A stretch of DNA of 64,000 nt. It comes from Candidatus Omnitrophota bacterium (lineage in GTDB: Bacteria > Omnitrophota > Gorgyraeia > Zapsychrales > Zapsychraceae). The translations under genes and the position numbers were made by a program. Each line of letters begins with the position of its first letter. Positions within the stretch are counted from its first letter, which is position 1. The stretch is from positions 5,275 to 69,274 of the forward strand of contig JAJDCA010000068.1 in the NCBI GenBank assembly GCA_029261055.1. Direction: 5' to 3'. Under the pieces are notes generated by a model. That model was given only the letters and a program-made list of their open reading frames with translations, did no database searches and was not told the origin of the DNA. Positions 1 to 64,000 of this stretch are shown here, piece after piece.

Positions 1-1
1 T

Positions 2-913
2 TTTTTCAACGATAGGGACGCGTTCTAAAACCTGCGCCCGATGGGCACGCGTCATCACAATAATAAGATCAGCCTTTTTAAGCAAAACAGTACTCACCGA
101 CTGCGAAACATGCTCCTCAGCATCAATCCCTCTTTCTCCTAATACAGAAATTGTTTCAGCACTTGCTTTAGACCTCAAAAAAACACTCGTACCAGCCGAT
201 ATGACCTCAACATCATCACGCTCTTTAATTTGATCCCGCAAAAGATATTCTGCCATGACAGAACGACAACTATTACCCGTACATACAAAGAGGACCGTCT
301 TTCTTCGTGTCATAGCTTCCACATCAGACTCCGTAATGACACCTTCCCGCAACACAATCGGTTTTTGATTGGTTAAATCTACCACCGAAGAACTACTCCC
401 GATTTTTGATGTCCCTCCATCAATCGCAACTTCTACCAAACCATCTAAATCCTTTAAAGCCTCATCACAAGTAGTCGGCGGATTTTTTCCTCCTACATTT
501 GCCGAAGGAGCCGCAATGGTACATTGTGATTCTTGCACCAATCGTAAAGCAATCGGATGATCCGGCATACGCACCCCGATGGTCTTTCCCTCTTCTTTAG
601 CAGGGACAACCACCGTTAAAGGCCCCGGCCAGTAGGCATCAATAAATTTGTACAAAAGAGGATCGGCCATTGAGGTGTAATTAGAGATGAGCCCTCGTTG
701 TGAAACTAAAATCGCAAAAGGCTTATCGGCTGCTCTTTTTTTAACAGCACGCAATCGACCCATAGCTTGAGGGTTAGAGAAATCTGCGGCAATACCGTAC
801 ACCGTCTCTGTAGGAAAAATAACTAATCCGCCCTTACGTATGACCTTGGCACAATACGCAATTTCTTTTAAGTCAGGAAATTCAGGATGAGTTTGAATAA
901 TTTTAGTTTTCAC
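2..913 (-). CDS. tsaC: TsaC/Sua5 threonylcarbamoyl-AMP synthase fused to a low-molecular-weight protein tyrosine/arginine phosphatase (3' end runs off window)
   Basis: Not in the ORF track. Manual translation from GTG at 913 (overlapping the purE stop) gives VKTKII...GGLVIFPTETVYGIAA (YrdC motif) and continues in frame through LREGVITESDVEAM into TVLFVCTGNSCRSVMAEY (CX5R phosphatase loop). Confidence 0.85.
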   Translation of the reverse strand, partial: MKTKIIQTHPEFPDLKEIAYCAKVIRKGGLVIFPTETVYGIAADFSNPQAMGRLRAVKKRAADKPFAILVSQRGLISNYTSMADPLLYKFIDAYWPGPLTVVVPAKEEGKTIGVRMPDHPIALRLVQESQCTIAAPSANVGGKNPPTTCDEALKDLDGLVEVAIDGGTSKIGSSSSVVDLTNQKPIVLREGVITESDVEAMTRRKTVLFVCTGNSCRSVMAEYLLRDQIKERDDVEVISAGTSVFLRSKASAETISVLGERGIDAEEHVSQSVSTVLLKKADLIIVMTRAHRAQVLERVPIVEK

Positions 914-1386
914 AACTTAATATTTAGAATTTTCTGTTTTTGCTCTTCTCGAAATTTTTCTAATTTCTCTGCAATCGCTGCGTCCTCAACACCAAAAATG
1001 CGTAATGCTAACAAAGCCGCATTCTTAGCGCCGGGCTTACCAATAGCAACGGAACCCACCGGCACTCCAGGTGGCATTTGTACAGTAGAAAGAAGGGCAT
1101 CCATCCCATTAAGCGAAGTAGCATCAATCGGCACACCGATCACCGGAAGCGTCGTATGTGCTGCGACTACTCCAGACAAAGCGGCCGAGGCCCCAGCCCC
1201 ACAAATAACAACCTTTACGCCACGTTCGCGTAAACCTTCAGCATATTCTGCCGTTTCCTTTGGTGTGCGATGTGCTGAAAGAACTCTTATTTCATAAGCA
1301 ACATCAAAGTCTTTTAAAACATTAGCTGCTTCTTCCATAACTGGAAGATCAGATTTACTCCCCATCATAATGGCAATCTTTGTCAT
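910..1386 (-). CDS. purE: N5-CAIR mutase PurE
   Basis: MGSKSD, SAHRTP, PVIGVP and VQMPPGVPV motifs; start moved to MTKIAIM (1386). Confidence 0.96.
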   Translation of the reverse strand: MTKIAIMMGSKSDLPVMEEAANVLKDFDVAYEIRVLSAHRTPKETAEYAEGLRERGVKVVICGAGASAALSGVVAAHTTLPVIGVPIDATSLNGMDALLSTVQMPPGVPVGSVAIGKPGAKNAALLALRIFGVEDAAIAEKLEKFREEQKQKILNIKL

Positions 1387-1419
1387 AGTTAAAAATCCTC
1401 GCTTTGCTCGATGATTTTT

Positions 1420-1496
1420 AGTCATCAGATGTCAGTCTTCAGCCATCAGTATCTTATTTTTTTACTGACGTCTGATAGCTGATGTCTGATGACTAA
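1420..1496. repeat. Intergenic inverted array of heptamer repeats (nnnTCAG / CTGAnnn)
   Basis: tcatcag-atgtcag-tcttcag-ccatcag ... ctgacgt-ctgatag-ctgatgt-ctgatga forms an imperfect hairpin; same family at 43045-43115. Confidence 0.75.
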
Positions 1497-1504
1497 CATT
1501 TAAA

Positions 1505-2782
1505 TTACGTCTTCGCCAATGCTTTAGCGCCAATATCTCGGCGGAAAAAGCAATGATCAAACTTTATTTTTTCCACATTTTCATAAGCCCGCTCGACGGC
1601 CTTGTCTAACCCATGTGCTAAACTCGTCACACCTAAAACACGTCCACCGGAAGTCACAATTTTATTTTCTTCTTTTTTAGTTCCCGCATGAAAAACAATT
1701 GTATTCACTTCCTTTTCATCAATCTGTTCCAACCCGGTAATTTCCATACCTGTTTCATATTCTCCTGGATATCCCCCAGAACTCATCACGACACAAACAC
1801 ACGCCCTCTGATCCCAAAGCGGTTTTATTTTCTTTATCCGTCCATCACAACTGGCCAACATAATATCCACAATGTCATTTTTCATTCGTGGTAGTATCGC
1901 TTGCACTTCCGGATCACCAAAACGCACATTGTATTCTAAGACCATCGGTCCTTGAGAAGTAATCATCAAGCCTGCGTACAAAACACCTTTAAACGGCATC
2001 CCCTCTTGCTTCATCCCTTTAATAGTCGGATCAATAATAGACTGTTCAATATGTTGACGTAAGACATCGGTAATAATAGGCGCGGGTGAATAGGCTCCCA
2101 TACCTCCCGTATTGGGCCCCAAATCATCGTCAAAGATCCGTTTGTGATCTTGTGAAGAATCTAACATGATGAAATCATTGCCATCACTAACGGCTAAAAT
2201 GGAAACTTCTTCCCCTTGGAGACATTCCTCAATCACCACCTTGTTTCCCGCCTCTTGGAAAACCTTCTGTCCCATAATTTGATCAAGAGCTTGTTGCCCC
2301 TCTTCTAAATTTGCGCAAATAATAACACCTTTTCCAGCGGCAAGCCCGTCAGCCTTAATCACCAAAGGAAAAGTAACCTTCTCTAAAAACCCTTTGGCCT
2401 CCATAATATCGCCAAATGTCTGAAACGGAGCTGTTGGAATATTGTGCTTATGCATGAATTCTTTTGAAAAAACTTTACTGCCTTCCAATTGAGCGGCGGC
2501 CTTACTTGGGCCAAAAACCTTAAGACCATTTTTCACAAAATCATCGACAATACCATCGGCCAAAGGAACTTCGGGACCGATGACGGTGAGATCAACCTTT
2601 TTATCTTTAGCAAATTTGAGTAAATAATCTCTATCAGCCACCTTAATATCAAAACATTGCGCCACCTCGGACATTCCACCATTACCCGGAGCACAATAAA
2701 TTTCCTGAACTAAAGGACTTTGTTTAATTTTCCAAGCAAGGGCATGTTCTCTTCCACCGGAACCAATAATGAGGATGTTCAT
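1505..2782 (-). CDS. purD: Phosphoribosylamine-glycine ligase
   Basis: GSGGREHAL, KADGLAAGKGV, GPNTGGMGAY and EYNVRFGDPE motifs. Confidence 0.97.
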   Translation of the reverse strand: MNILIIGSGGREHALAWKIKQSPLVQEIYCAPGNGGMSEVAQCFDIKVADRDYLLKFAKDKKVDLTVIGPEVPLADGIVDDFVKNGLKVFGPSKAAAQLEGSKVFSKEFMHKHNIPTAPFQTFGDIMEAKGFLEKVTFPLVIKADGLAAGKGVIICANLEEGQQALDQIMGQKVFQEAGNKVVIEECLQGEEVSILAVSDGNDFIMLDSSQDHKRIFDDDLGPNTGGMGAYSPAPIITDVLRQHIEQSIIDPTIKGMKQEGMPFKGVLYAGLMITSQGPMVLEYNVRFGDPEVQAILPRMKNDIVDIMLASCDGRIKKIKPLWDQRACVCVVMSSGGYPGEYETGMEITGLEQIDEKEVNTIVFHAGTKKEENKIVTSGGRVLGVTSLAHGLDKAVERAYENVEKIKFDHCFFRRDIGAKALAKT

Positions 2783-3777
2783 AATATGATTTTCCTTTTG
2801 TTGTCTTTTACAACTTTTCCAATCTCATAAAACTTAATATTTTTCTTTTTCAAAAATGTACTAATCCCATTAATATCTTTTTGACTAACAACCACAGCAT
2901 ACCCAATCCCCATGTTAAACGTTCTGTACATTTCTGAATCAGCTATTCTACCTTTTTTTTGAAGAAGTGGAAATATTTTTGGCGGCACCCAGCTCGCCTT
3001 GTCAATGGCAAAACATAACCCCTTTGGAAGAACCTTTGTAAGCTTGTCATAAAAAGCCCCTCCGGTCACATGCGCCATACCCTTTACCGAAAACTTACTT
3101 AAAATAGCCTGAACCTCATCCACATAAATCTTTGTCGGCGCCAACAATTCTTTTGCATGCTTTTTTAATTCCGCTCGCGACAAAACCTTCCTCACTAATG
3201 AAAATCCGTTAGAATGCAATCCGCTTGACGGTAATCCAATCACACGATCTCCCGCCTTAATTTTTCTGCCATCAATAATACCGCTTTTCTCGACAATACC
3301 TACGGCAAACCCGGCCAAATCATATTCATTAGGTTTGTACATGCCCGGCATTTCGGCTGTCTCTCCACCGATCAAACTACATCCAGACTGACGACAACCA
3401 TTCGCGATACCTTTAACTACATCTTTTAAAACTTTAGGATCCAATCGACCACAAGCAATGTAATCTAAGAAAAATAGAGGCTGGGCTCCGACACACAAAA
3501 TATCATTGACGTTCATCGCCACAAGATCAATACCAACGGTGTCATGAACACCCATACTTTGGGCTAACAAAAGTTTAGTCCCTACCCCATCCGTTGACGA
3601 AACAAGAACAGGATTCTTGTACTTCTTATTGTCGAGTGCAAAAAGCCCACCAAAAGCACCTTCACGATGCAGTACAGCGGCAGACTGTGTTTTTTTCACA
3701 TCCGCCCCGATGGCCTTTACAAAAATATTCGCCTTAGCAATGTCGACTCCACTAGTTTTGTAGGTAAATTTTTTCAT
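2779..3777 (-). CDS. purM: Phosphoribosylformylglycinamidine cyclo-ligase
   Basis: STDGVGTK, GGETAEMPG, SSGLHSNGFSL and RTFNMGIG motifs. Confidence 0.97.
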   Translation of the reverse strand: MKKFTYKTSGVDIAKANIFVKAIGADVKKTQSAAVLHREGAFGGLFALDNKKYKNPVLVSSTDGVGTKLLLAQSMGVHDTVGIDLVAMNVNDILCVGAQPLFFLDYIACGRLDPKVLKDVVKGIANGCRQSGCSLIGGETAEMPGMYKPNEYDLAGFAVGIVEKSGIIDGRKIKAGDRVIGLPSSGLHSNGFSLVRKVLSRAELKKHAKELLAPTKIYVDEVQAILSKFSVKGMAHVTGGAFYDKLTKVLPKGLCFAIDKASWVPPKIFPLLQKKGRIADSEMYRTFNMGIGYAVVVSQKDINGISTFLKKKNIKFYEIGKVVKDNKRKIIL

Positions 3778-4169
3778 ATCTTTTTTCCATATTTCATAAT
3801 ATGCTGATCAATAACTTCTAAAAATTCTTTCGCATCACCCCAACATTCCTGAGCATCCGCATATTCCACAAAATACATGGCATCATAATCAGCTTTAACT
3901 CGATTATCTTGCTCCATATTAAATATTTTCCCATATTTCACATCAATCTTTCCTGTTTTAATAATATGTTGGCCAAAAAGTCTGCGTACAGCCCTATGTG
4001 AACTGGTGCTTATCCCTTCCAAAATTAAAACCGCCTTGGCTGCATGAAGAACGGCATAATATGATCGCGAAATAGCATCCTCATAATAATCATTATCTAA
4101 TAAAAGTTTTGCCGAATTTAAAGTCTTTTTAGCTCGACTTAATTCGCTATTCACTTCCTCCATACTCAT
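3774..4169 (-). CDS. HEPN domain protein (putative toxin of MNT-HEPN pair)
   Basis: AISRSYYAVLHAAKA and R-x-x-A-D-Y motifs; 4-nt overlap with the upstream nucleotidyltransferase. Confidence 0.85.
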   Translation of the reverse strand: MSMEEVNSELSRAKKTLNSAKLLLDNDYYEDAISRSYYAVLHAAKAVLILEGISTSSHRAVRRLFGQHIIKTGKIDVKYGKIFNMEQDNRVKADYDAMYFVEYADAQECWGDAKEFLEVIDQHIMKYGKKI

Positions 4170-4495
4170 AGCGCAATAGCCTCATTTTCAACATTTTTAA
4201 TGAATTGCGTCTGAATACCCTTAAGGTAATTTAAATATTTTTTGGAAAAAATCTGAATAGAAAAAATAAGATCGTGCTGTATTTCTAAATCATATCCCGC
4301 GCATCTAATTTCCCTGGCAAGCTTTCTGTCATCTGAAGCTGTGACAATAAGAATATCAATATCCGAGTCCTTATGCGCATCTCCCCGAGCTTTTGAACCA
4401 AAAACTAAAACTTCAAGAATTTCTGATGCATGCTTTTTTTTAAGATTTTGCTTAAAAATTCCAAGAATTTTTTTTTCTTCCAGCGTTAACCCCAT
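4166..4495 (-). CDS. Minimal nucleotidyltransferase (MNT) antitoxin
   Basis: FGSKARGDAHKDSDIDIL, the GS...DxD motif. Confidence 0.88.
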   Translation of the reverse strand: MGLTLEEKKILGIFKQNLKKKHASEILEVLVFGSKARGDAHKDSDIDILIVTASDDRKLAREIRCAGYDLEIQHDLIFSIQIFSKKYLNYLKGIQTQFIKNVENEAIAL

Positions 4496-4510
4496 AGCGA
4501 TTCCTCTCTA

Positions 4511-5332
4511 TTATTTAATCAACCTATTCTTAACGTACTTCACGCCATTCTCAAAAATCTTTGCCCCTTGACCAAATTTTTTATCACGCCCACTTTTTAA
4601 CCTCGTCCAATATGGATGATGCGTAAAAAGAAAATAACGCTCAGGATGAGGCATTAAACCTAAAATGCGGCCTGTTGAATCCGTAATACCGGCAATATCA
4701 TCTGTAGAACCATTTGGATTTTCAGGATAACCTGGTTTGGCACCTTCGGCTGTACAATAACGAAAAGCTACCTGACCATTTTTTACTAACGCCTTTAACA
4801 CGGACGGATCTTTCGTCACAAACTTTCCTTCAGCATGGGCGACCGGATAATACACGACATCTTCTAAGCCTTCCGTCCACACAGATTGTCCACTGACTTT
4901 TAAATGAGCCCAACGCGCTTCAAACTTTGCAGAGTCATTAGATATCAACGTGGCCTTCTGGGAAGAATCGTGATTCTTTTTTTCTTTGGCATTTAGAGCC
5001 CCAGGCAAAATACCTGACTTAACCAAAATCTGAAACCCATTACAAATTCCAATGATCAATTTACCCTCCCCAATAAAACGGCACAAATCTTCCCCTAAAT
5101 GCAAACGTAATTCATTGGCTAAAATACGCCCCGATTCAATATCGTCACCATACGTAAACCCTCCGGGAAGAGCTAAGATGTGGTAATCATGCAAAGAAAC
5201 TGTGCCTTTTAAAAGTTTATTAATATGCACAAGATCTGCTTTTGCGCCAAAACTCTTAAAAGCAAAAGCTGTTTCTTCATCACAATTTGTACCGGCGGTA
5301 CGTAAGACTATTACTTTTACTGAATTCTTCAT
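4511..5332 (-). CDS. purQ: FGAM synthase glutaminase subunit
   Basis: GTNCD, PGGFTYGD, GICNGFQIL, HAEGKF and LGLMPHPER motifs. Confidence 0.96.
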   Translation of the reverse strand: MKNSVKVIVLRTAGTNCDEETAFAFKSFGAKADLVHINKLLKGTVSLHDYHILALPGGFTYGDDIESGRILANELRLHLGEDLCRFIGEGKLIIGICNGFQILVKSGILPGALNAKEKKNHDSSQKATLISNDSAKFEARWAHLKVSGQSVWTEGLEDVVYYPVAHAEGKFVTKDPSVLKALVKNGQVAFRYCTAEGAKPGYPENPNGSTDDIAGITDSTGRILGLMPHPERYFLFTHHPYWTRLKSGRDKKFGQGAKIFENGVKYVKNRLIK

Positions 5333-5347
5333 ATTTTCTTACTTAGA

Positions 5348-5462
5348 AGTAAAGACGTAGAGAAACAAGATGCAGAGAAAAAAACCTTTTACTACTTTGC
5401 TTCTCTACATCTCTATTTCTTACATCTTTTATCTCTACCTCTTGCTTCTTACACCTCTGTTT
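5348..5462. repeat. Intergenic degenerate 8-mer purine/pyrimidine repeat array with inverted halves
   Basis: gtaaagac-gtagagaa...gcagagaa followed by ttctctac-atctctat-ttcttac-atct...ctctac repeats. Confidence 0.55.
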
Positions 5463-5465
5463 CTT

Positions 5466-6131
5466 TTACAGATTTTTCTCAGCCGCGTAAAATGCCTTGA
5501 TCTTTTTTACCACATCCTCGGGCGTATCGACAATACGAAAAAGATCCATATCGGCTGGATCAATGTTTTTTTCTTTCAGCACCGTATTTTTAATCCACTT
5601 AATCAACGGCCCCCAAAATTCTTTACCATAAAGAACAACTGGAAATTTTTCCATACGCCGCGTCTGGATGAGTGTTAAACTTTCAAACAATTCATCCAGC
5701 GTTCCAAACCCTCCAGGGAAAATTACAAAAGCCTTGGCATATTTAACAAACATAACTTTTCGACAGAAAAAATAATGAAAATTAATCGGATGATTAACAA
5801 AATGATTTGTTTTCTGCTCAAAAGGAAGATCAATATTTAATCCGATGGATCGCCCTTTTGCTTTTAACGCCCCTTTATTACCTGCCTCCATTATGCCGGG
5901 ACCACCGCCGGTGATGACAGCATAACCATCTTTGACTAAAAGCTTGGAAGTCTCAACCGCCTCTTTGTACCATTTATGATTTGTCTTCGTTCGGGCTGAT
6001 CCAAAAATACTGACGGCTGGGCCAATTTCTGAAAGTGAATGAAACCCTTCGACAAACTCCGCCATAATCCGAAATACCCGCCAAGGATCTTCTAATTTTA
6101 AATCTTCCACTGCTTCATTGTTTAAGCTCAT
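5466..6131 (-). CDS. LOG family (TIGR00730-type) phosphoribohydrolase
   Basis: FGSAR, TGGGPGIMEA, RKVMF and PGGFGTLDE motifs; the N-terminal extension to 6197 is translated repeat DNA, so the start was moved to MSLNNE. Confidence 0.9.
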   Translation of the reverse strand: MSLNNEAVEDLKLEDPWRVFRIMAEFVEGFHSLSEIGPAVSIFGSARTKTNHKWYKEAVETSKLLVKDGYAVITGGGPGIMEAGNKGALKAKGRSIGLNIDLPFEQKTNHFVNHPINFHYFFCRKVMFVKYAKAFVIFPGGFGTLDELFESLTLIQTRRMEKFPVVLYGKEFWGPLIKWIKNTVLKEKNIDPADMDLFRIVDTPEDVVKKIKAFYAAEKNL

Positions 6132-6144
6132 GTTGTATCCTTTT

Positions 6145-6212
6145 TCGTGACGCGTCGCTCGTGGCGCGTGACTCGTTTCTTGCGAGCGACGCGTCACAAG
6201 TCACGAGCGACA
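6145..6212. repeat. Intergenic inverted heptamer repeat hairpin (cgtgacg / cgtcacg type)
   Basis: tcgtgacgcgtcgctcgtggcgcgtgactcg ... gcgagcgacgcgtcacaagtcacgagcga; GC-rich in an AT-rich background. Confidence 0.75.
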
Positions 6213-6213
6213 A

Positions 6214-9165
6214 TTAAAATTTTAATGGTTCTTGCCATGCAGTTTTCAAATCATTAATATCCGCACAGACACACACCTCTTGTTTTAATCCATAAACGAC
6301 AAATTCCGATGTTTCTTCAACTCGTCCCACCAAACCAAAAGGAACACCTTTCAAAATCCTTTCAAAATTCTTTTGGTCTTGAGGTTCAATCTCAACAATA
6401 AAACGTGAATTAGATTCTGAAAACAAAACCGTGTCATTTCGGTCTATGCCCTTTTTAAATGGCACATTATCTAAACGTGCCGTAACGCCAAAACCTCCAC
6501 TAAAAGCCATCTCAGCAAGCGCTACACCAATACCACCTTCTGAACAATCATGCATAGATCGAATAAAACCTTTTTGCACGGCATTTTTTAAAGCTGTAAA
6601 TGTCTTACGTCCTTGCGGCATATTCAGTTTGGGTACAGAACTTCCTAGAAAACCACATGTATCCCAATAGATAGATCCACCAAGCTCGTCAAATGTTTCA
6701 CCGATACAATACACAAGATTACCATCCTTTTTAAAATCCATCGTCACTGTTTTAGTAACATCATCCACAATCCCAATCGCAGAAATAAGAAGCGTCCCGG
6801 GAATCGCAATAGATTTTTTTCCCTCGGTGTATTCATTGTACAAACTATCTTTTCCAGAAATAAAAGGCACCTGATATCCAATAGCCGTCTTGTAACACCC
6901 TTCGGCTGCCCGCACTAAACTCCCCAAACGGTCGGGTTTGTCCGGATTCCCCCAACAAAAATTATCTAAAATCGCAATACGTTCAAAATCACCGCCCACC
7001 GCCACAATTTGCCGAACCGCCTCATCAATACACGAAGCCGCCATCCAAAATGGATCAATCATACCGTAACGCACATTAATCCCATTGGACACGGCAATGC
7101 CTTTTTTACTGCCGAGCTTAGGCGTGATGACACTCGCATCCGACGGCCCATCTCCATGAACACCAACAAAAGGCTTAATAACGCTTCCCCCCTGCACTTC
7201 ATGATCATACTGACGTACCACCCATTCTTTCGAACACACATTGTAATGCCCAAGGGCCTCAGACAATTTTTTCGTCAAATTAATAGGCGCGTCAATTTTA
7301 GGATTTTTAACTACTGATGTACGCCAATGCGCTTTGCGACTAATTTTTGGAGGACCTCCATGAATAAAATCCATTTCCAAATTACACACAGCCTGGCCAT
7401 CATAAAAAAGTTCCAAATGTTTATTCCCGGTAAATTCACCAATCACTGTAGCCTCAACATTTTCATCAGAAAATATTTTTAAAAACGCATTAATTTTCTT
7501 AGCCGGCACAGACATCACCATTCTTTCTTGCGCTTCGGAAATCCAAACTTCCATGTAGCTTAAACCCTTGTACTTCAAAGGAATCTTTTCCAAATCCACA
7601 CGCACACCCAACTCTTCGCCCATTTCCCCGGCGGCACTCGATAATCCACCAGCGCCACAATCTGTAATCGCCGTGTACAAATTTTTATCGCGTGCTTGAA
7701 TAAGAGCATCCAAAACTTTTTTCTCTTGAATCGGATCACCAATCTGAACAGCCCCTGAAGAAACTGTTTCCGATTCATCTGTCAATTCACCCGAAGAAAA
7801 CGTCGCACCATGAATACCATCTCGTCCTGTCCGTCCACCAACCACAACAACCAAATCTCCCCGACAAACTTTTTTCTTCACCTTGTCTTTGGGCATAATA
7901 CCGACACTCCCGCAATACACTAAAGGATTGCCGACAAATTTTTCATCAAAAATAATAGAACCGTTAATCGTAGGGATACCCATTTTATTTCCATAATCAC
8001 GAACCCCTGACACGACACCTTTCATGACTCTTTTAGGATGCAATGTTCCCGGCGGTAAATCTTTGAACGATGTATCTGGCGGCGCAAAACAAAAAACATC
8101 CGTCGAACACACTGGCTTAGCCCCCAACCCTGTCCCGAGAATATCGCGTATTACACCGCCGATGCCGGTATTAGCCCCACCAAAAGGCTCCAAGGCTGAT
8201 GGATGATTGTGTGTCTCAACCTTAAAACAAACGTTTGAATCTTTGTCAAATTTAATCACACCAGCATTGTCATAAAACACGGAAACGCACCAGGATTTAT
8301 TAATTTCGTTCGTTGCCTTAACAATCGTCGATTTCAAAAGATTGCGCACCATCTTCGTTTTTGTCTTCCCGTTCTCTGAACATTGGTATTCAATATTCCC
8401 TCGAAATGTTTTGTGGTAGCAATGTTCACTCCACGTCTGCGCAATGGTTTCTAATTCACAGTCTGTAGGATTTTGTTTTCTCTTTTGAAAATGTCGCTGA
8501 ATAGCTTTCATTTCGTTAAGGTTCAAAAACAACTGCCCCTTACGACTGATCTGCATCAACTTACGATCGGAAGCATCAATCAAACTGACAATAATAGGAA
8601 TGGATTTTTTATTCACCGCGAGGGCTGGCCTAGCCCCTTCGCCTACAACATCCGCTACAACATGCTGAAGTACTTTGTTCGACAAAATTTTCTCAACGAC
8701 CGTATTCAACTCTCGCTTTGCAATATTGCCGTACAATAGATATTTCTTTGCTGTATGGACAGACTGAACTGTTTCAATCCCCAGGAGACTGTTCGAGGAT
8801 ATAAGTTTCGAACAGTCTCTTAGGTCACGAATCCCTTTAATTGTGGAATGCTCCACAGGATCCATCACACCGGGATTGTAGGCAATCTCAACACAATGAA
8901 GATTCTTTTTAGAATATTTTGGAGAAGACGTCTGATCTGCGGAAGCAGTGTACGTCTGGGTGATTTTATCAACAAGCAACTCTTTACAGATCATCCGAAC
9001 TTGCTTTTCCGTAAGGTCACCTGCAATATTGTAAATATGATGAACTTGGACTTTCGAAACAGACACAATACCCAAGTCGACGATATTTTTTTGAATACCT
9101 TCGCCTAAAGAGTCGAAAACACCTGCTTTATGTTTTATTTCAATGCGCCAGAGCATGTTGGCCAA
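6214..9165 (-). CDS. purL: FGAM synthase large subunit PurL with N-terminal PurS-like extension
   Basis: QTWSEHCYHK, KVETHNHPS, DCGAGG, SEAQERM and HDCSEGG motifs; about 170-aa N-terminal region with PGVMDP resembling tandem PurS. Confidence 0.95.
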   Translation of the reverse strand: MANMLWRIEIKHKAGVFDSLGEGIQKNIVDLGIVSVSKVQVHHIYNIAGDLTEKQVRMICKELLVDKITQTYTASADQTSSPKYSKKNLHCVEIAYNPGVMDPVEHSTIKGIRDLRDCSKLISSNSLLGIETVQSVHTAKKYLLYGNIAKRELNTVVEKILSNKVLQHVVADVVGEGARPALAVNKKSIPIIVSLIDASDRKLMQISRKGQLFLNLNEMKAIQRHFQKRKQNPTDCELETIAQTWSEHCYHKTFRGNIEYQCSENGKTKTKMVRNLLKSTIVKATNEINKSWCVSVFYDNAGVIKFDKDSNVCFKVETHNHPSALEPFGGANTGIGGVIRDILGTGLGAKPVCSTDVFCFAPPDTSFKDLPPGTLHPKRVMKGVVSGVRDYGNKMGIPTINGSIIFDEKFVGNPLVYCGSVGIMPKDKVKKKVCRGDLVVVVGGRTGRDGIHGATFSSGELTDESETVSSGAVQIGDPIQEKKVLDALIQARDKNLYTAITDCGAGGLSSAAGEMGEELGVRVDLEKIPLKYKGLSYMEVWISEAQERMVMSVPAKKINAFLKIFSDENVEATVIGEFTGNKHLELFYDGQAVCNLEMDFIHGGPPKISRKAHWRTSVVKNPKIDAPINLTKKLSEALGHYNVCSKEWVVRQYDHEVQGGSVIKPFVGVHGDGPSDASVITPKLGSKKGIAVSNGINVRYGMIDPFWMAASCIDEAVRQIVAVGGDFERIAILDNFCWGNPDKPDRLGSLVRAAEGCYKTAIGYQVPFISGKDSLYNEYTEGKKSIAIPGTLLISAIGIVDDVTKTVTMDFKKDGNLVYCIGETFDELGGSIYWDTCGFLGSSVPKLNMPQGRKTFTALKNAVQKGFIRSMHDCSEGGIGVALAEMAFSGGFGVTARLDNVPFKKGIDRNDTVLFSESNSRFIVEIEPQDQKNFERILKGVPFGLVGRVEETSEFVVYGLKQEVCVCADINDLKTAWQEPLKF
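8781..8823. mobile_element. 35-bp palindromic mini-element inserted in frame in purL
   Basis: Perfect 12-bp arms GAGACTGTTCGA (8785-8796) and TCGAACAGTCTC (8808-8819); adds RDCSKLISSNSLL. Confidence 0.6.
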
Positions 9166-9204
9166 ATAGGTGAAGGATATTATTAGGGGTTAATAAGAGT
9201 TAGG

Positions 9205-9229
9205 AATTGTCCAAATTCTTTGGACAATT
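9205..9229. repeat. Intergenic hairpin between purC and purL
   Basis: AATTGTCCAAA-ttc-TTTGGACAATT, a perfect 11-bp stem. Confidence 0.55.
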
Positions 9230-9231
9230 TC

Positions 9232-9936
9232 TTACTTACTTACTCTATTCAAAACTTCTTGGTAGGCCTCTTCGATATCGCCCATATCATGTCGAAAACG
9301 GTCTTTATCCAATTTCTTGCCTGTCCCAGCTTCCCAGATGCGACAAGTATCCGGTGAAATTTCATCTGCTAAAATAATCTCACCCTTACATCGTCCAAAT
9401 TCTATTTTAAAATCAACCAAATCCAAATTCAATTTAGCAAAAAACTGCTTCATCAATGCGTTAATTTTAAACGTGTAATTCTTAATAACTTCAAGTTCTT
9501 CCGGGGTGGCTAAATTAAGAACCTGAATGTGATATTCATTCATCAAAGGGTCATTAAATTCATCACATTTGTAACAATATTCCAAAACCGGTGAAGAAAG
9601 CTCAACACCTTGTTCAGCTCCATAATTCCTACAAAAAGATCCCGCGGCTTTATTACGAATAATGACTTCAATCGGAACAATTTCCACCTTCTTAACAAGC
9701 ATCTCACGATCACTTAAATGCTTTTCAAAATGGGAAGGCACGCCCTCACTTTTAAGATACTCAAAAATTTTAGTAGAAATTTTATTGTTGAATACCCCTT
9801 TATTCTCGATCGTCCCTTTTTTGGCAGCATTAAAAGCCGTCGCGTCATCTTTAAAATACTGGATGACAAAATCAGGATCATTTGTGTTGTAAAGAATCTT
9901 TGCTTTTCCTTCGTAAATTTGGCCTTTTTTTTCCAT
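9232..9936 (-). CDS. purC: SAICAR synthetase
   Basis: YEGKAK, FKDDATAFN, LVDFKIEFG and LADEISPDTCRIW motifs. Confidence 0.97.
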   Translation of the reverse strand: MEKKGQIYEGKAKILYNTNDPDFVIQYFKDDATAFNAAKKGTIENKGVFNNKISTKIFEYLKSEGVPSHFEKHLSDREMLVKKVEIVPIEVIIRNKAAGSFCRNYGAEQGVELSSPVLEYCYKCDEFNDPLMNEYHIQVLNLATPEELEVIKNYTFKINALMKQFFAKLNLDLVDFKIEFGRCKGEIILADEISPDTCRIWEAGTGKKLDKDRFRHDMGDIEEAYQEVLNRVSK

Positions 9937-11231
9937 TATTTTAATCCTATTTTTTTGAAAACTTTTTCCACATGACGCGTGTAATAGCGAATGTCAAAAC
10001 AAGCGTCGATTTCATTAGGTTTAAGATATTTTCTCACTTTTCTATCTCTGTAGAGAATATCTTTAAAATCTGACGTTTCTTGCCAAACCTGCATAGCACA
10101 ACGCTGAATAATATCATACGCAGCCTCACGAGCAACACCTTTTTTCATCAATTCTAAAAGGACTCTTTGCGAATAAATCAGCCCCTTAGTCCTGCTGAGA
10201 TTAGTGATCATATTTTTAGGATAAACCAAAAGCCCGTCCATGATGGATGTCATTTTGTGAAACATGTAATCGAGGGCAATCGCACTATCCGGCAAAATAA
10301 TCCTTTCTACTGAAGAGTGACTAATATCTCTTTCATGCCACAAAGTCATATTTTCAAATGCGGCCTGCGCATTAGCTCTTAACAAACGTGACATCCCGGT
10401 AACACGCTCACAAACAACAGGGTTGCGCTTATGCGGCATAGCTGAAGAACCGATTTGTCCTTTAAAAAATGGCTCTTCCACTTCTAAAACTTCTGTCTTT
10501 TGTAAAAGACGAATTTCCGTAGCAATTTTAGTAAGGCTGCCACCAATAAGGGCAAGTGTCGTTACAAACTGACAATGATGATCTCTTTGAATAATTTGCG
10601 TGGCAATATTAATCGGCTTCAACTCTAATTTTTCACACACATATTCCTCTACAGAAGGATCAATATTGGCAAACGTGCCGACAGCACCGGATAATTTACC
10701 GAAACGCATCATTTCTTTGGCCTGCTCCAAGCGTTCAGCATTACGTTTCATTTCATCATACCAAACACCTATTTTTAAACCAAATGTGGTGGGTTCTGCA
10801 TGCACACCATGTGTACGGGCGATACAGGTCGTATCTTTGTACTTTTTTGCTTTTTGTTTCAGAACCTGTAGAAATTTTTTAATATCGGCGAGAAGAAGAT
10901 CACTTGCTTCAACACATTGAACGGAAAGAGATGTATCCAAAAGATCCGAAGATGTTAGCCCCATATGTAGATATCTGGCCTCTGGCCCCAAATATTGACC
11001 AACATTATTAATAAACGCAACGATGTCGTGTTTTGTTTTCTCTTCTATTTTTTTAACTTCATCAATGTCAAATTTGGCATTCTTTTTAATTTTCTCCATC
11101 GCCTTTTTAGGAATAACGCCTAACTTGCACATAGCTTCACAAGCCAAAACCTCAATCTTGAGCATAATTTCCATCCTATGCTTCTCAGACCACACATCGC
11201 CCATTTTCGATAAAGTGTAACGATCAATCAT
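9936..11231 (-). CDS. purB: Adenylosuccinate lyase
   Basis: MIDRY, RTHGVHAEPTTFG and GSSAMPHKRNP motifs. Confidence 0.97.
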   Translation of the reverse strand: MIDRYTLSKMGDVWSEKHRMEIMLKIEVLACEAMCKLGVIPKKAMEKIKKNAKFDIDEVKKIEEKTKHDIVAFINNVGQYLGPEARYLHMGLTSSDLLDTSLSVQCVEASDLLLADIKKFLQVLKQKAKKYKDTTCIARTHGVHAEPTTFGLKIGVWYDEMKRNAERLEQAKEMMRFGKLSGAVGTFANIDPSVEEYVCEKLELKPINIATQIIQRDHHCQFVTTLALIGGSLTKIATEIRLLQKTEVLEVEEPFFKGQIGSSAMPHKRNPVVCERVTGMSRLLRANAQAAFENMTLWHERDISHSSVERIILPDSAIALDYMFHKMTSIMDGLLVYPKNMITNLSRTKGLIYSQRVLLELMKKGVAREAAYDIIQRCAMQVWQETSDFKDILYRDRKVRKYLKPNEIDACFDIRYYTRHVEKVFKKIGLK

Positions 11232-11280
11232 ATTATTGACTCCTCGCGTGAAAGATTAAAAAAATAAGTGAAACGCGGAT

Positions 11281-11309
11281 AATATATCAGAAAAGATTTA
11301 TGCGGTCAA
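11281..11309 (-). promoter_or_regulatory. Sigma70-type promoter of the pur operon
   Basis: TTGACC-17 bp-TATATT with upstream TG, 50 bp before purB. Confidence 0.55.
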
Positions 11310-11397
11310 TGGAAATTAACGTAATTACAGCAATTTTCTCAGAAAAATGAATATAACCTATTGTTAATACTTAGGATACATTCTTAAAAAATTTATT

Positions 11398-11447
11398 CTA
11401 CCTAATGAATTCAAGCAAAGCTGGGGGGAGTTGGGCGGGGGTGATGT
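11398..11447 (-). pseudogene. Orphan giant-gene 3' tail, copy C
   Basis: Reads ITPAQLPPALLEFIR*; 11413-11447 matches 13449-13483 with one silent change. Confidence 0.8.
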
Positions 11448-11456
11448 AGATTTTAA

Positions 11457-11687
11457 CTAAATAGAATACCATTTTTCAATAGTAATCTTCTTTCCTAAAA
11501 TAAGTTCAATTTCATGAAGCATCATTTTTAATTGTGGAACGGAATATTCATGATTGGAAGGAATCGCGAGACGATACCCTTGCTTCACCATAAAATGGTG
11601 ACGCGTGCCAGCAAAAGGCCCGTCAAATCCAAGCTTGCGTAAACGGCGAAGGAAATCTTTTCTCTTACACGGAGACCATCGAGTCAC
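11457..11687 (-). CDS. hicA: HicA family toxin
   Basis: Small basic protein with LRKLGF, GTRHHFM and IPSNH; adjacent to a HicB-like gene. Confidence 0.8.
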   Translation of the reverse strand: MTRWSPCKRKDFLRRLRKLGFDGPFAGTRHHFMVKQGYRLAIPSNHEYSVPQLKMMLHEIELILGKKITIEKWYSI

Positions 11688-11931
11688 GACGCGGCTTTCT
11701 ATTAAGATTAAGTTTATTTAAGACAGGCAACTTGTGCCCTAATTTAAGACCGACAATAATCCAATCTTCTAGGATAGATCGTAATTCAGCTTCACATTGC
11801 GTCAACGATTTAGCAAAAGCAATCACACCTTTACATTTTGGTATGCGCCCCACAAATGAATTATCTTCCAGCTTATCATATTCAGCACGCGCTAATGCAT
11901 GCTGAATGTAATTAGTTAACATAAATTTCAT
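11665..11931 (-). CDS. hicB: HicB family antitoxin
   Basis: FVGRIPKCKGVIAFAKSLTQCEAELRSILEDWI; start set at MKFML after a GGGGG-type RBS. Confidence 0.8.
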   Translation of the reverse strand: MKFMLTNYIQHALARAEYDKLEDNSFVGRIPKCKGVIAFAKSLTQCEAELRSILEDWIIVGLKLGHKLPVLNKLNLNRKPRRDSMVSV

Positions 11932-12009
11932 ATGCCCCCCTTTTTTTCTAAACCATACCATGTTATCTATTTTAAGAATACCATTTTTTTCTCTACTTCG
12001 CTATATTTT

Positions 12010-12080
12010 CTATTTCTTCGACAAGGTCAATTGAAGCAAAGCCGGGGGGAGCTGGGCGGGGGTGATATTGAGGATGACGG
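12010..12080 (-). pseudogene. Orphan giant-gene 3' tail, copy B
   Basis: Reads VILNITPAQLPPALLQLTLSKK*; differences from 13425-13495 are at third codon positions. Confidence 0.9.
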
Positions 12081-12095
12081 AATCAATATAATTTT

Positions 12096-12338
12096 TTAAC
12101 GATTTATTTTCTCATACAAAGTTTCCGGGGCAATATCAACACCATTAGGCCATGTAATTGTACCACCGTCGATAACCGCCTGCTTAAAAAAACGTAAATC
12201 ACGCAATGCCTCAAAAACAGGGCCCTTCTCTAAATATGCAGAAAAATCCACCTCTCCCTCTGACCCATCATCAAATACAATACGAAAAACATAATCCTTT
12301 TCATACTGTATTTTTTTTACCTCATTCATATTCCACAT
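12096..12338 (-). CDS. DUF2442 family protein (putative antitoxin)
   Basis: [20 protein letters not shown] and [16 protein letters not shown]. Confidence 0.85.
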
Positions 12339-12346
12339 AATTCACC

Positions 12347-12607
12347 TCATGTTAATGGCTCAATTTTCTTAAGTTCTTTACCTGCCCTCGCAAATTCCCA
12401 ATCTTCAATAAGCTCTTTCTGATGGAGGTCTATCCACTCTCTAATTAATTTCCTCGCTGTTTTTGAATCTATACTTCCCCTCGTTACGTTCCCATTAAAA
12501 TCAAAAACTGCTTTATCATCTTGGTACTCAGCATGTAAATGCGGAGGATTGTGTTCATCGTAATACATTCTTATCAAAATTCCAAAAAACCTAGATACGA
12601 TTGGCAT
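12347..12607 (-). CDS. DUF4160 family protein (putative toxin)
   Basis: MPIVSRFFGILIRMYYDEHNPPHLHAEY and terminal IEPL; start set at MPIVS. Confidence 0.88.
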   Translation of the reverse strand: MPIVSRFFGILIRMYYDEHNPPHLHAEYQDDKAVFDFNGNVTRGSIDSKTARKLIREWIDLHQKELIEDWEFARAGKELKKIEPLT

Positions 12608-12768
12608 TAAAATTCCTTTCTTTAGTAATTTATAGTATTCGCAAATTAAATTCGTTAATTTTGAAATAGCCATCAGTGTCGATTCAAGGTGACCTAAAAA
12701 TCTACGTATTTGTTTTGCGAATACTATATTTAAAGAATACCATTTTTTTCCTCATCGCGCTATATTTT

Positions 12769-12874
12769 CTATTTCTTCAACAAGGTCAATTGAAGCAAAG
12801 CCGGGGGGAGTTGGGCGGGGGTGATGTTGAGGATGACGGAGACAAGGCCAGGGAAGTTGCCGGTTTGGATGTCA
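12769..12874 (-). pseudogene. Orphan giant-gene 3' tail, copy A
   Basis: 106 bp with 8 mismatches to 13425-13530 (manual count); reads DIQTGNFPGLVSVILNITPAQLPPALLQLTLLKK*. Confidence 0.92.
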
Positions 12875-13105
12875 GGTATTTGCGGCTTTGTAAAGACCAT
12901 CAATGGATAAGTCCTCATCCACATCCGGCCAATGAATGCCGTATCCTGACGGGCTTACACAATAATTTTGTTTCTGCGCTAAACTTGCGGTGGTTAGTCT
13001 TTTTGAAACCTGAGAAATATCAATAGCATATTCTTTACCATCAATTTGCAACATCATGATATTTTCTTTAAAAAAAACATTTTTGACATTATGCATCTTA
13101 TTCAT
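12872..13105 (-). CDS. DUF2442 family protein (putative antitoxin)
   Basis: SPSGYGIHWPDVDEDLSIDGL signature; start set at MNKMH. Confidence 0.85.
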   Translation of the reverse strand: MNKMHNVKNVFFKENIMMLQIDGKEYAIDISQVSKRLTTASLAQKQNYCVSPSGYGIHWPDVDEDLSIDGLYKAANT

Positions 13106-13355
13106 CTTTTCCTCCCATAAATTCATCCCACTGAGCCACAATGTAATCAAAATGATCAAATATAATTTTCCTAATACTTCTTTTATCTTGTGGACTCATA
13201 TTGTATCCATAGGCTTCACGAATTTCATAAATATCAACATCAAGCCAATACTTACACTCAGACTCTGCTTTTTTACAATGAATGTGTATCGGCTCATTAC
13301 CCTCATTAGAATAAAAATAAAGCCGCCACCCCATTATGACTAAAATTGTCGGCAT
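13098..13355 (-). CDS. DUF4160 family protein (putative toxin)
   Basis: MPTILVIMGWRLYFYSNEGNEPIHIH...CKYWL. Confidence 0.88.
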   Translation of the reverse strand: MPTILVIMGWRLYFYSNEGNEPIHIHCKKAESECKYWLDVDIYEIREAYGYNMSPQDKRSIRKIIFDHFDYIVAQWDEFMGGKDE

Positions 13356-13424
13356 GTGCATTTCTCCTTTCGCTAAAAAGGATGCCATATTTTTACATAT
13401 TGGTCAAGGAGGATTTGCATGTGC

Positions 13425-16400
13425 TTATTTCTTCGACAAGGTCAATTGAAGCAAAGCCGGGGGGAGTTGGGCGGGGGTGATGTTGAGGATGACAGGGACG
13501 AGGCCGGGGAAGTTACCGGTTTGAATGTCACGCATCTGTTGCTGCAGCATGGCTGGGTCCAGGTTTAGCTCTAAACCTTGCCCCTGAATCTGCATGTCCA
13601 TGCCTTGCGGGTCCAAGTTGATTCCACCGAGAGATGCCTTCGTCTTTTGATTCAGCATGGCGTTGTCTACATTTTTTAATTTTTCTTCCAAGCGCGATAA
13701 TGTCGCTTCATAATCTACTATTGATGAATTAGCTTCCATTCTAGCATCTTTACTCTTTATTGACCCATCATCTGGCATTGCTTTAAAATAATCCTTATTT
13801 TCTTGAAGCACCTTTTTAATTCCCTCAATTTCCGCCATAATTCTTTGTTTCTCCTCAAGACTTTTAAGCACTTTTTGTACAGCGGCTATCCTTGCGTCCT
13901 TTTCTACCGAAGATGCTCCTACTTCTTTTAAAGCCTTTGATTCTAATAGTTTATCTAACTTAGAATCATCGGTTAACATCGTTCGAAGAATTTTTATTTG
14001 CTCATCAATATTTTCATCCATTATTGTATCTTTTGGCAATTGCCCTTTAAGAACACCTATGGATGAATCTAAAATCAGCGTTCTCATAGATGAACGCGTG
14101 TCAATACTCACAGTTCCTCCATCGAGAGTCTTTCCTGTTACCATATCTTTTATTGTCTTCAGCACTTTTATGCTAACAATCGTTTCTGCTGTTTCTTGAT
14201 CAATAACTGACGTCTTTTGATTTTGCGTATTGTAATTTTCCTTATCGACAACTTTACTGTCTGACGCTTCCCGCCTTTTGCGCAGATCCTCCGACAATGT
14301 AGCGATGGCTTGATCCAATGTCGCAATTTCCTGATCCAGTTTCACGGACTCTGTAAGGTCGTCCTTCGCAGCAACCCGAGTCTTTCGCTTCTCTATCCGC
14401 TCCTCCATCGCCTGAACCCATTGTTTGGACAGATCAGATATTTCATCATCAACACCCTTCGAAACTTCTAATTGCTTATCTAACTCTATAGGATCCGCCC
14501 CTTGAGCTTTTAATGCCGCAAGCTCTGCTGTCCAATCATGAATATCTTTATTGGCCATGGCTTTCTTGGTTACTACAGCCAACTCACCCACTGTCAATGT
14601 ATACCCATCCCTTTCTTTTATTTTTGACTTAATTTTTGTCTCAAGTTCTTTTATTTTAAGCGTGCCGGCTTGTGTATTTGGCGCATCTTTTTGGTTCGAG
14701 GCCTTCGCCTCAAACGCGGCCTTTTCTTGCGCCAGCAACCCATCGATCTCCTTTTCTCTCTGATTCCATTCATCCTCAATCTCCATCCATTGGGCCGTCT
14801 CTTTTTTAAGGGCCTCGATTTTGACGGGGCGGTCGTTGTCCACCACGTCATCGCCGCCATCTAACGGCTCTGCGATTTGGCGTATATGGGCGTATTTGAC
14901 CTTGCCGTTTTCATCTTTATACATCTCTGCTGCCTCCAGACGATCCGGAGAAAACTCAAGGTCATAAGCTTTTATCTTAGTGTTTTTCTTAAATGAATTG
15001 TCAATTAATGTATGCACACTATTGCTAACTTCCTCGACTCCCCTTCCATCACCTTTTATAAACCCCACCCTTACACCTGCATTTATAATATGATGGCTAT
15101 TGGGTAAAAATTTTGCCACCTGACCATCCGCTGTCTCAAGGATGTCAATTTTCTTCCAATCGTTATCTCCAACCTTATCCTCCCATACAGTTCTATTAAA
15201 AGATGTCGTCACAATAATCATCTTCCCATCTTGGGACAACTCCAAATTCTTTACCTCTCTATTACCGGAATCAAATCCTTTATTATCAATAACGTTTCCA
15301 TCTTTGTCATGAAAATTAACGAATCCACTTTCCATGCCTGTTAAAATAAATTCACCATCTTTTGTAAACCTTGTAAAACTTGCATTGCCGCTTAAAAACT
15401 TACCTTTACCCGTAGTCATATCAAATAGATATTGCTTACCTTTTTCCGTCAATAGCACTACCTTGGTCGAATCTGAATTAATGTCGATGCTTTCGACTTT
15501 TTCTTCTAACCTCTTCCCGTTCACTTTAAATTCCTTTATCTCTTTGCTTTCATCCACAGGCACAATGCCTTGAAAATTGTCCGCAATAATCACTGACTTT
15601 TCACCATCCGGCGCGTCAACAATAAAACTTTTTTCGGGGTTAATTTGAATAGCGTTTGTAAATAATGGACGAGAACCCACATCATCTGGCAAAACATCAA
15701 CCCACTGCATAGAAGATTCACCACCAATCCATAAAATACGGCCATCCCCGGATAATTTCACCACAACATTTTCTACTCCGGCAGGAAAACTTAATAACTC
15801 TTCATCGGCTCCTTTAGCCGTATCGCGCACACGCCAATGTGGCGGCTTCCCCTGCCTATCCTCTCGCGTCAAAACAATCCTTCGCTTGACCGGAGGAGCC
15901 CCCTTCTTGCTACCATCCATCAGCCACGCAACCTGCACAATTTCCTCGTTATCTGGGGCCGTATACGGCTGAATCACCGTCATATCCTTCGCCGCTAAAA
16001 CCTTGACGGCGCGGGGTTGGCCGGTGGACATAAACTTAGCCACAGGCCAGACGGTTAAACCGCTCTTCATATGCGCCATGACGCGCAGAGGACCTTCGGT
16101 TGAAAATTCCAGTTTGGGCACGACATCTTTATCCACATTTTTCAAAGCATCTGGCGCCGGTAGCTCTATGCGCTGTTTTGTATCCATATTCTCCAGCCAA
16201 TATTTACCTTTACCATCCACGACAGCTAAATAAATCCCATCCGAAGACAACGCCAACGCCTTAACACCATCTTCAAACGGATCTGCTTCTCCTTTAAAAT
16301 CTCCTGTTTGCGCATACCACCAGCGCACAATGCCATCTTTTTTACTTACTGTCGCCACCCTGGTGCTGTCTAGCGAGTAGACCGGCCCTACATTCGCACT

Positions 16401-19400
16401 TGTATTTTTTTCTAACTCCTTCAAAGGTCTTTCATTATTAACATCCCACAACTTCGAAACCCCACCATCCTTATCCAAAATAACTATCCATTTATTATTC
16501 GGAGAAATTCTGGGCTGGACTTCGATTTTCAAACCTGTTTCTAACTTGGCTAACTGTAATAACGATATCTTTATCTTATCCACCGTTTGTTCGATTATAA
16601 CATCCCACACACTCACACCACCCTCCATATCAGTGGCTACTATTTTCTTAGATTCATATGCTCCAATATCTGGATATAATATCGGGTTAACAGGAACAAG
16701 CTTACTATCAGACCATTTTTTTGTAATATCATACACTTCAATTGCTTGACTAAAATATGTTATGATCACTTGATTGCTATCAGAAGAAAACCTTGCCTGT
16801 GATGGATTATCTGCCCCTAAATCTATGCTCGATTCAATATCGTTAAAATTCCACAACATCACACCAAAATCATGACCTGCCAACATTTTGGTTTCATCGT
16901 CAGAAATTTCAATCCATCTTACTTTAGAATACAATAATCTATCCAACAGGACTAATTCTCCATTACTTTCCACATCACGTATGTGCACCTTCCAAGTATC
17001 CTTGTCCATGATATTTGGATTGCCAGCACTTGGTTTCCCCGCGATAAATTCCTGCGTCACTACCTTACGTCCTTTCCAAAGATAAGCAATAACCTCCTCC
17101 CCCTCTGGCGGCGTATAATTCACAGGCATCCTCCTGTCTATCGCCCCTTTCTGCAAACCCTCTGCCTTTTGAGCATCCACCTCCGCCTGCACGGCAGCTT
17201 CGCTTTCTTCTTGTTTGCTCAAAGCCCGCTCACCTTCAACCAAAGATTCTTTTTTCTTTGTGAGGAAATCTTTTCGTGCCTCCCAATATTCACGCTCATA
17301 TTTTTGCAGCATGGCAGAATCTTGTTTTCTTAACTCTTCCTCTAATTTTTTCCTTTCTAACTCAAAAACTCTTTTTGTATCTCTTGAACCTTCACGTAAT
17401 TTCTCAAGACGTTCTATTTCACTTAAACTTGCTGAAGTTGCAATTTTTGCCAGTTTTGTTTCAAAATTCTCAACATTCCTCTGCTGTTCTGCAATTAATC
17501 CCTCAAGTTCCAAAATCCTTTTTCGAAGCCAATCCTTATTAGAAATATTACTATCAACCACGTCCTCTTCAGATTCATCTATCCCCAACATTTTATTAGC
17601 TTTTTCCAGCTCCGGATCCACCTCACTCACACCCTTTTTATAATCTGCCCTCGTCCTTCTCTGCACCCCTCTCAACTTTCGTAAGCCTGCTTCCAAATTA
17701 GTAATTTTTTTATCTATTTCCTCCTTCTCTTGATCCAGCTCCTCAACTAAAGCAGGTTTATTCCCCACGACCGCCCGGACCTTTACATTCCCTATCCGCT
17801 CTTTGATCGCCTGCACCAATTGTTTGGACAAGGACAGCATCTTTTTAAAGTTCTTGTCTTTGCCTTCCGGAATTTTTACTGGCTGATCTAAATCATTTGG
17901 ATTAAGACTTTCAATTTTGCCGACGCTAAACACCTGCTGTTTGCTTCCTTCTTTATTCCGCACCATTACCTGAAGCCTATCTGGATAAAACTGAATTTCT
18001 TCCGGATTAAATTTTATGTAACTCCAATTTGCTACTTCCCCTGTTTTAAAATTCCTCATGATAATAAGCGTAGTCGCACTGGGCGTATGGCTGCCAATAC
18101 TCAAAAAATGTTCATTGTCCGGCAAAAAATACCCGAACTTATTAACCATGTGCTTAAACTCTTCCCACGCCTTGGAATCTTGTTTTATCTTTTCACCTGT
18201 TTGCGCATCCCGTAATACCAATTTTCCATTTTCGTCTATGATTAGTAAAGTATCTTCGTCTGGGGATAAATCTGTGAACTTTGCTTCTTCCCATATGCCA
18301 AATCTACTTGGTTCTGCACCATTAATATTCCGTATCCACACCGGATACCCATCATCAGATTTACTTTTTTTAATGCTAATCACATTATTCCCGTCAGAAG
18401 ATAGCCTGGCTAAAGCAATCCCCTCCCTTCGAAAATCAGTTAATTCAATCCCTATTTCTGCTTCCATATTCCATACCCTTTGGGTATTCGATTCATCTAA
18501 CGTTAAAAGTGTTTTGTTATCTGAAGAAAGCTGTTTGTAGCGTATTTTGCCTTCTTGAGAAATTTGTGAAAATTTAGGACTTCCACTTTTTTCCCAGTGC
18601 CATGTTGTGACAATGCTTTTTTCTGTTTGACTACCTATGGGGCCCTTCCTTGATCCAATGACAATTTCTTTTCCATCGGATGAAAATGACAAGGAGGAAA
18701 TAAAACCGGTAACCTCAGTACTGTTTACAAAGGTACGCTTGGTATCATCTTCAACACTCCATACATCAACCTTATGATTTGTTGTTGATCCGGATTTTAA
18801 CGCTATTTTTGTTCCATCAGGGGACAACCGAACAACATTTTTTTCTAAAGTATCAAATTTGGGAAAAAGCTCTTTATTATCTTTCGTATCTCGAACCCTC
18901 CACTCATAAGCCTTAATAATATCTTGTGTATTAAGATCAGCTAGCTCAATTTCTTTCCACGTCAAAGCCCTCTCGCTCTCTGGCCAATAATCCACAATCG
19001 TCTCTCCGGGTGGCGCTTCATAGGCGGGGTTGATGGGAGACAGTTTAGGCGTGCCGTCCGGTTGATCTTGTTCATTTTGTTCAGCTGCTTGAACTTTTAA
19101 CGCCTCAAGTTCTTTTATTTTAGCAAGTGTGTTCGCGTCTCCCTGCGTCTCTTCCTCGGCTGATTCTTTAGGCGCCTCGCGATCAACCTTCTTTTGTATT
19201 TTCACTAATTCTGCGTCAATTCCTTTCGCCCGCGCATTTAATTCAATCTCCATCAACCGCCTTTGTTTTTCCTCTTCTTCAAGGGCCTTGATTTGGGCGG
19301 GGAGGTTATTGTCCGAGGGAGGCGCATCATCGTCAGTCGACTCTGCGATTTGGCGAATGAACACATGTTTTATTTCTCCATTTTCTGTGTATGTCTCGGC

Positions 19401-22400
19401 TTGTTCGAGATTGTCAGGAGAAAAAACAATGTCATCTTGAATTATTTCTCTCTTCTCATCCTTATCCTTTTTATATTCCTCCTCGAAAGGATAATCAACA
19501 AAACCAACATCACTTTTCCCCTCATATGTACCTATTGTAGGCATCGTCCGTTTTGATCCAGAAAGAATATTTTCCCCCACCATAACGGTTTTTCCATCTG
19601 GCAAAATTTTCTGATTCCCATGCAAATAGTTTTCCTCTGGAATCCAATCTTTAATATTTTCATCCCACTTCCATAATTTCCACCTACCATCCATTTTTAC
19701 ATTCACCTTGTGCATAATTTTTCCATCCCAAACAACATCCAAATCCTGTACAGGCTCATTGCCAGCGTTAATGCTTTTAAATTTTTCTTCTGTTTTGACA
19801 TCTTCAAAATCTACTGTTTTGGCATCTTCAAAAAGAACAAATCCGTTGTTCGTTCCTCTCAAAGAAACCTGACCATCTTCTGTAAATTTTGAAAAGACAA
19901 CATTAGCGTGATATTGAAGATGCGATCCTGTATTCATATCAAATTTATAACTATTATCATGATTCGTTAAAACTGCTGCGTATTGCGAATCCGAAGAAAT
20001 CTTCACATTTAGTACTTTGAGTCCCCCCTTAGCGAACGGTTCTTCCCCGAGAGCATCTTTAAATTCCTTCTCGTCTTGCCCATCTAAATGCACAATACCC
20101 TGAAAATTATCTGCAATAATGACAACTTTATTGCCGTCTAAGGCATCCTCGACTTTATGAATACGCCCTAAATTTTTACGAATCTCCTTCCAATCATCTT
20201 GAATCAAACTCGATGAAACAAAAAGCTTTCCATTTTTTTCTGCGTCAAATAATTTCTTACCATCTTTGGAAAATTGAAGAGTTCCTGTTGACATAACTGG
20301 CCTTAATAAATTTTCATCATTTTCATTCTTTCGTGCAATATCCCGCACTTTCCATACTTGCAGCTTATTTAACGTCAAAACAACCCTTCGAGTGACCGGC
20401 TCAGGCCCCGTATCATCTTCCACCCACGCATGCTGTACAATTACCTCCCCCTCCGGCGCGGTGTACGACTCTTTCACCTTCATTTGATCGGCTGGTAAGA
20501 CTTTGACTTTACTGACATCGGACGTATCATTTTTAGACATAATATTACGAATCGTCACATATTTTCCACGTCCATCATGGTTATAAATTTCCATCTGCGC
20601 AAGCTGGCCATGAATCAATTGAATATCGGCTAACTCAAGTATTTCAAGATCAGAATTAAGAGGCGCATCCATTTTATAGGTGCGCAAACCATCTGTAAGA
20701 TACAAACCAGCTGTTGCATTTCCCTCTGGAGCGTCTCTGAAAAACATAATATGCTTGCTATCCGGTAAAAACTTGGCTCTAATTGCATTCTCGAGTGAAT
20801 AATTCTCGTCTAGCGTCCATTCTCCAGAAATCGCATCTTTTTTCCATACAGTTATTTTGCCAAACTTTGCCTTAACAATTAATTTATTTTTATCCAAAGA
20901 TCTTTCCAAATATTCTATGGAATCATTTCCTGGCAAATTAAAAACATCTTTGGTCTCTTCTCCAGTATGGGAATCGCGAAATGAAATACCCCCACCTATT
21001 TTTCCAATTAAAACTACTTCATCATCTAAAGAAAATTTAGCAAAATTTATATTTGAATATTGCGATCTATAGATCCGTTCTCCATTTTCAATATTAATAA
21101 GATACACATTATAGTCAAACATCACGAAAGCAGCGAGTTTCCCATCTTTTGAAATTTCAATACTTTTCATATTCCCTTGCATATCTTTTAAAGGAATATC
21201 TTTACCTCCATTTAAACTTACAACACCTTGAAAATTCTTGGACATAACAAGAATACCCTTCTTAACTTTCTTAAGCTCAATCCCTCTCACAAGATCTAAA
21301 TTTTTATTTATTTTTATCCAATCATCCTCCTCTTTATTTACATATTTATAGCTAACCCCCTCTGACGTTGCCATCATCAGAATTCCCTCTTTAGATAATG
21401 TAAAACCATCATACTGACCAAGCGTTTCTTCTACTTTTGGAGTCCCCTCAATCATAGCTTGACCTTCAAAATTGCGCATTTCTCCCCAAACCCGCCATAC
21501 CACTTTCTTTTCACCATTATTTTCGATATCTTCACGCGTTACCACATACCAGAAGCCAGAATAATTTAATTCCACAAATTCGACAACACTTTCATTTTCC
21601 GAAATCCCCCAAGATTCAATATTTTCTTTTATTTTCTCCACAGGCAAAATTTCATCCTTACTGCCTTGTGTTGTCTGAGCATTCTCTGGCTCCAACTCCG
21701 CTTTCGCTTGTGCCACTTTCTTCTTATTAACCAACGCCTGCTTGCCTTGAACTCGGGAGTCTATTCTCTCTGTAAGCAAAGCTCTTCGAGCCTCTAAGTG
21801 TTTGCGTTCGTGCTTTTGCATACCAGAAGAAACTTGTTTTTTAAGAAAATCCCTTAATTGATTAATTTCACCTTCAAAAATTTCTTTTAATTCTATTTCA
21901 TGTTTAATTGAGTTTTTAAGATTTTGTAGTGTCAGGCCATTTCCAGAAGCATCCTTTATTTCTTCGGCTTTGATCGCTTCCTTTAATTTTTTAATTTTTT
22001 CTTCCTGTTTCGCAATTAAAGCTTCTTTTTCCTTAATAATATTTCTAAGCTGCTCCTGATCATTTGAAACACCACTAATCCTCTGTCCCAACATCACATC
22101 AACTTTCTCTAATTCCACTCTATCCGCCGCAAGCTCCCCATCATAATCGTCTTCCGTCATATCAATAACACCGGAGAGAGGTTGTTTTAATTCCTGTATC
22201 TTCTTCTCAACATGCTCAAGCATATCTTTGAAAAGATCTTTGTATGTTTCATTACGCAACAGGGGTGGAACCTTTTCCAAAGACGAAAGTTTATCTTCTT
22301 TTAGCTTATTGATTTGTTTAAAAAATTGATCTTTTAGATCCTTAACAGCACTTTTCTTCCCTTGCCCCATAGCTATCCGCCCAATTAAATCTCTTATGGA

Positions 22401-25400
22401 TAGCATGGCAGCGTCTTTTTTTCCCGAATTCAGCACTTCTCCACCACCTCCTCTGACAACAAAAGGCTGCAATTGAGTTCTATCTTCATTAAAAATAACG
22501 GCTTGATTTTGGTGGGGAAAGAATTTGGCTTCCCTCTGAGAAAATTTATTCTCCATTAATTTTCCATATATTTCACCTGTACGCGCATTCACAATTCCAA
22601 TATTATTAGATTTCCCAATGCCGAAGAAATGTTCATTATCCAAAAATACCGCCCCCAAGTTAAGCAGCGTTATTGAAAGATTTATCCAGGCAGGTGACGC
22701 AGGCATTATTCTTTCACCCGTCATAACATCCCACACGTGCAGCTTGCCTTCTTTATTCCTGGTCAACAAAGTTTTCCCATTGGGAGACAATTCCAGGTCA
22801 ACAATTTCCCCTGCGGCAGAAACAAGTATGGGAGGGGAATTTATCCCAGTATTAAGATCTCGTAAAATGACATTTTTTCCCTGAACAAACATTAAATATT
22901 TTGAACCTCTAGAGAATTTGGCGAAGGATACAGAATGTTCTTGCTGAATCTCTGATTTTGTGTCCATATTCCTAAAAGCCAACGTCCCAATTCCAATCTT
23001 ACCCTTTAGGCTCATAAACAACCACCGATTATTATCAGAAAGTTTACTGACCACCGAGATGCCGGCATTACCTAACGATAATAGATCTGATTCATCATCG
23101 ATTGCCCAATTCCATACGATCGTTTTCTTATCATTATGATCCTTTGTATTCTTTTCCATAATAATTCGTGAACCATCCTCTGAAAAAGAAAAATCATCAA
23201 ATTCACCTTCTTTACTTGTCGCCAACGGCTTACCCTTATCGATCTTGCGTACCTCCCATAATTCAATTTTCCTTTGTGATGGTTTATCCTTCCAAACCTC
23301 CTTGGCAACCTTAGTACCATCCGGCGAAAGATGGGCTGAATTTGTCACTAAAAGGTCAAAAGAATTTACTTCATCTCCCCCCTTCCTCACATCGCGCACA
23401 ATCCAATGATTTTTCCCATTCGCACGAACTATATTATCCTCCGTCAAAACCAGGCCACTTTGCGGCGAATAGTCGACAATGGTCTCACCCGGTGGGGCCG
23501 TGTACACATCCAACGCTTCCAAAACTATCTTGCCGCTACCGACTTTATTTTTCAAATCATTTGCGGCGGCAAGCTCCGCATTTTTTTTCTCCAGCGCCAA
23601 CTGCTCATCAAAAGATTGCTCCTGCTTCAGATACTTAGCCTTCTGCGCCGCCCATTTCTTTTTTTCCTTTTTAAAGGCTTCAATTTTGTCGGACAAATCA
23701 CTACCTGAAAAAGCTGATCCTCCTCCAACGTCTTTCGCAATCTCGTGGATGAGTACATGTTTTGTTTGGTCCCCTTCCTGCCATGTGGTGGCTTGTTCGA
23801 GATTATCAGGGGAAATATTTAAACCTTTAACTTGCATATTTTCTACATTTTTTAATTTACCTAAATCATTTATACGATGCACAGGTCCGTTCCCGCTTAT
23901 TACACCTAAGGCAGGTTTACCCTTATCTAAAACTCCTGCCGTCATAATTTGACCATCGGGTAAAAATTTTGATTCTTCGACCACCACTGAACTCAAGGGA
24001 TCCCATTTTCTAGCGTCTGGCTTCCATTCATACCTTGCCTTAAATCCTTTTGTTGCCACAATTAATTCCTTCTTATTAAAAGATAACTCTATATCCTGAA
24101 CAGCATCGCTTACCTGAAGCCCTTCTATTTTTAGAGCCCCTGTATGGGGACTTTTAATACTGACTCTTCCATCTTCCGAGCCTGTTAATATAAACTGGCC
24201 ATCCCTTGAAAATTTTGCAAAACTAACGCTATCCCCTTGAAGCATGAAGCCTTCCCCCGTCTCCATATTAAACAAATACAGAGCTTTCGACTTTGTCAAA
24301 ACAAGCGCCTTGCTCGAATCCGAATCGGGAGAAATGTCGATACTTTCGACTTCTCCCTCTAATTCTTCCCCGTTAACTTTAAATTCCTGCGTCTCCTTAC
24401 TCCGTCCATCCAAATACGCAATGCCTTTAAAATTTTCGGCGATCACTACCACTTTATTACTGTCTGAAGAATCTTCAAATTGCTCGATTTTTCCAAATTC
24501 ATATCGCACTCCACCCCTTGGCTCGCCCTCCAAATTTTCTCGAAAAACCCCATCAGGAGTTGCAAACAAGAATCTATTACCATCCTTAGATATCTTAGAT
24601 TTTTCCTCCTTACTTACCGTATCTTCTCGTAATGGATCTACACTCTCTTCTTGCTCAATATCGCGCACTCTCATTACCTTCGAATTAGGATCGTCAGCTT
24701 CCGCCTCAGTCAAAACAACCCTTCTCTTTACCGGCACATCCCCGTTACCATCCATCTCCCACGCCACCTGCATAATCTCTTCCCCATCCGGCGCAGTGTA
24801 CGTCTGAATCACCTTCATATCCTTCGCTGGCAGGACTTTAATGTCACCTTGTACAGTGTTCTTATCCTGCCCTGCTCCTGCCTCTGGATGTGCATCATCA
24901 ATAAGCCATTTATGGGAAACACGATCATAAACATTTTCGGAACTAATCTTTTCTCCCGTTTTTACATCAATAATTTCTCCATCTCGATGATGCTGCATCA
25001 AAACTTTTGTCCCACCAGGTGAAAGTTCAACATACGCTTTCGGCCATTCAAACACACGTAATTCTTTTCCACCTTTTACGTAACGCACATGCCATCGGTA
25101 ATGCTTTACCATTTTCGTATACGCATATTCTTTTTCTACTGTTAATACCCTCAACCCATCCTCTGAATATGAATGAACCTCCTCTGCGTCCTTAGGCTTA
25201 AAGGCGGGGGCACTGCTCATAAAATCAGCCACAGGCCAGACGTTTAACCCGCCTTTAACATGGGCTTTGACGTGGTGCTCTCCATCACGTGAAAATTCTA
25301 ATTCCGGCACCTCATCTTTCTCAAGCTTTTGTAAAGCATCCAATGCCGGCAGCTCTGTCCGCTCATTACCTTTTTTTTCTAAATCCTGCAACCAATATTT

Positions 25401-28400
25401 GCCCTCACCATCCACGACGGCTAAATAACGGCCATCATGAGAAAGGGCCACGGCTTTAACACCTTTTTTATGTTGCTTGGTTGCTTTTATTAATGCACCT
25501 TTTTCCGCATCCCATACACGCACTACCCCCATTTTACTAACTGTGGCTACCCTAGTGCTGTCCCGGGAAAAAACAGGCTCTAATGCGGCTTTAGTATTTT
25601 TTTCCAAATCAAGCACCCGCTTTTCTTTCTCAACATCCCACAACTTCGAAACCCCTCCATCTTTATCTAAAATAACCATCCTCTTATTATCCGGAGATAT
25701 TGTGGGTTGGACCTGAATTTTTAAACCTGTCTCTAACCCGAATCTGTACCCACTTTTAATATCCTTTACCCTCACCATGCCCTCTTCATCAGTCGCTATA
25801 ACCTTGGTTCCATCAGGAGAAATATCCGGATGCAACATTGGATCGTTAGGTAAACTCGATGATGTGGGGGATGTCGTGTCTATAGTATCAAATAGATCAT
25901 ATCTTCCACTATTCGTTGTCCTAAACACATGATTACCATCCGGCAAAAGTTTTGCAAAAGGATAATTACCTAAGTCAATACTTTCATCCTCACCTTTTAA
26001 GTCCCACCACACGAATTTTCCATTATCATCCTTTGTCAGTATTTTTGTTTCATCATCAGAAACACCTACCACTTTCGCATCAAATCTATGACCCCTATTC
26101 CATGTGACTAACTCAATATTTTTCATATCACGTATGCGCACGTTACGAGAAGCACTCGATGCGCCAATCTCCTTCTCCTGCGTCACCACCTTGCGGCCGT
26201 TCCAAAGAAACCCAATAACTTCCTCCCCTGGCAGTGGTTCATAATTTATAATCCCTTCCGTGTCCACCGCTCCTTGCTGCAATGCCTCTGCTTTCTGAGC
26301 CTCCACAGCCTTCGCCTCTTCTGCTTCTGCCGCTATTTCCTTAATCAACGCCTGTTTACCGTTAACCACCGCTATCAGTTTCTTTGTAAGAAGTTCCTCT
26401 TGTTTGTTTGGCCCCTGAACTTGAAGCTCGAGTTCTTTTATTTCTGCTTCTAATTCCTTTTCCCTTGTTCTATCTGGGAGAGCAACACCAGTTTCTAAAG
26501 TAATATCGCTTATATGTTGCTCTTTCACTAATTCCTTCTTAAGCCCTTCTATATTTCCAACCCCTTTTGACGGCTTACGAATTTTTATTAATTCTTTTTT
26601 CACTTCACTCTCAACCTTTTCGTAATCCTTCAGCGTTCTCTCGATATCTACAGGGCGGGATTGTTTTAATTCCTGTATCTTCTTCTCAACATGCTCAAAT
26701 ATATCTTTAAAAAGATCTTTGTGTGTTTTCCTGCTCAACAAAATTTGAACCTTTTCTAGAGGCTCAAGCTTATCTTTTTTCAAATCGGTGATCTTTTCAC
26801 GCAATTCCTTTTTTAGCTTACTAACAGCCTCCTCATCATTTTTCTGAAAATCTATCCACCAAATTAATTCTCCTATGGATAGCATGGAAAAATCTAACTC
26901 ATCCAATCCTTTCGTAAATTCAGGATCATAGGAATCTTCGATTTCCTTCATTGTTTGGTCAAAGAATGCGGCCGACCAATCGCGTTGAATACCCAAATTC
27001 TTAATAAGATCTTTCGTTGCATTCATTCTGTTCTTATTTCCCTCTTTATGTTGTTCCCATGTTTCGCCTTTACTTCGATAATTTAAAATAAAATCAATTT
27101 GATCCATAACCTTCTTCATCATAATCATTCGACTGCGTTGTTCCTCGAATTTCTTTAGTTCTTTCCATGATTTTTCGCTCAATAACTCTGCGATAATTTC
27201 ATTAAGATTTTCAATATTTTGCTCTGTTTGGCTTTCAAATGTATTGGTCCATAAGAGCTGGAGAATACGGTCTAATTCCGGATGACCTGTATCCGGCTCT
27301 TTGCCTTCTTCAATTTTCAAATTCTGAATAATGACACTTTCTTTATCAAGAAAATCAGAAATGGCATCAACGTCAGGATCATCACTAAACAATCCTTTTT
27401 CACCGGCCACATCTAAAATATTATTCTCGACCGGTGAAGTTTGATCAAAGTCACCCTCTATTTTAAAGGCCTTCATAAATTGTTCATGGATAATACGTTC
27501 TGAAATTTTTGTTTTGGCTCTCTTTTTAAAAGACTCACTCTTTTCTGTCCCTGTCTTTGCAATTTTTTGCAATCCATCAGCCCTCAAATAATTAAACCGA
27601 TCCACTAAAAACTTCACGTCTTTCACCAAAACACGCACACTGATTTCACGACGTTTAGGCAGAGTGGTACCGTCCAAAGATTGCCGATAATTTAACTCCT
27701 GCGCCATACCGATAATGCCGTCATATTTGACGCTTCCGTCAGGATAAGTTTCGTACTCTACATCGCTTACTTCTTGCTCCGACTTAGGAATCGGCATTCC
27801 GATAAGACGCGGATTAAGCCGCACCACTTCGCCGGTTGAATCTAGCTGTTTGGTTGAAACTTTACTTAAAAGTTTAAACATCAAGTGCGGCGGTAAAGGA
27901 TCAAATTGAATGGCAGGAAGACGTGCCAATAAATCTGCGGGAAGGCCCTTGATACCAGACGTAGAACCCGGGGTATTGCTTAAAGCAATCAATCCAAAAT
28001 TATCTGCCCCCTTACGCTTTTTATCCTTTTTCGTCGGATCAGGAGTCTCATCATATACAATCACATCATTCAAAGCACTAAGCACTTTATCTCTGGACTG
28101 CGCAATTTCTTCAACGATCAACACATTGCCTTCTCCATGCTCATCTTCCATAGCTAGCGGTAAGGCATTGATAGTTATCTTTGAATTACCACCCACCATC
28201 CCCTCCTGAAACGTAATCTGATCGAGCCGTGTTTGTGCTGTCATCTCAATCGTATGTTCTCCCGGTTTATTGCGCAGACGTACAATGGCCTTTGCTAACG
28301 TACTCTTTCCGCCCCCCGGGCCACCCACAAAATGAACTTTAATCTTCAATGCCTGCAATTGCAGCGTTAAATAAAGTTTCCCTACATTGGCTTTCAAATA

Positions 28401-31400
28401 CGTATTGACTTCATTTACATCCTTGGCCACATCAGCAAATTCAATCCAGTCAATAATCTCTTGCGGCAGGCCGGCATAATGAAAAGAAGCTTTAGAATGA
28501 ATAGGCAGCCTTATTTCATCCCAGAATTCTGTATTTTTTGGTGTAATAATGATTTCTTTGCCGGAAGGAGAAAGCTTAAAAGAATCTTTTGTTAATTCTA
28601 AATCCGGCACATTCAATTCATCCGGGCGCCAGGATGAAAAGTGCGTAATATTGCCGGCATACGTATCATTACTATCAATTTCCGCATGAAAATTAAAATA
28701 ATTTTTGATGGTGGTGAATGGACGGTACAACCAGTCTTTTTCATATTTAATTAAATGTTGAATCATAAAGGCCGTTAGCCGTGGATCCGGTGCACGTGTA
28801 AGCCGCTCCCCCTTAGAGTTGTCCGGACCATTTTCAAAAAGATCCCTGATCTTGGAGTCCCATCGCATTTGCGTGGCCAGATAACGTGGATCTAAAAGCT
28901 CCCAATCCTCAAAAATCGCGGCTTGTTGTTCGGGGCTGTATCCAAAAAAAGTCAAACGCAACTCATTGGAAATACGCACTAAATCCGTAATGTCTTGGGT
29001 AATTTTTTGTTCAAACTCCTCCCATCGATCATCATAGGTGCCTACATGTCTAGCAAATTTCAGGGCATCGGCCAATTGCCATTCAGCTTCTTCTTCGGTA
29101 GACTGCCAATGATATAAAATATTTTCATCCCGTTCCTGCATTGCCGTATTATTGGTGGTCCAATTTCCTGTAATGTTAGGCCACGGCGGATTTTCTGTGG
29201 TAATAATCCTGGACATCGGATGATCGCGCATCGTTTCAAATGTAACCATACCATCCCGCTCAACTTTCCACTCATGCGTCTTGGCGGGAATATGTGATTT
29301 GATGCCATCCCAAACACCCGGCTCATATTTATGTCGTTCATTCTCTATAATCCATCCCCCCACATGCTTCACATAATTTAATAAAGACGGTTTAAACCCG
29401 GTTGTCCCATTTTGCAAGGTCCGTGTCCCACGCGCAAGCCCTTCATCGGTTGCATCTTCATTACCGGTTTCTGAATACGTCGGCATATTAATTAACCGGG
29501 CTGCCGCAGACGGCATTTTGGTTTTGGCTAAACCCGGGCCTCCGGACAAAGTAACGGTCTGCCCTTCCCATGAGTCGGACATGCTATCCTGACTAACGGT
29601 TAAATCATACAACACCTGCCATGAACTTTTTTCCCGTTCAATAATCAAAACCCTTTTTTCCTGCCGGTTAAACGCCAAAATACGATTTGAATCTTGTTCA
29701 TAAAAATACCATTGCGTCAAATCCAAACCTTTCAAATCACCTAAACCTTGAAAATCACCATTCTCCTGACTGAGTAAAACCTTTTCTGAACTCTGTTCTA
29801 GTTTCACCTGTAACTTCTGAGTGTTTTCATACACCCCTTGATTTTCAACCATATGATCTGCGGAATCAAAAGCATGCAGGAATTTTAAATATCCATCCTC
29901 TTTATTTTCTTCCATCACCTCCAATTTTCCATCCTCAATACCATGAATAAAATATTTACCATCGGTGGAATAATCTGTGGGTGACCGTTGATCCGGCCGA
30001 TGTGTCGCCAAAAGAATATTAATTATTTTATCTTCATTAGCCTCTGTATCTTTAATCACTGTTGTCGGCACACCCATGCCACCCGGTCCCATTGGAAAAT
30101 ACAATGGATCCACACCTTCCCGTTGAAACATGAGCTTTTCTTGACCATTCACTTTTTTATTAAAAAAGTGACGATACTCTTCGGTTGTATTCAACTCTGA
30201 ATCTTCAACCACCATGGAAGCATCTTTTAATTGCAAATATTTTTGCCAATCACTGTCTGAAACAAACCCACTCTTTTCAATGGCCGTAAAAATGGCATCA
30301 CCCACTCTGGAAGGAAGCCCTGTGAAAGGAAACGGCTCAATCACCCGCTGCAACTGCCCCTTGGGTTGTTGATGCAACACTTTAGTATCCTCAACCTGCT
30401 TGGCCGTACCCATAGGGATAATAAACACATTAATGCCATGCTCTCTGGCCTTATTAATCAGCCCAAGAATTCTGGATTTTTGATTAGGATCAACATCTTC
30501 ATCCGTTAAAATAAATAAAATTTGCACGCCTTTTTTTTCGCTTCGCTCGGCCGCTGCAATCTGACTTGTAATATATTTCTCTAGATTATCGGCATAATGC
30601 GTGCCACCTCCTGCCTCCAAATTGGTCCACGCCCCATGCAATACCTTTTCTCGTTTAACATTGGGCTCTCGGATAGTCTCGCGTAATAATTGCAGATCTT
30701 TATCATCATCGGAAAAATAACCAACCTCATACCCAAGATCATCATCCACGATTACCTTGCGCATTTCATAATGTTGAAAAATAGAATCGGTCAAGACAAA
30801 GGATATGATACGTGCCATTTCAATCGGCAAATAATTGCTATTTTTTCTATCTTTCTCCCCCATGCTATAACTGCGATCAACCAATAAAGTAATATCCAAG
30901 GGTAATGGATCTTTTTTAATCGGATTATTATATCCCTGCGCACCCAGAAAAACATTAAGCGGCTGGGTCATAATCGCTCCATTGTCCAATAATTGACTTA
31001 ACTTAAAGCCGGTTGTTGCGATCAACAAGGCCTTAAACTGACGGGTTAGGCGCTTAACAAGCGTTCTAATCGTCACAACTGGTTTTCTTTTTAAAATATT
31101 TATAATGCTTAAAATTTTATTTAATGTTTTATTTTTATCGTCATATTCTGAAAATTTCTCTCTAAATTCTTTTTCATTAAAATTTTTACTAATTTGATGA
31201 TTCTCAAGAAATCCTTCTATTTCCATTTTCTCAATTAATTCTTCCCCATCAATATCCAAATCTCGAAAATGCTCCACTTGAAGAGTTCTGCCTTCGGATA
31301 TTTGCTTTTTATACCATGTTTGTAATTCGCGATGCTGCGTCTTATCCAACCCGCTTGTGGCTTCAATCTGTGCTTCTTCACGCAACTTGGCTGCCTTTAA

Positions 31401-34400
31401 ATCAAATTCTTTAGGTTTAATCGGTTTAATATCTGATGGCGGCAATGCTTCTTGTTTCTTTCCAGTCTCTCCTAAAGGTTTTACATCAGGCAGATTAATG
31501 GTATCGGGCATTTTTTGATAATTCTTTGACCTATCTTTTGCACCCTTTTGGGTTTCTCCTGCTTTAGCCGGTTCACTTTTGCTGCCTGAAGACTTATTCA
31601 TATCTTGAGATGCCTGTGAAGAAGATGTTTCCTGCTTGCCTTGCCCATCTTCTCCTCCTTTGTTATTTTTATTATCCTCGCCTTTCTTATTTTCTTTCTT
31701 CCCTGGCTCGCCTTTATCTTTTGATCCACTTAACGATTGTTGAATACCTTGAATAGATTTTTCTAATTGATGAAGGTTACGTAATACATCCCTATTGGCT
31801 CCTTGGGTTTGATCTACGCCTTTGTTAACATTATTTAAGGCCTTATTTAATTTTTCTGTTTCATCTGTAATTTGAGGCACATCCGGGGAAGGGGCATGCG
31901 TTTGCTTGACTAAGTTATCGGCAATGTGCTTAAGTTTGTTGGCCTTATCTTTCAAATTCTGTAACTTCTCTAATTGTTCCTGTGATTTTTTATCTACCCC
32001 GTTAGATAACTTTTTAGCCTCATTAGCTAACTCTGGAGAAGGCAAACCTTGTTGTATTTGAGAAACTTTTTCATTTTGCGCACTTCCCTCCCCCGCGGCC
32101 AAACGCCCTTTATTTAAAAGGTCTTGGGATTTGTCCTGAATGCCTTTTGCCTGCTGTTGAATTTCTTTTGATAATTTCTTTGAAGTATTTTTATCAGACT
32201 CACTCATTTTTCCCGGAGTAACATCCCCAGATTTCTTTTTAATATCGTCTAATTTTTTAGCAATAGTATTCGTGTTACTTGCTATAGCGTTTAATTGTTG
32301 TTCAAAATCCTTAAGCGCATTTTCAATATCATCCGTACTTTTAGGGGTAGCACCGGGTGATACCTGCCCTTGGCCCGAACCTTGAGATGAACCCTGACCT
32401 GACGATGCGGCAGATGTCTTTTGTGATGAGCCGCTACCCCCACCGGGTTGTGATAAATTTTCAAAACTCTTTTTTCCTTGTTCCATATCTTCACGAACGG
32501 CATCTTCAATGACTTTCTGAATTTCTTGCGGTAGGTTTTTACCATACTCATCAAGTTCTTTACGCTCTTCTTCTGTCAACTCTTCATAGACTTTACGAAC
32601 GATCTCTTTGGCTATTTCTTTAATCCCTTGCTTCAACTGTTCCTCTCGTCTATCTTGCTCTTCTTTCTTTTTGCGTTCATGTAGTCGTCGACGTTTCTTC
32701 TCCTTAAAAGCCTCTGCATACAATTCCAAATAAACCGGCCCGACCTTCTCATTGATAATCCTGATAATGTCCCCTTGTTTAAGTGATTCCGGTCTGTACA
32801 TCAGCTTAATCCACCCATCATCATTTACATCCTTCCCCATACTACGAACCAGCGCATCTTCCACCTGAGGATTTTTATTACGTGGATCTTTCATATTGCC
32901 TTGTTGATTTTCTTTGTAATGATATCGCAGATAAAGAAGGGAATCTAAATAACGTAAATGTAAATCGTAGGTGTTGTATTGTGCCTCCTCAATCAAAGGA
33001 TTGCCGATGTCATAACGATCCTGAAGAATCCGGCTCATCCATTTCCTGGAACCATCAAACTTTTGTTCAAAAGCTCTATGTTTAATATTCTCTGCATTCA
33101 CATCATGCCCAATGCCAGAAACCTTCGGAAAAAGAAGGGTATCCCACATCAGCAATGCATCGGGATGTTTTTTGATATCTTCATTCAAATCATCAATCAA
33201 ACCGCGTAAACCAAATTTAACACGGGAAATAGCAAGAAAGACCTGCCCCAGAGTACGGTCGCGTGCAGCCTGAAGCTTACCCTTTAAATCGTCTTTATTC
33301 TCTCCGTCATACGTTCGTGGATAACGATCTGTTTTTACATAATGCATTTGTCCCACCGAGGAATCCAACGACTTATACGTCCAAAAACCATAGGGGGCCG
33401 GTATAAATTCAACTTCCTGTTTGGCGGCTAAACGCTTGGCATATTCTTGCCATTCCTGATCGATTTTCTCTAACTCGCTAGCTAATTGAGGATTATCTTT
33501 TGTTGGATCCCCATAACGTTCATACAACACATCAAGAAAATCTTTAAACAAACGTAGGGGGTTGACGTCTTTTTGATTTTCCGACATACCCATCATAATC
33601 CCGCCCACCAAAAATCCCATCGCACGCTTTCTGGTGTATTCATCATTCAGTGCATCCTTTCGTAACCCTTTTGCTTCATAGACTTTTTCTACTTCCATCT
33701 CCAAATAATCCATCACAAAATAACCAGCCCGACGGTCTGATGTTCCAGGATGAATCATAAACCCGGTTTGTCCACTCAATCCCATTTCCTTACCTCGCTG
33801 ATACAACTCGCTAACCGCGGGTTCACCGAATTTATCAACGTCATGCGGAAGTTTTTCTTCCCCTTCTTTTAAATTCTTCCCCGCGTGCTGCACATATTCC
33901 ATCACGGATATCGCAAAGGTGATTTGCTCCCATTCAGGTGGCATTTTCAAAATTTTGTGCCCTATTTCATGAGGCAAGACAAGCCGCATCATCAGTTCAT
34001 CTTCAATTGGGCTTATGAGCACATTTCCCGTGTCCGGCGCGAATGCCCCTTTGGATTGACCAAAAGCTACGGGCATCTGCACAATAGCCGCCGCAATTTT
34101 CTTACGGCCTTCCAGATCTTTAAAACTTTCTCTCCAAAAATGCTCCGGAAGATAACTGTCAAAATTGTAGGGTTTAATGGTTTCATCTAACATTTTCATA
34201 ATTGCTTTTTCTTCAGCTGGATTATCAGATAATGCACTGGCCATTTCTTTTTGAATAGTATCAATGTGTTGTTGCGTTTTAAAAAGATGCTCCTTCTGCC
34301 CCACTCGCCGAAGCTCTTCCTTTAATACATTCATATCAAGGCCAACACCCTTTCCAGGAATATGCATTCCTACTAGCAAAGGATCGGCTATTTTACGATC

Positions 34401-35873
34401 AATCACATCCTCTTTAATCAAACGAAGCAAATTATCATCCGACATTTTCTTTACCGCCTGACTTAAAGGTTCCACAACTCCAATCCTGCGTTCTTGAGCC
34501 GCTTCAAATGCTTCGAGATTATTCTGATCTAACGCCATTAACATCTCTTGTTTTAAGGCATAATATCCCACGATCGATTCTTCCGGTGTTTTTACCTGCT
34601 CTAACATAGCATCGTCCGTTTTCACAATATCCCGTTCGAAATTCTTCAAGACACTTTCCGCTCTCACAAGACCTCGTTCATTGATCGCCTGATAATTGAC
34701 GGCCACCATGGCCTGATCTTCGAAACTTAATTGAGCAAAGTTAGTGATTTTTTGATACGCTTGATCAATCTGGTTTTCAAATTCAAACCCACCGGCAAAG
34801 TATTTGCGGGGAATAATGGTTTCGGTGGCGGCATCGTATTCTTCGCGGATGTAGTCGTAGACGCCTTTTTGGAAGGCTTCGAGGTATTGTTGGTAGATTT
34901 TTTCTTTGTTGATGTCTTCGGACTTGTCGACGCCGGCGGTCTTGCTTTGATTGACATACGCCTGTCCTAATAGTCCGTCTTTGAGTGTTCGTTTGTACCA
35001 CGTGGCGAGAATCATGGCATGGACGATTTGGCGGAGAGGCGCGAAGTGCTGACCTTCGTTAACTTCGCGTTCGATTTCGGGGAGAAGGATTTCACGGATA
35101 ATGGATGTGGTAATATTTGAATTCGTAGGGGCATGATTTATCATGCCCTTGTCTTGGGTTTGATGAATCAAACCCCTACGATCCGCGCCTTCCCTAAACA
35201 AATAATCCTCTTCCAACATCACCTTCAACCGCGACTCCACCACCCACGCGGTGCTTCCTTCTTCGTAAACAATCGCCTTCTCCGGTACGATCCAAACCTT
35301 GTTAAAGGTATTCACCGGGATATCGGTGACACCGTACTCTTCGTACGCCTTTTGATAAATTCGTTCCCAGAATTCTTCCCCCAGATCATCTTCCGGATAC
35401 ATGAGGGTGGATGTCAGTTGTTTGAGCAGATAATCCTGCGCCAGTAAATCCATACCCATTTGTGTTTGCGCTAAATCATCGGCAATAATACGGTCTTTTT
35501 CGTAAGGAGATAAATTGACCCAAAGGTGATCATCGGGAATAGTGAGGGCGGCCAGGAAATATTTGAGCAATTTGCCATATTCTTCTGTCTGGGCTTTCTT
35601 CGCAAGCACATCTTCGCCCTGATCTATCAGAAAATCCATCTGTAACGGATTCTGCAGATCCAGCTCAACCCCCATCAAAAGAGGCGGTGCATAGGCAGAC
35701 GGGCTTAAAGGCACCATCGCCCCAGGCACAGGCATGGCCGGTAATATTTGTGCAAGTCCGCTTAGAGGCATCGTCATAGTAAATATAATGACCATACCTA
35801 CAACTACACAGCGAAACGGCACACCGAATCGTTTTTTATGAATTATTCTTAACATATTGGTCCTATTTAGCAA
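13425..35873 (-). CDS. Giant 7482-aa multi-module protein: signal peptide, N-terminal domain, HEXXH + VWA module, tandem MoxR-like AAA module, WD40-like beta-propellers with coiled coils, short C-terminal tail (GGINL...FPGLVPVILNITP)
   Basis: Single open frame of 22,449 bp. HEIGH at 33957-33971; MIDAS DRSYS at 30864-30878; Walker A GGPGLAKT at 29520-29543 and GGPGGGKST at 28299-28325; many S-P-D-G/N and W-D blade motifs between 26300 and 14850. Confidence 0.9.
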   Translation of the reverse strand: MLNRTNMLRIIHKKRFGVPFRCVVVGMVIIFTMTMPLSGLAQILPAMPVPGAMVPLSPSAYAPPLLMGVELDLQNPLQMDFLIDQGEDVLAKKAQTEEYGKLLKYFLAALTIPDDHLWVNLSPYEKDRIIADDLAQTQMGMDLLAQDYLLKQLTSTLMYPEDDLGEEFWERIYQKAYEEYGVTDIPVNTFNKVWIVPEKAIVYEEGSTAWVVESRLKVMLEEDYLFREGADRRGLIHQTQDKGMINHAPTNSNITTSIIREILLPEIEREVNEGQHFAPLRQIVHAMILATWYKRTLKDGLLGQAYVNQSKTAGVDKSEDINKEKIYQQYLEAFQKGVYDYIREEYDAATETIIPRKYFAGGFEFENQIDQAYQKITNFAQLSFEDQAMVAVNYQAINERGLVRAESVLKNFERDIVKTDDAMLEQVKTPEESIVGYYALKQEMLMALDQNNLEAFEAAQERRIGVVEPLSQAVKKMSDDNLLRLIKEDVIDRKIADPLLVGMHIPGKGVGLDMNVLKEELRRVGQKEHLFKTQQHIDTIQKEMASALSDNPAEEKAIMKMLDETIKPYNFDSYLPEHFWRESFKDLEGRKKIAAAIVQMPVAFGQSKGAFAPDTGNVLISPIEDELMMRLVLPHEIGHKILKMPPEWEQITFAISVMEYVQHAGKNLKEGEEKLPHDVDKFGEPAVSELYQRGKEMGLSGQTGFMIHPGTSDRRAGYFVMDYLEMEVEKVYEAKGLRKDALNDEYTRKRAMGFLVGGIMMGMSENQKDVNPLRLFKDFLDVLYERYGDPTKDNPQLASELEKIDQEWQEYAKRLAAKQEVEFIPAPYGFWTYKSLDSSVGQMHYVKTDRYPRTYDGENKDDLKGKLQAARDRTLGQVFLAISRVKFGLRGLIDDLNEDIKKHPDALLMWDTLLFPKVSGIGHDVNAENIKHRAFEQKFDGSRKWMSRILQDRYDIGNPLIEEAQYNTYDLHLRYLDSLLYLRYHYKENQQGNMKDPRNKNPQVEDALVRSMGKDVNDDGWIKLMYRPESLKQGDIIRIINEKVGPVYLELYAEAFKEKKRRRLHERKKKEEQDRREEQLKQGIKEIAKEIVRKVYEELTEEERKELDEYGKNLPQEIQKVIEDAVREDMEQGKKSFENLSQPGGGSGSSQKTSAASSGQGSSQGSGQGQVSPGATPKSTDDIENALKDFEQQLNAIASNTNTIAKKLDDIKKKSGDVTPGKMSESDKNTSKKLSKEIQQQAKGIQDKSQDLLNKGRLAAGEGSAQNEKVSQIQQGLPSPELANEAKKLSNGVDKKSQEQLEKLQNLKDKANKLKHIADNLVKQTHAPSPDVPQITDETEKLNKALNNVNKGVDQTQGANRDVLRNLHQLEKSIQGIQQSLSGSKDKGEPGKKENKKGEDNKNNKGGEDGQGKQETSSSQASQDMNKSSGSKSEPAKAGETQKGAKDRSKNYQKMPDTINLPDVKPLGETGKKQEALPPSDIKPIKPKEFDLKAAKLREEAQIEATSGLDKTQHRELQTWYKKQISEGRTLQVEHFRDLDIDGEELIEKMEIEGFLENHQISKNFNEKEFREKFSEYDDKNKTLNKILSIINILKRKPVVTIRTLVKRLTRQFKALLIATTGFKLSQLLDNGAIMTQPLNVFLGAQGYNNPIKKDPLPLDITLLVDRSYSMGEKDRKNSNYLPIEMARIISFVLTDSIFQHYEMRKVIVDDDLGYEVGYFSDDDKDLQLLRETIREPNVKREKVLHGAWTNLEAGGGTHYADNLEKYITSQIAAAERSEKKGVQILFILTDEDVDPNQKSRILGLINKAREHGINVFIIPMGTAKQVEDTKVLHQQPKGQLQRVIEPFPFTGLPSRVGDAIFTAIEKSGFVSDSDWQKYLQLKDASMVVEDSELNTTEEYRHFFNKKVNGQEKLMFQREGVDPLYFPMGPGGMGVPTTVIKDTEANEDKIINILLATHRPDQRSPTDYSTDGKYFIHGIEDGKLEVMEENKEDGYLKFLHAFDSADHMVENQGVYENTQKLQVKLEQSSEKVLLSQENGDFQGLGDLKGLDLTQWYFYEQDSNRILAFNRQEKRVLIIEREKSSWQVLYDLTVSQDSMSDSWEGQTVTLSGGPGLAKTKMPSAAARLINMPTYSETGNEDATDEGLARGTRTLQNGTTGFKPSLLNYVKHVGGWIIENERHKYEPGVWDGIKSHIPAKTHEWKVERDGMVTFETMRDHPMSRIITTENPPWPNITGNWTTNNTAMQERDENILYHWQSTEEEAEWQLADALKFARHVGTYDDRWEEFEQKITQDITDLVRISNELRLTFFGYSPEQQAAIFEDWELLDPRYLATQMRWDSKIRDLFENGPDNSKGERLTRAPDPRLTAFMIQHLIKYEKDWLYRPFTTIKNYFNFHAEIDSNDTYAGNITHFSSWRPDELNVPDLELTKDSFKLSPSGKEIIITPKNTEFWDEIRLPIHSKASFHYAGLPQEIIDWIEFADVAKDVNEVNTYLKANVGKLYLTLQLQALKIKVHFVGGPGGGKSTLAKAIVRLRNKPGEHTIEMTAQTRLDQITFQEGMVGGNSKITINALPLAMEDEHGEGNVLIVEEIAQSRDKVLSALNDVIVYDETPDPTKKDKKRKGADNFGLIALSNTPGSTSGIKGLPADLLARLPAIQFDPLPPHLMFKLLSKVSTKQLDSTGEVVRLNPRLIGMPIPKSEQEVSDVEYETYPDGSVKYDGIIGMAQELNYRQSLDGTTLPKRREISVRVLVKDVKFLVDRFNYLRADGLQKIAKTGTEKSESFKKRAKTKISERIIHEQFMKAFKIEGDFDQTSPVENNILDVAGEKGLFSDDPDVDAISDFLDKESVIIQNLKIEEGKEPDTGHPELDRILQLLWTNTFESQTEQNIENLNEIIAELLSEKSWKELKKFEEQRSRMIMMKKVMDQIDFILNYRSKGETWEQHKEGNKNRMNATKDLIKNLGIQRDWSAAFFDQTMKEIEDSYDPEFTKGLDELDFSMLSIGELIWWIDFQKNDEEAVSKLKKELREKITDLKKDKLEPLEKVQILLSRKTHKDLFKDIFEHVEKKIQELKQSRPVDIERTLKDYEKVESEVKKELIKIRKPSKGVGNIEGLKKELVKEQHISDITLETGVALPDRTREKELEAEIKELELQVQGPNKQEELLTKKLIAVVNGKQALIKEIAAEAEEAKAVEAQKAEALQQGAVDTEGIINYEPLPGEEVIGFLWNGRKVVTQEKEIGASSASRNVRIRDMKNIELVTWNRGHRFDAKVVGVSDDETKILTKDDNGKFVWWDLKGEDESIDLGNYPFAKLLPDGNHVFRTTNSGRYDLFDTIDTTSPTSSSLPNDPMLHPDISPDGTKVIATDEEGMVRVKDIKSGYRFGLETGLKIQVQPTISPDNKRMVILDKDGGVSKLWDVEKEKRVLDLEKNTKAALEPVFSRDSTRVATVSKMGVVRVWDAEKGALIKATKQHKKGVKAVALSHDGRYLAVVDGEGKYWLQDLEKKGNERTELPALDALQKLEKDEVPELEFSRDGEHHVKAHVKGGLNVWPVADFMSSAPAFKPKDAEEVHSYSEDGLRVLTVEKEYAYTKMVKHYRWHVRYVKGGKELRVFEWPKAYVELSPGGTKVLMQHHRDGEIIDVKTGEKISSENVYDRVSHKWLIDDAHPEAGAGQDKNTVQGDIKVLPAKDMKVIQTYTAPDGEEIMQVAWEMDGNGDVPVKRRVVLTEAEADDPNSKVMRVRDIEQEESVDPLREDTVSKEEKSKISKDGNRFLFATPDGVFRENLEGEPRGGVRYEFGKIEQFEDSSDSNKVVVIAENFKGIAYLDGRSKETQEFKVNGEELEGEVESIDISPDSDSSKALVLTKSKALYLFNMETGEGFMLQGDSVSFAKFSRDGQFILTGSEDGRVSIKSPHTGALKIEGLQVSDAVQDIELSFNKKELIVATKGFKARYEWKPDARKWDPLSSVVVEESKFLPDGQIMTAGVLDKGKPALGVISGNGPVHRINDLGKLKNVENMQVKGLNISPDNLEQATTWQEGDQTKHVLIHEIAKDVGGGSAFSGSDLSDKIEAFKKEKKKWAAQKAKYLKQEQSFDEQLALEKKNAELAAANDLKNKVGSGKIVLEALDVYTAPPGETIVDYSPQSGLVLTEDNIVRANGKNHWIVRDVRKGGDEVNSFDLLVTNSAHLSPDGTKVAKEVWKDKPSQRKIELWEVRKIDKGKPLATSKEGEFDDFSFSEDGSRIIMEKNTKDHNDKKTIVWNWAIDDESDLLSLGNAGISVVSKLSDNNRWLFMSLKGKIGIGTLAFRNMDTKSEIQQEHSVSFAKFSRGSKYLMFVQGKNVILRDLNTGINSPPILVSAAGEIVDLELSPNGKTLLTRNKEGKLHVWDVMTGERIMPASPAWINLSITLLNLGAVFLDNEHFFGIGKSNNIGIVNARTGEIYGKLMENKFSQREAKFFPHQNQAVIFNEDRTQLQPFVVRGGGGEVLNSGKKDAAMLSIRDLIGRIAMGQGKKSAVKDLKDQFFKQINKLKEDKLSSLEKVPPLLRNETYKDLFKDMLEHVEKKIQELKQPLSGVIDMTEDDYDGELAADRVELEKVDVMLGQRISGVSNDQEQLRNIIKEKEALIAKQEEKIKKLKEAIKAEEIKDASGNGLTLQNLKNSIKHEIELKEIFEGEINQLRDFLKKQVSSGMQKHERKHLEARRALLTERIDSRVQGKQALVNKKKVAQAKAELEPENAQTTQGSKDEILPVEKIKENIESWGISENESVVEFVELNYSGFWYVVTREDIENNGEKKVVWRVWGEMRNFEGQAMIEGTPKVEETLGQYDGFTLSKEGILMMATSEGVSYKYVNKEEDDWIKINKNLDLVRGIELKKVKKGILVMSKNFQGVVSLNGGKDIPLKDMQGNMKSIEISKDGKLAAFVMFDYNVYLINIENGERIYRSQYSNINFAKFSLDDEVVLIGKIGGGISFRDSHTGEETKDVFNLPGNDSIEYLERSLDKNKLIVKAKFGKITVWKKDAISGEWTLDENYSLENAIRAKFLPDSKHIMFFRDAPEGNATAGLYLTDGLRTYKMDAPLNSDLEILELADIQLIHGQLAQMEIYNHDGRGKYVTIRNIMSKNDTSDVSKVKVLPADQMKVKESYTAPEGEVIVQHAWVEDDTGPEPVTRRVVLTLNKLQVWKVRDIARKNENDENLLRPVMSTGTLQFSKDGKKLFDAEKNGKLFVSSSLIQDDWKEIRKNLGRIHKVEDALDGNKVVIIADNFQGIVHLDGQDEKEFKDALGEEPFAKGGLKVLNVKISSDSQYAAVLTNHDNSYKFDMNTGSHLQYHANVVFSKFTEDGQVSLRGTNNGFVLFEDAKTVDFEDVKTEEKFKSINAGNEPVQDLDVVWDGKIMHKVNVKMDGRWKLWKWDENIKDWIPEENYLHGNQKILPDGKTVMVGENILSGSKRTMPTIGTYEGKSDVGFVDYPFEEEYKKDKDEKREIIQDDIVFSPDNLEQAETYTENGEIKHVFIRQIAESTDDDAPPSDNNLPAQIKALEEEEKQRRLMEIELNARAKGIDAELVKIQKKVDREAPKESAEEETQGDANTLAKIKELEALKVQAAEQNEQDQPDGTPKLSPINPAYEAPPGETIVDYWPESERALTWKEIELADLNTQDIIKAYEWRVRDTKDNKELFPKFDTLEKNVVRLSPDGTKIALKSGSTTNHKVDVWSVEDDTKRTFVNSTEVTGFISSLSFSSDGKEIVIGSRKGPIGSQTEKSIVTTWHWEKSGSPKFSQISQEGKIRYKQLSSDNKTLLTLDESNTQRVWNMEAEIGIELTDFRREGIALARLSSDGNNVISIKKSKSDDGYPVWIRNINGAEPSRFGIWEEAKFTDLSPDEDTLLIIDENGKLVLRDAQTGEKIKQDSKAWEEFKHMVNKFGYFLPDNEHFLSIGSHTPSATTLIIMRNFKTGEVANWSYIKFNPEEIQFYPDRLQVMVRNKEGSKQQVFSVGKIESLNPNDLDQPVKIPEGKDKNFKKMLSLSKQLVQAIKERIGNVKVRAVVGNKPALVEELDQEKEEIDKKITNLEAGLRKLRGVQRRTRADYKKGVSEVDPELEKANKMLGIDESEEDVVDSNISNKDWLRKRILELEGLIAEQQRNVENFETKLAKIATSASLSEIERLEKLREGSRDTKRVFELERKKLEEELRKQDSAMLQKYEREYWEARKDFLTKKKESLVEGERALSKQEESEAAVQAEVDAQKAEGLQKGAIDRRMPVNYTPPEGEEVIAYLWKGRKVVTQEFIAGKPSAGNPNIMDKDTWKVHIRDVESNGELVLLDRLLYSKVRWIEISDDETKMLAGHDFGVMLWNFNDIESSIDLGADNPSQARFSSDSNQVIITYFSQAIEVYDITKKWSDSKLVPVNPILYPDIGAYESKKIVATDMEGGVSVWDVIIEQTVDKIKISLLQLAKLETGLKIEVQPRISPNNKWIVILDKDGGVSKLWDVNNERPLKELEKNTSANVGPVYSLDSTRVATVSKKDGIVRWWYAQTGDFKGEADPFEDGVKALALSSDGIYLAVVDGKGKYWLENMDTKQRIELPAPDALKNVDKDVVPKLEFSTEGPLRVMAHMKSGLTVWPVAKFMSTGQPRAVKVLAAKDMTVIQPYTAPDNEEIVQVAWLMDGSKKGAPPVKRRIVLTREDRQGKPPHWRVRDTAKGADEELLSFPAGVENVVVKLSGDGRILWIGGESSMQWVDVLPDDVGSRPLFTNAIQINPEKSFIVDAPDGEKSVIIADNFQGIVPVDESKEIKEFKVNGKRLEEKVESIDINSDSTKVVLLTEKGKQYLFDMTTGKGKFLSGNASFTRFTKDGEFILTGMESGFVNFHDKDGNVIDNKGFDSGNREVKNLELSQDGKMIIVTTSFNRTVWEDKVGDNDWKKIDILETADGQVAKFLPNSHHIINAGVRVGFIKGDGRGVEEVSNSVHTLIDNSFKKNTKIKAYDLEFSPDRLEAAEMYKDENGKVKYAHIRQIAEPLDGGDDVVDNDRPVKIEALKKETAQWMEIEDEWNQREKEIDGLLAQEKAAFEAKASNQKDAPNTQAGTLKIKELETKIKSKIKERDGYTLTVGELAVVTKKAMANKDIHDWTAELAALKAQGADPIELDKQLEVSKGVDDEISDLSKQWVQAMEERIEKRKTRVAAKDDLTESVKLDQEIATLDQAIATLSEDLRKRREASDSKVVDKENYNTQNQKTSVIDQETAETIVSIKVLKTIKDMVTGKTLDGGTVSIDTRSSMRTLILDSSIGVLKGQLPKDTIMDENIDEQIKILRTMLTDDSKLDKLLESKALKEVGASSVEKDARIAAVQKVLKSLEEKQRIMAEIEGIKKVLQENKDYFKAMPDDGSIKSKDARMEANSSIVDYEATLSRLEEKLKNVDNAMLNQKTKASLGGINLDPQGMDMQIQGQGLELNLDPAMLQQQMRDIQTGNFPGLVPVILNITPAQLPPALLQLTLSKK
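35125..35179. repeat. GTAG-type REP doublet (REPIN-like) inside the giant gene
   Basis: GTAGGGGCATGATTTATCATGCCC (35125-35148) plus inverted GGGTTTGATGAATCAAACCCCTAC (35156-35179); the first is the exact reverse complement of 42017-42040. Confidence 0.8.
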
Positions 35874-35951
35874 ATAAAGAAGGATATGTTAAGTGTGCCA
35901 TATTTTTCAGCGCAATGCCAAAAAATGTTTTGGGTAGGATTTTAGAAAGGG

Positions 35952-35976
35952 AAAAAAAGTGATAGCCACTTTTTTT
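35952..35976. terminator. Hairpin with A/T tails after the ATPase gene (possible terminator or REP-like unit)
   Basis: AAAAAAAGTG-atagc-CACTTTTTTT. Confidence 0.4.
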
Positions 35977-35988
35977 GTCACTATTTCT

Positions 35989-37209
35989 TTATAAAGCAAG
36001 CCATGGAACGGCATAAATATTTGTCGCAATCGGAAACACTTTTGTTCCTGAATACACAATGATACCTTTTTGTGCTTCCGGGTGGAGTTTTAAGAATTTG
36101 CGCATAGATTTAGTATCCTTAAAAGTAACTTGAGATGATGATTTCACTTCTATTCCCATAATCTTTGTTCCGGAACGGATTACAAAATCAACTTCACTCT
36201 CCCCTTGCCTTGGTTTCCAATAGTAAATTTCAGGCTCAACAGACATCGTGGACACCCATGAGTTGATCTGTTGAAAGATATAATTTTCAAAATACCGCCC
36301 CTTTAAATTTTTATTCTTTAATTCTTTCTCTGATACAATTCCGGCCAAAAAACACGCAGCTCCCGAGTCAAACCAAAAATATTTAGCTTGTTTATAGGCA
36401 CGTTCATTTTTGGTTGTATAACCTCTTAACTCATGCAATAAAGCCGTATCCTGTAATAAACTCATATACCGGCTGACATTTGTACGTGTTTCTGAACATA
36501 ATTTAGATAATTCATTCTGAACGCTTTCCCATCCCGTGGCCTGAGCCAAAGCTTCCATCAGACGGCGAAAATTCTGAGGATGTCTTATTTTCACTAAATC
36601 TTGAATATCCCGGTGGATATAAGTATCAATGTAGCTGCTCCCTCTCTCCCAAGCGACTTTGTCGCTTGAAGCCAACACAACTCCAGGCAAACCTCCCCGC
36701 CAAACAATTGTTGTTAAATTATTAGATGCTTTTACGGATTTTGGTTTAATTTCTTTACCTGCCCAAGCCTGCTCTAGAATTCCTTCGTGTGACAACCCAT
36801 GCAATTCCCTATGACTCAAGCCCGTTAAGTGCAGATATTTGGCTCTGCCCGCTAAAGTTTCCCTTGGGCGTTGGCGTAGTGAAATATTTCCAGATCCAGA
36901 TAAGATAAAACGTCGTCTCCGCTTACTTTTATCAACGAAATACTTAACCGTTAATAATAATTCCGAACATCTTTGGACCTCATCAATAATCGTCGGTTTG
37001 TCTTCCCAAAGAAGTCCTTTAGGGTCTTCTTGAGCCTGTTCCAATACTTCTGGATCATCTAAAGTTAAATATCGCCAGTTTTTTAAAAACCGAGCGTTTT
37101 CCAAAAGAGTACTTTTGCCCACCTGTCGTGGTCCTGTCAAAATGACCACGGGGTGAACCTCAAAAGACGCCTCTATTCTTTGTTCCATCCACCGTTTTAT
37201 ATATTTCAT
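35989..37209 (-). CDS. AAA_14 + DUF4143 ATPase
   Basis: GPRQVGKSTL, IIDEVQ, LSGS, ETLAGR, RGGLP, K-x-F-W-F-D-S-G and EVDFV...IEVK; start set at MKYIKR. Confidence 0.9.
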   Translation of the reverse strand: MKYIKRWMEQRIEASFEVHPVVILTGPRQVGKSTLLENARFLKNWRYLTLDDPEVLEQAQEDPKGLLWEDKPTIIDEVQRCSELLLTVKYFVDKSKRRRRFILSGSGNISLRQRPRETLAGRAKYLHLTGLSHRELHGLSHEGILEQAWAGKEIKPKSVKASNNLTTIVWRGGLPGVVLASSDKVAWERGSSYIDTYIHRDIQDLVKIRHPQNFRRLMEALAQATGWESVQNELSKLCSETRTNVSRYMSLLQDTALLHELRGYTTKNERAYKQAKYFWFDSGAACFLAGIVSEKELKNKNLKGRYFENYIFQQINSWVSTMSVEPEIYYWKPRQGESEVDFVIRSGTKIMGIEVKSSSQVTFKDTKSMRKFLKLHPEAQKGIIVYSGTKVFPIATNIYAVPWLAL

Positions 37210-37247
37210 GGCTATTCTCCTTCTGCCAATAAGCATACCACTCAATT

Positions 37248-37300
37248 ATGCACAGATCAACATATATTTGTGCACAAATATACATAATATTTTGCACATA
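37248..37300. promoter_or_regulatory. Operator-like palindrome upstream of the ATPase
   Basis: Perfect 20-bp palindrome TATATTTGTGCACAAATATA (37263-37282) with extra TGCACA copies on each side. Confidence 0.55.
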
Positions 37301-37328
37301 TTTACATGGTTCAAGAAAAATAGTGACA

Positions 37329-37384
37329 GGGGTAATTGGGCGAGGTAATGTGGAGGATGACTGGGACAAGGCCGGGGAAACTAC
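37329..37384 (-). pseudogene. Orphan giant-gene 3' tail, copy D (degenerate, truncated)
   Basis: Reads SFPGLVPVILHIT, then a 1-nt deletion, then AQLP; homologous to about 13461-13517. Confidence 0.75.
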
Positions 37385-37385
37385 A

Positions 37386-37796
37386 TTACAGGATTTTTAT
37401 CCCTATTTTCCGACATACGGCATTTAATTTTTTATCGAAAGATGCCATATCTAAATTTTTCCTTAAGGCGAGCTCTATATAAGAAGCATCATAAACTGTT
37501 ATTTTATGCTCTCGACTGATAGCTAAAATATCTTTTGTAATGTTATCGTAACTATTATTTTCCACAAAAAGCGACAAATCTTTTAAACTACTAATAAAAG
37601 AAACAGAATCTGCTTCCTTTATGCGTCCATTTTTCTCTGCAATAAATAACGCATTCGACAATTCATATGGCCATAATGAAGGGACATAGGCATTTTGCTT
37701 AAGAAGCTTGTTCAATAACTCTTGAGATTTTTTAGTGTTTTCGTCTTTAAACACCCAACTTAAAATGACGGAATTATCTACGACAAAATCTTTCAA
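37386..37796 (-). CDS. vapC: VapC PIN-domain toxin
   Basis: FVVDNS, VPSLWPYELSNAL, TVYDASYIELA and SFDKKL. Confidence 0.9.
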   Translation of the reverse strand: MKDFVVDNSVILSWVFKDENTKKSQELLNKLLKQNAYVPSLWPYELSNALFIAEKNGRIKEADSVSFISSLKDLSLFVENNSYDNITKDILAISREHKITVYDASYIELALRKNLDMASFDKKLNAVCRKIGIKIL

Positions 37797-38032
37797 TACC
37801 GCCTCCCTTTTTTAATAAGTTTCTGAATTTCCTTTTGAGGCAGCTTATATTTTTGGCGTATTTCTAGAATCCGTGCTATCGCCTCTTCGGCTTTCTTTTG
37901 ATTATTTTCTGGGGGCAATATTCTTGCAACTGGTTTTCCATTTTTTGTAATTAAATACGTTTCTCCGCTAAATGCCTTTTGAACGATTTCTGCAAAATGT
38001 GTTTTTGCTTCGAAAGAGCCTATCTCAACCAT
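37793..38032 (-). CDS. Phd/YefM family antitoxin
   Basis: IGSFEAKTHFAE...GETYLITKNGKPVARI; AGGAGG RBS before the ATG at 38032. Confidence 0.9.
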   Translation of the reverse strand: MVEIGSFEAKTHFAEIVQKAFSGETYLITKNGKPVARILPPENNQKKAEEAIARILEIRQKYKLPQKEIQKLIKKGRRY

Positions 38033-38043
38033 AATACCCTCCT

Positions 38044-38098
38044 TTAAACTAGTCTGTTTAACTAGTTTAAGTTTAACACAAAAAAAACTATCTGGCAA
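38044..38098 (-). promoter_or_regulatory. Phd-VapC promoter and operator
   Basis: TTGCCA-17 bp-TAAACT with TG extension, overlapping the inverted repeat TTAAACTAGT-N7-ACTAGTTTAA (38044-38070). Confidence 0.6.
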
Positions 38099-38129
38099 GG
38101 TTCTAAGAAATCCTTACGTATTATCTATT

Positions 38130-38507
38130 TTATTTTTCCCCAACAGGAATTCCTAAAGGTTCAGGGGTTGGTTCCGTTTGGACAGATTTTTCTTCCAAAG
38201 TTTCCGAAACTTCCTGCACAGGGGCTTCCTGGGATGTTGGAACATCGGCTGGAAGGCTGACTTTATTCGACATCAAAGATTCTTCTTTTTTGGATGAAAT
38301 AAAGGCTAGGCTTAGGCAGGTGATAAGAAAAAGGCTAGCAAAAACGGTTGTGGCTTTTACCATAAAATCATTGGTTTTGGCGCCAAGCATGGATTCGGCT
38401 GATGAAAATCCTTCAGTGAGACCGCCCCCGCGGCCGGATTGCATAAGAATGATGACGGCAAGTAATATGCAGACACCAGCATGTAAGATTGTAAAAATAA
38501 TAGTCAT
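38130..38507 (-). CDS. secG: Preprotein translocase subunit SecG
   Basis: Two TM helices, ILMQSGRGGGL; follows tpiA as usual. Confidence 0.92.
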   Translation of the reverse strand: MTIIFTILHAGVCILLAVIILMQSGRGGGLTEGFSSAESMLGAKTNDFMVKATTVFASLFLITCLSLAFISSKKEESLMSNKVSLPADVPTSQEAPVQEVSETLEEKSVQTEPTPEPLGIPVGEK

Positions 38508-38582
38508 AATTTTTCTCCGATATTATACCAAATCTATTAAATAACCCCCTTTTAATGGTCATTATTTAATGGAATGGTATTA

Positions 38583-39350
38583 TTATTTATTTACCGTACA
38601 GCAATTTTTAATAATAGCCGCAAATGCTTCGCTTTTTAGGCTGGCACCTCCGACAAGGGCGCCGTCAATATCCGGCTGGGACATCAACTCAGCTGTATTT
38701 TCAGGTTTGACGCTTCCACCATATTGAATACGCACCGTTTGTGCCATGTCTTCGCTGTGTAGCTTCATTATTTGATCACGAATAAATTTATGTACTTCCT
38801 GGGCTTGCTCCGGTGAAGCCGTTTTTCCGGTACCAATAGCCCAGACAGGTTCATAAGCAATAATCATTTTCTGAACTTCTTCACTTGAAAACCCAGCTAA
38901 AGATTCTGTGCATTGAGTTTGAATAACGTCAAAAGCTTTACCAGCTTCTCTCTCTTCCAGAAGCTCTCCGACACAAACAATAGGCGTTAAATTATGGTTT
39001 AACGCAGCTCTGATGCGCTTATTAACAGTCGCATTGGTTTCACCAAAAAATTGACGCCTTTCGGAATGGCCAATAATAACATACTCAACTCCAAGATCTT
39101 TTAATAATGGTCCGGATACTTCTCCGGTAAAGGCGCCGGCATCTTCCCAATAAATATTTTGAGCGCCAAGCTTAACATTGCTTTCCATGACAACATCCTG
39201 GACGACTGACAGAGCAGTAAACACAGGACAAATCACAACATCCACATCCATGACATCAGAAACTTCGCGCTTTAGTTCCGTTGCAAGATTAGCTGCCTCG
39301 GCAGATGTTTTATTTAATTTCCAATTTCCTGCAATAATAAGTTTTCTCAT
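38583..39350 (-). CDS. tpiA: Triosephosphate isomerase
   Basis: AGNWK, GHSERR, AYEPVWAIGTG and YGGSVK motifs; start set at MRKLII. Confidence 0.97.
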   Translation of the reverse strand: MRKLIIAGNWKLNKTSAEAANLATELKREVSDVMDVDVVICPVFTALSVVQDVVMESNVKLGAQNIYWEDAGAFTGEVSGPLLKDLGVEYVIIGHSERRQFFGETNATVNKRIRAALNHNLTPIVCVGELLEEREAGKAFDVIQTQCTESLAGFSSEEVQKMIIAYEPVWAIGTGKTASPEQAQEVHKFIRDQIMKLHSEDMAQTVRIQYGGSVKPENTAELMSQPDIDGALVGGASLKSEAFAAIIKNCCTVNK

Positions 39351-39364
39351 CTTTTTTATTCCTT

Positions 39365-40558
39365 TCACGATACTTTTTCTTTGTCCGTCAAAGCCGCTAT
39401 TCCCGGTAATTCTTTTCCTTCTAACAGTTCAAGTGAAGCACCGCCACCTGTAGAAATATGTGTCATGGCATCGGCTACACCAAATTTACTTGCGGCAGCT
39501 GCAGAATCTCCGCCACCCACGATAGTGGTCACGCCTTTTAGCCCGGCTAAATGCTGCGCGATGGCTTTGGTACCTTCGGCGTAAGCATCTTTTTCAAAAA
39601 CCCCCAAAGGCCCATTCCAAACGACGGTCTTAGCTTCCGAAAGAATTTTCTTAAACCGCGTTATGGTTTCGGGACCAATATCAAGGCTTTCCCATCCATC
39701 CTCAATATCTTGAACAATTTTGCTATCTTCTGGTTTGTCAAATTCTTGAATCACTAGAAAGTCACTAGTAAGTTCAATGTTCACATTAGCTGCTTTGGCT
39801 TTTTCCAAAAGCGCTTTTGCGATTCCAACCTTATCTTCCTCTAATAAAGATTTTCCAATATTCTTTCCCTGGGCTTTAAGAAATGTGTAGGCCATACCGC
39901 CACCGATAATAATCGTGTCTGCTTTGGAAAGTAAATTTTCAATAAGAAGAATTTTATCAGAAACCTTTGCTCCACCTAAAATCACAACAAACGGTTTTTC
40001 AGGATTGTGAATGGCTCGCCCCAAAAAGGTAATTTCTTTTTCTAAAAGAAATCCGGCCGCAGAAGGTAAATATTTCGTCACACCTTCAGTTGAAGCATGG
40101 GCCCGATGGGCTGTGCCAAAGGCATCATTGACATAAACATCGGCTAATGAAGCTAATTGTTTGGCAAATTCAGGCTCATTTTTGGTCTCTTCTTTGTGAA
40201 AACGCAAATTTTCTAACAAAATAACCCGAGCATCACTTCCTTCTATGGCCGATTGAACCGCCTCACCGATGCACTCATCTAACTGCAAAACGGCTTCGCC
40301 AAGTAATTCTCCAAGCCGCTTTGCGGCGGGAGCAAGACTCATCGCCGCAACAATTTCTCCTTTAGGACGCCCTAAATGACTCATTAAAATAACTTTAGCA
40401 GGACTTTGCTCAAGAATGTACTTAATCGTCGGCAGGGCTGCCTGAATACGCATGTCATCCGTAATATTTTGCTGATCATCCAAAGGGACATTAAAATCAA
40501 CGCGGACAATAACCTTTTTCCCCTTTAAATCAAGATCTTTCACATTTATTTTTTCCAT
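39365..40558 (-). CDS. pgk: Phosphoglycerate kinase
   Basis: [26 protein letters not shown] and STGGGASL motifs. Confidence 0.97.
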
Positions 40559-40587
40559 ATTATTACTCCTTTAAAAATAATTTGCTT

Positions 40588-40615
40588 ATTATATCCAACA
40601 TTCTTATTTTGTCAA
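40588..40615 (-). promoter_or_regulatory. Consensus sigma70 promoter for pgk-tpiA-secG
   Basis: TTGACA-16 bp-TATAAT, 30 bp upstream of pgk. Confidence 0.7.
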
Positions 40616-40663
40616 CATGATGCCTTTTAAGAGATTACGCAACAATTAATTTTCGCGTAACTC

Positions 40664-42004
40664 CTAATCAGATTCTTTTAAATATATTTTTTGACACGCA
40701 ACAATAAGCCCCATGATTAACCACATAAGTGTGGTCAATTGAATAGCATAAAAATTAGTATCAAAAGCTCCGTGAATTAAAAACGCTAAAAGACCGGTCA
40801 AAGATCCAACAATAACAGAACGTCCAAATTTACTCTTAATTCGATCCAAAAATTTAAACGACATTCCATACAAAGAAATAATTACCCATAAAAAACCACC
40901 TAAACCAACAAGACCTATTTCCGCAATCATTTGCAAATAACAATTATGAACATAGTAGCTGCTCCAGTCTTTTCCATATTGGGGTGCTGTCAAAGAATAT
41001 GTATTAAGCCCTGTCCCCCACACAGGAGAAACACGGATGACCGTCATCGCTTCTTGCCAGAATTTATTCCTTCCGCTGCCCCCCAAACCCTTTAAAATAT
41101 TTCTTACTTTATCCCCCCAAACAATAGGGGTATTTCCTTCTAACTTCGACTGTTCTACATTATCCTGAACAAAAAAAACATCCCTCGACTTCATCATCAT
41201 AGGGGCAAACACCATAAGAAAAATGATGCAAATAGCCAAAGGCAAATACCATTTCTTTTTTTGATAACAAGCCACAAATAATAACGCCGTAAAAAAACCC
41301 AACCATGCCCCACGAGAATAGGTTAACCCCAAACAAATCATAGACAAAAGAAACAATAAAAAACAGCTCATACGTGCTTTCATCGATTTGGCGCCCTCTT
41401 TGACAATATTGAACAAAAGCAATGTCGTAACAATGAGATAAGCGGCAAAATCATTGGAATGCTTAAAAGAAGAGCTAACTCTTCCTGCCATAAGCAAAAA
41501 ACCACGGGTAAACCCACGTCCGTTAAAATACTGGACCAACCCATTGACCGTCACAAGCAGAACAGAAGCAAAAAAAGTAATAAGAAAAGCCTTTAACCTT
41601 TTAGGTGTATCCATACATTCCAAGAACACAAAATAAACCCCCCAGCCTTGAATAAGCTTACAAATAAAAGCCTTCACACTGACTGCTGGGTACTGACTAA
41701 AAAAGAGCACGATAAAATTAATAAAAATATAAATACCCAACGATTTATTTAAAAAATTAGGCTTTGGTTGAAAAATTTTTAAAAATAACTTTCCTCTTTG
41801 ACTTAAGGGAACACCCCCTTGCCCTGAAGCTACGTCTTTTAAATCAAAATTAAAAACAAATAATCTTTTTATAAAAAGGACAAACACAGCTACGCCTATC
41901 CAACTCTCAATAAGAGCGGTTGAAATAGGTAAAAAATAAATCAAAGCACACATGGAAAATACCATGATTTGATCAAAACGTTTTAATATTTTATCTCTAT
42001 TCAT
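40664..42004 (-). CDS. O-antigen ligase / Wzy_C family membrane protein
   Basis: Multi-TM; TYSRGAW, GTGLNTY and HNCYLQMIAEIGLVG; the MPFKIV extension comes from a REP. Confidence 0.85.
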   Translation of the reverse strand: MNRDKILKRFDQIMVFSMCALIYFLPISTALIESWIGVAVFVLFIKRLFVFNFDLKDVASGQGGVPLSQRGKLFLKIFQPKPNFLNKSLGIYIFINFIVLFFSQYPAVSVKAFICKLIQGWGVYFVFLECMDTPKRLKAFLITFFASVLLVTVNGLVQYFNGRGFTRGFLLMAGRVSSSFKHSNDFAAYLIVTTLLLFNIVKEGAKSMKARMSCFLLFLLSMICLGLTYSRGAWLGFFTALLFVACYQKKKWYLPLAICIIFLMVFAPMMMKSRDVFFVQDNVEQSKLEGNTPIVWGDKVRNILKGLGGSGRNKFWQEAMTVIRVSPVWGTGLNTYSLTAPQYGKDWSSYYVHNCYLQMIAEIGLVGLGGFLWVIISLYGMSFKFLDRIKSKFGRSVIVGSLTGLLAFLIHGAFDTNFYAIQLTTLMWLIMGLIVACQKIYLKESD

Positions 42005-42016
42005 AACGATTTTAAA

Positions 42017-43008
<992 letters not shown>

Positions 43009-43044
43009 TTAAATTAACCCTCGCAAAAATGCTCGCGACTTTTT

Positions 43045-43115
43045 GTCTTCAGTCGCCAGCTATCAGACTTCAGTAAAAAATAGACTACTGATGACTGAAG
43101 GTTGATGTCTGATGA
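43045..43115. repeat. Intergenic inverted heptamer repeat array (same family as 1420-1496)
   Basis: tcttcag-tcgccag-ctatcag-acttcag ... ctgatga-ctgaagg-ttgatgt-ctgatga. Confidence 0.72.
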
Positions 43116-43119
43116 ATCC

Positions 43120-44544
43120 TTAATAAGCTCCACTTCCTTTAAAAACAACAGGTATGGTTTGCCAAAGAATGTTGACATCCAACCAAAAGGACCAATTGTT
43201 AATATACCAAGTATCCCATTTAACTAATCTTTTAAACGAAATATCACTACGCCCCCGAATTTGCCATAACCCTGTAATGCCCGGCCGAACCTCGAGCCGC
43301 TTCAATTGTTTAAAATCTTCCCTCTCCACCTGATGCAAAGGTAACGGGCGGGGCCCAACCAGGCTCATGTTTCCAGCCATAACATTCATTATTTGAGGTA
43401 ATTCATCTAGACTGTATTTTCTTAAAAACTTTCCTATTTTTGTAACCCGCGGATCCTTTTTCATTTTAAATATCGGACCATCTACTTCATTTTTATCCTG
43501 CATTTTCTTCAAAGCCTCATCAGCATCTCTCACCATACTTCTAAACTTCAACATATTAAACTTCTTTCCCCCTCGACCATATCGATGAGAAAGATAAAAA
43601 ATAGGACCAGAACTATCTAACTTAATAGAAATCATAAGAAGTAAAAATACCGGAAAAAGTACAACCATTAAAATTGAAGCCGCAATAAAATCAAATATCC
43701 TTTTCCCAATTTGCACCCGAAAAGGAGCCGCATCACAATATTCCAAAATAGGAATAAATCCAATATTATATTTACAAAATTCGCCAGGCATTAATTCAAA
43801 ACCTTGAGGAACCACACGAACAGCAATACCCAATTTCTTGGCCTGCCCAAGTAACTTTAGAAATACACGACTGTCGTGATGGGTTGTAATAAAAACTTTA
43901 TCTATAAATTCCCTACGTACGATACTGGAAAAATCATTAATTTTCCCTAATACACTCAAGCTATTATTTTCCAAAGGCGTATCTTTAAAATCATCCAAAT
44001 AACCAACAACCTTAATACCTAATCCCGGCTTTTTCTTAATTTCGTCAGCCAAGGCTGTGCCAACACGTCCAGCTCCAATAATCAAAGCATTAAAATTGTT
44101 ATACCCTTGCCTGACTAAATAATCGACAAAAAATCTCTTAAAAATTCTCCATATGGAAAAGAATGCGGCTAAAAAAATAGTGACCATCAACAAAATAGAT
44201 CTTGGAAAATCTTCTATCTTAAGAAGATATATGGCAACAATTACAATTAAAGCAGATAAAAGAGTAGACTTAACGACCTGCCATATTTCGATGGTTTCAA
44301 AAATTTCACGTTTGGTTTGATAAAGACCATAGGAATTATTTAAAAAAACTGTTACTAAGGCCCAAAAAAAGAATACTGGTCGGTAAGGATTGACTGTGGT
44401 TAAAAAAAAGTTATGCCATGTCACTTGAAAAGGTAATGTTGACTCTCTGACCCAACAAACAAAAAATAAGGCAAGGCCAAAAAAAACAACATCAATAAAC
44501 ATGTAAAAACATTTGATACAAAGATAACGCGTAAATTTAATCAT
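43120..44544 (-). CDS. Undecaprenyl-phosphate sugar phosphotransferase (WcaJ/CpsE type)
   Basis: KRIFD, KFRSM, DPRVT, LDELPQ, SLVGPRP and PGITGLWQ motifs. Confidence 0.92.
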   Translation of the reverse strand: MIKFTRYLCIKCFYMFIDVVFFGLALFFVCWVRESTLPFQVTWHNFFLTTVNPYRPVFFFWALVTVFLNNSYGLYQTKREIFETIEIWQVVKSTLLSALIVIVAIYLLKIEDFPRSILLMVTIFLAAFFSIWRIFKRFFVDYLVRQGYNNFNALIIGAGRVGTALADEIKKKPGLGIKVVGYLDDFKDTPLENNSLSVLGKINDFSSIVRREFIDKVFITTHHDSRVFLKLLGQAKKLGIAVRVVPQGFELMPGEFCKYNIGFIPILEYCDAAPFRVQIGKRIFDFIAASILMVVLFPVFLLLMISIKLDSSGPIFYLSHRYGRGGKKFNMLKFRSMVRDADEALKKMQDKNEVDGPIFKMKKDPRVTKIGKFLRKYSLDELPQIMNVMAGNMSLVGPRPLPLHQVEREDFKQLKRLEVRPGITGLWQIRGRSDISFKRLVKWDTWYINNWSFWLDVNILWQTIPVVFKGSGAY

Positions 44545-44629
44545 AAAAATAAACTACCTCGGAGCAAGCCTCGGGGAATTAAACCCGCTTTGGAGATTGG
44601 CAGAATAATTTTTTTGGCCAATCTCTTAA

Positions 44630-45439
44630 TTAACTATCGCCTGACGACTGCCGTCTTAATAATAAATCCTTAACCACCCAATACACAAACTGTGTATTAC
44701 CAATAAGATATCTTTTCCACAGGCGCCTGGGTTCACTGCAAAGACGAAAAAACCATTCCAATCCGCTTCGCTGTACCCAGCGTGGCGCTTGCTTTTTTAC
44801 TCCTGCCAAAAAATCAAATGCGGCGCCTACTCCAATCATCACAGGAACATCCAATTTCTCCCGGTGCTGAGACATCCAATAATCCTGCTTGGGAGAACCT
44901 AACCCAACCCATAAAACATCCGGTGCCGCCTGATTAATTTTTTCAAGAACACCTTCATCTTCCCATTCTTTTATTCCACGAAACGGCGGCGCATAACTAC
45001 CAACAATTTGAGAATGAGGATATTGCTCTTTAAGCTTCTTGGACAATAAATTATTTGTCTCTTGTGTCCCCCCATAAAAAAAATGTTTATGCCCTTTATC
45101 TTGACCAAAATCACACATGGCTTGCATAAGATCTGGCCCGTATGTACGGTTAATTGTCTTCTTCCCTTTGAATTTCCCGACCCAGACCAATGGCATACCA
45201 TCCGGCGTCGTCATTCCGGATCCATTAATAATTTCACGGTATTGAGCATCTTTTTGGCAATCAACAAGAGTGGCTACGGGAGCAATACATACATACGTTT
45301 TCCGCCCCTCCTTAATCCAGCCCTCTATCGATAGACACGCCTGCTGAAGATTAGTAACAGCAACCTTGACACCCAGCAAGTCAAAACTCTCAACCACAGA
45401 ACCTATCTCCTCATACCTGATATGCTGCGCCCATTGCAA
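44630..45439 (-). CDS. WecB/TagA/CpsF family glycosyltransferase
   Basis: PDGMPLVW, VGLGSPKQD, GVGAAFDF and GLEWFFRL...EPRRLWKRY; start uncertain. Confidence 0.9.
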   Translation of the reverse strand: MQWAQHIRYEEIGSVVESFDLLGVKVAVTNLQQACLSIEGWIKEGRKTYVCIAPVATLVDCQKDAQYREIINGSGMTTPDGMPLVWVGKFKGKKTINRTYGPDLMQAMCDFGQDKGHKHFFYGGTQETNNLLSKKLKEQYPHSQIVGSYAPPFRGIKEWEDEGVLEKINQAAPDVLWVGLGSPKQDYWMSQHREKLDVPVMIGVGAAFDFLAGVKKQAPRWVQRSGLEWFFRLCSEPRRLWKRYLIGNTQFVYWVVKDLLLRRQSSGDS

Positions 45440-45526
45440 TAAAAATTAAGAAGTTATTCTACTATAAAAAATAAAATTATCCATAAGAATTCCTTTCCGT
45501 AAGCATAAATAAAGTAACCCATCTCC

Positions 45527-46624
45527 TTAACAATTCTTACCAATCTTTCGCCAGGTAAATGTTGAGCTAACGGCATAATTCCATACAAAACCTATAATGG
45601 CCCCTAAAACACCTGCCATCCACCATGGAATATTTGTATTATAAAGAGAGGTTGCAATATAAATATTCGCAACTGCGCCTACACTGCACGCAATATAAAA
45701 CGAGCCTATTCCTCGAAGAAAATGCCATCCTTTTAACTGCAAATCATTAGAAGTAAAAATATTATTCAACAAAAAATTAGCCGTTATAGCCATAATAGCC
45801 GTTAATAATTGCGCTGTTTGAAAATTAAAACCAATATTTTTCAAAAGAAATCCCAACACTCCAATATGAACAACGGCTCCCCCTAATGCAATGAAAACAA
45901 ACATCACAAAATTGACAGGAATAAAACGCCCGATTAATTTATCCGCAATTAAAATAAAATATTCCCACATAACCAGCATATCTAGTTTACTTTCTCCACT
46001 ATGTCGTTTGCGAAAGCTAAAAGGCAGCTCCTTAAAACTAACCTTCCCAGGAGCAGACGCAAAAATATCTGCCAATATCTTAAACCCTCTCCCGTTAAAC
46101 CTATAAACGACTTTCTCAAAAAGACTCCTCTTTAACATAAAAAACCCACTCATTGGATCACTAACTTCTGCCTTTAAGAAAAATTTTGCTAAAAATGTAG
46201 CTAATCGGCTAGCCTTAAAGCGCGCCTTATTTAAACCATCTGCTCCGCCTCCTTCAATATATCTACTGCCAATAACAATACTGACACTTTCTGACTTTAA
46301 AACCTTGAGCATTTTTGGTAATAACGATTCATCATGTTGCAAATCGGCATCCATCACGGCTAAATAAGGAGCTGAACTTGCCAGTATTCCTTCAATACAT
46401 GCAGACGATAACCCACGTCGACCGATCCTTTGCAAACAACGCACACGGCTGTCATGCAAAGCTATTTCCCTAACCAACTTATTTGTTCCATCACGAGAAT
46501 CATCATCAACAAAAATAGCCTCCCAAGAAACGCCGTCCAATACTTGCCCTATTTTCTTAAGAAGAAGACGAATATTATCCCGCTCATTATATGTTGGAAT
46601 AATAACCGATAGTTCTGCCCCCAT
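45527..46624 (-). CDS. GT2 polyprenol-phosphate glycosyltransferase with C-terminal GtrA-like domain
   Basis: IIPTYNE, VDDDSRDGT, MDADLQH and DPMSGFF, plus four C-terminal TM helices. Confidence 0.88.
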   Translation of the reverse strand: MGAELSVIIPTYNERDNIRLLLKKIGQVLDGVSWEAIFVDDDSRDGTNKLVREIALHDSRVRCLQRIGRRGLSSACIEGILASSAPYLAVMDADLQHDESLLPKMLKVLKSESVSIVIGSRYIEGGGADGLNKARFKASRLATFLAKFFLKAEVSDPMSGFFMLKRSLFEKVVYRFNGRGFKILADIFASAPGKVSFKELPFSFRKRHSGESKLDMLVMWEYFILIADKLIGRFIPVNFVMFVFIALGGAVVHIGVLGFLLKNIGFNFQTAQLLTAIMAITANFLLNNIFTSNDLQLKGWHFLRGIGSFYIACSVGAVANIYIATSLYNTNIPWWMAGVLGAIIGFVWNYAVSSTFTWRKIGKNC

Positions 46625-46903
46625 ACCCTTTATATCCTTTCCCTAAAAAAAATTATTTGCATTTTTTAATAACACTGATCCGATGATTTTTCATAATTTA
46701 GCATAATATCTTAAAATAAAAAGTATTTTAATCCATAAGAACGCCTCCATCCTAATAAGGCTTATCTCCAAGTAAATCAAAGTTCTCCATCACGACACCA
46801 CCTAATCTTACTATGTAAAATGATTTACATCACATTGTTCTATTGTTAAAATAATTTTTTATTCTACTACAAAAAAATAAATTATCCATAAATAGGAGCC
46901 CGC

Positions 46904-49183
46904 ATGTTTGCCATCTTCCCTTTATTATGTTTCATTTTTTCCTGGCTTTCCTTTCAAAAAAAACAAGGGACAATTCTCGGATGGCGAGGTTCCTTTCTTT
47001 CAGCTGCACTGATTTGGGGGCTCTTAGTCGTTGTCAGCACAGAAGTTTTAAGCCTGCTTCACGCTATCTCCTTCGCTCCTATCCTTATTTTCTGGATAAT
47101 CGCAGCCAGCATTGCTGCCGCCTGCTTTTTTTTAGATTCAAAAAGTAAACCACTTATAATCACATGGCCTAATCCAAAACTGTCTCTTTTTGAAATTTTG
47201 CTTTTATCCTGCCTAGGTTTGATCATCCTAATAATCGGGCTTATTGCCTTTACGGCCCCGCCAAACACATGGGATTCCATGACTTACCATATGAGCCGCG
47301 TCATGCATTGGATACAAAATCATAGCATTATAAATTATCCCACGCATATCCTGCGTCAGCTTTGGCTAGGACCCTATGCCGAATTTTCTATTCTACATTT
47401 ACACATTTTAAGCGGCAGCGATCGGTTGGCCAACCTGGTCCAATGGTTCAGCATGGTAGGAAGTGTTTGCGGAGTATCCTTCCTCGCTAAACAACTCAAT
47501 GCTAACCGACATGGCCAAATTCTCTCATCTATTGTTGCAGCCACCATCCCCATGGGCATTCTGCAAGCTTCTAGCACGCAAAACGATTACGTGGTAACTT
47601 TTTGGTTGATTTGTTTTACCTGCTTCTTTTTTCTATTCAAGAAACAAACAAAATGGATCTATACCCTCCCCATGGCATTGAGCCTGGGATTGGCACTATT
47701 AACCAAGGGCACAGCTTACATCTACGCTTTCCCATTTATGGTCTGGTGGTTTTTGGCAAACCTAAAGACATGCCGCCGTCAGATATGGAAACCTTTGCTA
47801 ACTGTCTTCCTATGTATTTTCATCCTTAATGGTGGGCAGTATTATCGTAATTTTAATCTCGGGGGGCACATCATTTCGCCTACGAATCTTAGTAAGAATG
47901 TATCTAACAAAACTTTTGGTATCCGTCCTCTGGCCATCAATGTCATCCGTAACGCGGCTATGCATTGTACGACCTCATTTCCTCGACTTAACAAAACAAT
48001 AGAAAAAACGGTCCTTCGTCTGCACGACACCTTAGGCATAGCACCAGACGACCCCAGACTAACCTATGGCGGCAAATTTCTCATCCCCAGGCTCCGAACC
48101 CACGAAGATCATGCAGGCAATCCTGTTCACATAATGTTTATTCTCATTTGTATAATTCTTTTTTGCCTGCGTTATCGCCGAGAATCTTCCAACTTAAAGA
48201 AATATTTCTTTTCTATTTTAGGCTGTTTTCTTTTATTTTGCCTTTATATTAAATGGCAACCCTGGCACAGCCGTTTACATCTACCCATGTTTATTCTCTA
48301 CGCGCCATTCATCGGAATAGTTGTATCTCAAACTTCAAAATTTCAATTAGCAAATATAATAACTATTTTCTTCCTTTTCTCAGCAAAACCTTATTTGCTC
48401 CATAACGCTTCCCGCCCATTATTTTCTGTCCATAACACCATATTTAGTATTTCCAGAACAAATCAATATTTTACAAACCGGCCTGACCTGCAACAATCTT
48501 ATCTTAATACAAGTCAATACATCCAATCCATTGAATGCTCCGATATTGGAATTATGATCGGCACAGATTCCTGGGAATACCCTTTGTGGCCTCTAATCAA
48601 AAAAAATAATACAAAAAACTACCGGTTGGAACATATTGAAGTAAATAACCTCTCGCTAAAGAAAACTGAAAACTACCCTTTAAGTAATTTTCTTCCCTGT
48701 GCTATTGTCAAAGCTGACGGCGACAATACAAAAATACAATTCGATGAGAACACATTCATAAAGACACGAAAATTCCACAATATGAATATTTTCCTAAAGG
48801 ACACATCCGGCCGCCTCGTCAAAGAAAATCTAATCTACCACTTCAACAGAAGTTTTAAACTGACTCAAATGGCAAATGAACTCATGAAAAAGAATAAAAA
48901 CAATGGTTCTTTAGATAAAAAAAATACATTAAGATTAATTCATATCCGACGGGAAGAATTAAACGAAGCTAAAACTGTGGATACTGAAGAGTTAAACAAT
49001 ATTTACCCAAACTTTGGCAACCTCTTTAAAGAACATTTTGTAAAAGGCTTAGAATTACGTCTAGCCGGGCTCGGAACATCTAACCCATCTAAATACAAAC
49101 ACGGGGAAATGCTCATTGCCAAATTCAATCTATGGATGAATCAAAATAAAGTCGGTATTGCACAAGGATTTAAAACATATTAG
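46904..49183 (+). CDS. GT-C fold (ArnT/PMT-like) membrane glycosyltransferase
   Basis: PPNTWDSMTYH, QASSTQNDY and LTKG motifs, many TM helices; the only well-supported plus-strand gene. Confidence 0.75.
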   Translation: MFAIFPLLCFIFSWLSFQKKQGTILGWRGSFLSAALIWGLLVVVSTEVLSLLHAISFAPILIFWIIAASIAAACFFLDSKSKPLIITWPNPKLSLFEILLLSCLGLIILIIGLIAFTAPPNTWDSMTYHMSRVMHWIQNHSIINYPTHILRQLWLGPYAEFSILHLHILSGSDRLANLVQWFSMVGSVCGVSFLAKQLNANRHGQILSSIVAATIPMGILQASSTQNDYVVTFWLICFTCFFFLFKKQTKWIYTLPMALSLGLALLTKGTAYIYAFPFMVWWFLANLKTCRRQIWKPLLTVFLCIFILNGGQYYRNFNLGGHIISPTNLSKNVSNKTFGIRPLAINVIRNAAMHCTTSFPRLNKTIEKTVLRLHDTLGIAPDDPRLTYGGKFLIPRLRTHEDHAGNPVHIMFILICIILFCLRYRRESSNLKKYFFSILGCFLLFCLYIKWQPWHSRLHLPMFILYAPFIGIVVSQTSKFQLANIITIFFLFSAKPYLLHNASRPLFSVHNTIFSISRTNQYFTNRPDLQQSYLNTSQYIQSIECSDIGIMIGTDSWEYPLWPLIKKNNTKNYRLEHIEVNNLSLKKTENYPLSNFLPCAIVKADGDNTKIQFDENTFIKTRKFHNMNIFLKDTSGRLVKENLIYHFNRSFKLTQMANELMKKNKNNGSLDKKNTLRLIHIRREELNEAKTVDTEELNNIYPNFGNLFKEHFVKGLELRLAGLGTSNPSKYKHGEMLIAKFNLWMNQNKVGIAQGFKTY

Positions 49184-49187
49184 ACAT

Positions 49188-50591
49188 TTAAGCTGTTTTT
49201 CCTGCAGGGTTCATGAGTATCCAATGATAGAATCGGCGCATTAAAAACTGAAAATGCCTAAAAGATTTAATCGCCATTATATTAATAAAGAATACCTTAG
49301 GATTAAAATAAAAAGACAGAAAAGCCTTTCGTTTCAACGACAACAATTCTTTCCGTGAAATCCCCTGCGGAGTGTACGGGGCTGTCATAAACAAAAAATT
49401 ATTCCAGTCTACTTTTTCAATTTCTCCCGAAGCCACTAACTCATTATAACTCTCCGTCCCTGGAAGCGGCAGATAGGTAAAGAAATTGGCTCGAATCACT
49501 CCTAATTCTTTGGAAAGTCGGATCGTTGCGTTCATTTCTTCTCGAGTTTCTCCGGGATATCCCAAAATAAAAAAAGCGGCAACCGAGAACCCATGTTTTT
49601 TTATAAGAGCTACATTCTGACGCATTTTTTCTACTGTTGTCGCTTTTTTCATTTTCTTTAAAATACGGTCAGAGCCAGACTCAATGGCGACCGTCACAAG
49701 ATACTGACCAGCCTCCTTCATCAACTCTAATATCTCATCATCCAAACGGTCCATACGAATACCATTAGGCGTAGCCAAACTAATATCTAACTTAAGATCA
49801 ATAATCCCTCGCAAGACCGATTTACAATAATCCATATCAAATGTAAAATTATCATCAACAATATGAAACTCGCGCACCCCTCGTTCATAAAGCATAGTAA
49901 TATGTTTTTGAATATATTCTACACTGTGATGCCGTAGCTGCTTTCCCGACATTCTCGGAGCTGAACAAAATTTACATGAATAAGGACAACCCCGCGTTGT
50001 CATAATCGGAGCAATAGGAAATTTCTCATAAAAAGCACCATGCTGCGATTCAGGATACGTTTCCGGTGGCATCAAATCCCATGCAGGAAACCCCAAGGCA
50101 TCCAAATCCTGAACAAAGGCTGGAGGGTTTTGCACAATCTTCCCCTCTTGGTTTTTCCATATGAGCCCTTCAATGCCATCAAAAACTTTTTCTTTGCTCT
50201 CCAATGCCGATAAAAACTTTGGAAACCCAATCTCGCTTTCACTATTAAAAGCATAATCTACATAAGGATGAAACTGTTCAAAAGATTCGGAAGGAATGGA
50301 AGAAATGTGCGCGCCACCAACGACTGTTATTTTCTCAGGAAAAGCTTCTTTAATAATCTTTAACATCCTGAAAACTTTAGGCGTGTCAAAAGTATAACAT
50401 TGCACCCCAATCAAATCAGGATCGTGCTTAGCAACAACATCCTTCATCTCTTCATTAGACGTATTTTCTTTAATACAATCATAGATAACAACATCATGAT
50501 CTTTTCTAATCTGTGTCGCCAGATATCCCAAACCTAGGGAGGGCTGGATATGATCTGCTAAATTATTTGGTTTTACGAGAAGTACTTTCAT
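49188..50591 (-). CDS. Cobalamin-binding radical SAM protein
   Basis: PSLGLGYLA, VGGAH, TTRGCPYSCKFC (CxxxCxxC), VDDNF and IESGS; start set at MKVLLV. Confidence 0.9.
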   Translation of the reverse strand: MKVLLVKPNNLADHIQPSLGLGYLATQIRKDHDVVIYDCIKENTSNEEMKDVVAKHDPDLIGVQCYTFDTPKVFRMLKIIKEAFPEKITVVGGAHISSIPSESFEQFHPYVDYAFNSESEIGFPKFLSALESKEKVFDGIEGLIWKNQEGKIVQNPPAFVQDLDALGFPAWDLMPPETYPESQHGAFYEKFPIAPIMTTRGCPYSCKFCSAPRMSGKQLRHHSVEYIQKHITMLYERGVREFHIVDDNFTFDMDYCKSVLRGIIDLKLDISLATPNGIRMDRLDDEILELMKEAGQYLVTVAIESGSDRILKKMKKATTVEKMRQNVALIKKHGFSVAAFFILGYPGETREEMNATIRLSKELGVIRANFFTYLPLPGTESYNELVASGEIEKVDWNNFLFMTAPYTPQGISRKELLSLKRKAFLSFYFNPKVFFINIMAIKSFRHFQFLMRRFYHWILMNPAGKTA

Positions 50592-50593
50592 AT

Positions 50594-51226
50594 TTAATTC
50601 ATCTCCTTTTGTGCTGCAACCCAAATATTCAAAAATACTTCAAAATAGCCTATCCGCATATTTTTACGCGTAAATCCTGCCTTTTCATAAAGACGAGTAA
50701 TTTTACAAGGGGTATAGGCATCTTTATGTTCGGCAAACTCAACAGGACTGACCAAACGAAACTTAGCCATAACCCTAAGGAGCGCATCTGTCCATGCGGC
50801 AGGCGTTGTCATAATAAAGGTTCCCGAAGGTTTTAAAATTCGACGAATTTCTTCCAGTTGTTTAATTAACATTTCTGGTTCAATGTGCTCAAAAACAGCC
50901 AACATTGTAACCACATCAAAATAATTATCTTCGAATGGCATTTCCACATCTTTTTCCAAATTATATCTTTTAAAAAAAATATTTTCTTTTTCCCAGCGTT
51001 GATGAGAATCATTTTCTACAACCTGATCTAATCCATATTTTTTATCAAATGGTGTATTTAACAAAAAAAGAGGATATGTCCCGCAACCGATATCCAGAAT
51101 TTTTCCTTTTCTTAATTCAGGTTTGATTAAACTATTTGCCTTTTTACACCTGAGTTGCGATAAAAGCTTGTCTAAAAACCCCGTGTCTCTTAAAATTTCT
51201 ATTTTTTCTTCTTTAGTTGTCATCAT
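50594..51226 (-). CDS. Class I SAM-dependent methyltransferase
   Basis: ILDIGCG, FDVVTMLAVFEH and RILKPSG. Confidence 0.88.
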   Translation of the reverse strand: MMTTKEEKIEILRDTGFLDKLLSQLRCKKANSLIKPELRKGKILDIGCGTYPLFLLNTPFDKKYGLDQVVENDSHQRWEKENIFFKRYNLEKDVEMPFEDNYFDVVTMLAVFEHIEPEMLIKQLEEIRRILKPSGTFIMTTPAAWTDALLRVMAKFRLVSPVEFAEHKDAYTPCKITRLYEKAGFTRKNMRIGYFEVFLNIWVAAQKEMN

Positions 51227-51942
51227 TTTTTAACAGAGTCATCAACGACCCAAAATTTTAATATCGTTAAAATAGCCTTAACACCATCCACCCAATTAAT
51301 TTTCTTTCCTTCAGCGTACGTCCTTCCAGAATAACTAATCCCTACTTCAAAAATTCGACACTCTCTCTTAGCAATCTTTGCCGTTATTTCTGGTTCGAAA
51401 CCAAACCTTTTCGACCGAATAGGAATAGATTTGATAAGGTCGGCCCGAAAGGCTTTATAACATGTTTCCATATCTGTAAAATTTAAATTCGTGAGCATAT
51501 TACTCAACAGAGTAAGAAATTTATTTCCTAAAGAATGCCAATAAAAAAGGACACGTTTTTTCTGTGAACCAATAAAACGCGATCCATAAACACAATCTGC
51601 TTCATTCTTAATAATAGGCTCTAAAATCAATTCATATTCAGCTGGATCATACTCCAAATCTCCGTCCTGAATAATACACAAATCCCCTGTCATATGACTA
51701 ATAGCTTTTTGAAGCGCCGCCCCTTTGCCTGAATTGGTTGATTGATAATAAGGAAAAATTATATCCGGAAACTCTCCTCTTAACTTCTCAATAACTTTTT
51801 TTGTTCCATCCGTTGAACCGTCATCCACCATAACAAGTTCCATAGCTGAAATTCCTGGAATTTTTTGCTTAATCACACGGCCCACAATCTTGTTCAACCA
51901 TTTTTCTTCGTTGTATACAGGCATCAAAACACTAAGTTTCAT
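51223..51942 (-). CDS. GT2 family glycosyltransferase
   Basis: PVYNE, VDDGSTDGT, QDGDLEYDP, DMETCYK and FGFEPEIT. Confidence 0.9.
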   Translation of the reverse strand: MKLSVLMPVYNEEKWLNKIVGRVIKQKIPGISAMELVMVDDGSTDGTKKVIEKLRGEFPDIIFPYYQSTNSGKGAALQKAISHMTGDLCIIQDGDLEYDPAEYELILEPIIKNEADCVYGSRFIGSQKKRVLFYWHSLGNKFLTLLSNMLTNLNFTDMETCYKAFRADLIKSIPIRSKRFGFEPEITAKIAKRECRIFEVGISYSGRTYAEGKKINWVDGVKAILTILKFWVVDDSVKK

Positions 51943-51954
51943 TTTTCATTGACC

Positions 51955-53655
51955 TTAATAAGCAATAATAAACGGTAATGATTCTCTATTAACATTGACG
52001 GGAAATTGAGCAAATGTAACGTCTCCAAATGGAAGGTCAATGGAATCTTGTCTCTTTTGCTGAATATATTCTTTACTTTGAACAAAAAGATTTAAATCTT
52101 TTTTACGCAATATTTTCTCTTTTGATATACCAAAATCTGTTTTGTGTGCCCGATAAATCGATAAAGTATTCAACATTAACGAAAAAACGAGAGCCCCCAT
52201 TAATATTTTTGAAGGCTTATCAAGAATTCCTGCAATTAAAACAAACATCAAAGCAACAGGAATGTAAAGAAATCTTGTTTGATGTGATCCTGCCCACCAA
52301 GTAAGCCAATAGATCATAATAAAAAATGCTAAAATCGTAAACTGTTTTTTTGTAAATGAAATTATGGAATAATAAATAAACAAACCTAAAAAAAGGAGAT
52401 ATGGCAACCCTAACGGATAATCATATTTATTATTTACTCCTTTTTCTGGTATAGCAATAATCCATAAATGTTTTAGGAAATCTGAAAAAGAGCGACCATA
52501 TCCATAAAGATCTTTTTTATCTATGTAAGAATCTGCCGAATCAACAATTGATTGCCACTTCCTTGTCCCGTTATCAATATTTTTACTTACCTTGATTAAA
52601 CCAGTGCCAAATGGAAAAACCGGCGCCCCTGTATAATACAACGATTTAAATACAAAAGGGCCGCCAATGAGAGCGCTTAATAAAATAAACCTTAAGCATA
52701 ATTTAAAAAAATTTGGTTTTAGAAAAGAAACTTGCGCATTTTGTCTATCACTAATATTAAAACCCCATTGAATATCTCTGAACCCTATTTTCTTGAATAT
52801 CCAAAACAAAATAAACAAAGCTAGCATAAGTAACACCATTTGAAATGGAATAAATGATTTTGACCAAAATAGAAATGCAAATTCCGTAAGGCTCAAAAAA
52901 ATAGATCCTCTTAAAAAACTATCCAAAGCAGCAAGAAACAAATAACACATAACAATATCTAACATTGCCGTTCCCATTTGAATCCCAAAACCATGCGACC
53001 CCATAATGGCAAAAACAACAAGACTGGTACTCATTAATTTATTATGACTGAATCTTCCTGCCAGCCTTGCGGCTACAAGAATCTCCCCAACTAAGAAAAT
53101 AAACTGGGGTGATTTATTAGGAAGTTGCGTCACAAACCAATAGGGCGCAAGAGAAAAATTTAGTGGCAAAGGAAACAAATCTGCTGAAGACCATGGGATA
53201 TGCGCAAATGAATTTAAAATCAAATGCTGACGAGGAATCGTGTAATGATAATTTAATACATCATATTCTTGCATCAAATGGGGGGGATGGAGTGACGCAA
53301 AAAAAGCACACGTTAATATCAAAAAAACAAAACTACAGCCAAGAATGAAATAGATTCTTGTTGTTAAAGTAGAATCTAAAAACTCAGACTTCAACTCTTT
53401 GATCGTTAAAAAAAAATTCTCTTTATTTAAAAAAATAAGCACGACCGAAAAAAGAAAAAACAAAACAGAAGCTAACGGTGAGGTCATGCCGTTTTTTGTG
53501 TCAAAAAAAAATAATTCGATCCAATAAATACCATACCCAATTACTAACATGAATGTTGGTAAATGGGTCCATTCTAAACTTAACGTTTTAAAAATACGAT
53601 TGCTCTGCATACAATATAGCCTATGACGACAATAAGATAATACGCATCCCCCCAT
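51955..53655 (-). CDS. Multi-pass membrane protein, GT-C-like
   Basis: Many TM segments; D-V-L-N-Y-H, TGAPVFPF and QTRF motifs resemble GT-C membrane proteins; start uncertain. Confidence 0.55.
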   Translation of the reverse strand: MGGCVLSYCRHRLYCMQSNRIFKTLSLEWTHLPTFMLVIGYGIYWIELFFFDTKNGMTSPLASVLFFLFSVVLIFLNKENFFLTIKELKSEFLDSTLTTRIYFILGCSFVFLILTCAFFASLHPPHLMQEYDVLNYHYTIPRQHLILNSFAHIPWSSADLFPLPLNFSLAPYWFVTQLPNKSPQFIFLVGEILVAARLAGRFSHNKLMSTSLVVFAIMGSHGFGIQMGTAMLDIVMCYLFLAALDSFLRGSIFLSLTEFAFLFWSKSFIPFQMVLLMLALFILFWIFKKIGFRDIQWGFNISDRQNAQVSFLKPNFFKLCLRFILLSALIGGPFVFKSLYYTGAPVFPFGTGLIKVSKNIDNGTRKWQSIVDSADSYIDKKDLYGYGRSFSDFLKHLWIIAIPEKGVNNKYDYPLGLPYLLFLGLFIYYSIISFTKKQFTILAFFIMIYWLTWWAGSHQTRFLYIPVALMFVLIAGILDKPSKILMGALVFSLMLNTLSIYRAHKTDFGISKEKILRKKDLNLFVQSKEYIQQKRQDSIDLPFGDVTFAQFPVNVNRESLPFIIAY

Positions 53656-53731
53656 GGGACCCTGCTTAATTTAAACTTCCTTGTATCCCGTGACTTTTGT
53701 TCCATTTTTCTACTTTAATAGTGGGATTACC

Positions 53732-54853
53732 TCATTGCAATTCAAATTGTGCAATTTGCTCAAAAGAATGTATCATCCTGTGGCCATATGCAGATGGGGT
53801 AAATATTTTGAGAAACCGTTCCCGGTTTTCCCCCCCCATTTTCTTCCGTAATGTTTCATCATGAGACAATGTCAAAATTTTATCAGCCAATTGCGTTTCA
53901 TCACCTTTTGGAAATAAAATTCCGCCTTTGCCATCTTCGATAATTTCCGGAATTGTCCCCTCAATGGAAGCTACAATCGGAAGGCTTTCCGCCATCGCAT
54001 GCAAAAGGACCAGCCCAAAAACATCCCGATGCGTCGGAAAAATAAAAATATCGGCATTCCTCATAAGTTCCGTTCTTTTTTCATCACTTTCCACATACCC
54101 CAAAAATTTTACATACGGCTTCAAATTATTACTCTCAACGAATTCTTCGATTTCCGCTTTGAGTTCATTTGATTCAAACGGCCCTCCAAATATAAATCGA
54201 ATATTAGCATTTTTCTGAATAACTTTTGGAATCGCGTGTATCGCGGTTAAGACACCCTTTGTCCGACTAAGAAATGAAAAATAAAGTACTTCAACACAAC
54301 CATTTTTTTTCTCTTCCCTCTTTCCTTTATCATAAAAATCTGTCACACATCCTGGAACAGCCACTAATGTCGAAGAATCCATAAACCCTTCATATTTACC
54401 CTTCGTCCCCTCCCCCAAAACAATACTTGCTGTGGCCATCTCACAAAACTTCCTCACTAACCATTTATAAAAATTACTACTACTATCATACAACTCTCTC
54501 ACATACTGCCCCATATCATGAATAACAATACGACACCCTAATACCTTTCCAATTCCACAAAAAATAAAATCCTTCAAAAAAGGCATTTTATCAAAGCTCA
54601 TATTATAAAGAACATATTGTGGGCGCTTAGAAAGGATTAAATAAATATACTGAAAAAGATAACGAACCATTTTAAATATCTTTCTAAACGTTACTTTTTT
54701 ATGTGTGTCGTACGACCAAAAGTGCATATTTAAAAAGGTTATCTGAAAATGATCGACAAATTTTGACTCCATAAGCATTTTATACATCATGCTATGGCCA
54801 AAATAAGGAGGGGGCAGGGTTCCGCAAATAAGAATACGTGTTTTATTCTTCAT
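53732..54853 (-). CDS. GT4 family glycosyltransferase
   Basis: ADIFIFPT...FGLVLLHAMAESLPIVAS...IPEII. Confidence 0.88.
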   Translation of the reverse strand: MKNKTRILICGTLPPPYFGHSMMYKMLMESKFVDHFQITFLNMHFWSYDTHKKVTFRKIFKMVRYLFQYIYLILSKRPQYVLYNMSFDKMPFLKDFIFCGIGKVLGCRIVIHDMGQYVRELYDSSSNFYKWLVRKFCEMATASIVLGEGTKGKYEGFMDSSTLVAVPGCVTDFYDKGKREEKKNGCVEVLYFSFLSRTKGVLTAIHAIPKVIQKNANIRFIFGGPFESNELKAEIEEFVESNNLKPYVKFLGYVESDEKRTELMRNADIFIFPTHRDVFGLVLLHAMAESLPIVASIEGTIPEIIEDGKGGILFPKGDETQLADKILTLSHDETLRKKMGGENRERFLKIFTPSAYGHRMIHSFEQIAQFELQ

Positions 54854-55074
54854 GAAAAAGATCTCACATGATCATAAACTGCCCGGCCTTAAACTTTTAA
54901 CTAATAGGCAGAATTTCACCGCCTATGAGCCATACGCAGACTGACAGTTTCCACTGTAAAAAATGTAAAACAATTTATAAAGATTTAAGAACTGCGGATT
55001 TAAATGTATCTATCGAACTAAATACTAGAGGATAGATTTTAAGTCTGTGATCTTTTCCAACACTCAATTCGCTG

Positions 55075-55092
55075 CAGTCGGAATTCCGACTG
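55075..55092. repeat. Perfect 18-bp intergenic palindrome
   Basis: CAGTCGGAATTCCGACTG, extended by CGCT/AGCG flanks. Confidence 0.5.
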
Positions 55093-55152
55093 AGCGTAAG
55101 AGAACCTCGGAAAAGGTCATGAAAGTTTTTAGTATTGCTCTCTTAACTTCTC

Positions 55153-57225
55153 TTAAAACTTTCCATAATACATATGTTCCAAAGAAATAGCATTATCTTT
55201 TTTGCGCTTTAAAAGAGTAAGCCCTGTCAAAAGCCTGTTCGTTGTTCTTACCCAAACCGCATAGTAGGGACTGTCTGTCGGAGCTTTGGTTTCATTAATA
55301 ATATCGCCTAGCCAAAAATTACTTGCGCAATACGGACTGATCGTTCTGCGAGTAGTATAGTTTTTTCCGTCTGCAGTTACGACATCAATTTCAAAATAGC
55401 AGGATCTATCGTAATTCTTACCTGAAGAGAGATATATTATGCTAAACATCGTATCAAATCCATCAGGACCATCTAAGAATACCCCCCTTGAGAAAAGCTT
55501 TACGCTCTGGTGAGGGGTGCTTTTGAATTCTGTTGATCTAGGCAAGGTTTCTTCAAAACAAAAAGGTATGTTTGGTAATCCGCCTGCTCCAGCAGAGGTT
55601 GTCGTAAGATAAGGATTAAGTCTATGACTGAATCCTCCGTCTAGAGCTAAAGAGTAAGGAACATTCTGGCGGCCTTGCGGAATTGCACAAAATATCCCAC
55701 CTGATGAAATCTGAACATTATTATCTTTCAGATAGTTATTTAAATTCAAAATAGGATCCGTTTGATAATCGTATATCTTATCATTTTCATAAATTTTAAT
55801 TCCCTTATTATCAAAATATTGAAATGTAAATTCTTTGATCGGAAATTCGCTCTCGCCATGATAACCGAGAATAGAGTCTATTTTTTCATACTCTGGAAAT
55901 ATAGGATAGTGAAGTTGCCATGGATATATTCCGTATAGATCTAACTTTTCAAGTTCATCTTCTTTGTAAACATGTCCTTCCGCTGAATCCGGCCGATATG
56001 GATTGCCGCTTTTTTCTCCCCTGTAAGACGTTCCCGTTTGATGATAAGTATTCAGCCATGTGTTTTCAGGAATCGATTTTGTTGTATGATATAAATTTGG
56101 TCGATGCATACTTAAGTCTGATTTAATAAATAACCGTACGGCAGATACATTTTTTGATAATACATCGCTAAATAGTTCATTGATGTCCTGCATAACCATG
56201 TGCCCACGCTCAACTTTCTTCATGTCCCGTTCGTTTCTATGCTGCTCTCCATTTTGAAAGTATTCAAGTATTGCTTTTGGTTGTAACGGTTCCCGTTGAT
56301 TGTGGTTGAACATTGCAGCAACCAATCGATGACCTGGCTCATTATCCGGAAGAAATCCTCTAATAAAACAACAATCGGTACCAAATGTACCAAACCCTGA
56401 CTGATGATTACAAGCAATAGATTTGTCTCCCAGATAGTCAATGTAATATTGAAGAAAAGGACGAACTTTGCTTGTAATGCCTTCCGCTTCAAATTCGATT
56501 TCAATATATCCGCAAAAATCACCAAGATTCATTGTGCGAGAATCAATCACATATGTGCCCCCAGCAGGAATAAGAAATTGACCAGAATCAATTTGTCTTC
56601 CTTCAAAAGTTTTTAAACAAAATCGGAAATCAATAGGAAAAGGGTTCTCATATAAGCGGTCAAAATAATTATGTACTTGAATCACGGTTGCGGTGTTACC
56701 AGAAAAGAAATCTGAATAAGAATAATAAGGCGTGGCCTCCGATATAGAAATGCGCGTAACAATCTGATCGCCTTTGTTGTTGTCGTATAATATTTCATTC
56801 AAAGTATATGCAGCAACGTGATTAAAAGAAGCAACCAGCCACCCATCACAATCAGGAACTCCTGATTCGTAAGAAATAGGTTTAACCGTTTGCTTATTAA
56901 ATTTCTTACCAATGCAGCGTAAATCGTAAGAATAATAGCCTAAACATGAAGCTGGTTTAATATCAGGCACCTTTATATCTTTGGTAGTACAATCTACCAA
57001 TACAGCATATTTTTTTACACCAAATCGTTTAAAAATATTTACTAACGTTTCGGTGCTGCGCATCTGTGAGCGTTGATACATCCCGTCTGTAACGGAGGAA
57101 AATTGGGTTAAGATTGCTTTACCGGATTTTCTAATAACCTTATGCCGGGAAAGAAATCCTACCTTTGCGGATTTTTTTAAATTATTTTTACTTTTATCTA
57201 AAAAACTCTGTACATTTGATCCCAT
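55153..57225 (-). CDS. Hypothetical protein, 690 aa
   Basis: Long ORF with GGAGG RBS; no family recognised. Confidence 0.7.
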   Translation of the reverse strand: MGSNVQSFLDKSKNNLKKSAKVGFLSRHKVIRKSGKAILTQFSSVTDGMYQRSQMRSTETLVNIFKRFGVKKYAVLVDCTTKDIKVPDIKPASCLGYYSYDLRCIGKKFNKQTVKPISYESGVPDCDGWLVASFNHVAAYTLNEILYDNNKGDQIVTRISISEATPYYSYSDFFSGNTATVIQVHNYFDRLYENPFPIDFRFCLKTFEGRQIDSGQFLIPAGGTYVIDSRTMNLGDFCGYIEIEFEAEGITSKVRPFLQYYIDYLGDKSIACNHQSGFGTFGTDCCFIRGFLPDNEPGHRLVAAMFNHNQREPLQPKAILEYFQNGEQHRNERDMKKVERGHMVMQDINELFSDVLSKNVSAVRLFIKSDLSMHRPNLYHTTKSIPENTWLNTYHQTGTSYRGEKSGNPYRPDSAEGHVYKEDELEKLDLYGIYPWQLHYPIFPEYEKIDSILGYHGESEFPIKEFTFQYFDNKGIKIYENDKIYDYQTDPILNLNNYLKDNNVQISSGGIFCAIPQGRQNVPYSLALDGGFSHRLNPYLTTTSAGAGGLPNIPFCFEETLPRSTEFKSTPHQSVKLFSRGVFLDGPDGFDTMFSIIYLSSGKNYDRSCYFEIDVVTADGKNYTTRRTISPYCASNFWLGDIINETKAPTDSPYYAVWVRTTNRLLTGLTLLKRKKDNAISLEHMYYGKF

Positions 57226-57275
57226 TTTTAGCCTCCATTTTTCAGATTTGTATTTCTGTTATAGCACCGGTAAAC

Positions 57276-58502
57276 CTATTTAAGGGGCTCAAACCCATGA
57301 TTTTCGCAAGTTGATATAGCGATCCCGTCAATTTCAATTAACCATTCCGGCCTGCATACCGAACCATGAACAATCGTATAAGGAATGTTAATAGATTGTT
57401 GATTTAGAAAAGACCTAACAAGTAAAGAATCCGAAGGATCTCGAAGATAAACATTCATAAAAAACATGTTATCAAGCGACGCCCCGGCAGATTTCAACAG
57501 AGCCTCAATATTTTCAAGGGTTCTTTCTGCTTGGCCGATAACATCTTCCGGATATAAAACGTCTCCCTTTTTATCAATGCTTGCCGTCCCTGAGATATAA
57601 TAATGATTTCTGTCTCCGAATAAAACCTTAGTAGCTCTCTCAAAAGTTACACCGTAGTCACTGGTTGAATTTAAATATTCAAAAGCATTGATATACTCTA
57701 TTTGTTCTTTTTGAATGCCAAAAATTGACAGGGCGTCCATTGAAATGTGGGAATCTTTGAGTAAGGGCCTCCCCTCAATGCCAGTGCTTGCAATATAGTG
57801 TGTATCTTCCGTCATACCTTCTTCGGTGAAAATTTCTTTGCGTTTGCGTACCATTTGATCATAATTTTGATCTATGTCTCGGACATATATCCATGTACGG
57901 ATTGTGTTGCTTTCAAGAGTGGCGTTATTTTTTCTTAATAGGTCCCTCAATGATTTAAATATTTTATTCGTTTGATTAGTCACAGTTTCATTGTCATTAC
58001 TACTTTCAAACGCCTGATTGACTGTCCATAAAAATCCGTATCTATTTTGACGAACCAAAACAGCATTTGAATGAGGACCTCCATTAGAAAAAGAAACTTT
58101 CTTTTTTTGTAGGGGATTACCATCAGGCGTACTCATATGATAGGCATGCAAAATTACTTTTGTGCTTAGAAGGGGGGGTTGCTGCACGACTGAAACAGCC
58201 GTGTTTTTATTATCTGTATAAAGAAAACTTTTTGATAAAACATTAGACTGATTTGTAATATCGCTTACAAAAATTCTTCTGAATATGGCTGTGTCTAAAG
58301 ATAAATTTAAACTCTCAAGTGCATGCAAATAAAACCCTTCAATTTCCTTTAATTGCTGTTTAAACGAAAAAAGATTCTTATTTGGTGAGATAACTAGAGA
58401 GGTTTCTTGACATCCTTCCTCCGTCTGAAAAACACAGGCCTTAACACATCCTTCCGAAAATTGAAATGTTTTCATTCCATTCTGTACAACAGCATCAATC
58501 AT
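57276..58502 (-). CDS. Rid/YjgF superfamily protein with tandem domains
   Basis: RTWIYVRDID, HYIASTGIEG, YGVTFER, ISGTASID and VCRPEWLIEID. Confidence 0.75.
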   Translation of the reverse strand: MIDAVVQNGMKTFQFSEGCVKACVFQTEEGCQETSLVISPNKNLFSFKQQLKEIEGFYLHALESLNLSLDTAIFRRIFVSDITNQSNVLSKSFLYTDNKNTAVSVVQQPPLLSTKVILHAYHMSTPDGNPLQKKKVSFSNGGPHSNAVLVRQNRYGFLWTVNQAFESSNDNETVTNQTNKIFKSLRDLLRKNNATLESNTIRTWIYVRDIDQNYDQMVRKRKEIFTEEGMTEDTHYIASTGIEGRPLLKDSHISMDALSIFGIQKEQIEYINAFEYLNSTSDYGVTFERATKVLFGDRNHYYISGTASIDKKGDVLYPEDVIGQAERTLENIEALLKSAGASLDNMFFMNVYLRDPSDSLLVRSFLNQQSINIPYTIVHGSVCRPEWLIEIDGIAISTCENHGFEPLK

Positions 58503-58524
58503 TGAAGATCCCTTTCAATTTATA

Positions 58525-59430
58525 TCACCCGTAACCGACAGGTGTTTCACCTTTTTTATTAATGCCCAACAACCAATGATGATACTCCTTTAATATATTT
58601 TCTACTTTTGTTTTTGATTCCCAAATGAAAAACTTCTTCAATCGTTGAGAAACTACTTCCGAAAAAATAACTGGAGTATGATTCGAAAAATGAATAGTAG
58701 CATTCGATTGTGTTATTTGAATAATTTTTTTTGCTAACTCATCAAGACGAATTGTATTTGTTGAGCAAACGTTAAAAACCCCATCAACACCTCCAAGCTC
58801 TATGCATCTCTTAAATAATTGAATTATATCATTAACGCAAACAAACTGAAGCATTAATTTCTTTGGTGCAAATATATCCAAAGCCTCTCCACTCATAGCC
58901 TGTTTGAACAAAACAGGAATTACAGCTTTCTCCGCCTGACCTGGACCGGAAATATTTACCGAACGAAAAATACACAAATTTTTACCACGAAATTGCGTGC
59001 GACAAATTTTTTCAGCCTCAAGTTTACTTTTCGCGTACTCATCTGAAGGATCTAAAACTGCTTCTTCATCAATGGGCATCCCTGTAGTTTTATAAACTTT
59101 TGAGGTTGATAGAAAAATAAAATTTTTAATTCTTGAAGAATTGATAAGATTTTCTGTCCCTAAAACATTAACTCTTTGATATTGATCCGCCTGTGGTGAA
59201 CCTGCGTGCGTAAAATTATACGCCCCCAAGTGAAAAACATAGTCAAATTCGACATCCAACAAAAAAGGCACTCCTAAATCCTGACAAAAAAAACCCTTCA
59301 CATTTTGAGTTATGGAACCATCCAATGGTTTGATATCCAATGCATATACATGCGCATCAGTTTTAACTAACTCTCTAACCAAAGCCCTACCAATAAATCC
59401 TCCTGCTCCTGTAATAAGTATGTTGCACAT
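58525..59430 (-). CDS. NAD-dependent epimerase/dehydratase
   Basis: TGAGGFIG and YAKSK (YxxxK). Confidence 0.85.
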   Translation of the reverse strand: MCNILITGAGGFIGRALVRELVKTDAHVYALDIKPLDGSITQNVKGFFCQDLGVPFLLDVEFDYVFHLGAYNFTHAGSPQADQYQRVNVLGTENLINSSRIKNFIFLSTSKVYKTTGMPIDEEAVLDPSDEYAKSKLEAEKICRTQFRGKNLCIFRSVNISGPGQAEKAVIPVLFKQAMSGEALDIFAPKKLMLQFVCVNDIIQLFKRCIELGGVDGVFNVCSTNTIRLDELAKKIIQITQSNATIHFSNHTPVIFSEVVSQRLKKFFIWESKTKVENILKEYHHWLLGINKKGETPVGYG

Positions 59431-60170
59431 TATGTTTTCTTTTTTTGTTTATCTTCCATTTTCTTTATCAATACTGTAGCATTATAAAGTGATTCGAAAG
59501 AGCCTGCGTCAGTCCAATGAGATTTAAGCATGGAGTAGGATAGCTGCTGCAGCTTAACATAATGAGCAAGAATATCTGTTACTTCATATTCCCCGCGAGG
59601 ACTTTTTTTTAATTTTCTTAAAAAAGCAAACACCTCAGGTAAAAACATCCATAGCCCCGTATTCACATAATGAGAAGAAGGATTCTTTGGTTTCTCTACA
59701 ATATTAATAATTTTCTTATCTTTAAATTTGACCACACCATAATTCTGGGGATCCTTAACTTTCGCAACAAGAATTTTAGCTTTAAATAAATTTTTTTCCT
59801 TTCGAAACTCCTTCACAAATTTCCCTACATCTTCACTCACCACATTATCCCCTAAAATAACCATAAATTCCTCGTCCTGCACAAAATTTTCAGCCAAAAG
59901 AAGAGCCGCCCCTGTTCCCGTATTCCCTTCCTGAATCTCATAACTAAACCGAGCGCCCCATTCCTTTCCAGAACCGAGCAAACGAAAAAAATCTCCGACA
60001 AATTCCCCTCCGGTCACAATCAAAATATCTTTGATCCCCGCCTTAATAAGCGTTTCCAACGGATAATAAATCATCGGCTTCTTATAAACCGGCAAAAGAT
60101 GTTTATTGGTAACTTTCGTTAATGGACGTAATCGTTGTGCTGTTCCTCCGGCAAGCAAAACCCCTCTCAT
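59430..60170 (-). CDS. rmlA: Glucose-1-phosphate thymidylyltransferase (short form)
   Basis: LAGGTAQRLRPLT...NKHLLPVY, LGDN and RGEYEVTD; start set at MRGVLL, overlapping the rmlB stop. Confidence 0.85.
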   Translation of the reverse strand: MRGVLLAGGTAQRLRPLTKVTNKHLLPVYKKPMIYYPLETLIKAGIKDILIVTGGEFVGDFFRLLGSGKEWGARFSYEIQEGNTGTGAALLLAENFVQDEEFMVILGDNVVSEDVGKFVKEFRKEKNLFKAKILVAKVKDPQNYGVVKFKDKKIINIVEKPKNPSSHYVNTGLWMFLPEVFAFLRKLKKSPRGEYEVTDILAHYVKLQQLSYSMLKSHWTDAGSFESLYNATVLIKKMEDKQKKKT

Positions 60171-61177
60171 TTTTTTGCCCCCCAAAATCCTGTTAAATAT
60201 CTCTTTTCCATTTTTTCCTTTAATGGTCGCCACCAATCTTCATGAGCCTGATACCATTCAACCGTTTCCTTTAACCCTTCTGGCAAATCATATTTCGATT
60301 GCCATCCAATAGATTTCAATTTTGAACAGTCCAAACTATAACGAAAATCATGCCCGGGCCTATCCTGAACAAAAGATATAAATGATTCGTCCTTATTCAT
60401 TAATTTCAAAATTCTCCGCGTTAGATCAATATTTGTATACTCCTGATCTGCCGCGATATTATATACTTCTCCATTAACCCCACGATCAATCAAATGATAA
60501 ATCGCACTACAATGATCTTCCACATGAAGCCAATCACGAATTTGTTTTCCCTCACCAAAAATGGGCACCTTATGACCGTCGATCAAATTGGTAATAAACA
60601 ACGGGATAACTTTTTCAGGATAAGCTTGAGGTCCATATGTGTTGGCCGCACGTGTTATAATCGCAGGCAGATGATACGTTGAAAAAAAACTGTATGCCAA
60701 ACGATCCCCACCTAATTTTGCGGCTGAATAAGGATTACGAGGCTTTAACTCCGAAGACTCCGTGAAGCTCCCCTCCATAATTTGTCCATAAACTTCATCC
60801 GTAGATACCTGAATAAATCTCTTTAACTTTTTCTGTTTTCGAGATTCTTCCAATAAAACATATGCACCAATCACATCTGTCTGTAAAAACCCATAAGAAC
60901 TCTCAATAGATCTATCCACCGCAGCCTCGGCAGCAAAATTAATTACGACATCAACACCACCCATAACTTTCTTAACAAGAGCTTGATCGCAAATGTCCCC
61001 CTTTATAAATTCAAAATTATCCCGCCCTTCAAATTCTTTCAAATTTTTAAGGTTAGAAGAATACGTCAACTTATCCAAAACTCGTATTTCTGCACCGTCC
61101 TCCCTCTCATAAAGATATCGCACAAAATGACTTCCTATAAAACCTGCCCCACCTGTGATTAAATATGTCTTTTTCAT
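60167..61177 (-). CDS. rmlB: dTDP-glucose 4,6-dehydratase
   Basis: TGGAGFIGSHF, LDKLTY, VSTDEVYG, PYSAAK and DRPGHDFRY. Confidence 0.93.
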   Translation of the reverse strand: MKKTYLITGGAGFIGSHFVRYLYEREDGAEIRVLDKLTYSSNLKNLKEFEGRDNFEFIKGDICDQALVKKVMGGVDVVINFAAEAAVDRSIESSYGFLQTDVIGAYVLLEESRKQKKLKRFIQVSTDEVYGQIMEGSFTESSELKPRNPYSAAKLGGDRLAYSFFSTYHLPAIITRAANTYGPQAYPEKVIPLFITNLIDGHKVPIFGEGKQIRDWLHVEDHCSAIYHLIDRGVNGEVYNIAADQEYTNIDLTRRILKLMNKDESFISFVQDRPGHDFRYSLDCSKLKSIGWQSKYDLPEGLKETVEWYQAHEDWWRPLKEKMEKRYLTGFWGAKK

Positions 61178-62964
61178 TGCAATCCTCTTTCAGCATTTTT
61201 TGGTTTTAAACCACGGCAATAAGCCAACGTCATCCCATAGATTGTCCAGATTGGAATAGCTGTGTATGGCAGTTCAAAAATAAGTAAAAAATTTGCCGCA
61301 ACAAACCAATTAATAATAATGCCACAAAGAAGAATTCCCGTTACTGATTTTGCTTGAATAGATTGACGTACCATCCTTACTAATACCCATAAAATTATCA
61401 AAATAAACCCCAGCCCAACAACCCCCATCCGATAAATAATATGCAAATAAGAATTATGCGCCCCAACCCATCCATCGCGCCCCCACTCGCTTTCCCCCCA
61501 GTTAAGAATTTCTAAACTAATAGAACGAAGTGGTTTGCCAAAATCAAACCCAAAAATTGGCCTTTCTCGAAAAAATTCAACAAGCATATCTCTCCAAATC
61601 AAAAGTCGAAAAACAGAATTATTATTACCGACCCAGCCTTTTCCTTTTTTCCTCACCTGCATCTTTTCTATTTCTTCGTCAACAAAAACCGATTCAACCA
61701 ATTCAATAGAAATGTCTTCTATACCTTGAATGTCTAATTTAACAAGTGCCTCATGTATTTCATCCTTCGCCTGTTCAGCAGAAGCTTCCGAAACTTTATC
61801 TTCAACAAGAAATTTTCGTATTTTATTTCTCACATCCTCAACAGAAACTTCGGACACCTCCTTCTCAACAAAAACTTCCTCTACCTTATCGCTCATCTCC
61901 TCAACAAAAATTTCCGGAACTTCCTTCCCAATGAAAACCTCCTCTACTTTATCGCTCACCTGCTCAACAGGAAATCTCAGTTTCTCTTTCTCTCTTTTAA
62001 CAGATACTTGTTTTTTTTCTTCAATTTTCTTGCTAAGAACATCTTGCAGTTCTTTCTTAATCTGATCAACAACTTTTTTCTTTATCTCTTTATTTGCCCC
62101 TATATTAGGATTATACAATTCAACTTTTTTATACTCTTTCATTTTATAAAATTTTGCATCCGCCTGCACTTTTTTATCATAAAAACGAAACACCTCAGAC
62201 ATATTTTTAACATCGACAATAGATTTCAAAGAATTATGATCTGCAAAATAAAATATTCCAAGAACAACAAAAAAAACTCCCGCTAGTGCTAACAAACGTC
62301 TGATTTTTTTTGTAAAACCTAAAACCACAGGAAGAATTGTAACTAAATATACTCCTGATATAAAATTACTAACGATCATCATTCTAGCTGTCTGGAAAAA
62401 TGTCGTATAAGGAGCACAAATGACAATCAAAGAAAATATAATCCATCTTATTATTCCGGGAGGATAAGATTTAGCTAAAACACATCCTAAGGTCAACAAT
62501 GTTAATAAAAAATAAGCATTAAAAGCCCGCGTAACTAATAAAAAAATAATTGCCACCACCAAAAAAATGCATTCCTTTTTATCAAAAATCTCTCTTCGAT
62601 AAAAAGAAAACCCCAAAATAGCAAAAGCAGGATAATATAATAACGCTGCATTACGAAAAGCTAATGGTCCCCATTCTAAATATCCCCAAAAAGTCTTCCC
62701 AATGACAAAAATAAAATACCCAACCAATAAATATTGCGAAAAACGAAAAACCCATTGACTAGCGTTATTATATTTTATGAAAAACAATACCAAACACAAA
62801 AAAAGTAATAATTCACCAATAAAAATAGGAAAGTCTAAAAAAGGAAGCTGAATGTGTAGTTCTGCGAAAGGGCTAACCCATATAACATACCCTAAAGAAA
62901 TCAGGCCTATAAACATTAACCCAATATAATCTATAAATCGATTTTTATTTTTCAAGGTGTTCAT
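61174..62964 (-). CDS. O-antigen ligase family protein with acidic repeat insertion
   Basis: Multi-TM; FRLLIW, PIFG and HNSYLHIIYRMGVVG; 21-aa repeats in the large loop. Confidence 0.75.
   Translation of the reverse strand: MNTLKNKNRFIDYIGLMFIGLISLGYVIWVSPFAELHIQLPFLDFPIFIGELLLFLCLVLFFIKYNNASQWVFRFSQYLLVGYFIFVIGKTFWGYLEWGPLAFRNAALLYYPAFAILGFSFYRREIFDKKECIFLVVAIIFLLVTRAFNAYFLLTLLTLGCVLAKSYPPGIIRWIIFSLIVICAPYTTFFQTARMMIVSNFISGVYLVTILPVVLGFTKKIRRLLALAGVFFVVLGIFYFADHNSLKSIVDVKNMSEVFRFYDKKVQADAKFYKMKEYKKVELYNPNIGANKEIKKKVVDQIKKELQDVLSKKIEEKKQVSVKREKEKLRFPVEQVSDKVEEVFIGKEVPEIFVEEMSDKVEEVFVEKEVSEVSVEDVRNKIRKFLVEDKVSEASAEQAKDEIHEALVKLDIQGIEDISIELVESVFVDEEIEKMQVRKKGKGWVGNNNSVFRLLIWRDMLVEFFRERPIFGFDFGKPLRSISLEILNWGESEWGRDGWVGAHNSYLHIIYRMGVVGLGFILIILWVLVRMVRQSIQAKSVTGILLCGIIINWFVAANFLLIFELPYTAIPIWTIYGMTLAYCRGLKPKNAERGLQ
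61745..61972 (-). repeat. Coding 63-bp tandem repeat (about 3.5 degenerate copies)
   Basis: aaaacttcctctaccttatcgctcatc at 61871 and aaaacctcctctactttatcgctcacc at 61934 (63 bp apart). Confidence 0.75.
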
Positions 62965-63153
62965 TTAGTAATATTTATACTCTAATTAGGTTATAAATTG
63001 GACATTTTTGAGATACAAGAGCCATAGTTTGTAACCTAAATCAAGGGAATGAACCCCAAGGTAAGCCCTGGACCCTATCAGCCATTGGGGTATTAAACCC
63101 GTTTGGAATTTCGTTAAAACATCGAAATTCCTAAATAAAGTATAATTGAAAAA

Positions 63154-63954
63154 TCAATCTATTCGGCCAACCAAACAGGACATCTGCTTTTTTATTTGAA
63201 TAGAATTAGGTATCATCTCTTTTATTTTGACCTCAATTTCCTTAATTTTATCATCGGAGAAACCTTTGGTACTTTGTCTCCAAAGCAATGTTGATTTATA
63301 ATATTCACTAAAACTTTCAATATCAGGAAAATTCATAACACTATCAATCTCTTCATATTCCACTAATTCTTTAGTAAATATTTTTTCAAATAAAGGTTTA
63401 AACTCATTAGCAATACGTTCAATACGTTTAATATGTTCTTCATCTGGATTTTTTCCTGTTAAAGAATAATTAAACTCATTAAGATCTTTGGTATTCTCAG
63501 GGCCAGGACCGATGACAATAAGAGCCCCTCCTGGAGCTAGTTGATTCTTGAGAACTTGCATCAACTTTAGACTATCTTCCGTATAATATAAAGAATAAAT
63601 AGAGAAAATCCATTTATAGGACATCCCTGTATCTGGAAGTGGATCATCAAAATCATGAATCATAAACTGAACATTCTTTTTTGGAAGCTCTTTATATTTT
63701 CCTTGGGCTTCCTTAATAAGGTCAGAGTTCTTATCCATTCCTAAAATGCTGCCGGAAGGTTTCACAAGCTCCCAGAAAAAACCTGTAAAATTCCCATTCC
63801 CGCATCCTAAATCCCATAATCTATCTCCCTCCTGGATTCTAAATCGCTCTTTTATCCACTCATGAAGATTAAAGTTGCTATACTTCGCATGCGCAGAAAT
63901 TCTTGAATTTAATGCCTGTTTTGGCTCTTCATAAGAGTACGCTTTGTTAACCAT
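63154..63954 (-). CDS. Class I SAM-dependent methyltransferase
   Basis: LWDLGCGNG; start set at MVNKAY after an AAGGAG RBS. Confidence 0.85.
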   Translation of the reverse strand: MVNKAYSYEEPKQALNSRISAHAKYSNFNLHEWIKERFRIQEGDRLWDLGCGNGNFTGFFWELVKPSGSILGMDKNSDLIKEAQGKYKELPKKNVQFMIHDFDDPLPDTGMSYKWIFSIYSLYYTEDSLKLMQVLKNQLAPGGALIVIGPGPENTKDLNEFNYSLTGKNPDEEHIKRIERIANEFKPLFEKIFTKELVEYEEIDSVMNFPDIESFSEYYKSTLLWRQSTKGFSDDKIKEIEVKIKEMIPNSIQIKKQMSCLVGRID

Positions 63955-64000
63955 AATTTTTCTCCTTAAGTTTACTATTGCGAAAATCGTCATATCCAAC

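Follow-up and report, generated by a model that had tools for sequence, protein, structure and literature searches.

The question raised by this locus is whether a single, very long bacterial gene encodes one protein or a chain of several and, if the latter, what divides them. The window, by which we mean the whole stretch of 64,000 nucleotides analysed here, carries on its reverse strand a giant open reading frame (ORF), for which a first-pass annotation proposed that a D-x-(A/S)-M motif marks the module junctions and that the product may be a processed polyprotein.

Architecture of the giant gene

The gene is composed of the following parts (window coordinates, strand and description).

13425..35873, (-), giant ORF of 7,482 codons with a TTG at its start; counted from the earliest ATG, at 35855, the product has about 7,476 aa
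35751..35855, (-), predicted Sec signal peptide (aa 7-41, by hydropathy scan); paralogs have a similar leader
34788..35738, (-), conserved head domain (aa 46-362), common to 71 ORFs of the genome
30216..34607, (-), module 1 (aa 423-1886), with HExxH (aa 635), a low-complexity linker and a vWA-like domain with DxSxS (aa 1666)
26886..30215, (-), module 2 (aa 1887-2996), an AAA_5 (dynein/MoxR-related) ATPase with P-loops at aa 2111 and 2517
22407..26885, (-), module 3 (aa 2997-4489), coiled coil and WD40-like beta-propellers
17313..22406, (-), segment 4 (aa 4490-6187), coiled coil and propellers
13659..17312, (-), segment 5 (aa 6188-7405), propellers and coiled coil
13428..13658, (-), conserved C-terminal tail of about 80 aa, GG[IV][DN][LF]...G..P.I

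Contigs of run X1 cover window positions 16000-35900 at roughly 30x without differing letters or gaps, an agreement that is not independent because this run is probably the source of the DNA. In the hydropathy scan the leader is the sole hydrophobic segment of the protein, and the only cysteine lies in the signal peptide, leaving the mature chain free of it. The HExxH and DxSxS motifs of module 1 are both retained in all three aligned homologues; the vWA-like call draws on DxSxS and an Atlas lead to VWA clusters (score 0.85), and a Pfam search gave no match. Module 2 matches PF07728 with an E value of 2e-13 and its homologues show two AAA_5 stretches; protein searches returned no stand-alone homologue of it, which is weak evidence. 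The tail, considered also as a possible C-terminal domain of type IX secretion, has no match in Pfam or NCBIfam.

Downstream of the gene (window 11391-13501) lie four direct repeats of its last 60-119 bases, 80-90% alike over a 60-base core and spaced by 621-759, each pair of which brackets small gene pairs; one of the small genes has a DUF4160 match, and the arrangement looks like toxin-antitoxin-type cassettes successively inserted at the 3' end of the giant gene. Directly upstream (window 35989-38098) are an AAA_14/DUF4143 gene and a PIN/Phd pair. Within the head, aa 234-247 (window 35132-35174) form a variable loop with a short insertion that is letter-identical in several paralogs, and the depth of run X1 rises sharply at this point, which would suit a small repeated DNA element inserted in frame.

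Motif sites in the giant protein

Eight sites of the motif occur in the protein, seven of which had been listed in the first-pass annotation.

34707..34718, (-), junction DQAM, aa 386, directly behind the head
34605..34616, (-), junction DDAM, aa 420, opening the peptidase-vWA module
30213..30224, (-), junction DASM, aa 1884, at the joint of the vWA and AAA modules
26883..26894, (-), junction DFSM, aa 2994, opening module 3
22404..22415, (-), junction DAAM, aa 4487, opening a duplicate of module 3
17310..17321, (-), site DSAM, aa 6185, between propeller blocks but in the middle of a coiled coil
13656..13667, (-), junction DNAM, aa 7403, 13 residues ahead of the GGINL motif of the tail
13548..13559, (-), eighth motif DPAM, aa 7439, within the conserved tail and absent from the earlier list

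All seven listed sites were verified at their residues and coordinates, each followed by L or V, and the five cargo segments, put at about 1100-1700 aa, measure 1464, 1110, 1493, 1698 and 1218 aa. The extended pattern D-x-[AS]-M-[LV] occurs eight times; over 2,000 shuffles its mean was 0.23 and a count of eight was never attained, whereas plain D-x-x-M is at chance (16 versus 12.7 expected). As this pattern was picked after viewing the giant protein, the independent test is provided by its paralogs.

The sites are not all equivalent. The modules opening at 2994 and 4487 are 51% identical over 92 aa in an alignment that starts at the motif, so that DFSM and DAAM, which open two copies of one duplicated module, are not independent. 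DSAM 6185 is the weakest, as it lies roughly 190 residues into the coiled coil of a third module copy whose own homologous start (around aa 5992) is free of the motif; in the paralogous module the position aligned with it lacks the motif, and it may be a chance or secondary site. Thus, the claim that the motif marks module junctions holds at most sites, the exceptions being DSAM 6185 and DPAM 7439 inside the tail.

A family of head-tail paralogs

With its first 360 residues as query, the giant gene proved to be one of 71 paralogs in its genome. Their common anatomy is a hydrophobic leader, then a head of some 315 aa with RKYF[SA]GG at its end, a variable cargo that is unrelated between members, and a tail starting with GG[IV][DN][LF]. 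The proteins range from 400 to 7,650 aa and are nearly devoid of membrane helices, and cysteine makes up 0.035% of their cargo compared to 1.03% of other ORFs. This anatomy, for which export is predicted, agrees with the earlier suggestion that the proteins of what would be a whole operon leave the cell as a single chain.

A profile search with the head found 8,233 representatives at 50% identity. Titles of 14 related loci name Omnitrophota (nine), uncultured Planctomycetales (four) and Lysobacterales (one), and head matches were found in 17 of 151 sampled genomes of the phylum, including all six others of the same order. The structure model of the head (pLDDT 76.8, pTM 0.80) is a single globular alpha/beta domain. 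It has no match in Pfam, NCBIfam or PDB sequences, and Foldseek returned nothing at E 0.001 or better; the best VIA-align hit has a Z of 3.6 with an rmsd of 4.9 over 74 residues, and Atlas gave unnamed clusters only, all under 0.9. These missing matches do not establish a new fold for the head. The head-tail family is apparently undescribed.

Two further observations concern the family's loci. A divergent member in another genome (L165:9141-10385, G058) consists of a head and a short tail-less extension without cargo, directly behind an ORF of 2,946 codons, and 12 AAA_14/DUF4143-like genes adjoin family genes across the genome of the window.

The motif in the paralogs

For the cargo we counted 69 members, leaving out two truncated ones; without the protein of the window there are 68. 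In the cargo of the 69, D-x-[AS]-M occurs 193 times compared with 13 expected, and a further 39 copies lie in tails and five in heads; it is present in 63 proteins and absent from six. The frequency check that had been proposed along with the motif gives 186 occurrences versus 11.7 expected in the cargo of the 68 other paralogs. Each fixed position is strict, including the Met, as D-x-[AS]-L occurs only 35 times in the 68 compared to 44 expected. In the 1,648 other ORFs a slightly narrower pattern is near chance (49 versus 34), and several of its occurrences are fragments of family tails.

The positions agree with a role at module edges. In 49 of 59 complete paralogs the first motif lies within 76 aa of the head end, and in 41 the last lies within 39 aa of the tail; closely spaced pairs also occur. 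A Pfam scan of 60 paralogs, 22 of which had matches, placed no motif in a domain core (the domain minus 10-12 residues of tolerance) compared with 3.9 expected. One motif lies nine residues inside the end of a PPDK_N match; elsewhere, a receiver domain is bracketed by motifs at 1030 and 1162, and a CYTH match that ends at 789 is followed by a motif at 794. A 44,966-codon ORF (G000:C73:4324-139221), which matches a C39 peptidase close to its beginning, does not use D-x-[AS]-M as its junction word.

Junctions and dialects across genomes

Relatives of the AAA module were found in five of 150 other genomes of the order, four of which (G274, G178, G269 and G213) combine it with the same peptidase-vWA cargo in the same kind of protein. 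Junctions of the first three were aligned and those of G213 read from the sequence. Junction 420 is in register in all of them (DDAM here, DMAM in G274, DEAM in G178, DNAA in G269 and DHAM in G213), as is junction 1884 (DASM here, then DSAM, DAAM, DEAT and DGAM in the same order), and at both junctions the codons have changed. At junction 2994 the match is exact in G269 (DSAS) and shifted in G274 and G178, whose motifs lie 20 residues before and 11 after it; none was seen in G213. The homologous gene of G213 is in pieces soon after junction 1884, in a repeat-rich stretch (L159:3721-9618 and L160:943-15042), and either faulty assembly or a genuine break may account for this.

These comparisons bear on the reading of the motif as a scar that gene capture or the shuffling of modules has left in the DNA, with start Met and signal peptides left over from the captured genes. 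Protein homology does start and stop at motifs, and the cargo ahead of junction 420 differs between genomes, which indicates an exchange of modules at these points; the Ser codons of position 3 are also mostly TCN (62 of 72). Yet AGY codons are present there, if fewer than in the background, the Asp and Ala codons track the genome background, including its preference for GCC before ATG, and the bases flanking the motif show no conservation. At junction 1884 the peptide is retained in five genomes while its two sides stay together, not exchanged, with flanks that are 16-36% identical; this argues for selection on the peptide and against a pure shuffling scar, an explanation that we regard as highly improbable and that the first-pass annotation had offered as one of its three options. 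The junction code is real and under selection as peptide, not as DNA.

The code differs between genomes. D-x-A-M words are enriched in G136 (44 versus 1.4) and G126 (38 versus 1.3), whereas other genomes use other junction words: N-x-A-V in G145, Ser runs in G076 and G054, and S-S-P in G140, G148, G092 and G058. No clearly enriched word was found in G138 (13 proteins), G088 (two) or G132 (three). Across 115 database members both D-x-[AS]-M (138 versus 23.5) and S-S-P (142 versus 16.4) are enriched; 59 of them lack D-x-[AS]-M, some of which use S-S-P, a word that occurs four times in the 69 paralogs of this genome. For G269 the dialect D-x-A-[AST]-hydrophobic was defined on one protein, fixed beforehand and tested on 20 other paralogs from 32 matches, where it occurs 124 times compared with 9.2 expected; D-x-[AS]-M shows no excess there (9 versus 7.1). 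With a register picked by eye, every dialect conforms to the scheme small/polar-x-[AS]-small or Met or Pro-hydrophobic.

It has been suggested that the pieces are Met-initiated subunits, which suits the dialect of this genome but not G269, which has Ala, Ser, Val or Thr at the Met position, nor the S-S-P genomes. The same difference weighs on a further reading, in which translation begins internally at the motif ATG, or the bond is skipped there by the ribosome, so that separate or nested products arise without a protease. It would account for the strict Met in this genome and for the alignment with natural start Met described below. However, Shine-Dalgarno-like words precede 20 of 193 motif ATGs and 93 of 1,459 other internal ATGs, compared with 20 of 52 true family starts, and no stop lies ahead of the motif ATG. 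As such words are few at motif ATGs and other dialects dispense with Met, internal initiation is unlikely, and we accord this reading very little probability.

In a tree of 178 heads, the 64 of this genome fall in several places among S-S-P users, with weak supports. A single column distinguishes the dialect classes, Asp versus Glu in the T-D-I-P motif of the head (p 2e-6, uncorrected for kinship). Because the heads of the genome are scattered and one column only differs, we rejected the head as the setter of motif specificity and prefer a shared reader; the dialect follows the genome, not the paralog, which is explained most simply by one shared reader per genome.

Evidence for the proposed cleavage

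Judged from sequence, the family proteins are probably exported polyproteins, cut at D-x-A/S|M by one putative shared protease. The bond between Ala/Ser and Met is placed by inference. Among the three options of the first-pass annotation (protease cleavage, a secretion or translocation signal, and a shuffling junction) cleavage is the best supported.

Three lines of evidence bear on it. First, when the 217 motif-to-motif segments were compared with free-standing genes of the genome, 13 found a match and 204 did not. In three of these 13 (two receiver domains and one phosphoglycerate kinase) the motif Met lies within two residues of the first Met of the free-standing gene, and in three more it lies 7-16 residues away; the other seven matches are deep inside segments.

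Second, signals follow the motif. Tat and Sec signals act near the N-terminus of a protein. Across all collected members, six of eight internal Tat-like motifs follow a junction at a distance of no more than about 30 aa, compared with 0.7 expected, five of them at 5-6 residues, and 18 of 43 hydrophobic segments lie within 45 aa after D-x-[AS]-M, compared with 5.5 expected. None of the eight Tat-like motifs comes from the genome of the window, and the giant protein itself is without an internal signal.

Third, enrichment directly behind the proposed cut is seen for M, A, S, V, T or P and not for the N-degron set, given as L, F, W, Y, R and K in the available text of PMC9382460. A cut after the Met instead would leave Leu first in 38 of 193 cases.

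Two readings in which the chain is not divided have to be weighed against these lines. The motif could be a punctuation or binding signal for an export machine or chaperone during threading, the chain staying uncut; this would account for the genome-level dialect, the position at module edges, the extra copies in tails, the closely spaced pairs and the missing protease candidate. It leaves unexplained why complete Tat- or Sec-like signals stand straight after the motif, why the motif coincides with natural start Met and why N-degron residues are avoided, and we consider it unlikely. Alternatively, the motif could be a site of post-translational modification in linkers, such as glycosylation or transpeptidation, from which no module is released. 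A short, genome-specific, peptide-level motif that is often Ser-rich in other dialects would suit such a role, but D-x-A-M, the form met most often, offers no fixed hydroxyl or amide for modification, position 3 can be either Ala or Ser (121 versus 72 of the 193 cargo motifs), and the internal signal peptides would be left without explanation; this, too, is quite improbable.

Candidate proteases and a proposed route

With cleavage by a shared protease as the preferred reading, we considered several candidates. The head was rejected as a protease, as it has no family, sequence or structure match and neither a Cys nor a His that is invariant; divergent members have another residue in place of the Ser in its WVNLSP motif. 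The HExxH domain of module 1 was rejected as a general protease, as it is cargo of this gene and lies outside the shared head and tail. A dedicated neighbour gene was rejected in turn: recurrent neighbours of the paralogs in this genome are limited to AAA_14/DUF4143 genes, two-component genes and toxin-antitoxin pairs, nothing recurs across 21 loci of other genomes, and in neither set is a peptidase gene a repeated neighbour. The genome has peptidase matches (three S26, five trypsin-like, four S8 and one C39), none of which is linked to the motif. Likewise, eight secretin, three VirB10-like and one TatC match were found in this 3.7-Mb, 94.65% complete genome, none tied to the family, and FlhA/SctV had no match in it.

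In the mechanism that we propose, the leader would route the chain unfolded through Sec, a passage that would explain the 30-fold shortage of cysteine in the cargo, and head and tail would serve as its address for a dedicated export route. The cut between Ala/Ser and Met would then be made by a factor whose gene lies at another place in the genome or in the host. The pieces would begin at natural N-termini and act in a cytoplasm, most likely that of a host or prey cell, which would supply ATP and partners to AAA ATPases, kinases and receiver domains and in which the exposed Tat or Sec signals would be usable. The giant gene would thus yield a peptidase-vWA protein, a tandem AAA ATPase and two or three propeller proteins, a MoxR-vWA-propeller-like set that is encoded by separate genes in other bacteria.

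Relation to known systems

Giant proteins of Omnitrophota have been described at sizes of 20 kb, 10,000 aa or at least 30,000 aa, with many membrane helices and C39 or S8 domains, in the available text of three papers (bioRxiv 10.1101/2023.11.21.568195; bioRxiv 10.64898/2026.06.07.730766; Seymour et al., PMC10066038). As far as that text goes, the likeness is in the phylum and in long ORFs that join unrelated domains, including AAA_5 and WD repeats, whereas the family described here has 400-7,650 aa, few membrane helices, a head and a tail, and a defined motif. West-Roberts et al. (bioRxiv 10.1101/2023.11.21.568195) propose cleavage and state, in the accessible part of the preprint, that the cleavage points are unknown. 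The words 'motif', 'cleav' and 'polyprotein' do not occur in the main text of bioRxiv 10.64898/2026.06.07.730766, a full-text search for Omnitrophota together with polyprotein returned no paper, and the junction motif was not found in the literature searched, which lay outside most subscription journals and the supplements of both preprints. Archaeovorin-type giants exceed 30,000 aa and carry many membrane helices and C39/S8 and SecA-like domains; by contrast, the giant protein has 7,482 aa, one hydrophobic segment and no C39, S8 or SecA-like Pfam domain.

As in MARTX toxins, going by the part of their description available to us, conserved ends surround a variable train of modules, which in those toxins are released by proteolysis. 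Unlike them, the giant protein embeds no cysteine protease domain (C80), its mature chain having no Cys and no segment a Pfam match to this domain, and it matches no repeat family; its head is one globular domain and its tail about 80 aa long. The family further differs from MARTX in its Sec-type leader, some 70 paralogs per genome, cargo of housekeeping type and a motif apparently read in trans.

Viral polyproteins encode many proteins in one ORF, with a short motif at the junctions, small residues at the cut and internal signal sequences. The family resembles them in its recurrent short motif, the small residues at the proposed cut and its internal signals, but it is cellular, chromosomal and multi-copy, shows no in-chain protease common to all members, and has a dialect that follows the genome.

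In MoxR-vWA beta-propeller ternary systems the components are separate genes, with a propeller fused behind the vWA domain (Kaur et al., PMC7159879, in the text available). The cargo of the giant gene, a vWA-like domain with the MIDAS residues DxSxS, an AAA_5 ATPase of the MoxR clade and propellers, resembles such a system, as described there, without being one: its vWA domain stands behind an HExxH domain, a junction separates it from the AAA module that comes next, the ATPase occurs twice, and everything lies on one chain with a leader.

Implications

This work adds the junctions of the giant protein in register across genomes and a genome-level dialect, tested on held-out proteins, within one family. 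A defined, genome-specific motif makes the proposed cleavage directly testable, and it offers a rule for dividing thousands of long unannotated proteins (8,233 head representatives) into foldable units. The phylum is described as host-dependent in the accessible text of PMC10066038, and we tentatively suggest, as a possibility that may well not hold, that in host-dependent Omnitrophota of this order dozens of head-tail genes make up a delivery system of a kind not yet described and export across the cell envelope unfolded, Cys-free trains of ordinary-looking modules, which a protease with a genome-drifting code releases inside host or prey as pieces with stabilising N-termini, some of them with Tat or Sec signals for the translocases of the host. 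Delivery into other cells, if it is true, would give bacterial epibionts a new means of reprogramming their hosts.

Follow-up and report, generated by a model that had tools for sequence, protein, structure and literature searches.

The window analysed, a 64,000-nucleotide stretch of a contig from an uncultured Omnitrophota bacterium, contains a reverse-strand open reading frame (ORF; 13425-35873) encoding a protein of 7,482 residues. The first-pass annotation had proposed here a MoxR-clade AAA, VWA and HExxH system behind a signal peptide, and all the motifs that it quoted lie in the single frame of this ORF: KKR (aa 13), GLA-Q (aa 39-42), HEIGH (aa 635), DRSYS (1666), GGGTHY (1755) and ILTDE (1788), followed by GGPGLAKT (2111), IIENE (2175), GGPGGGKST (2517), VLIVEE (2584), LSN (2631) and LPADLLARL (2644). 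The range that it delimited corresponds to aa 424-2993 and is bounded at each end by a DxAM-type motif. Outside this range the chain carries a head domain of 370 aa, three WD40 units that are paralogues of one another (aa 2999-7402) and a tail that is conserved (Table 1). Units C and D can be aligned from their first residue onward (E 7e-18). An ATG at aa 7 (35855), preceded by AGGA, is the better start candidate. An assembly chimera or frameshift is not supported, since one 8,471-base contig from an independent assembly matches 26669-35139 without a difference; the sample was probably shared, and the match hence checks the assembly only.

Table 1. Features of the 7,482-aa protein and their positions in the window.
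Feature	Residues	Position	Strand	Remarks
Signal peptide, Sec/SPase-I-like	aa 1-41	35751..35873	(-)	Holds C22, sole Cys of the protein; cleavage predicted from family pattern
Head domain, conserved	aa 42-419	34617..35750	(-)	Common to 78 ORFs of the genome, 63 near full length
Marker DDAML, cassette start	aa 420-424	34602..34616	(-)	
Zincin-like lobe 1, predicted Zn peptidase	aa 590-790	33504..34106	(-)	HEIGH 33957-33971; E649 33927-33929
Zincin-like lobe 2 lacking HExxH, putative pseudo-peptidase	aa 795-1062	32688..33491	(-)	Occupies the place of the VWA partner's N-terminal domain
Linker, low-complexity, coiled-coil-like, K/E/Q/S/G rich	~525 aa	31074..32687	(-)	
VWA domain with MIDAS residues		30279..30956	(-)	PF00092 over cut-off; DRSYS 1666, T of GGGTHY, D of ILTDE
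Marker DASMV, VWA/AAA junction	aa 1884-1888	30210..30224	(-)	Candidate cut site
Small conserved block and variable insert ahead of AAA1		29577..30209	(-)	Assigned to no family
AAA1	aa 2100-2400	28674..29576	(-)	Retains K2117, E2179, N2228, R2248, R2365; N2178 replaces Walker B Asp
AAA2	aa 2495-2800	27474..28391	(-)	K2523, S2524, E2588-E2589, N2633, R2651, R2747
AAA-unit tail, low conservation	aa 2801-2993	26895..27473	(-)	
Marker DFSML, cassette end	aa 2994-2998	26880..26894	(-)	Repeat position equals that of DAAML 4487
Unit C: coiled-coil-like segment and WD40 propellers		22416..26879	(-)	
Marker DAAML	aa 4487	22401..22415	(-)	
Unit D, paralogue of unit C		17322..22400	(-)	
Marker DSAML	aa 6185	17307..17321	(-)	
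Unit E, paralogue of parts of units C and D		13668..17306	(-)	
Marker DNAML and conserved GGINL tail	aa 7403 (marker)	13425..13667	(-)	

Profile searches bore out two of the domains proposed in the first-pass annotation, with the excised VWA piece (PF00092; 28.7 bits, cut-off 23.8) and AAA2 (AAA_5, PF07728; 51.3 bits, E 1.6e-13) scoring above threshold, but AAA1 alone stayed below the AAA_5 cut-off of 22 (15.7 bits, E 0.016) and the HExxH region matched no significant Pfam or PHROG family and an NCBIfam entry only far below cut-off. AAA1 was accepted as AAA_5 because all seven homologous cassette proteins scanned with Pfam contain two AAA_5 stretches, and because the AAA1 of this copy can be aligned to that of its relatives with all key columns matched. 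Both domains are assigned on this basis to the CobS/NorQ/midasin type of AAA_5 (MoxR/dynein/midasin clade). The best matches of the cassette AAA profile (A1) were midasin (E 6e-34, summed over modules), NorQ (3e-9), CbbQ (5e-8) and CobS (9e-6), and the NorQ-NorD, CbbQ-CbbO and CobS-CobT group provided the best PDB sequence matches behind midasin; a PDB search with a single sequence returned designed P-loop proteins only. The MIDAS residues D, S, S and D are invariant in the 25 VWA rows of an alignment that omits G026 (the window used missed its motif), and the MIDAS Thr, kept in this copy, varies among distant relatives. In the first seven cassettes aligned correctly, with G394b excluded as misaligned, the linker spans 389-524 aa.

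The HExxH motif and a downstream Glu (H, E, H, E) are invariant in 27/27 rows, and the motif is therefore not a chance occurrence. The model of lobe 1 (pLDDT 88) presents a strand-strand-helix-helix arrangement, in which the HExxH helix follows a beta-hairpin and the third-ligand Glu lies on the next helix. Its fold matches are weak (Z 4.0-4.5 to M36, M4 and M1 peptidases), those of lobe 2 reach Z 5.1-6.4 to minigluzincins and Ste24, and all zincin fold matches remain below Z 8 (best 6.4), with zincin-fold proteins, whose family labels are in part presumed, making up most top rows. Foldseek with the HExxH model yielded no match in the PDB or the viral library at an E value of 0.001 or better, CobT was absent among the fold-match rows listed for that model, the HExxH profile hit just two PDB entries, both weak and unrelated, and the ESM Atlas matches of aa 420-1140 belonged to no named family (best score 0.82). 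Lobe 1 is predicted to be a gluzincin-like Zn peptidase. Lobe 2 lacks HExxH in the 27/27 rows shown, and its profile matches the HEVWH...EDSRV domain of another genome, G220 (E 2e-37). No profile match linked lobe 2 to the partner proteins of Syn1 or Natribaculum, the HExxH region gave no significant hhalign match to the Syn1 peptidase (E 0.37), and the profiles of the two lobes aligned with each other at E 0.3. Judging from these alignments, HEIGH belongs to an extra zincin-like lobe, and HExxH has disappeared from the lobe that carries it in the usual partner.

The cassette (HExxH, linker, VWA/MIDAS and two AAA_5 domains) was identified in 27 copies from 25 genomes, within ORFs that are either giant or truncated by a contig end, and the domain order is identical in the relatives mapped. 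Two partial copies (L088 and G432:C114) and three weak matches (G513, G369 and G023) lie outside this analysis. The HExxH and AAA trees agree on a 13/8 split with support of 100 in both, which shows that the cassette has been passed on as one unit. Word-index searches found no relative with a single query among shorter proteins or with profile A1 among proteins of 1,319-3,765 aa, both weak negatives that leave room for stand-alone tandem forms; a metagenome scan returned no relative, and no published account of the cassette was found in the literature searched.

Midasin/Rea1, the top profile match, is likewise encoded by a single gene that joins a MIDAS domain to several AAA_5 modules, and VWA8 also unites AAA and VWA in one chain. 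However, midasin encompasses six AAA modules, a linker and a C-terminal MIDAS domain, whereas the cassette has two modules, a VWA domain N-terminal of them and a marker in between, so that the analogy with midasin and VWA8 drawn in the first-pass annotation is probably misleading. The order HExxH, long linker, C-terminal VWA and then AAA_5 is shared with the phage MoxR/CobS and metallopeptidase-vWA pair, as outlined in the available part of Iyer et al. 2021 (PMC7824862). The cyanophage Syn1 'peptidase' (HEVGH, EDAR, linker, DWSGS), directly upstream of cobS, constitutes a stand-alone analogue with the same order, and phage CobS is the most frequent annotated phage match of a cassette AAA pair. 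In contrast to the phage pair, the cassette is a single ORF with tandem AAA domains, a signal peptide and markers, and its canonical peptidase lobe lacks the HExxH that a second lobe carries. The NorQ-NorD, CbbQ-CbbO and CobS-CobT systems, in the portions available of their descriptions (PMC13036017; two CobST preprints), also couple a Clade-7 AAA+ protein to an N-domain/linker/VWA partner, but they are two-gene, cytoplasmic and homohexameric and have a known client, whereas the cassette has tandem AAA domains, no adjoining client gene and predicted export. Compared with a CobT-like partner, it lacks a HExxH...EDxR domain directly before the linker, and no separate partner gene lies beside the ATPase. 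MoxR-clade AAA, vWA and beta-propellers also co-occur in the beta-propeller type of MoxR-vWA ternary systems, for which the part of Kaur et al. 2020 (PMC7159879) available proposes a role in conflict; those systems are spread over several genes and join the propeller to vWA, and the cassette domain searches gave no bpMoxR match.

The DxAM-type markers that delimit the cassette are enriched in the family. In 63 family ORFs the density of D-x-[AS]-M is 2.3 per 1000 aa, compared with 0.18 in 1,318 other ORFs, and de novo motif finding outside the cassettes recovered D.AM (49 against 3.9 expected) and RSE.R (43 against 0.48 expected). The VWA/AAA junction of 26 cassettes holds DxAM in 4, GARL in 1, RSExR in 11, a hydrophobic stretch in 7 and nothing recognised in 3, a short motif thus missing in 10. 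In the 12 complete motif-type cassettes, 15/15 motifs fall inside the junction, which represents 4.8% of the length; the junction limits were drawn after data inspection, GARL was picked by eye, and kinship among cassettes reduces them to ~3-5 independent cases. Marker type follows host lineage, with DxAM here and RSExR or GARL elsewhere, and switches at least seven times on the tree (minimum 4; RSExR at least three times on starred branches), while its position is constant. In other family members the motif lies in 1 of 10 Pfam stretches against ~3.7 expected, which is in the expected direction and not significant. Synonymous codons are free at 190 DxAM and 53 RSExR sites, and no Shine-Dalgarno or other purine-rich site precedes the marker Met. 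An internal restart at this Met and a DNA recombination scar are both rejected on these grounds, and the marker is therefore a peptide signal. A TCN bias persists at the marker Ser, compatible with descent by copying.

On this positional basis, the DxAM markers are probably cut sites of a polyprotein. The available parts of two studies of Omnitrophota giant proteins (West-Roberts et al. 2023, 10.1101/2023.11.21.568195; 10.64898/2026.06.07.730766) likewise describe cytoplasmic-type enzymes behind a signal peptide, list AAA_5 in a supplementary legend and propose cleavage to smaller products; they describe no cut-site motif, and VWA and MoxR go unmentioned in the main texts where searched. A rather unlikely alternative, and the one that best survives, is that the protein is exported and stays uncut, as a single-chain midasin-like machine at the cell surface or a contact site, with the markers serving as linkers or as chaperone-binding tags in secretion. 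The single contiguous ORF would fit such a machine, midasin proves that AAA and VWA function in one chain, no protease for DxAM was identified, and the cassettes with a hydrophobic stretch or nothing recognisable at the junction point the same way. Against it, markers of three unrelated motif types all fall exactly on the ancestral gene boundary, and none occurs within the 390-525-aa linker, the best place for a neutral spacer. A fused chain would, moreover, impose three VWA domains per six AAA domains, unlike the described NorQD and CobST, and extracellular ATP is scarce.

Export itself is supported at the family level. All 64 family heads are hydrophobic, 56 of them carry [AG]-Q behind the h-region (8.5% background), none has a lipobox, and the chain beyond the signal peptide holds no further hydrophobic segment. 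Cys is absent from all 7,441 residues of the mature chain, where ~87 would be expected, and makes up 0.07% of the family as a whole against 1.17%; such depletion is not exclusive to the family, the genome's stand-alone MoxR having 0 Cys in 347 aa. By its signal peptide, head, DxAM, GGI tail and Cys depletion, the protein is placed in a head-and-tail exported Omnitrophota family for which no published name was found. The head domain matched no Pfam or PHROG family, its ESM Atlas look-alikes being unnamed and mostly from Omnitrophota (score 0.89 or less), and the 7,482-aa protein presents no C39 or S8 match and no internal TM helix. An improbable reading would keep the cargo in the producer, through an uncleaved N-terminal anchor or a cut on the cytoplasmic side, with the machine working in its own cytoplasm. 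AAA+ proteins and other family cargo (PGK, uridine kinase and PPDK) require cytoplasmic ATP, signal-peptide cleavage is a prediction from the family pattern, and no classical injection system was found in the genome, where searches recovered neither T3SS/flagellar FlhB nor T6SS VipB and just two weak VirB4-like matches. This reading is countered by the SPase-I-like pattern of the heads and by the lack of Cys in the mature chain, against 54 in 3,254 residues for seven cytoplasmic genes of the window. Separate housekeeping copies also exist: the genome holds elsewhere a MoxR gene beside three VWA genes and a separate PGK, and the cargo copies are therefore extras.

The first-pass annotation had also raised a partly inactive scaffold, pointing to non-canonical Walker B motifs. 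The canonical Asp is indeed absent from both domains (N2178 in AAA1, E2588 in AAA2), but this is not peculiar to the present copy, the first Walker B residue varying across the family (AAA1: D 12, R 6, N 2, S 1; AAA2: D 9, E 6, S 4, T 1, N 1; n=21 each). Across the same 21 sequences, in an alignment that omits G482 (AAA1 frameshift) and five contig-cut copies (G141, G462, G059, G477 and G464), neither domain shows any variation in the catalytic Glu, sensor-1 Asn or Arg finger, which makes a dead scaffold unlikely; the Walker A Lys is present in 20 (AAA1) and 21 (AAA2), and the sensor-2 Arg in 20 and 16, respectively. The AAA pair of this copy nevertheless drifts faster: 7 of 59 near-invariant columns are lost here, compared with 0-1 in three sisters, identity to these sisters is 40-43% against 55-60% among themselves, and both domains have long branches. 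A quick AAA1/AAA2 tree with outgroups had weak deep support (27). A partly or wholly dead pair, supplying the peptidase and propellers with a ring scaffold or a decoy, would accord with this drift, the Asn of AAA1 and the already pseudo-enzymatic lobe 2, but is improbable given that this copy keeps every catalytic column and that these columns show little or no variation among 21 relatives, some with identity as low as 16%.

The interpretation that we favour, with confidence evenly balanced, is that an exported giant protein, likely cut at DxAM, yields a peptidase-VWA adaptor and a tandem-AAA motor acting where ATP exists, most likely in a host or prey. One giant protein would here combine an AAA+ motor of the CobS/MoxR type with the peptidase-linker-VWA partner of that motor. 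Its signal peptide would very probably be removed by SPase I as the chain crosses the periplasm, and the head and tail domains may steer the chain to a secretin-type machine, the genome encoding 8 secretins. A protease would then, with somewhat better than even confidence, cleave at the markers to release the adaptor (aa 425-1883) and the motor (aa 1889-2993). Three tandem-AAA chains may form a pseudo-hexamer on which a single adaptor docks like NorD on NorQ or CobT on CobS, the NorD C-terminus touching the NorQ ring in the available part of PMC13036017; cutting would free the VWA C-terminus and remove the ratio of three adaptors per ring imposed by fusion. MIDAS would grip an acidic residue of the target, ATP-driven pulling would open it, lobe 1 may then cut it, and the WD40 units may act as binding modules. 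The weakest step is the site of action: delivery into a host or prey cytoplasm is plausible, the failure to find a classical injection system counts against it, and we place action in prey cytoplasm at slightly under an even chance. No ATP-driven remodelling or degradation effector of this kind was found in the literature searched. More tentatively, and on balance doubtfully, a lineage-specific cleavage code (DxAM, RSExR, GARL) may pack multi-subunit machines into exported polyproteins, with a self-assembling AAA+ unfoldase and zinc protease reaching prey cytoplasm via a secretin-type route.

Whether such giant proteins act whole or cut is an open question in the available part of West-Roberts et al. 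2023 (10.1101/2023.11.21.568195). Because of its two-gene origin and of unrelated lineage markers each located at the old gene boundary, the cassette provides a natural test of this question and pinpoints the peptides to seek in proteomes. Its tandem CobS/MoxR-type ATPase would be intermediate between the homohexameric rings of MoxR and midasin with its six modules, and the presence of an ATP-dependent machine behind a signal peptide bears on how these bacteria, likely predators or parasites, affect their hosts.

All the motifs quoted in the first-pass annotation were found in frame within one giant ORF, and positions 26669-35139 are covered with zero differences by one contig of an independent assembly, probably from the same sample. 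Pfam searches supported the proposed VWA domain (28.7 bits against a cut-off of 23.8) and the second of the two proposed AAA domains (AAA2; AAA_5, E 1.6e-13), while AAA1 alone fell under the cut-off (E 0.016). Residues 3001-7482 are WD40 propellers (Pfam) forming three paralogous units. The flanks also hold a 418-aa P-loop protein without an NCBIfam match and toxin-antitoxin-like genes (a Phd antitoxin, with DhiT-like and MntA-like matches under the cut-off), with a purine operon on one side of the wider setting and secG-tpi-pgk on the other. Positions 35121-35189 (aa 229-251 of the N-terminal head domain) form an in-frame insertion resembling a multi-copy DNA repeat, where a 57-base contig shows a depth of 229 against about 30 and many loose ends; a similar peptide occurs at a different position in the head domain of another genome, G281 (L013 ORF, aa 75-98).

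Table. Coordinates of the giant gene, its markers and its neighbours
Feature	Position	Strand	Description
Giant protein ORF	13425-35873	(-)	7,482 aa, single ORF
Marker positions in giant	aa 386, 420, 1884, 2994, 4487, 6185, 7403, 7439	(-)	
Flanking genes	35989-37245, 37793-38098, 12347-12673, 4166-4495	all (-)	NCBIfam search

The cassette spanning the HExxH region, VWA and AAA pair is real and conserved, and is a variant of MoxR/CobS-VWA systems. Searches with the AAA pair matched 8/401 class genomes (its own included), one of which, G220, has another architecture; the HExxH-VWA part matched 9/401 genomes and a profile search across the phylum 24/401. The genome-search matches and one further record gave 27 copies from 25 genomes, in which the order HExxH lobe, second lobe, linker, VWA, AAA1, AAA2 is kept wherever the contig extends far enough, some domains of distant copies falling under the HMM threshold used. 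ORFs of intact copies range from 2,600 to 35,000 aa with differing N-termini, and three copies are broken by frameshifts or a stop. The cassette moves as one unit, since the HExxH-region and AAA-pair trees share a 13/8 split (support 100/100) and agree in most subgroups. An 11,850-aa ORF (G427:C9, loci L083 and L084) contains two entire cassettes with RSExR at each junction. Close copies occur in two records titled Planctomycetia/Planctomycetales (L093, L095); these titles are probably wrong, because L093 matches G328, from the same class, and L095 adjoins a head domain.

The proposed HExxH zincin is supported by motif and model: HExxH and a Glu ten residues further are invariant in 27/27 copies and the confident model of the region (pLDDT 88, pTM 0.85) is zincin-like, while neither Pfam on the giant's HExxH region nor Foldseek on the model returned a significant match. 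VIA-align placed two distinct zincin-like lobes in this model: residues 1-199 resemble peptidases of the M36, M4 and M1 families (Z 4.0-4.5), and for residues 210-365 the matches are minigluzincins and Ste24 (Z 5.1-6.4), all scores lying below Z 8. Profile comparison shows lobe 2 to be homologous (E 2e-37) to a domain of G220 whose HEVWH...EDSRV is intact; lobe 2 itself has neither His in any of the 27 rows. Since lobe 2 has lost the HExxH that its homologue retains, the usual partner lobe is, to judge by its residues, a predicted pseudo-peptidase here, with HEIGH belonging to an added lobe. The stand-alone CobS/MoxR partners of Syn1 and Natribaculum present HExxH...ED, then a linker, then VWA; cassette profiles did not match their N-domains, and lobe 2 may be termed 'CobT-like' by analogy of motif and position.

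Taking the observed domain content, order, conservation, markers and Cys loss of the cassette together, our overall reading, which we consider an even call, is that of an exported polyprotein, cut into a VWA adaptor and a tandem-AAA motor acting in a host or prey. The giant would be exported via Sec and cut at short marker motifs, a cut about 20 residues behind the VWA leaving its end free in the way of NorD, whose C-terminus contacts the NorQ ring (PMC13036017); the tandem AAA chains would assemble as a trimer, with one adaptor per ring. The need for ATP after export points to the host or prey cytoplasm as a putative site of action.

The marker D-x-[AS]-M (DxAM) is 12-fold enriched in the family of ORFs sharing the head domain and ranks first in a de novo motif search of cargo outside the giant gene; for ten other copies, RSE.R ranks first in the sequence beyond the cassette. 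In the giant, markers stand near the end of the head, divide the VWA from the AAA unit, follow the latter, divide the WD40 units from each other and recur in the tail. The VWA|AAA junction (n=26 cassettes) carries RSExR in 11, a hydrophobic stretch in 7, DxAM in 4, GARL in 1 and nothing recognised in 3. Twelve cassettes of the motif type are complete within a single ORF, and 15/15 of their motifs fall inside the junction, which represents 4.8% of the length. The nominal binomial P of 2e-20 is too strong, because the junction was delimited with the data already in view, GARL was chosen by eye and kin are non-independent. Marker type changes at least seven times on the cassette tree, its place remaining constant. 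In other family members, motifs flank PGK, the receiver and the uridine kinase with its CYTH domain; of 10 Pfam stretches, one contains a motif (9 aa before its end) where about 3.7 would be expected, a difference that is not significant. Codon usage speaks against an internal start or DNA scar as marker origin and favours a peptide signal. Beside a junction so marked, export of the chain uncut appears a distinctly less probable course. The 12 motif-type cassettes contain 7 Cys in total, against 67 in the other 8. A hydrophobic stretch (19-residue mean 1.3-2.2) replaces the short motif at the junction of L015, L016, L019, L022, L079, L085 and L086, which may be handled via a membrane-linked route; the six complete cassettes among these seven retain 6-12 Cys each.

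In the giant's own Omnitrophota genome (3.67 Mb, completeness 94.65%), the head domain (aa 42-419) is present in 78 ORFs and nearly complete in 63; a GGI tail closes most of them. An N-terminal hydrophobic stretch was seen in each of the 64 heads examined, with [AG]-Q behind it in 56 (background 8.5%) and a lipobox in none; no hydrophobic segment was found in the giant beyond its predicted signal peptide. Its sole Cys sits in that peptide, and the remaining 7,441 residues have 0 where 87 would be expected. Cys content is 0.07% in the family against 1.17% in a background of 1,213 other long ORFs, some of them spurious frames. Pfam matches were obtained for 8/21 other members scanned, including PGK, uridine kinase with CYTH, PPDK, a receiver and a cytidylyltransferase; ordinary genes also encode PGK and a MoxR adjoining three VWA genes. 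The genome encodes 8 secretins and two weak VirB4-like matches, and searches for FlhB/EscU and VipB found neither. With heads of this composition, retention of the chain in the producer's cytoplasm seems improbable. The second PGK (L107, C13), the uridine kinase with CYTH (L099, C6) and the PPDK domain (L105, C72) that family members carry as cargo have markers at or near their edges, and an open frame of 44,966 aa containing 12 HExxH motifs occurs at G000:C73:4324-139221 (+).

Across 21 rows, Walker A Lys is present in 20/21 AAA1 and 21/21 AAA2 domains and sensor-2 Arg in 20/21 and 16/21. The Walker B motifs described as non-canonical are real, but not peculiar to this copy: Asp precedes the catalytic Glu in only 12/21 AAA1 and 9/21 AAA2 domains, making this a family trait. 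The AAA1 Walker A mostly reads K-D/N/G/E; active sigma-54 activators carry GKE, and MoxR proper carries GLAKT. The best PDB matches of the profile are midasin, NorQ, CbbQ and CobS, and the AAA region of a distant copy matched 453 phage records, the annotated ones among the matches listed being mostly CobS. By their residues, the cassette ATPases are probably not dead. The suggestion of a partly inactive scaffold finds a basis in the giant's own copy, which has lost 7/59 near-invariant AAA columns (0-1 in sisters) and shows long branches, but neither domain varies in its catalytic Glu, sensor-1 Asn or Arg finger (21/21 rows), and a dead ATPase pair is as improbable as retention.

The available portions of earlier reports describe a MoxR and metallopeptidase-vWA pair in jumbo phages (PMC7824862), MoxR-vWA-propeller systems (PMC7159879) and Omnitrophota giants that carry domains of cytoplasmic type, AAA_5 among them, together with the idea of cleavage (West-Roberts 2023, 10.1101/2023.11.21.568195); those of the Lipocone paper touch briefly on Omnitrophota giants, and those of a 2026 preprint (10.64898/2026.06.07.730766) mention no AAA, VWA, cleavage or motifs. 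A literature search on Omnitrophota polyproteins, with subscription papers largely outside its coverage, found nothing, and one linking Omnitrophota to MoxR returned nothing related, although preprint supplements may contain the architecture. The 6,405-aa ORF of G220 (L028:5158-19998 (-)) alternates three canonical AAA_5 modules with WD40 propellers, followed by the intact HEVWH...EDSRV domain, linker and VWA, a midasin order unlike that of the cassette; an M28 peptidase match falls near the N-terminus of this ORF. The predicted export scaffold carrying the cassette appears undescribed, and the present analysis adds a marker kept at the same junction in three motif types, the division of the HExxH region into two lobes, the AAA residue tallies and the contrast in Cys.
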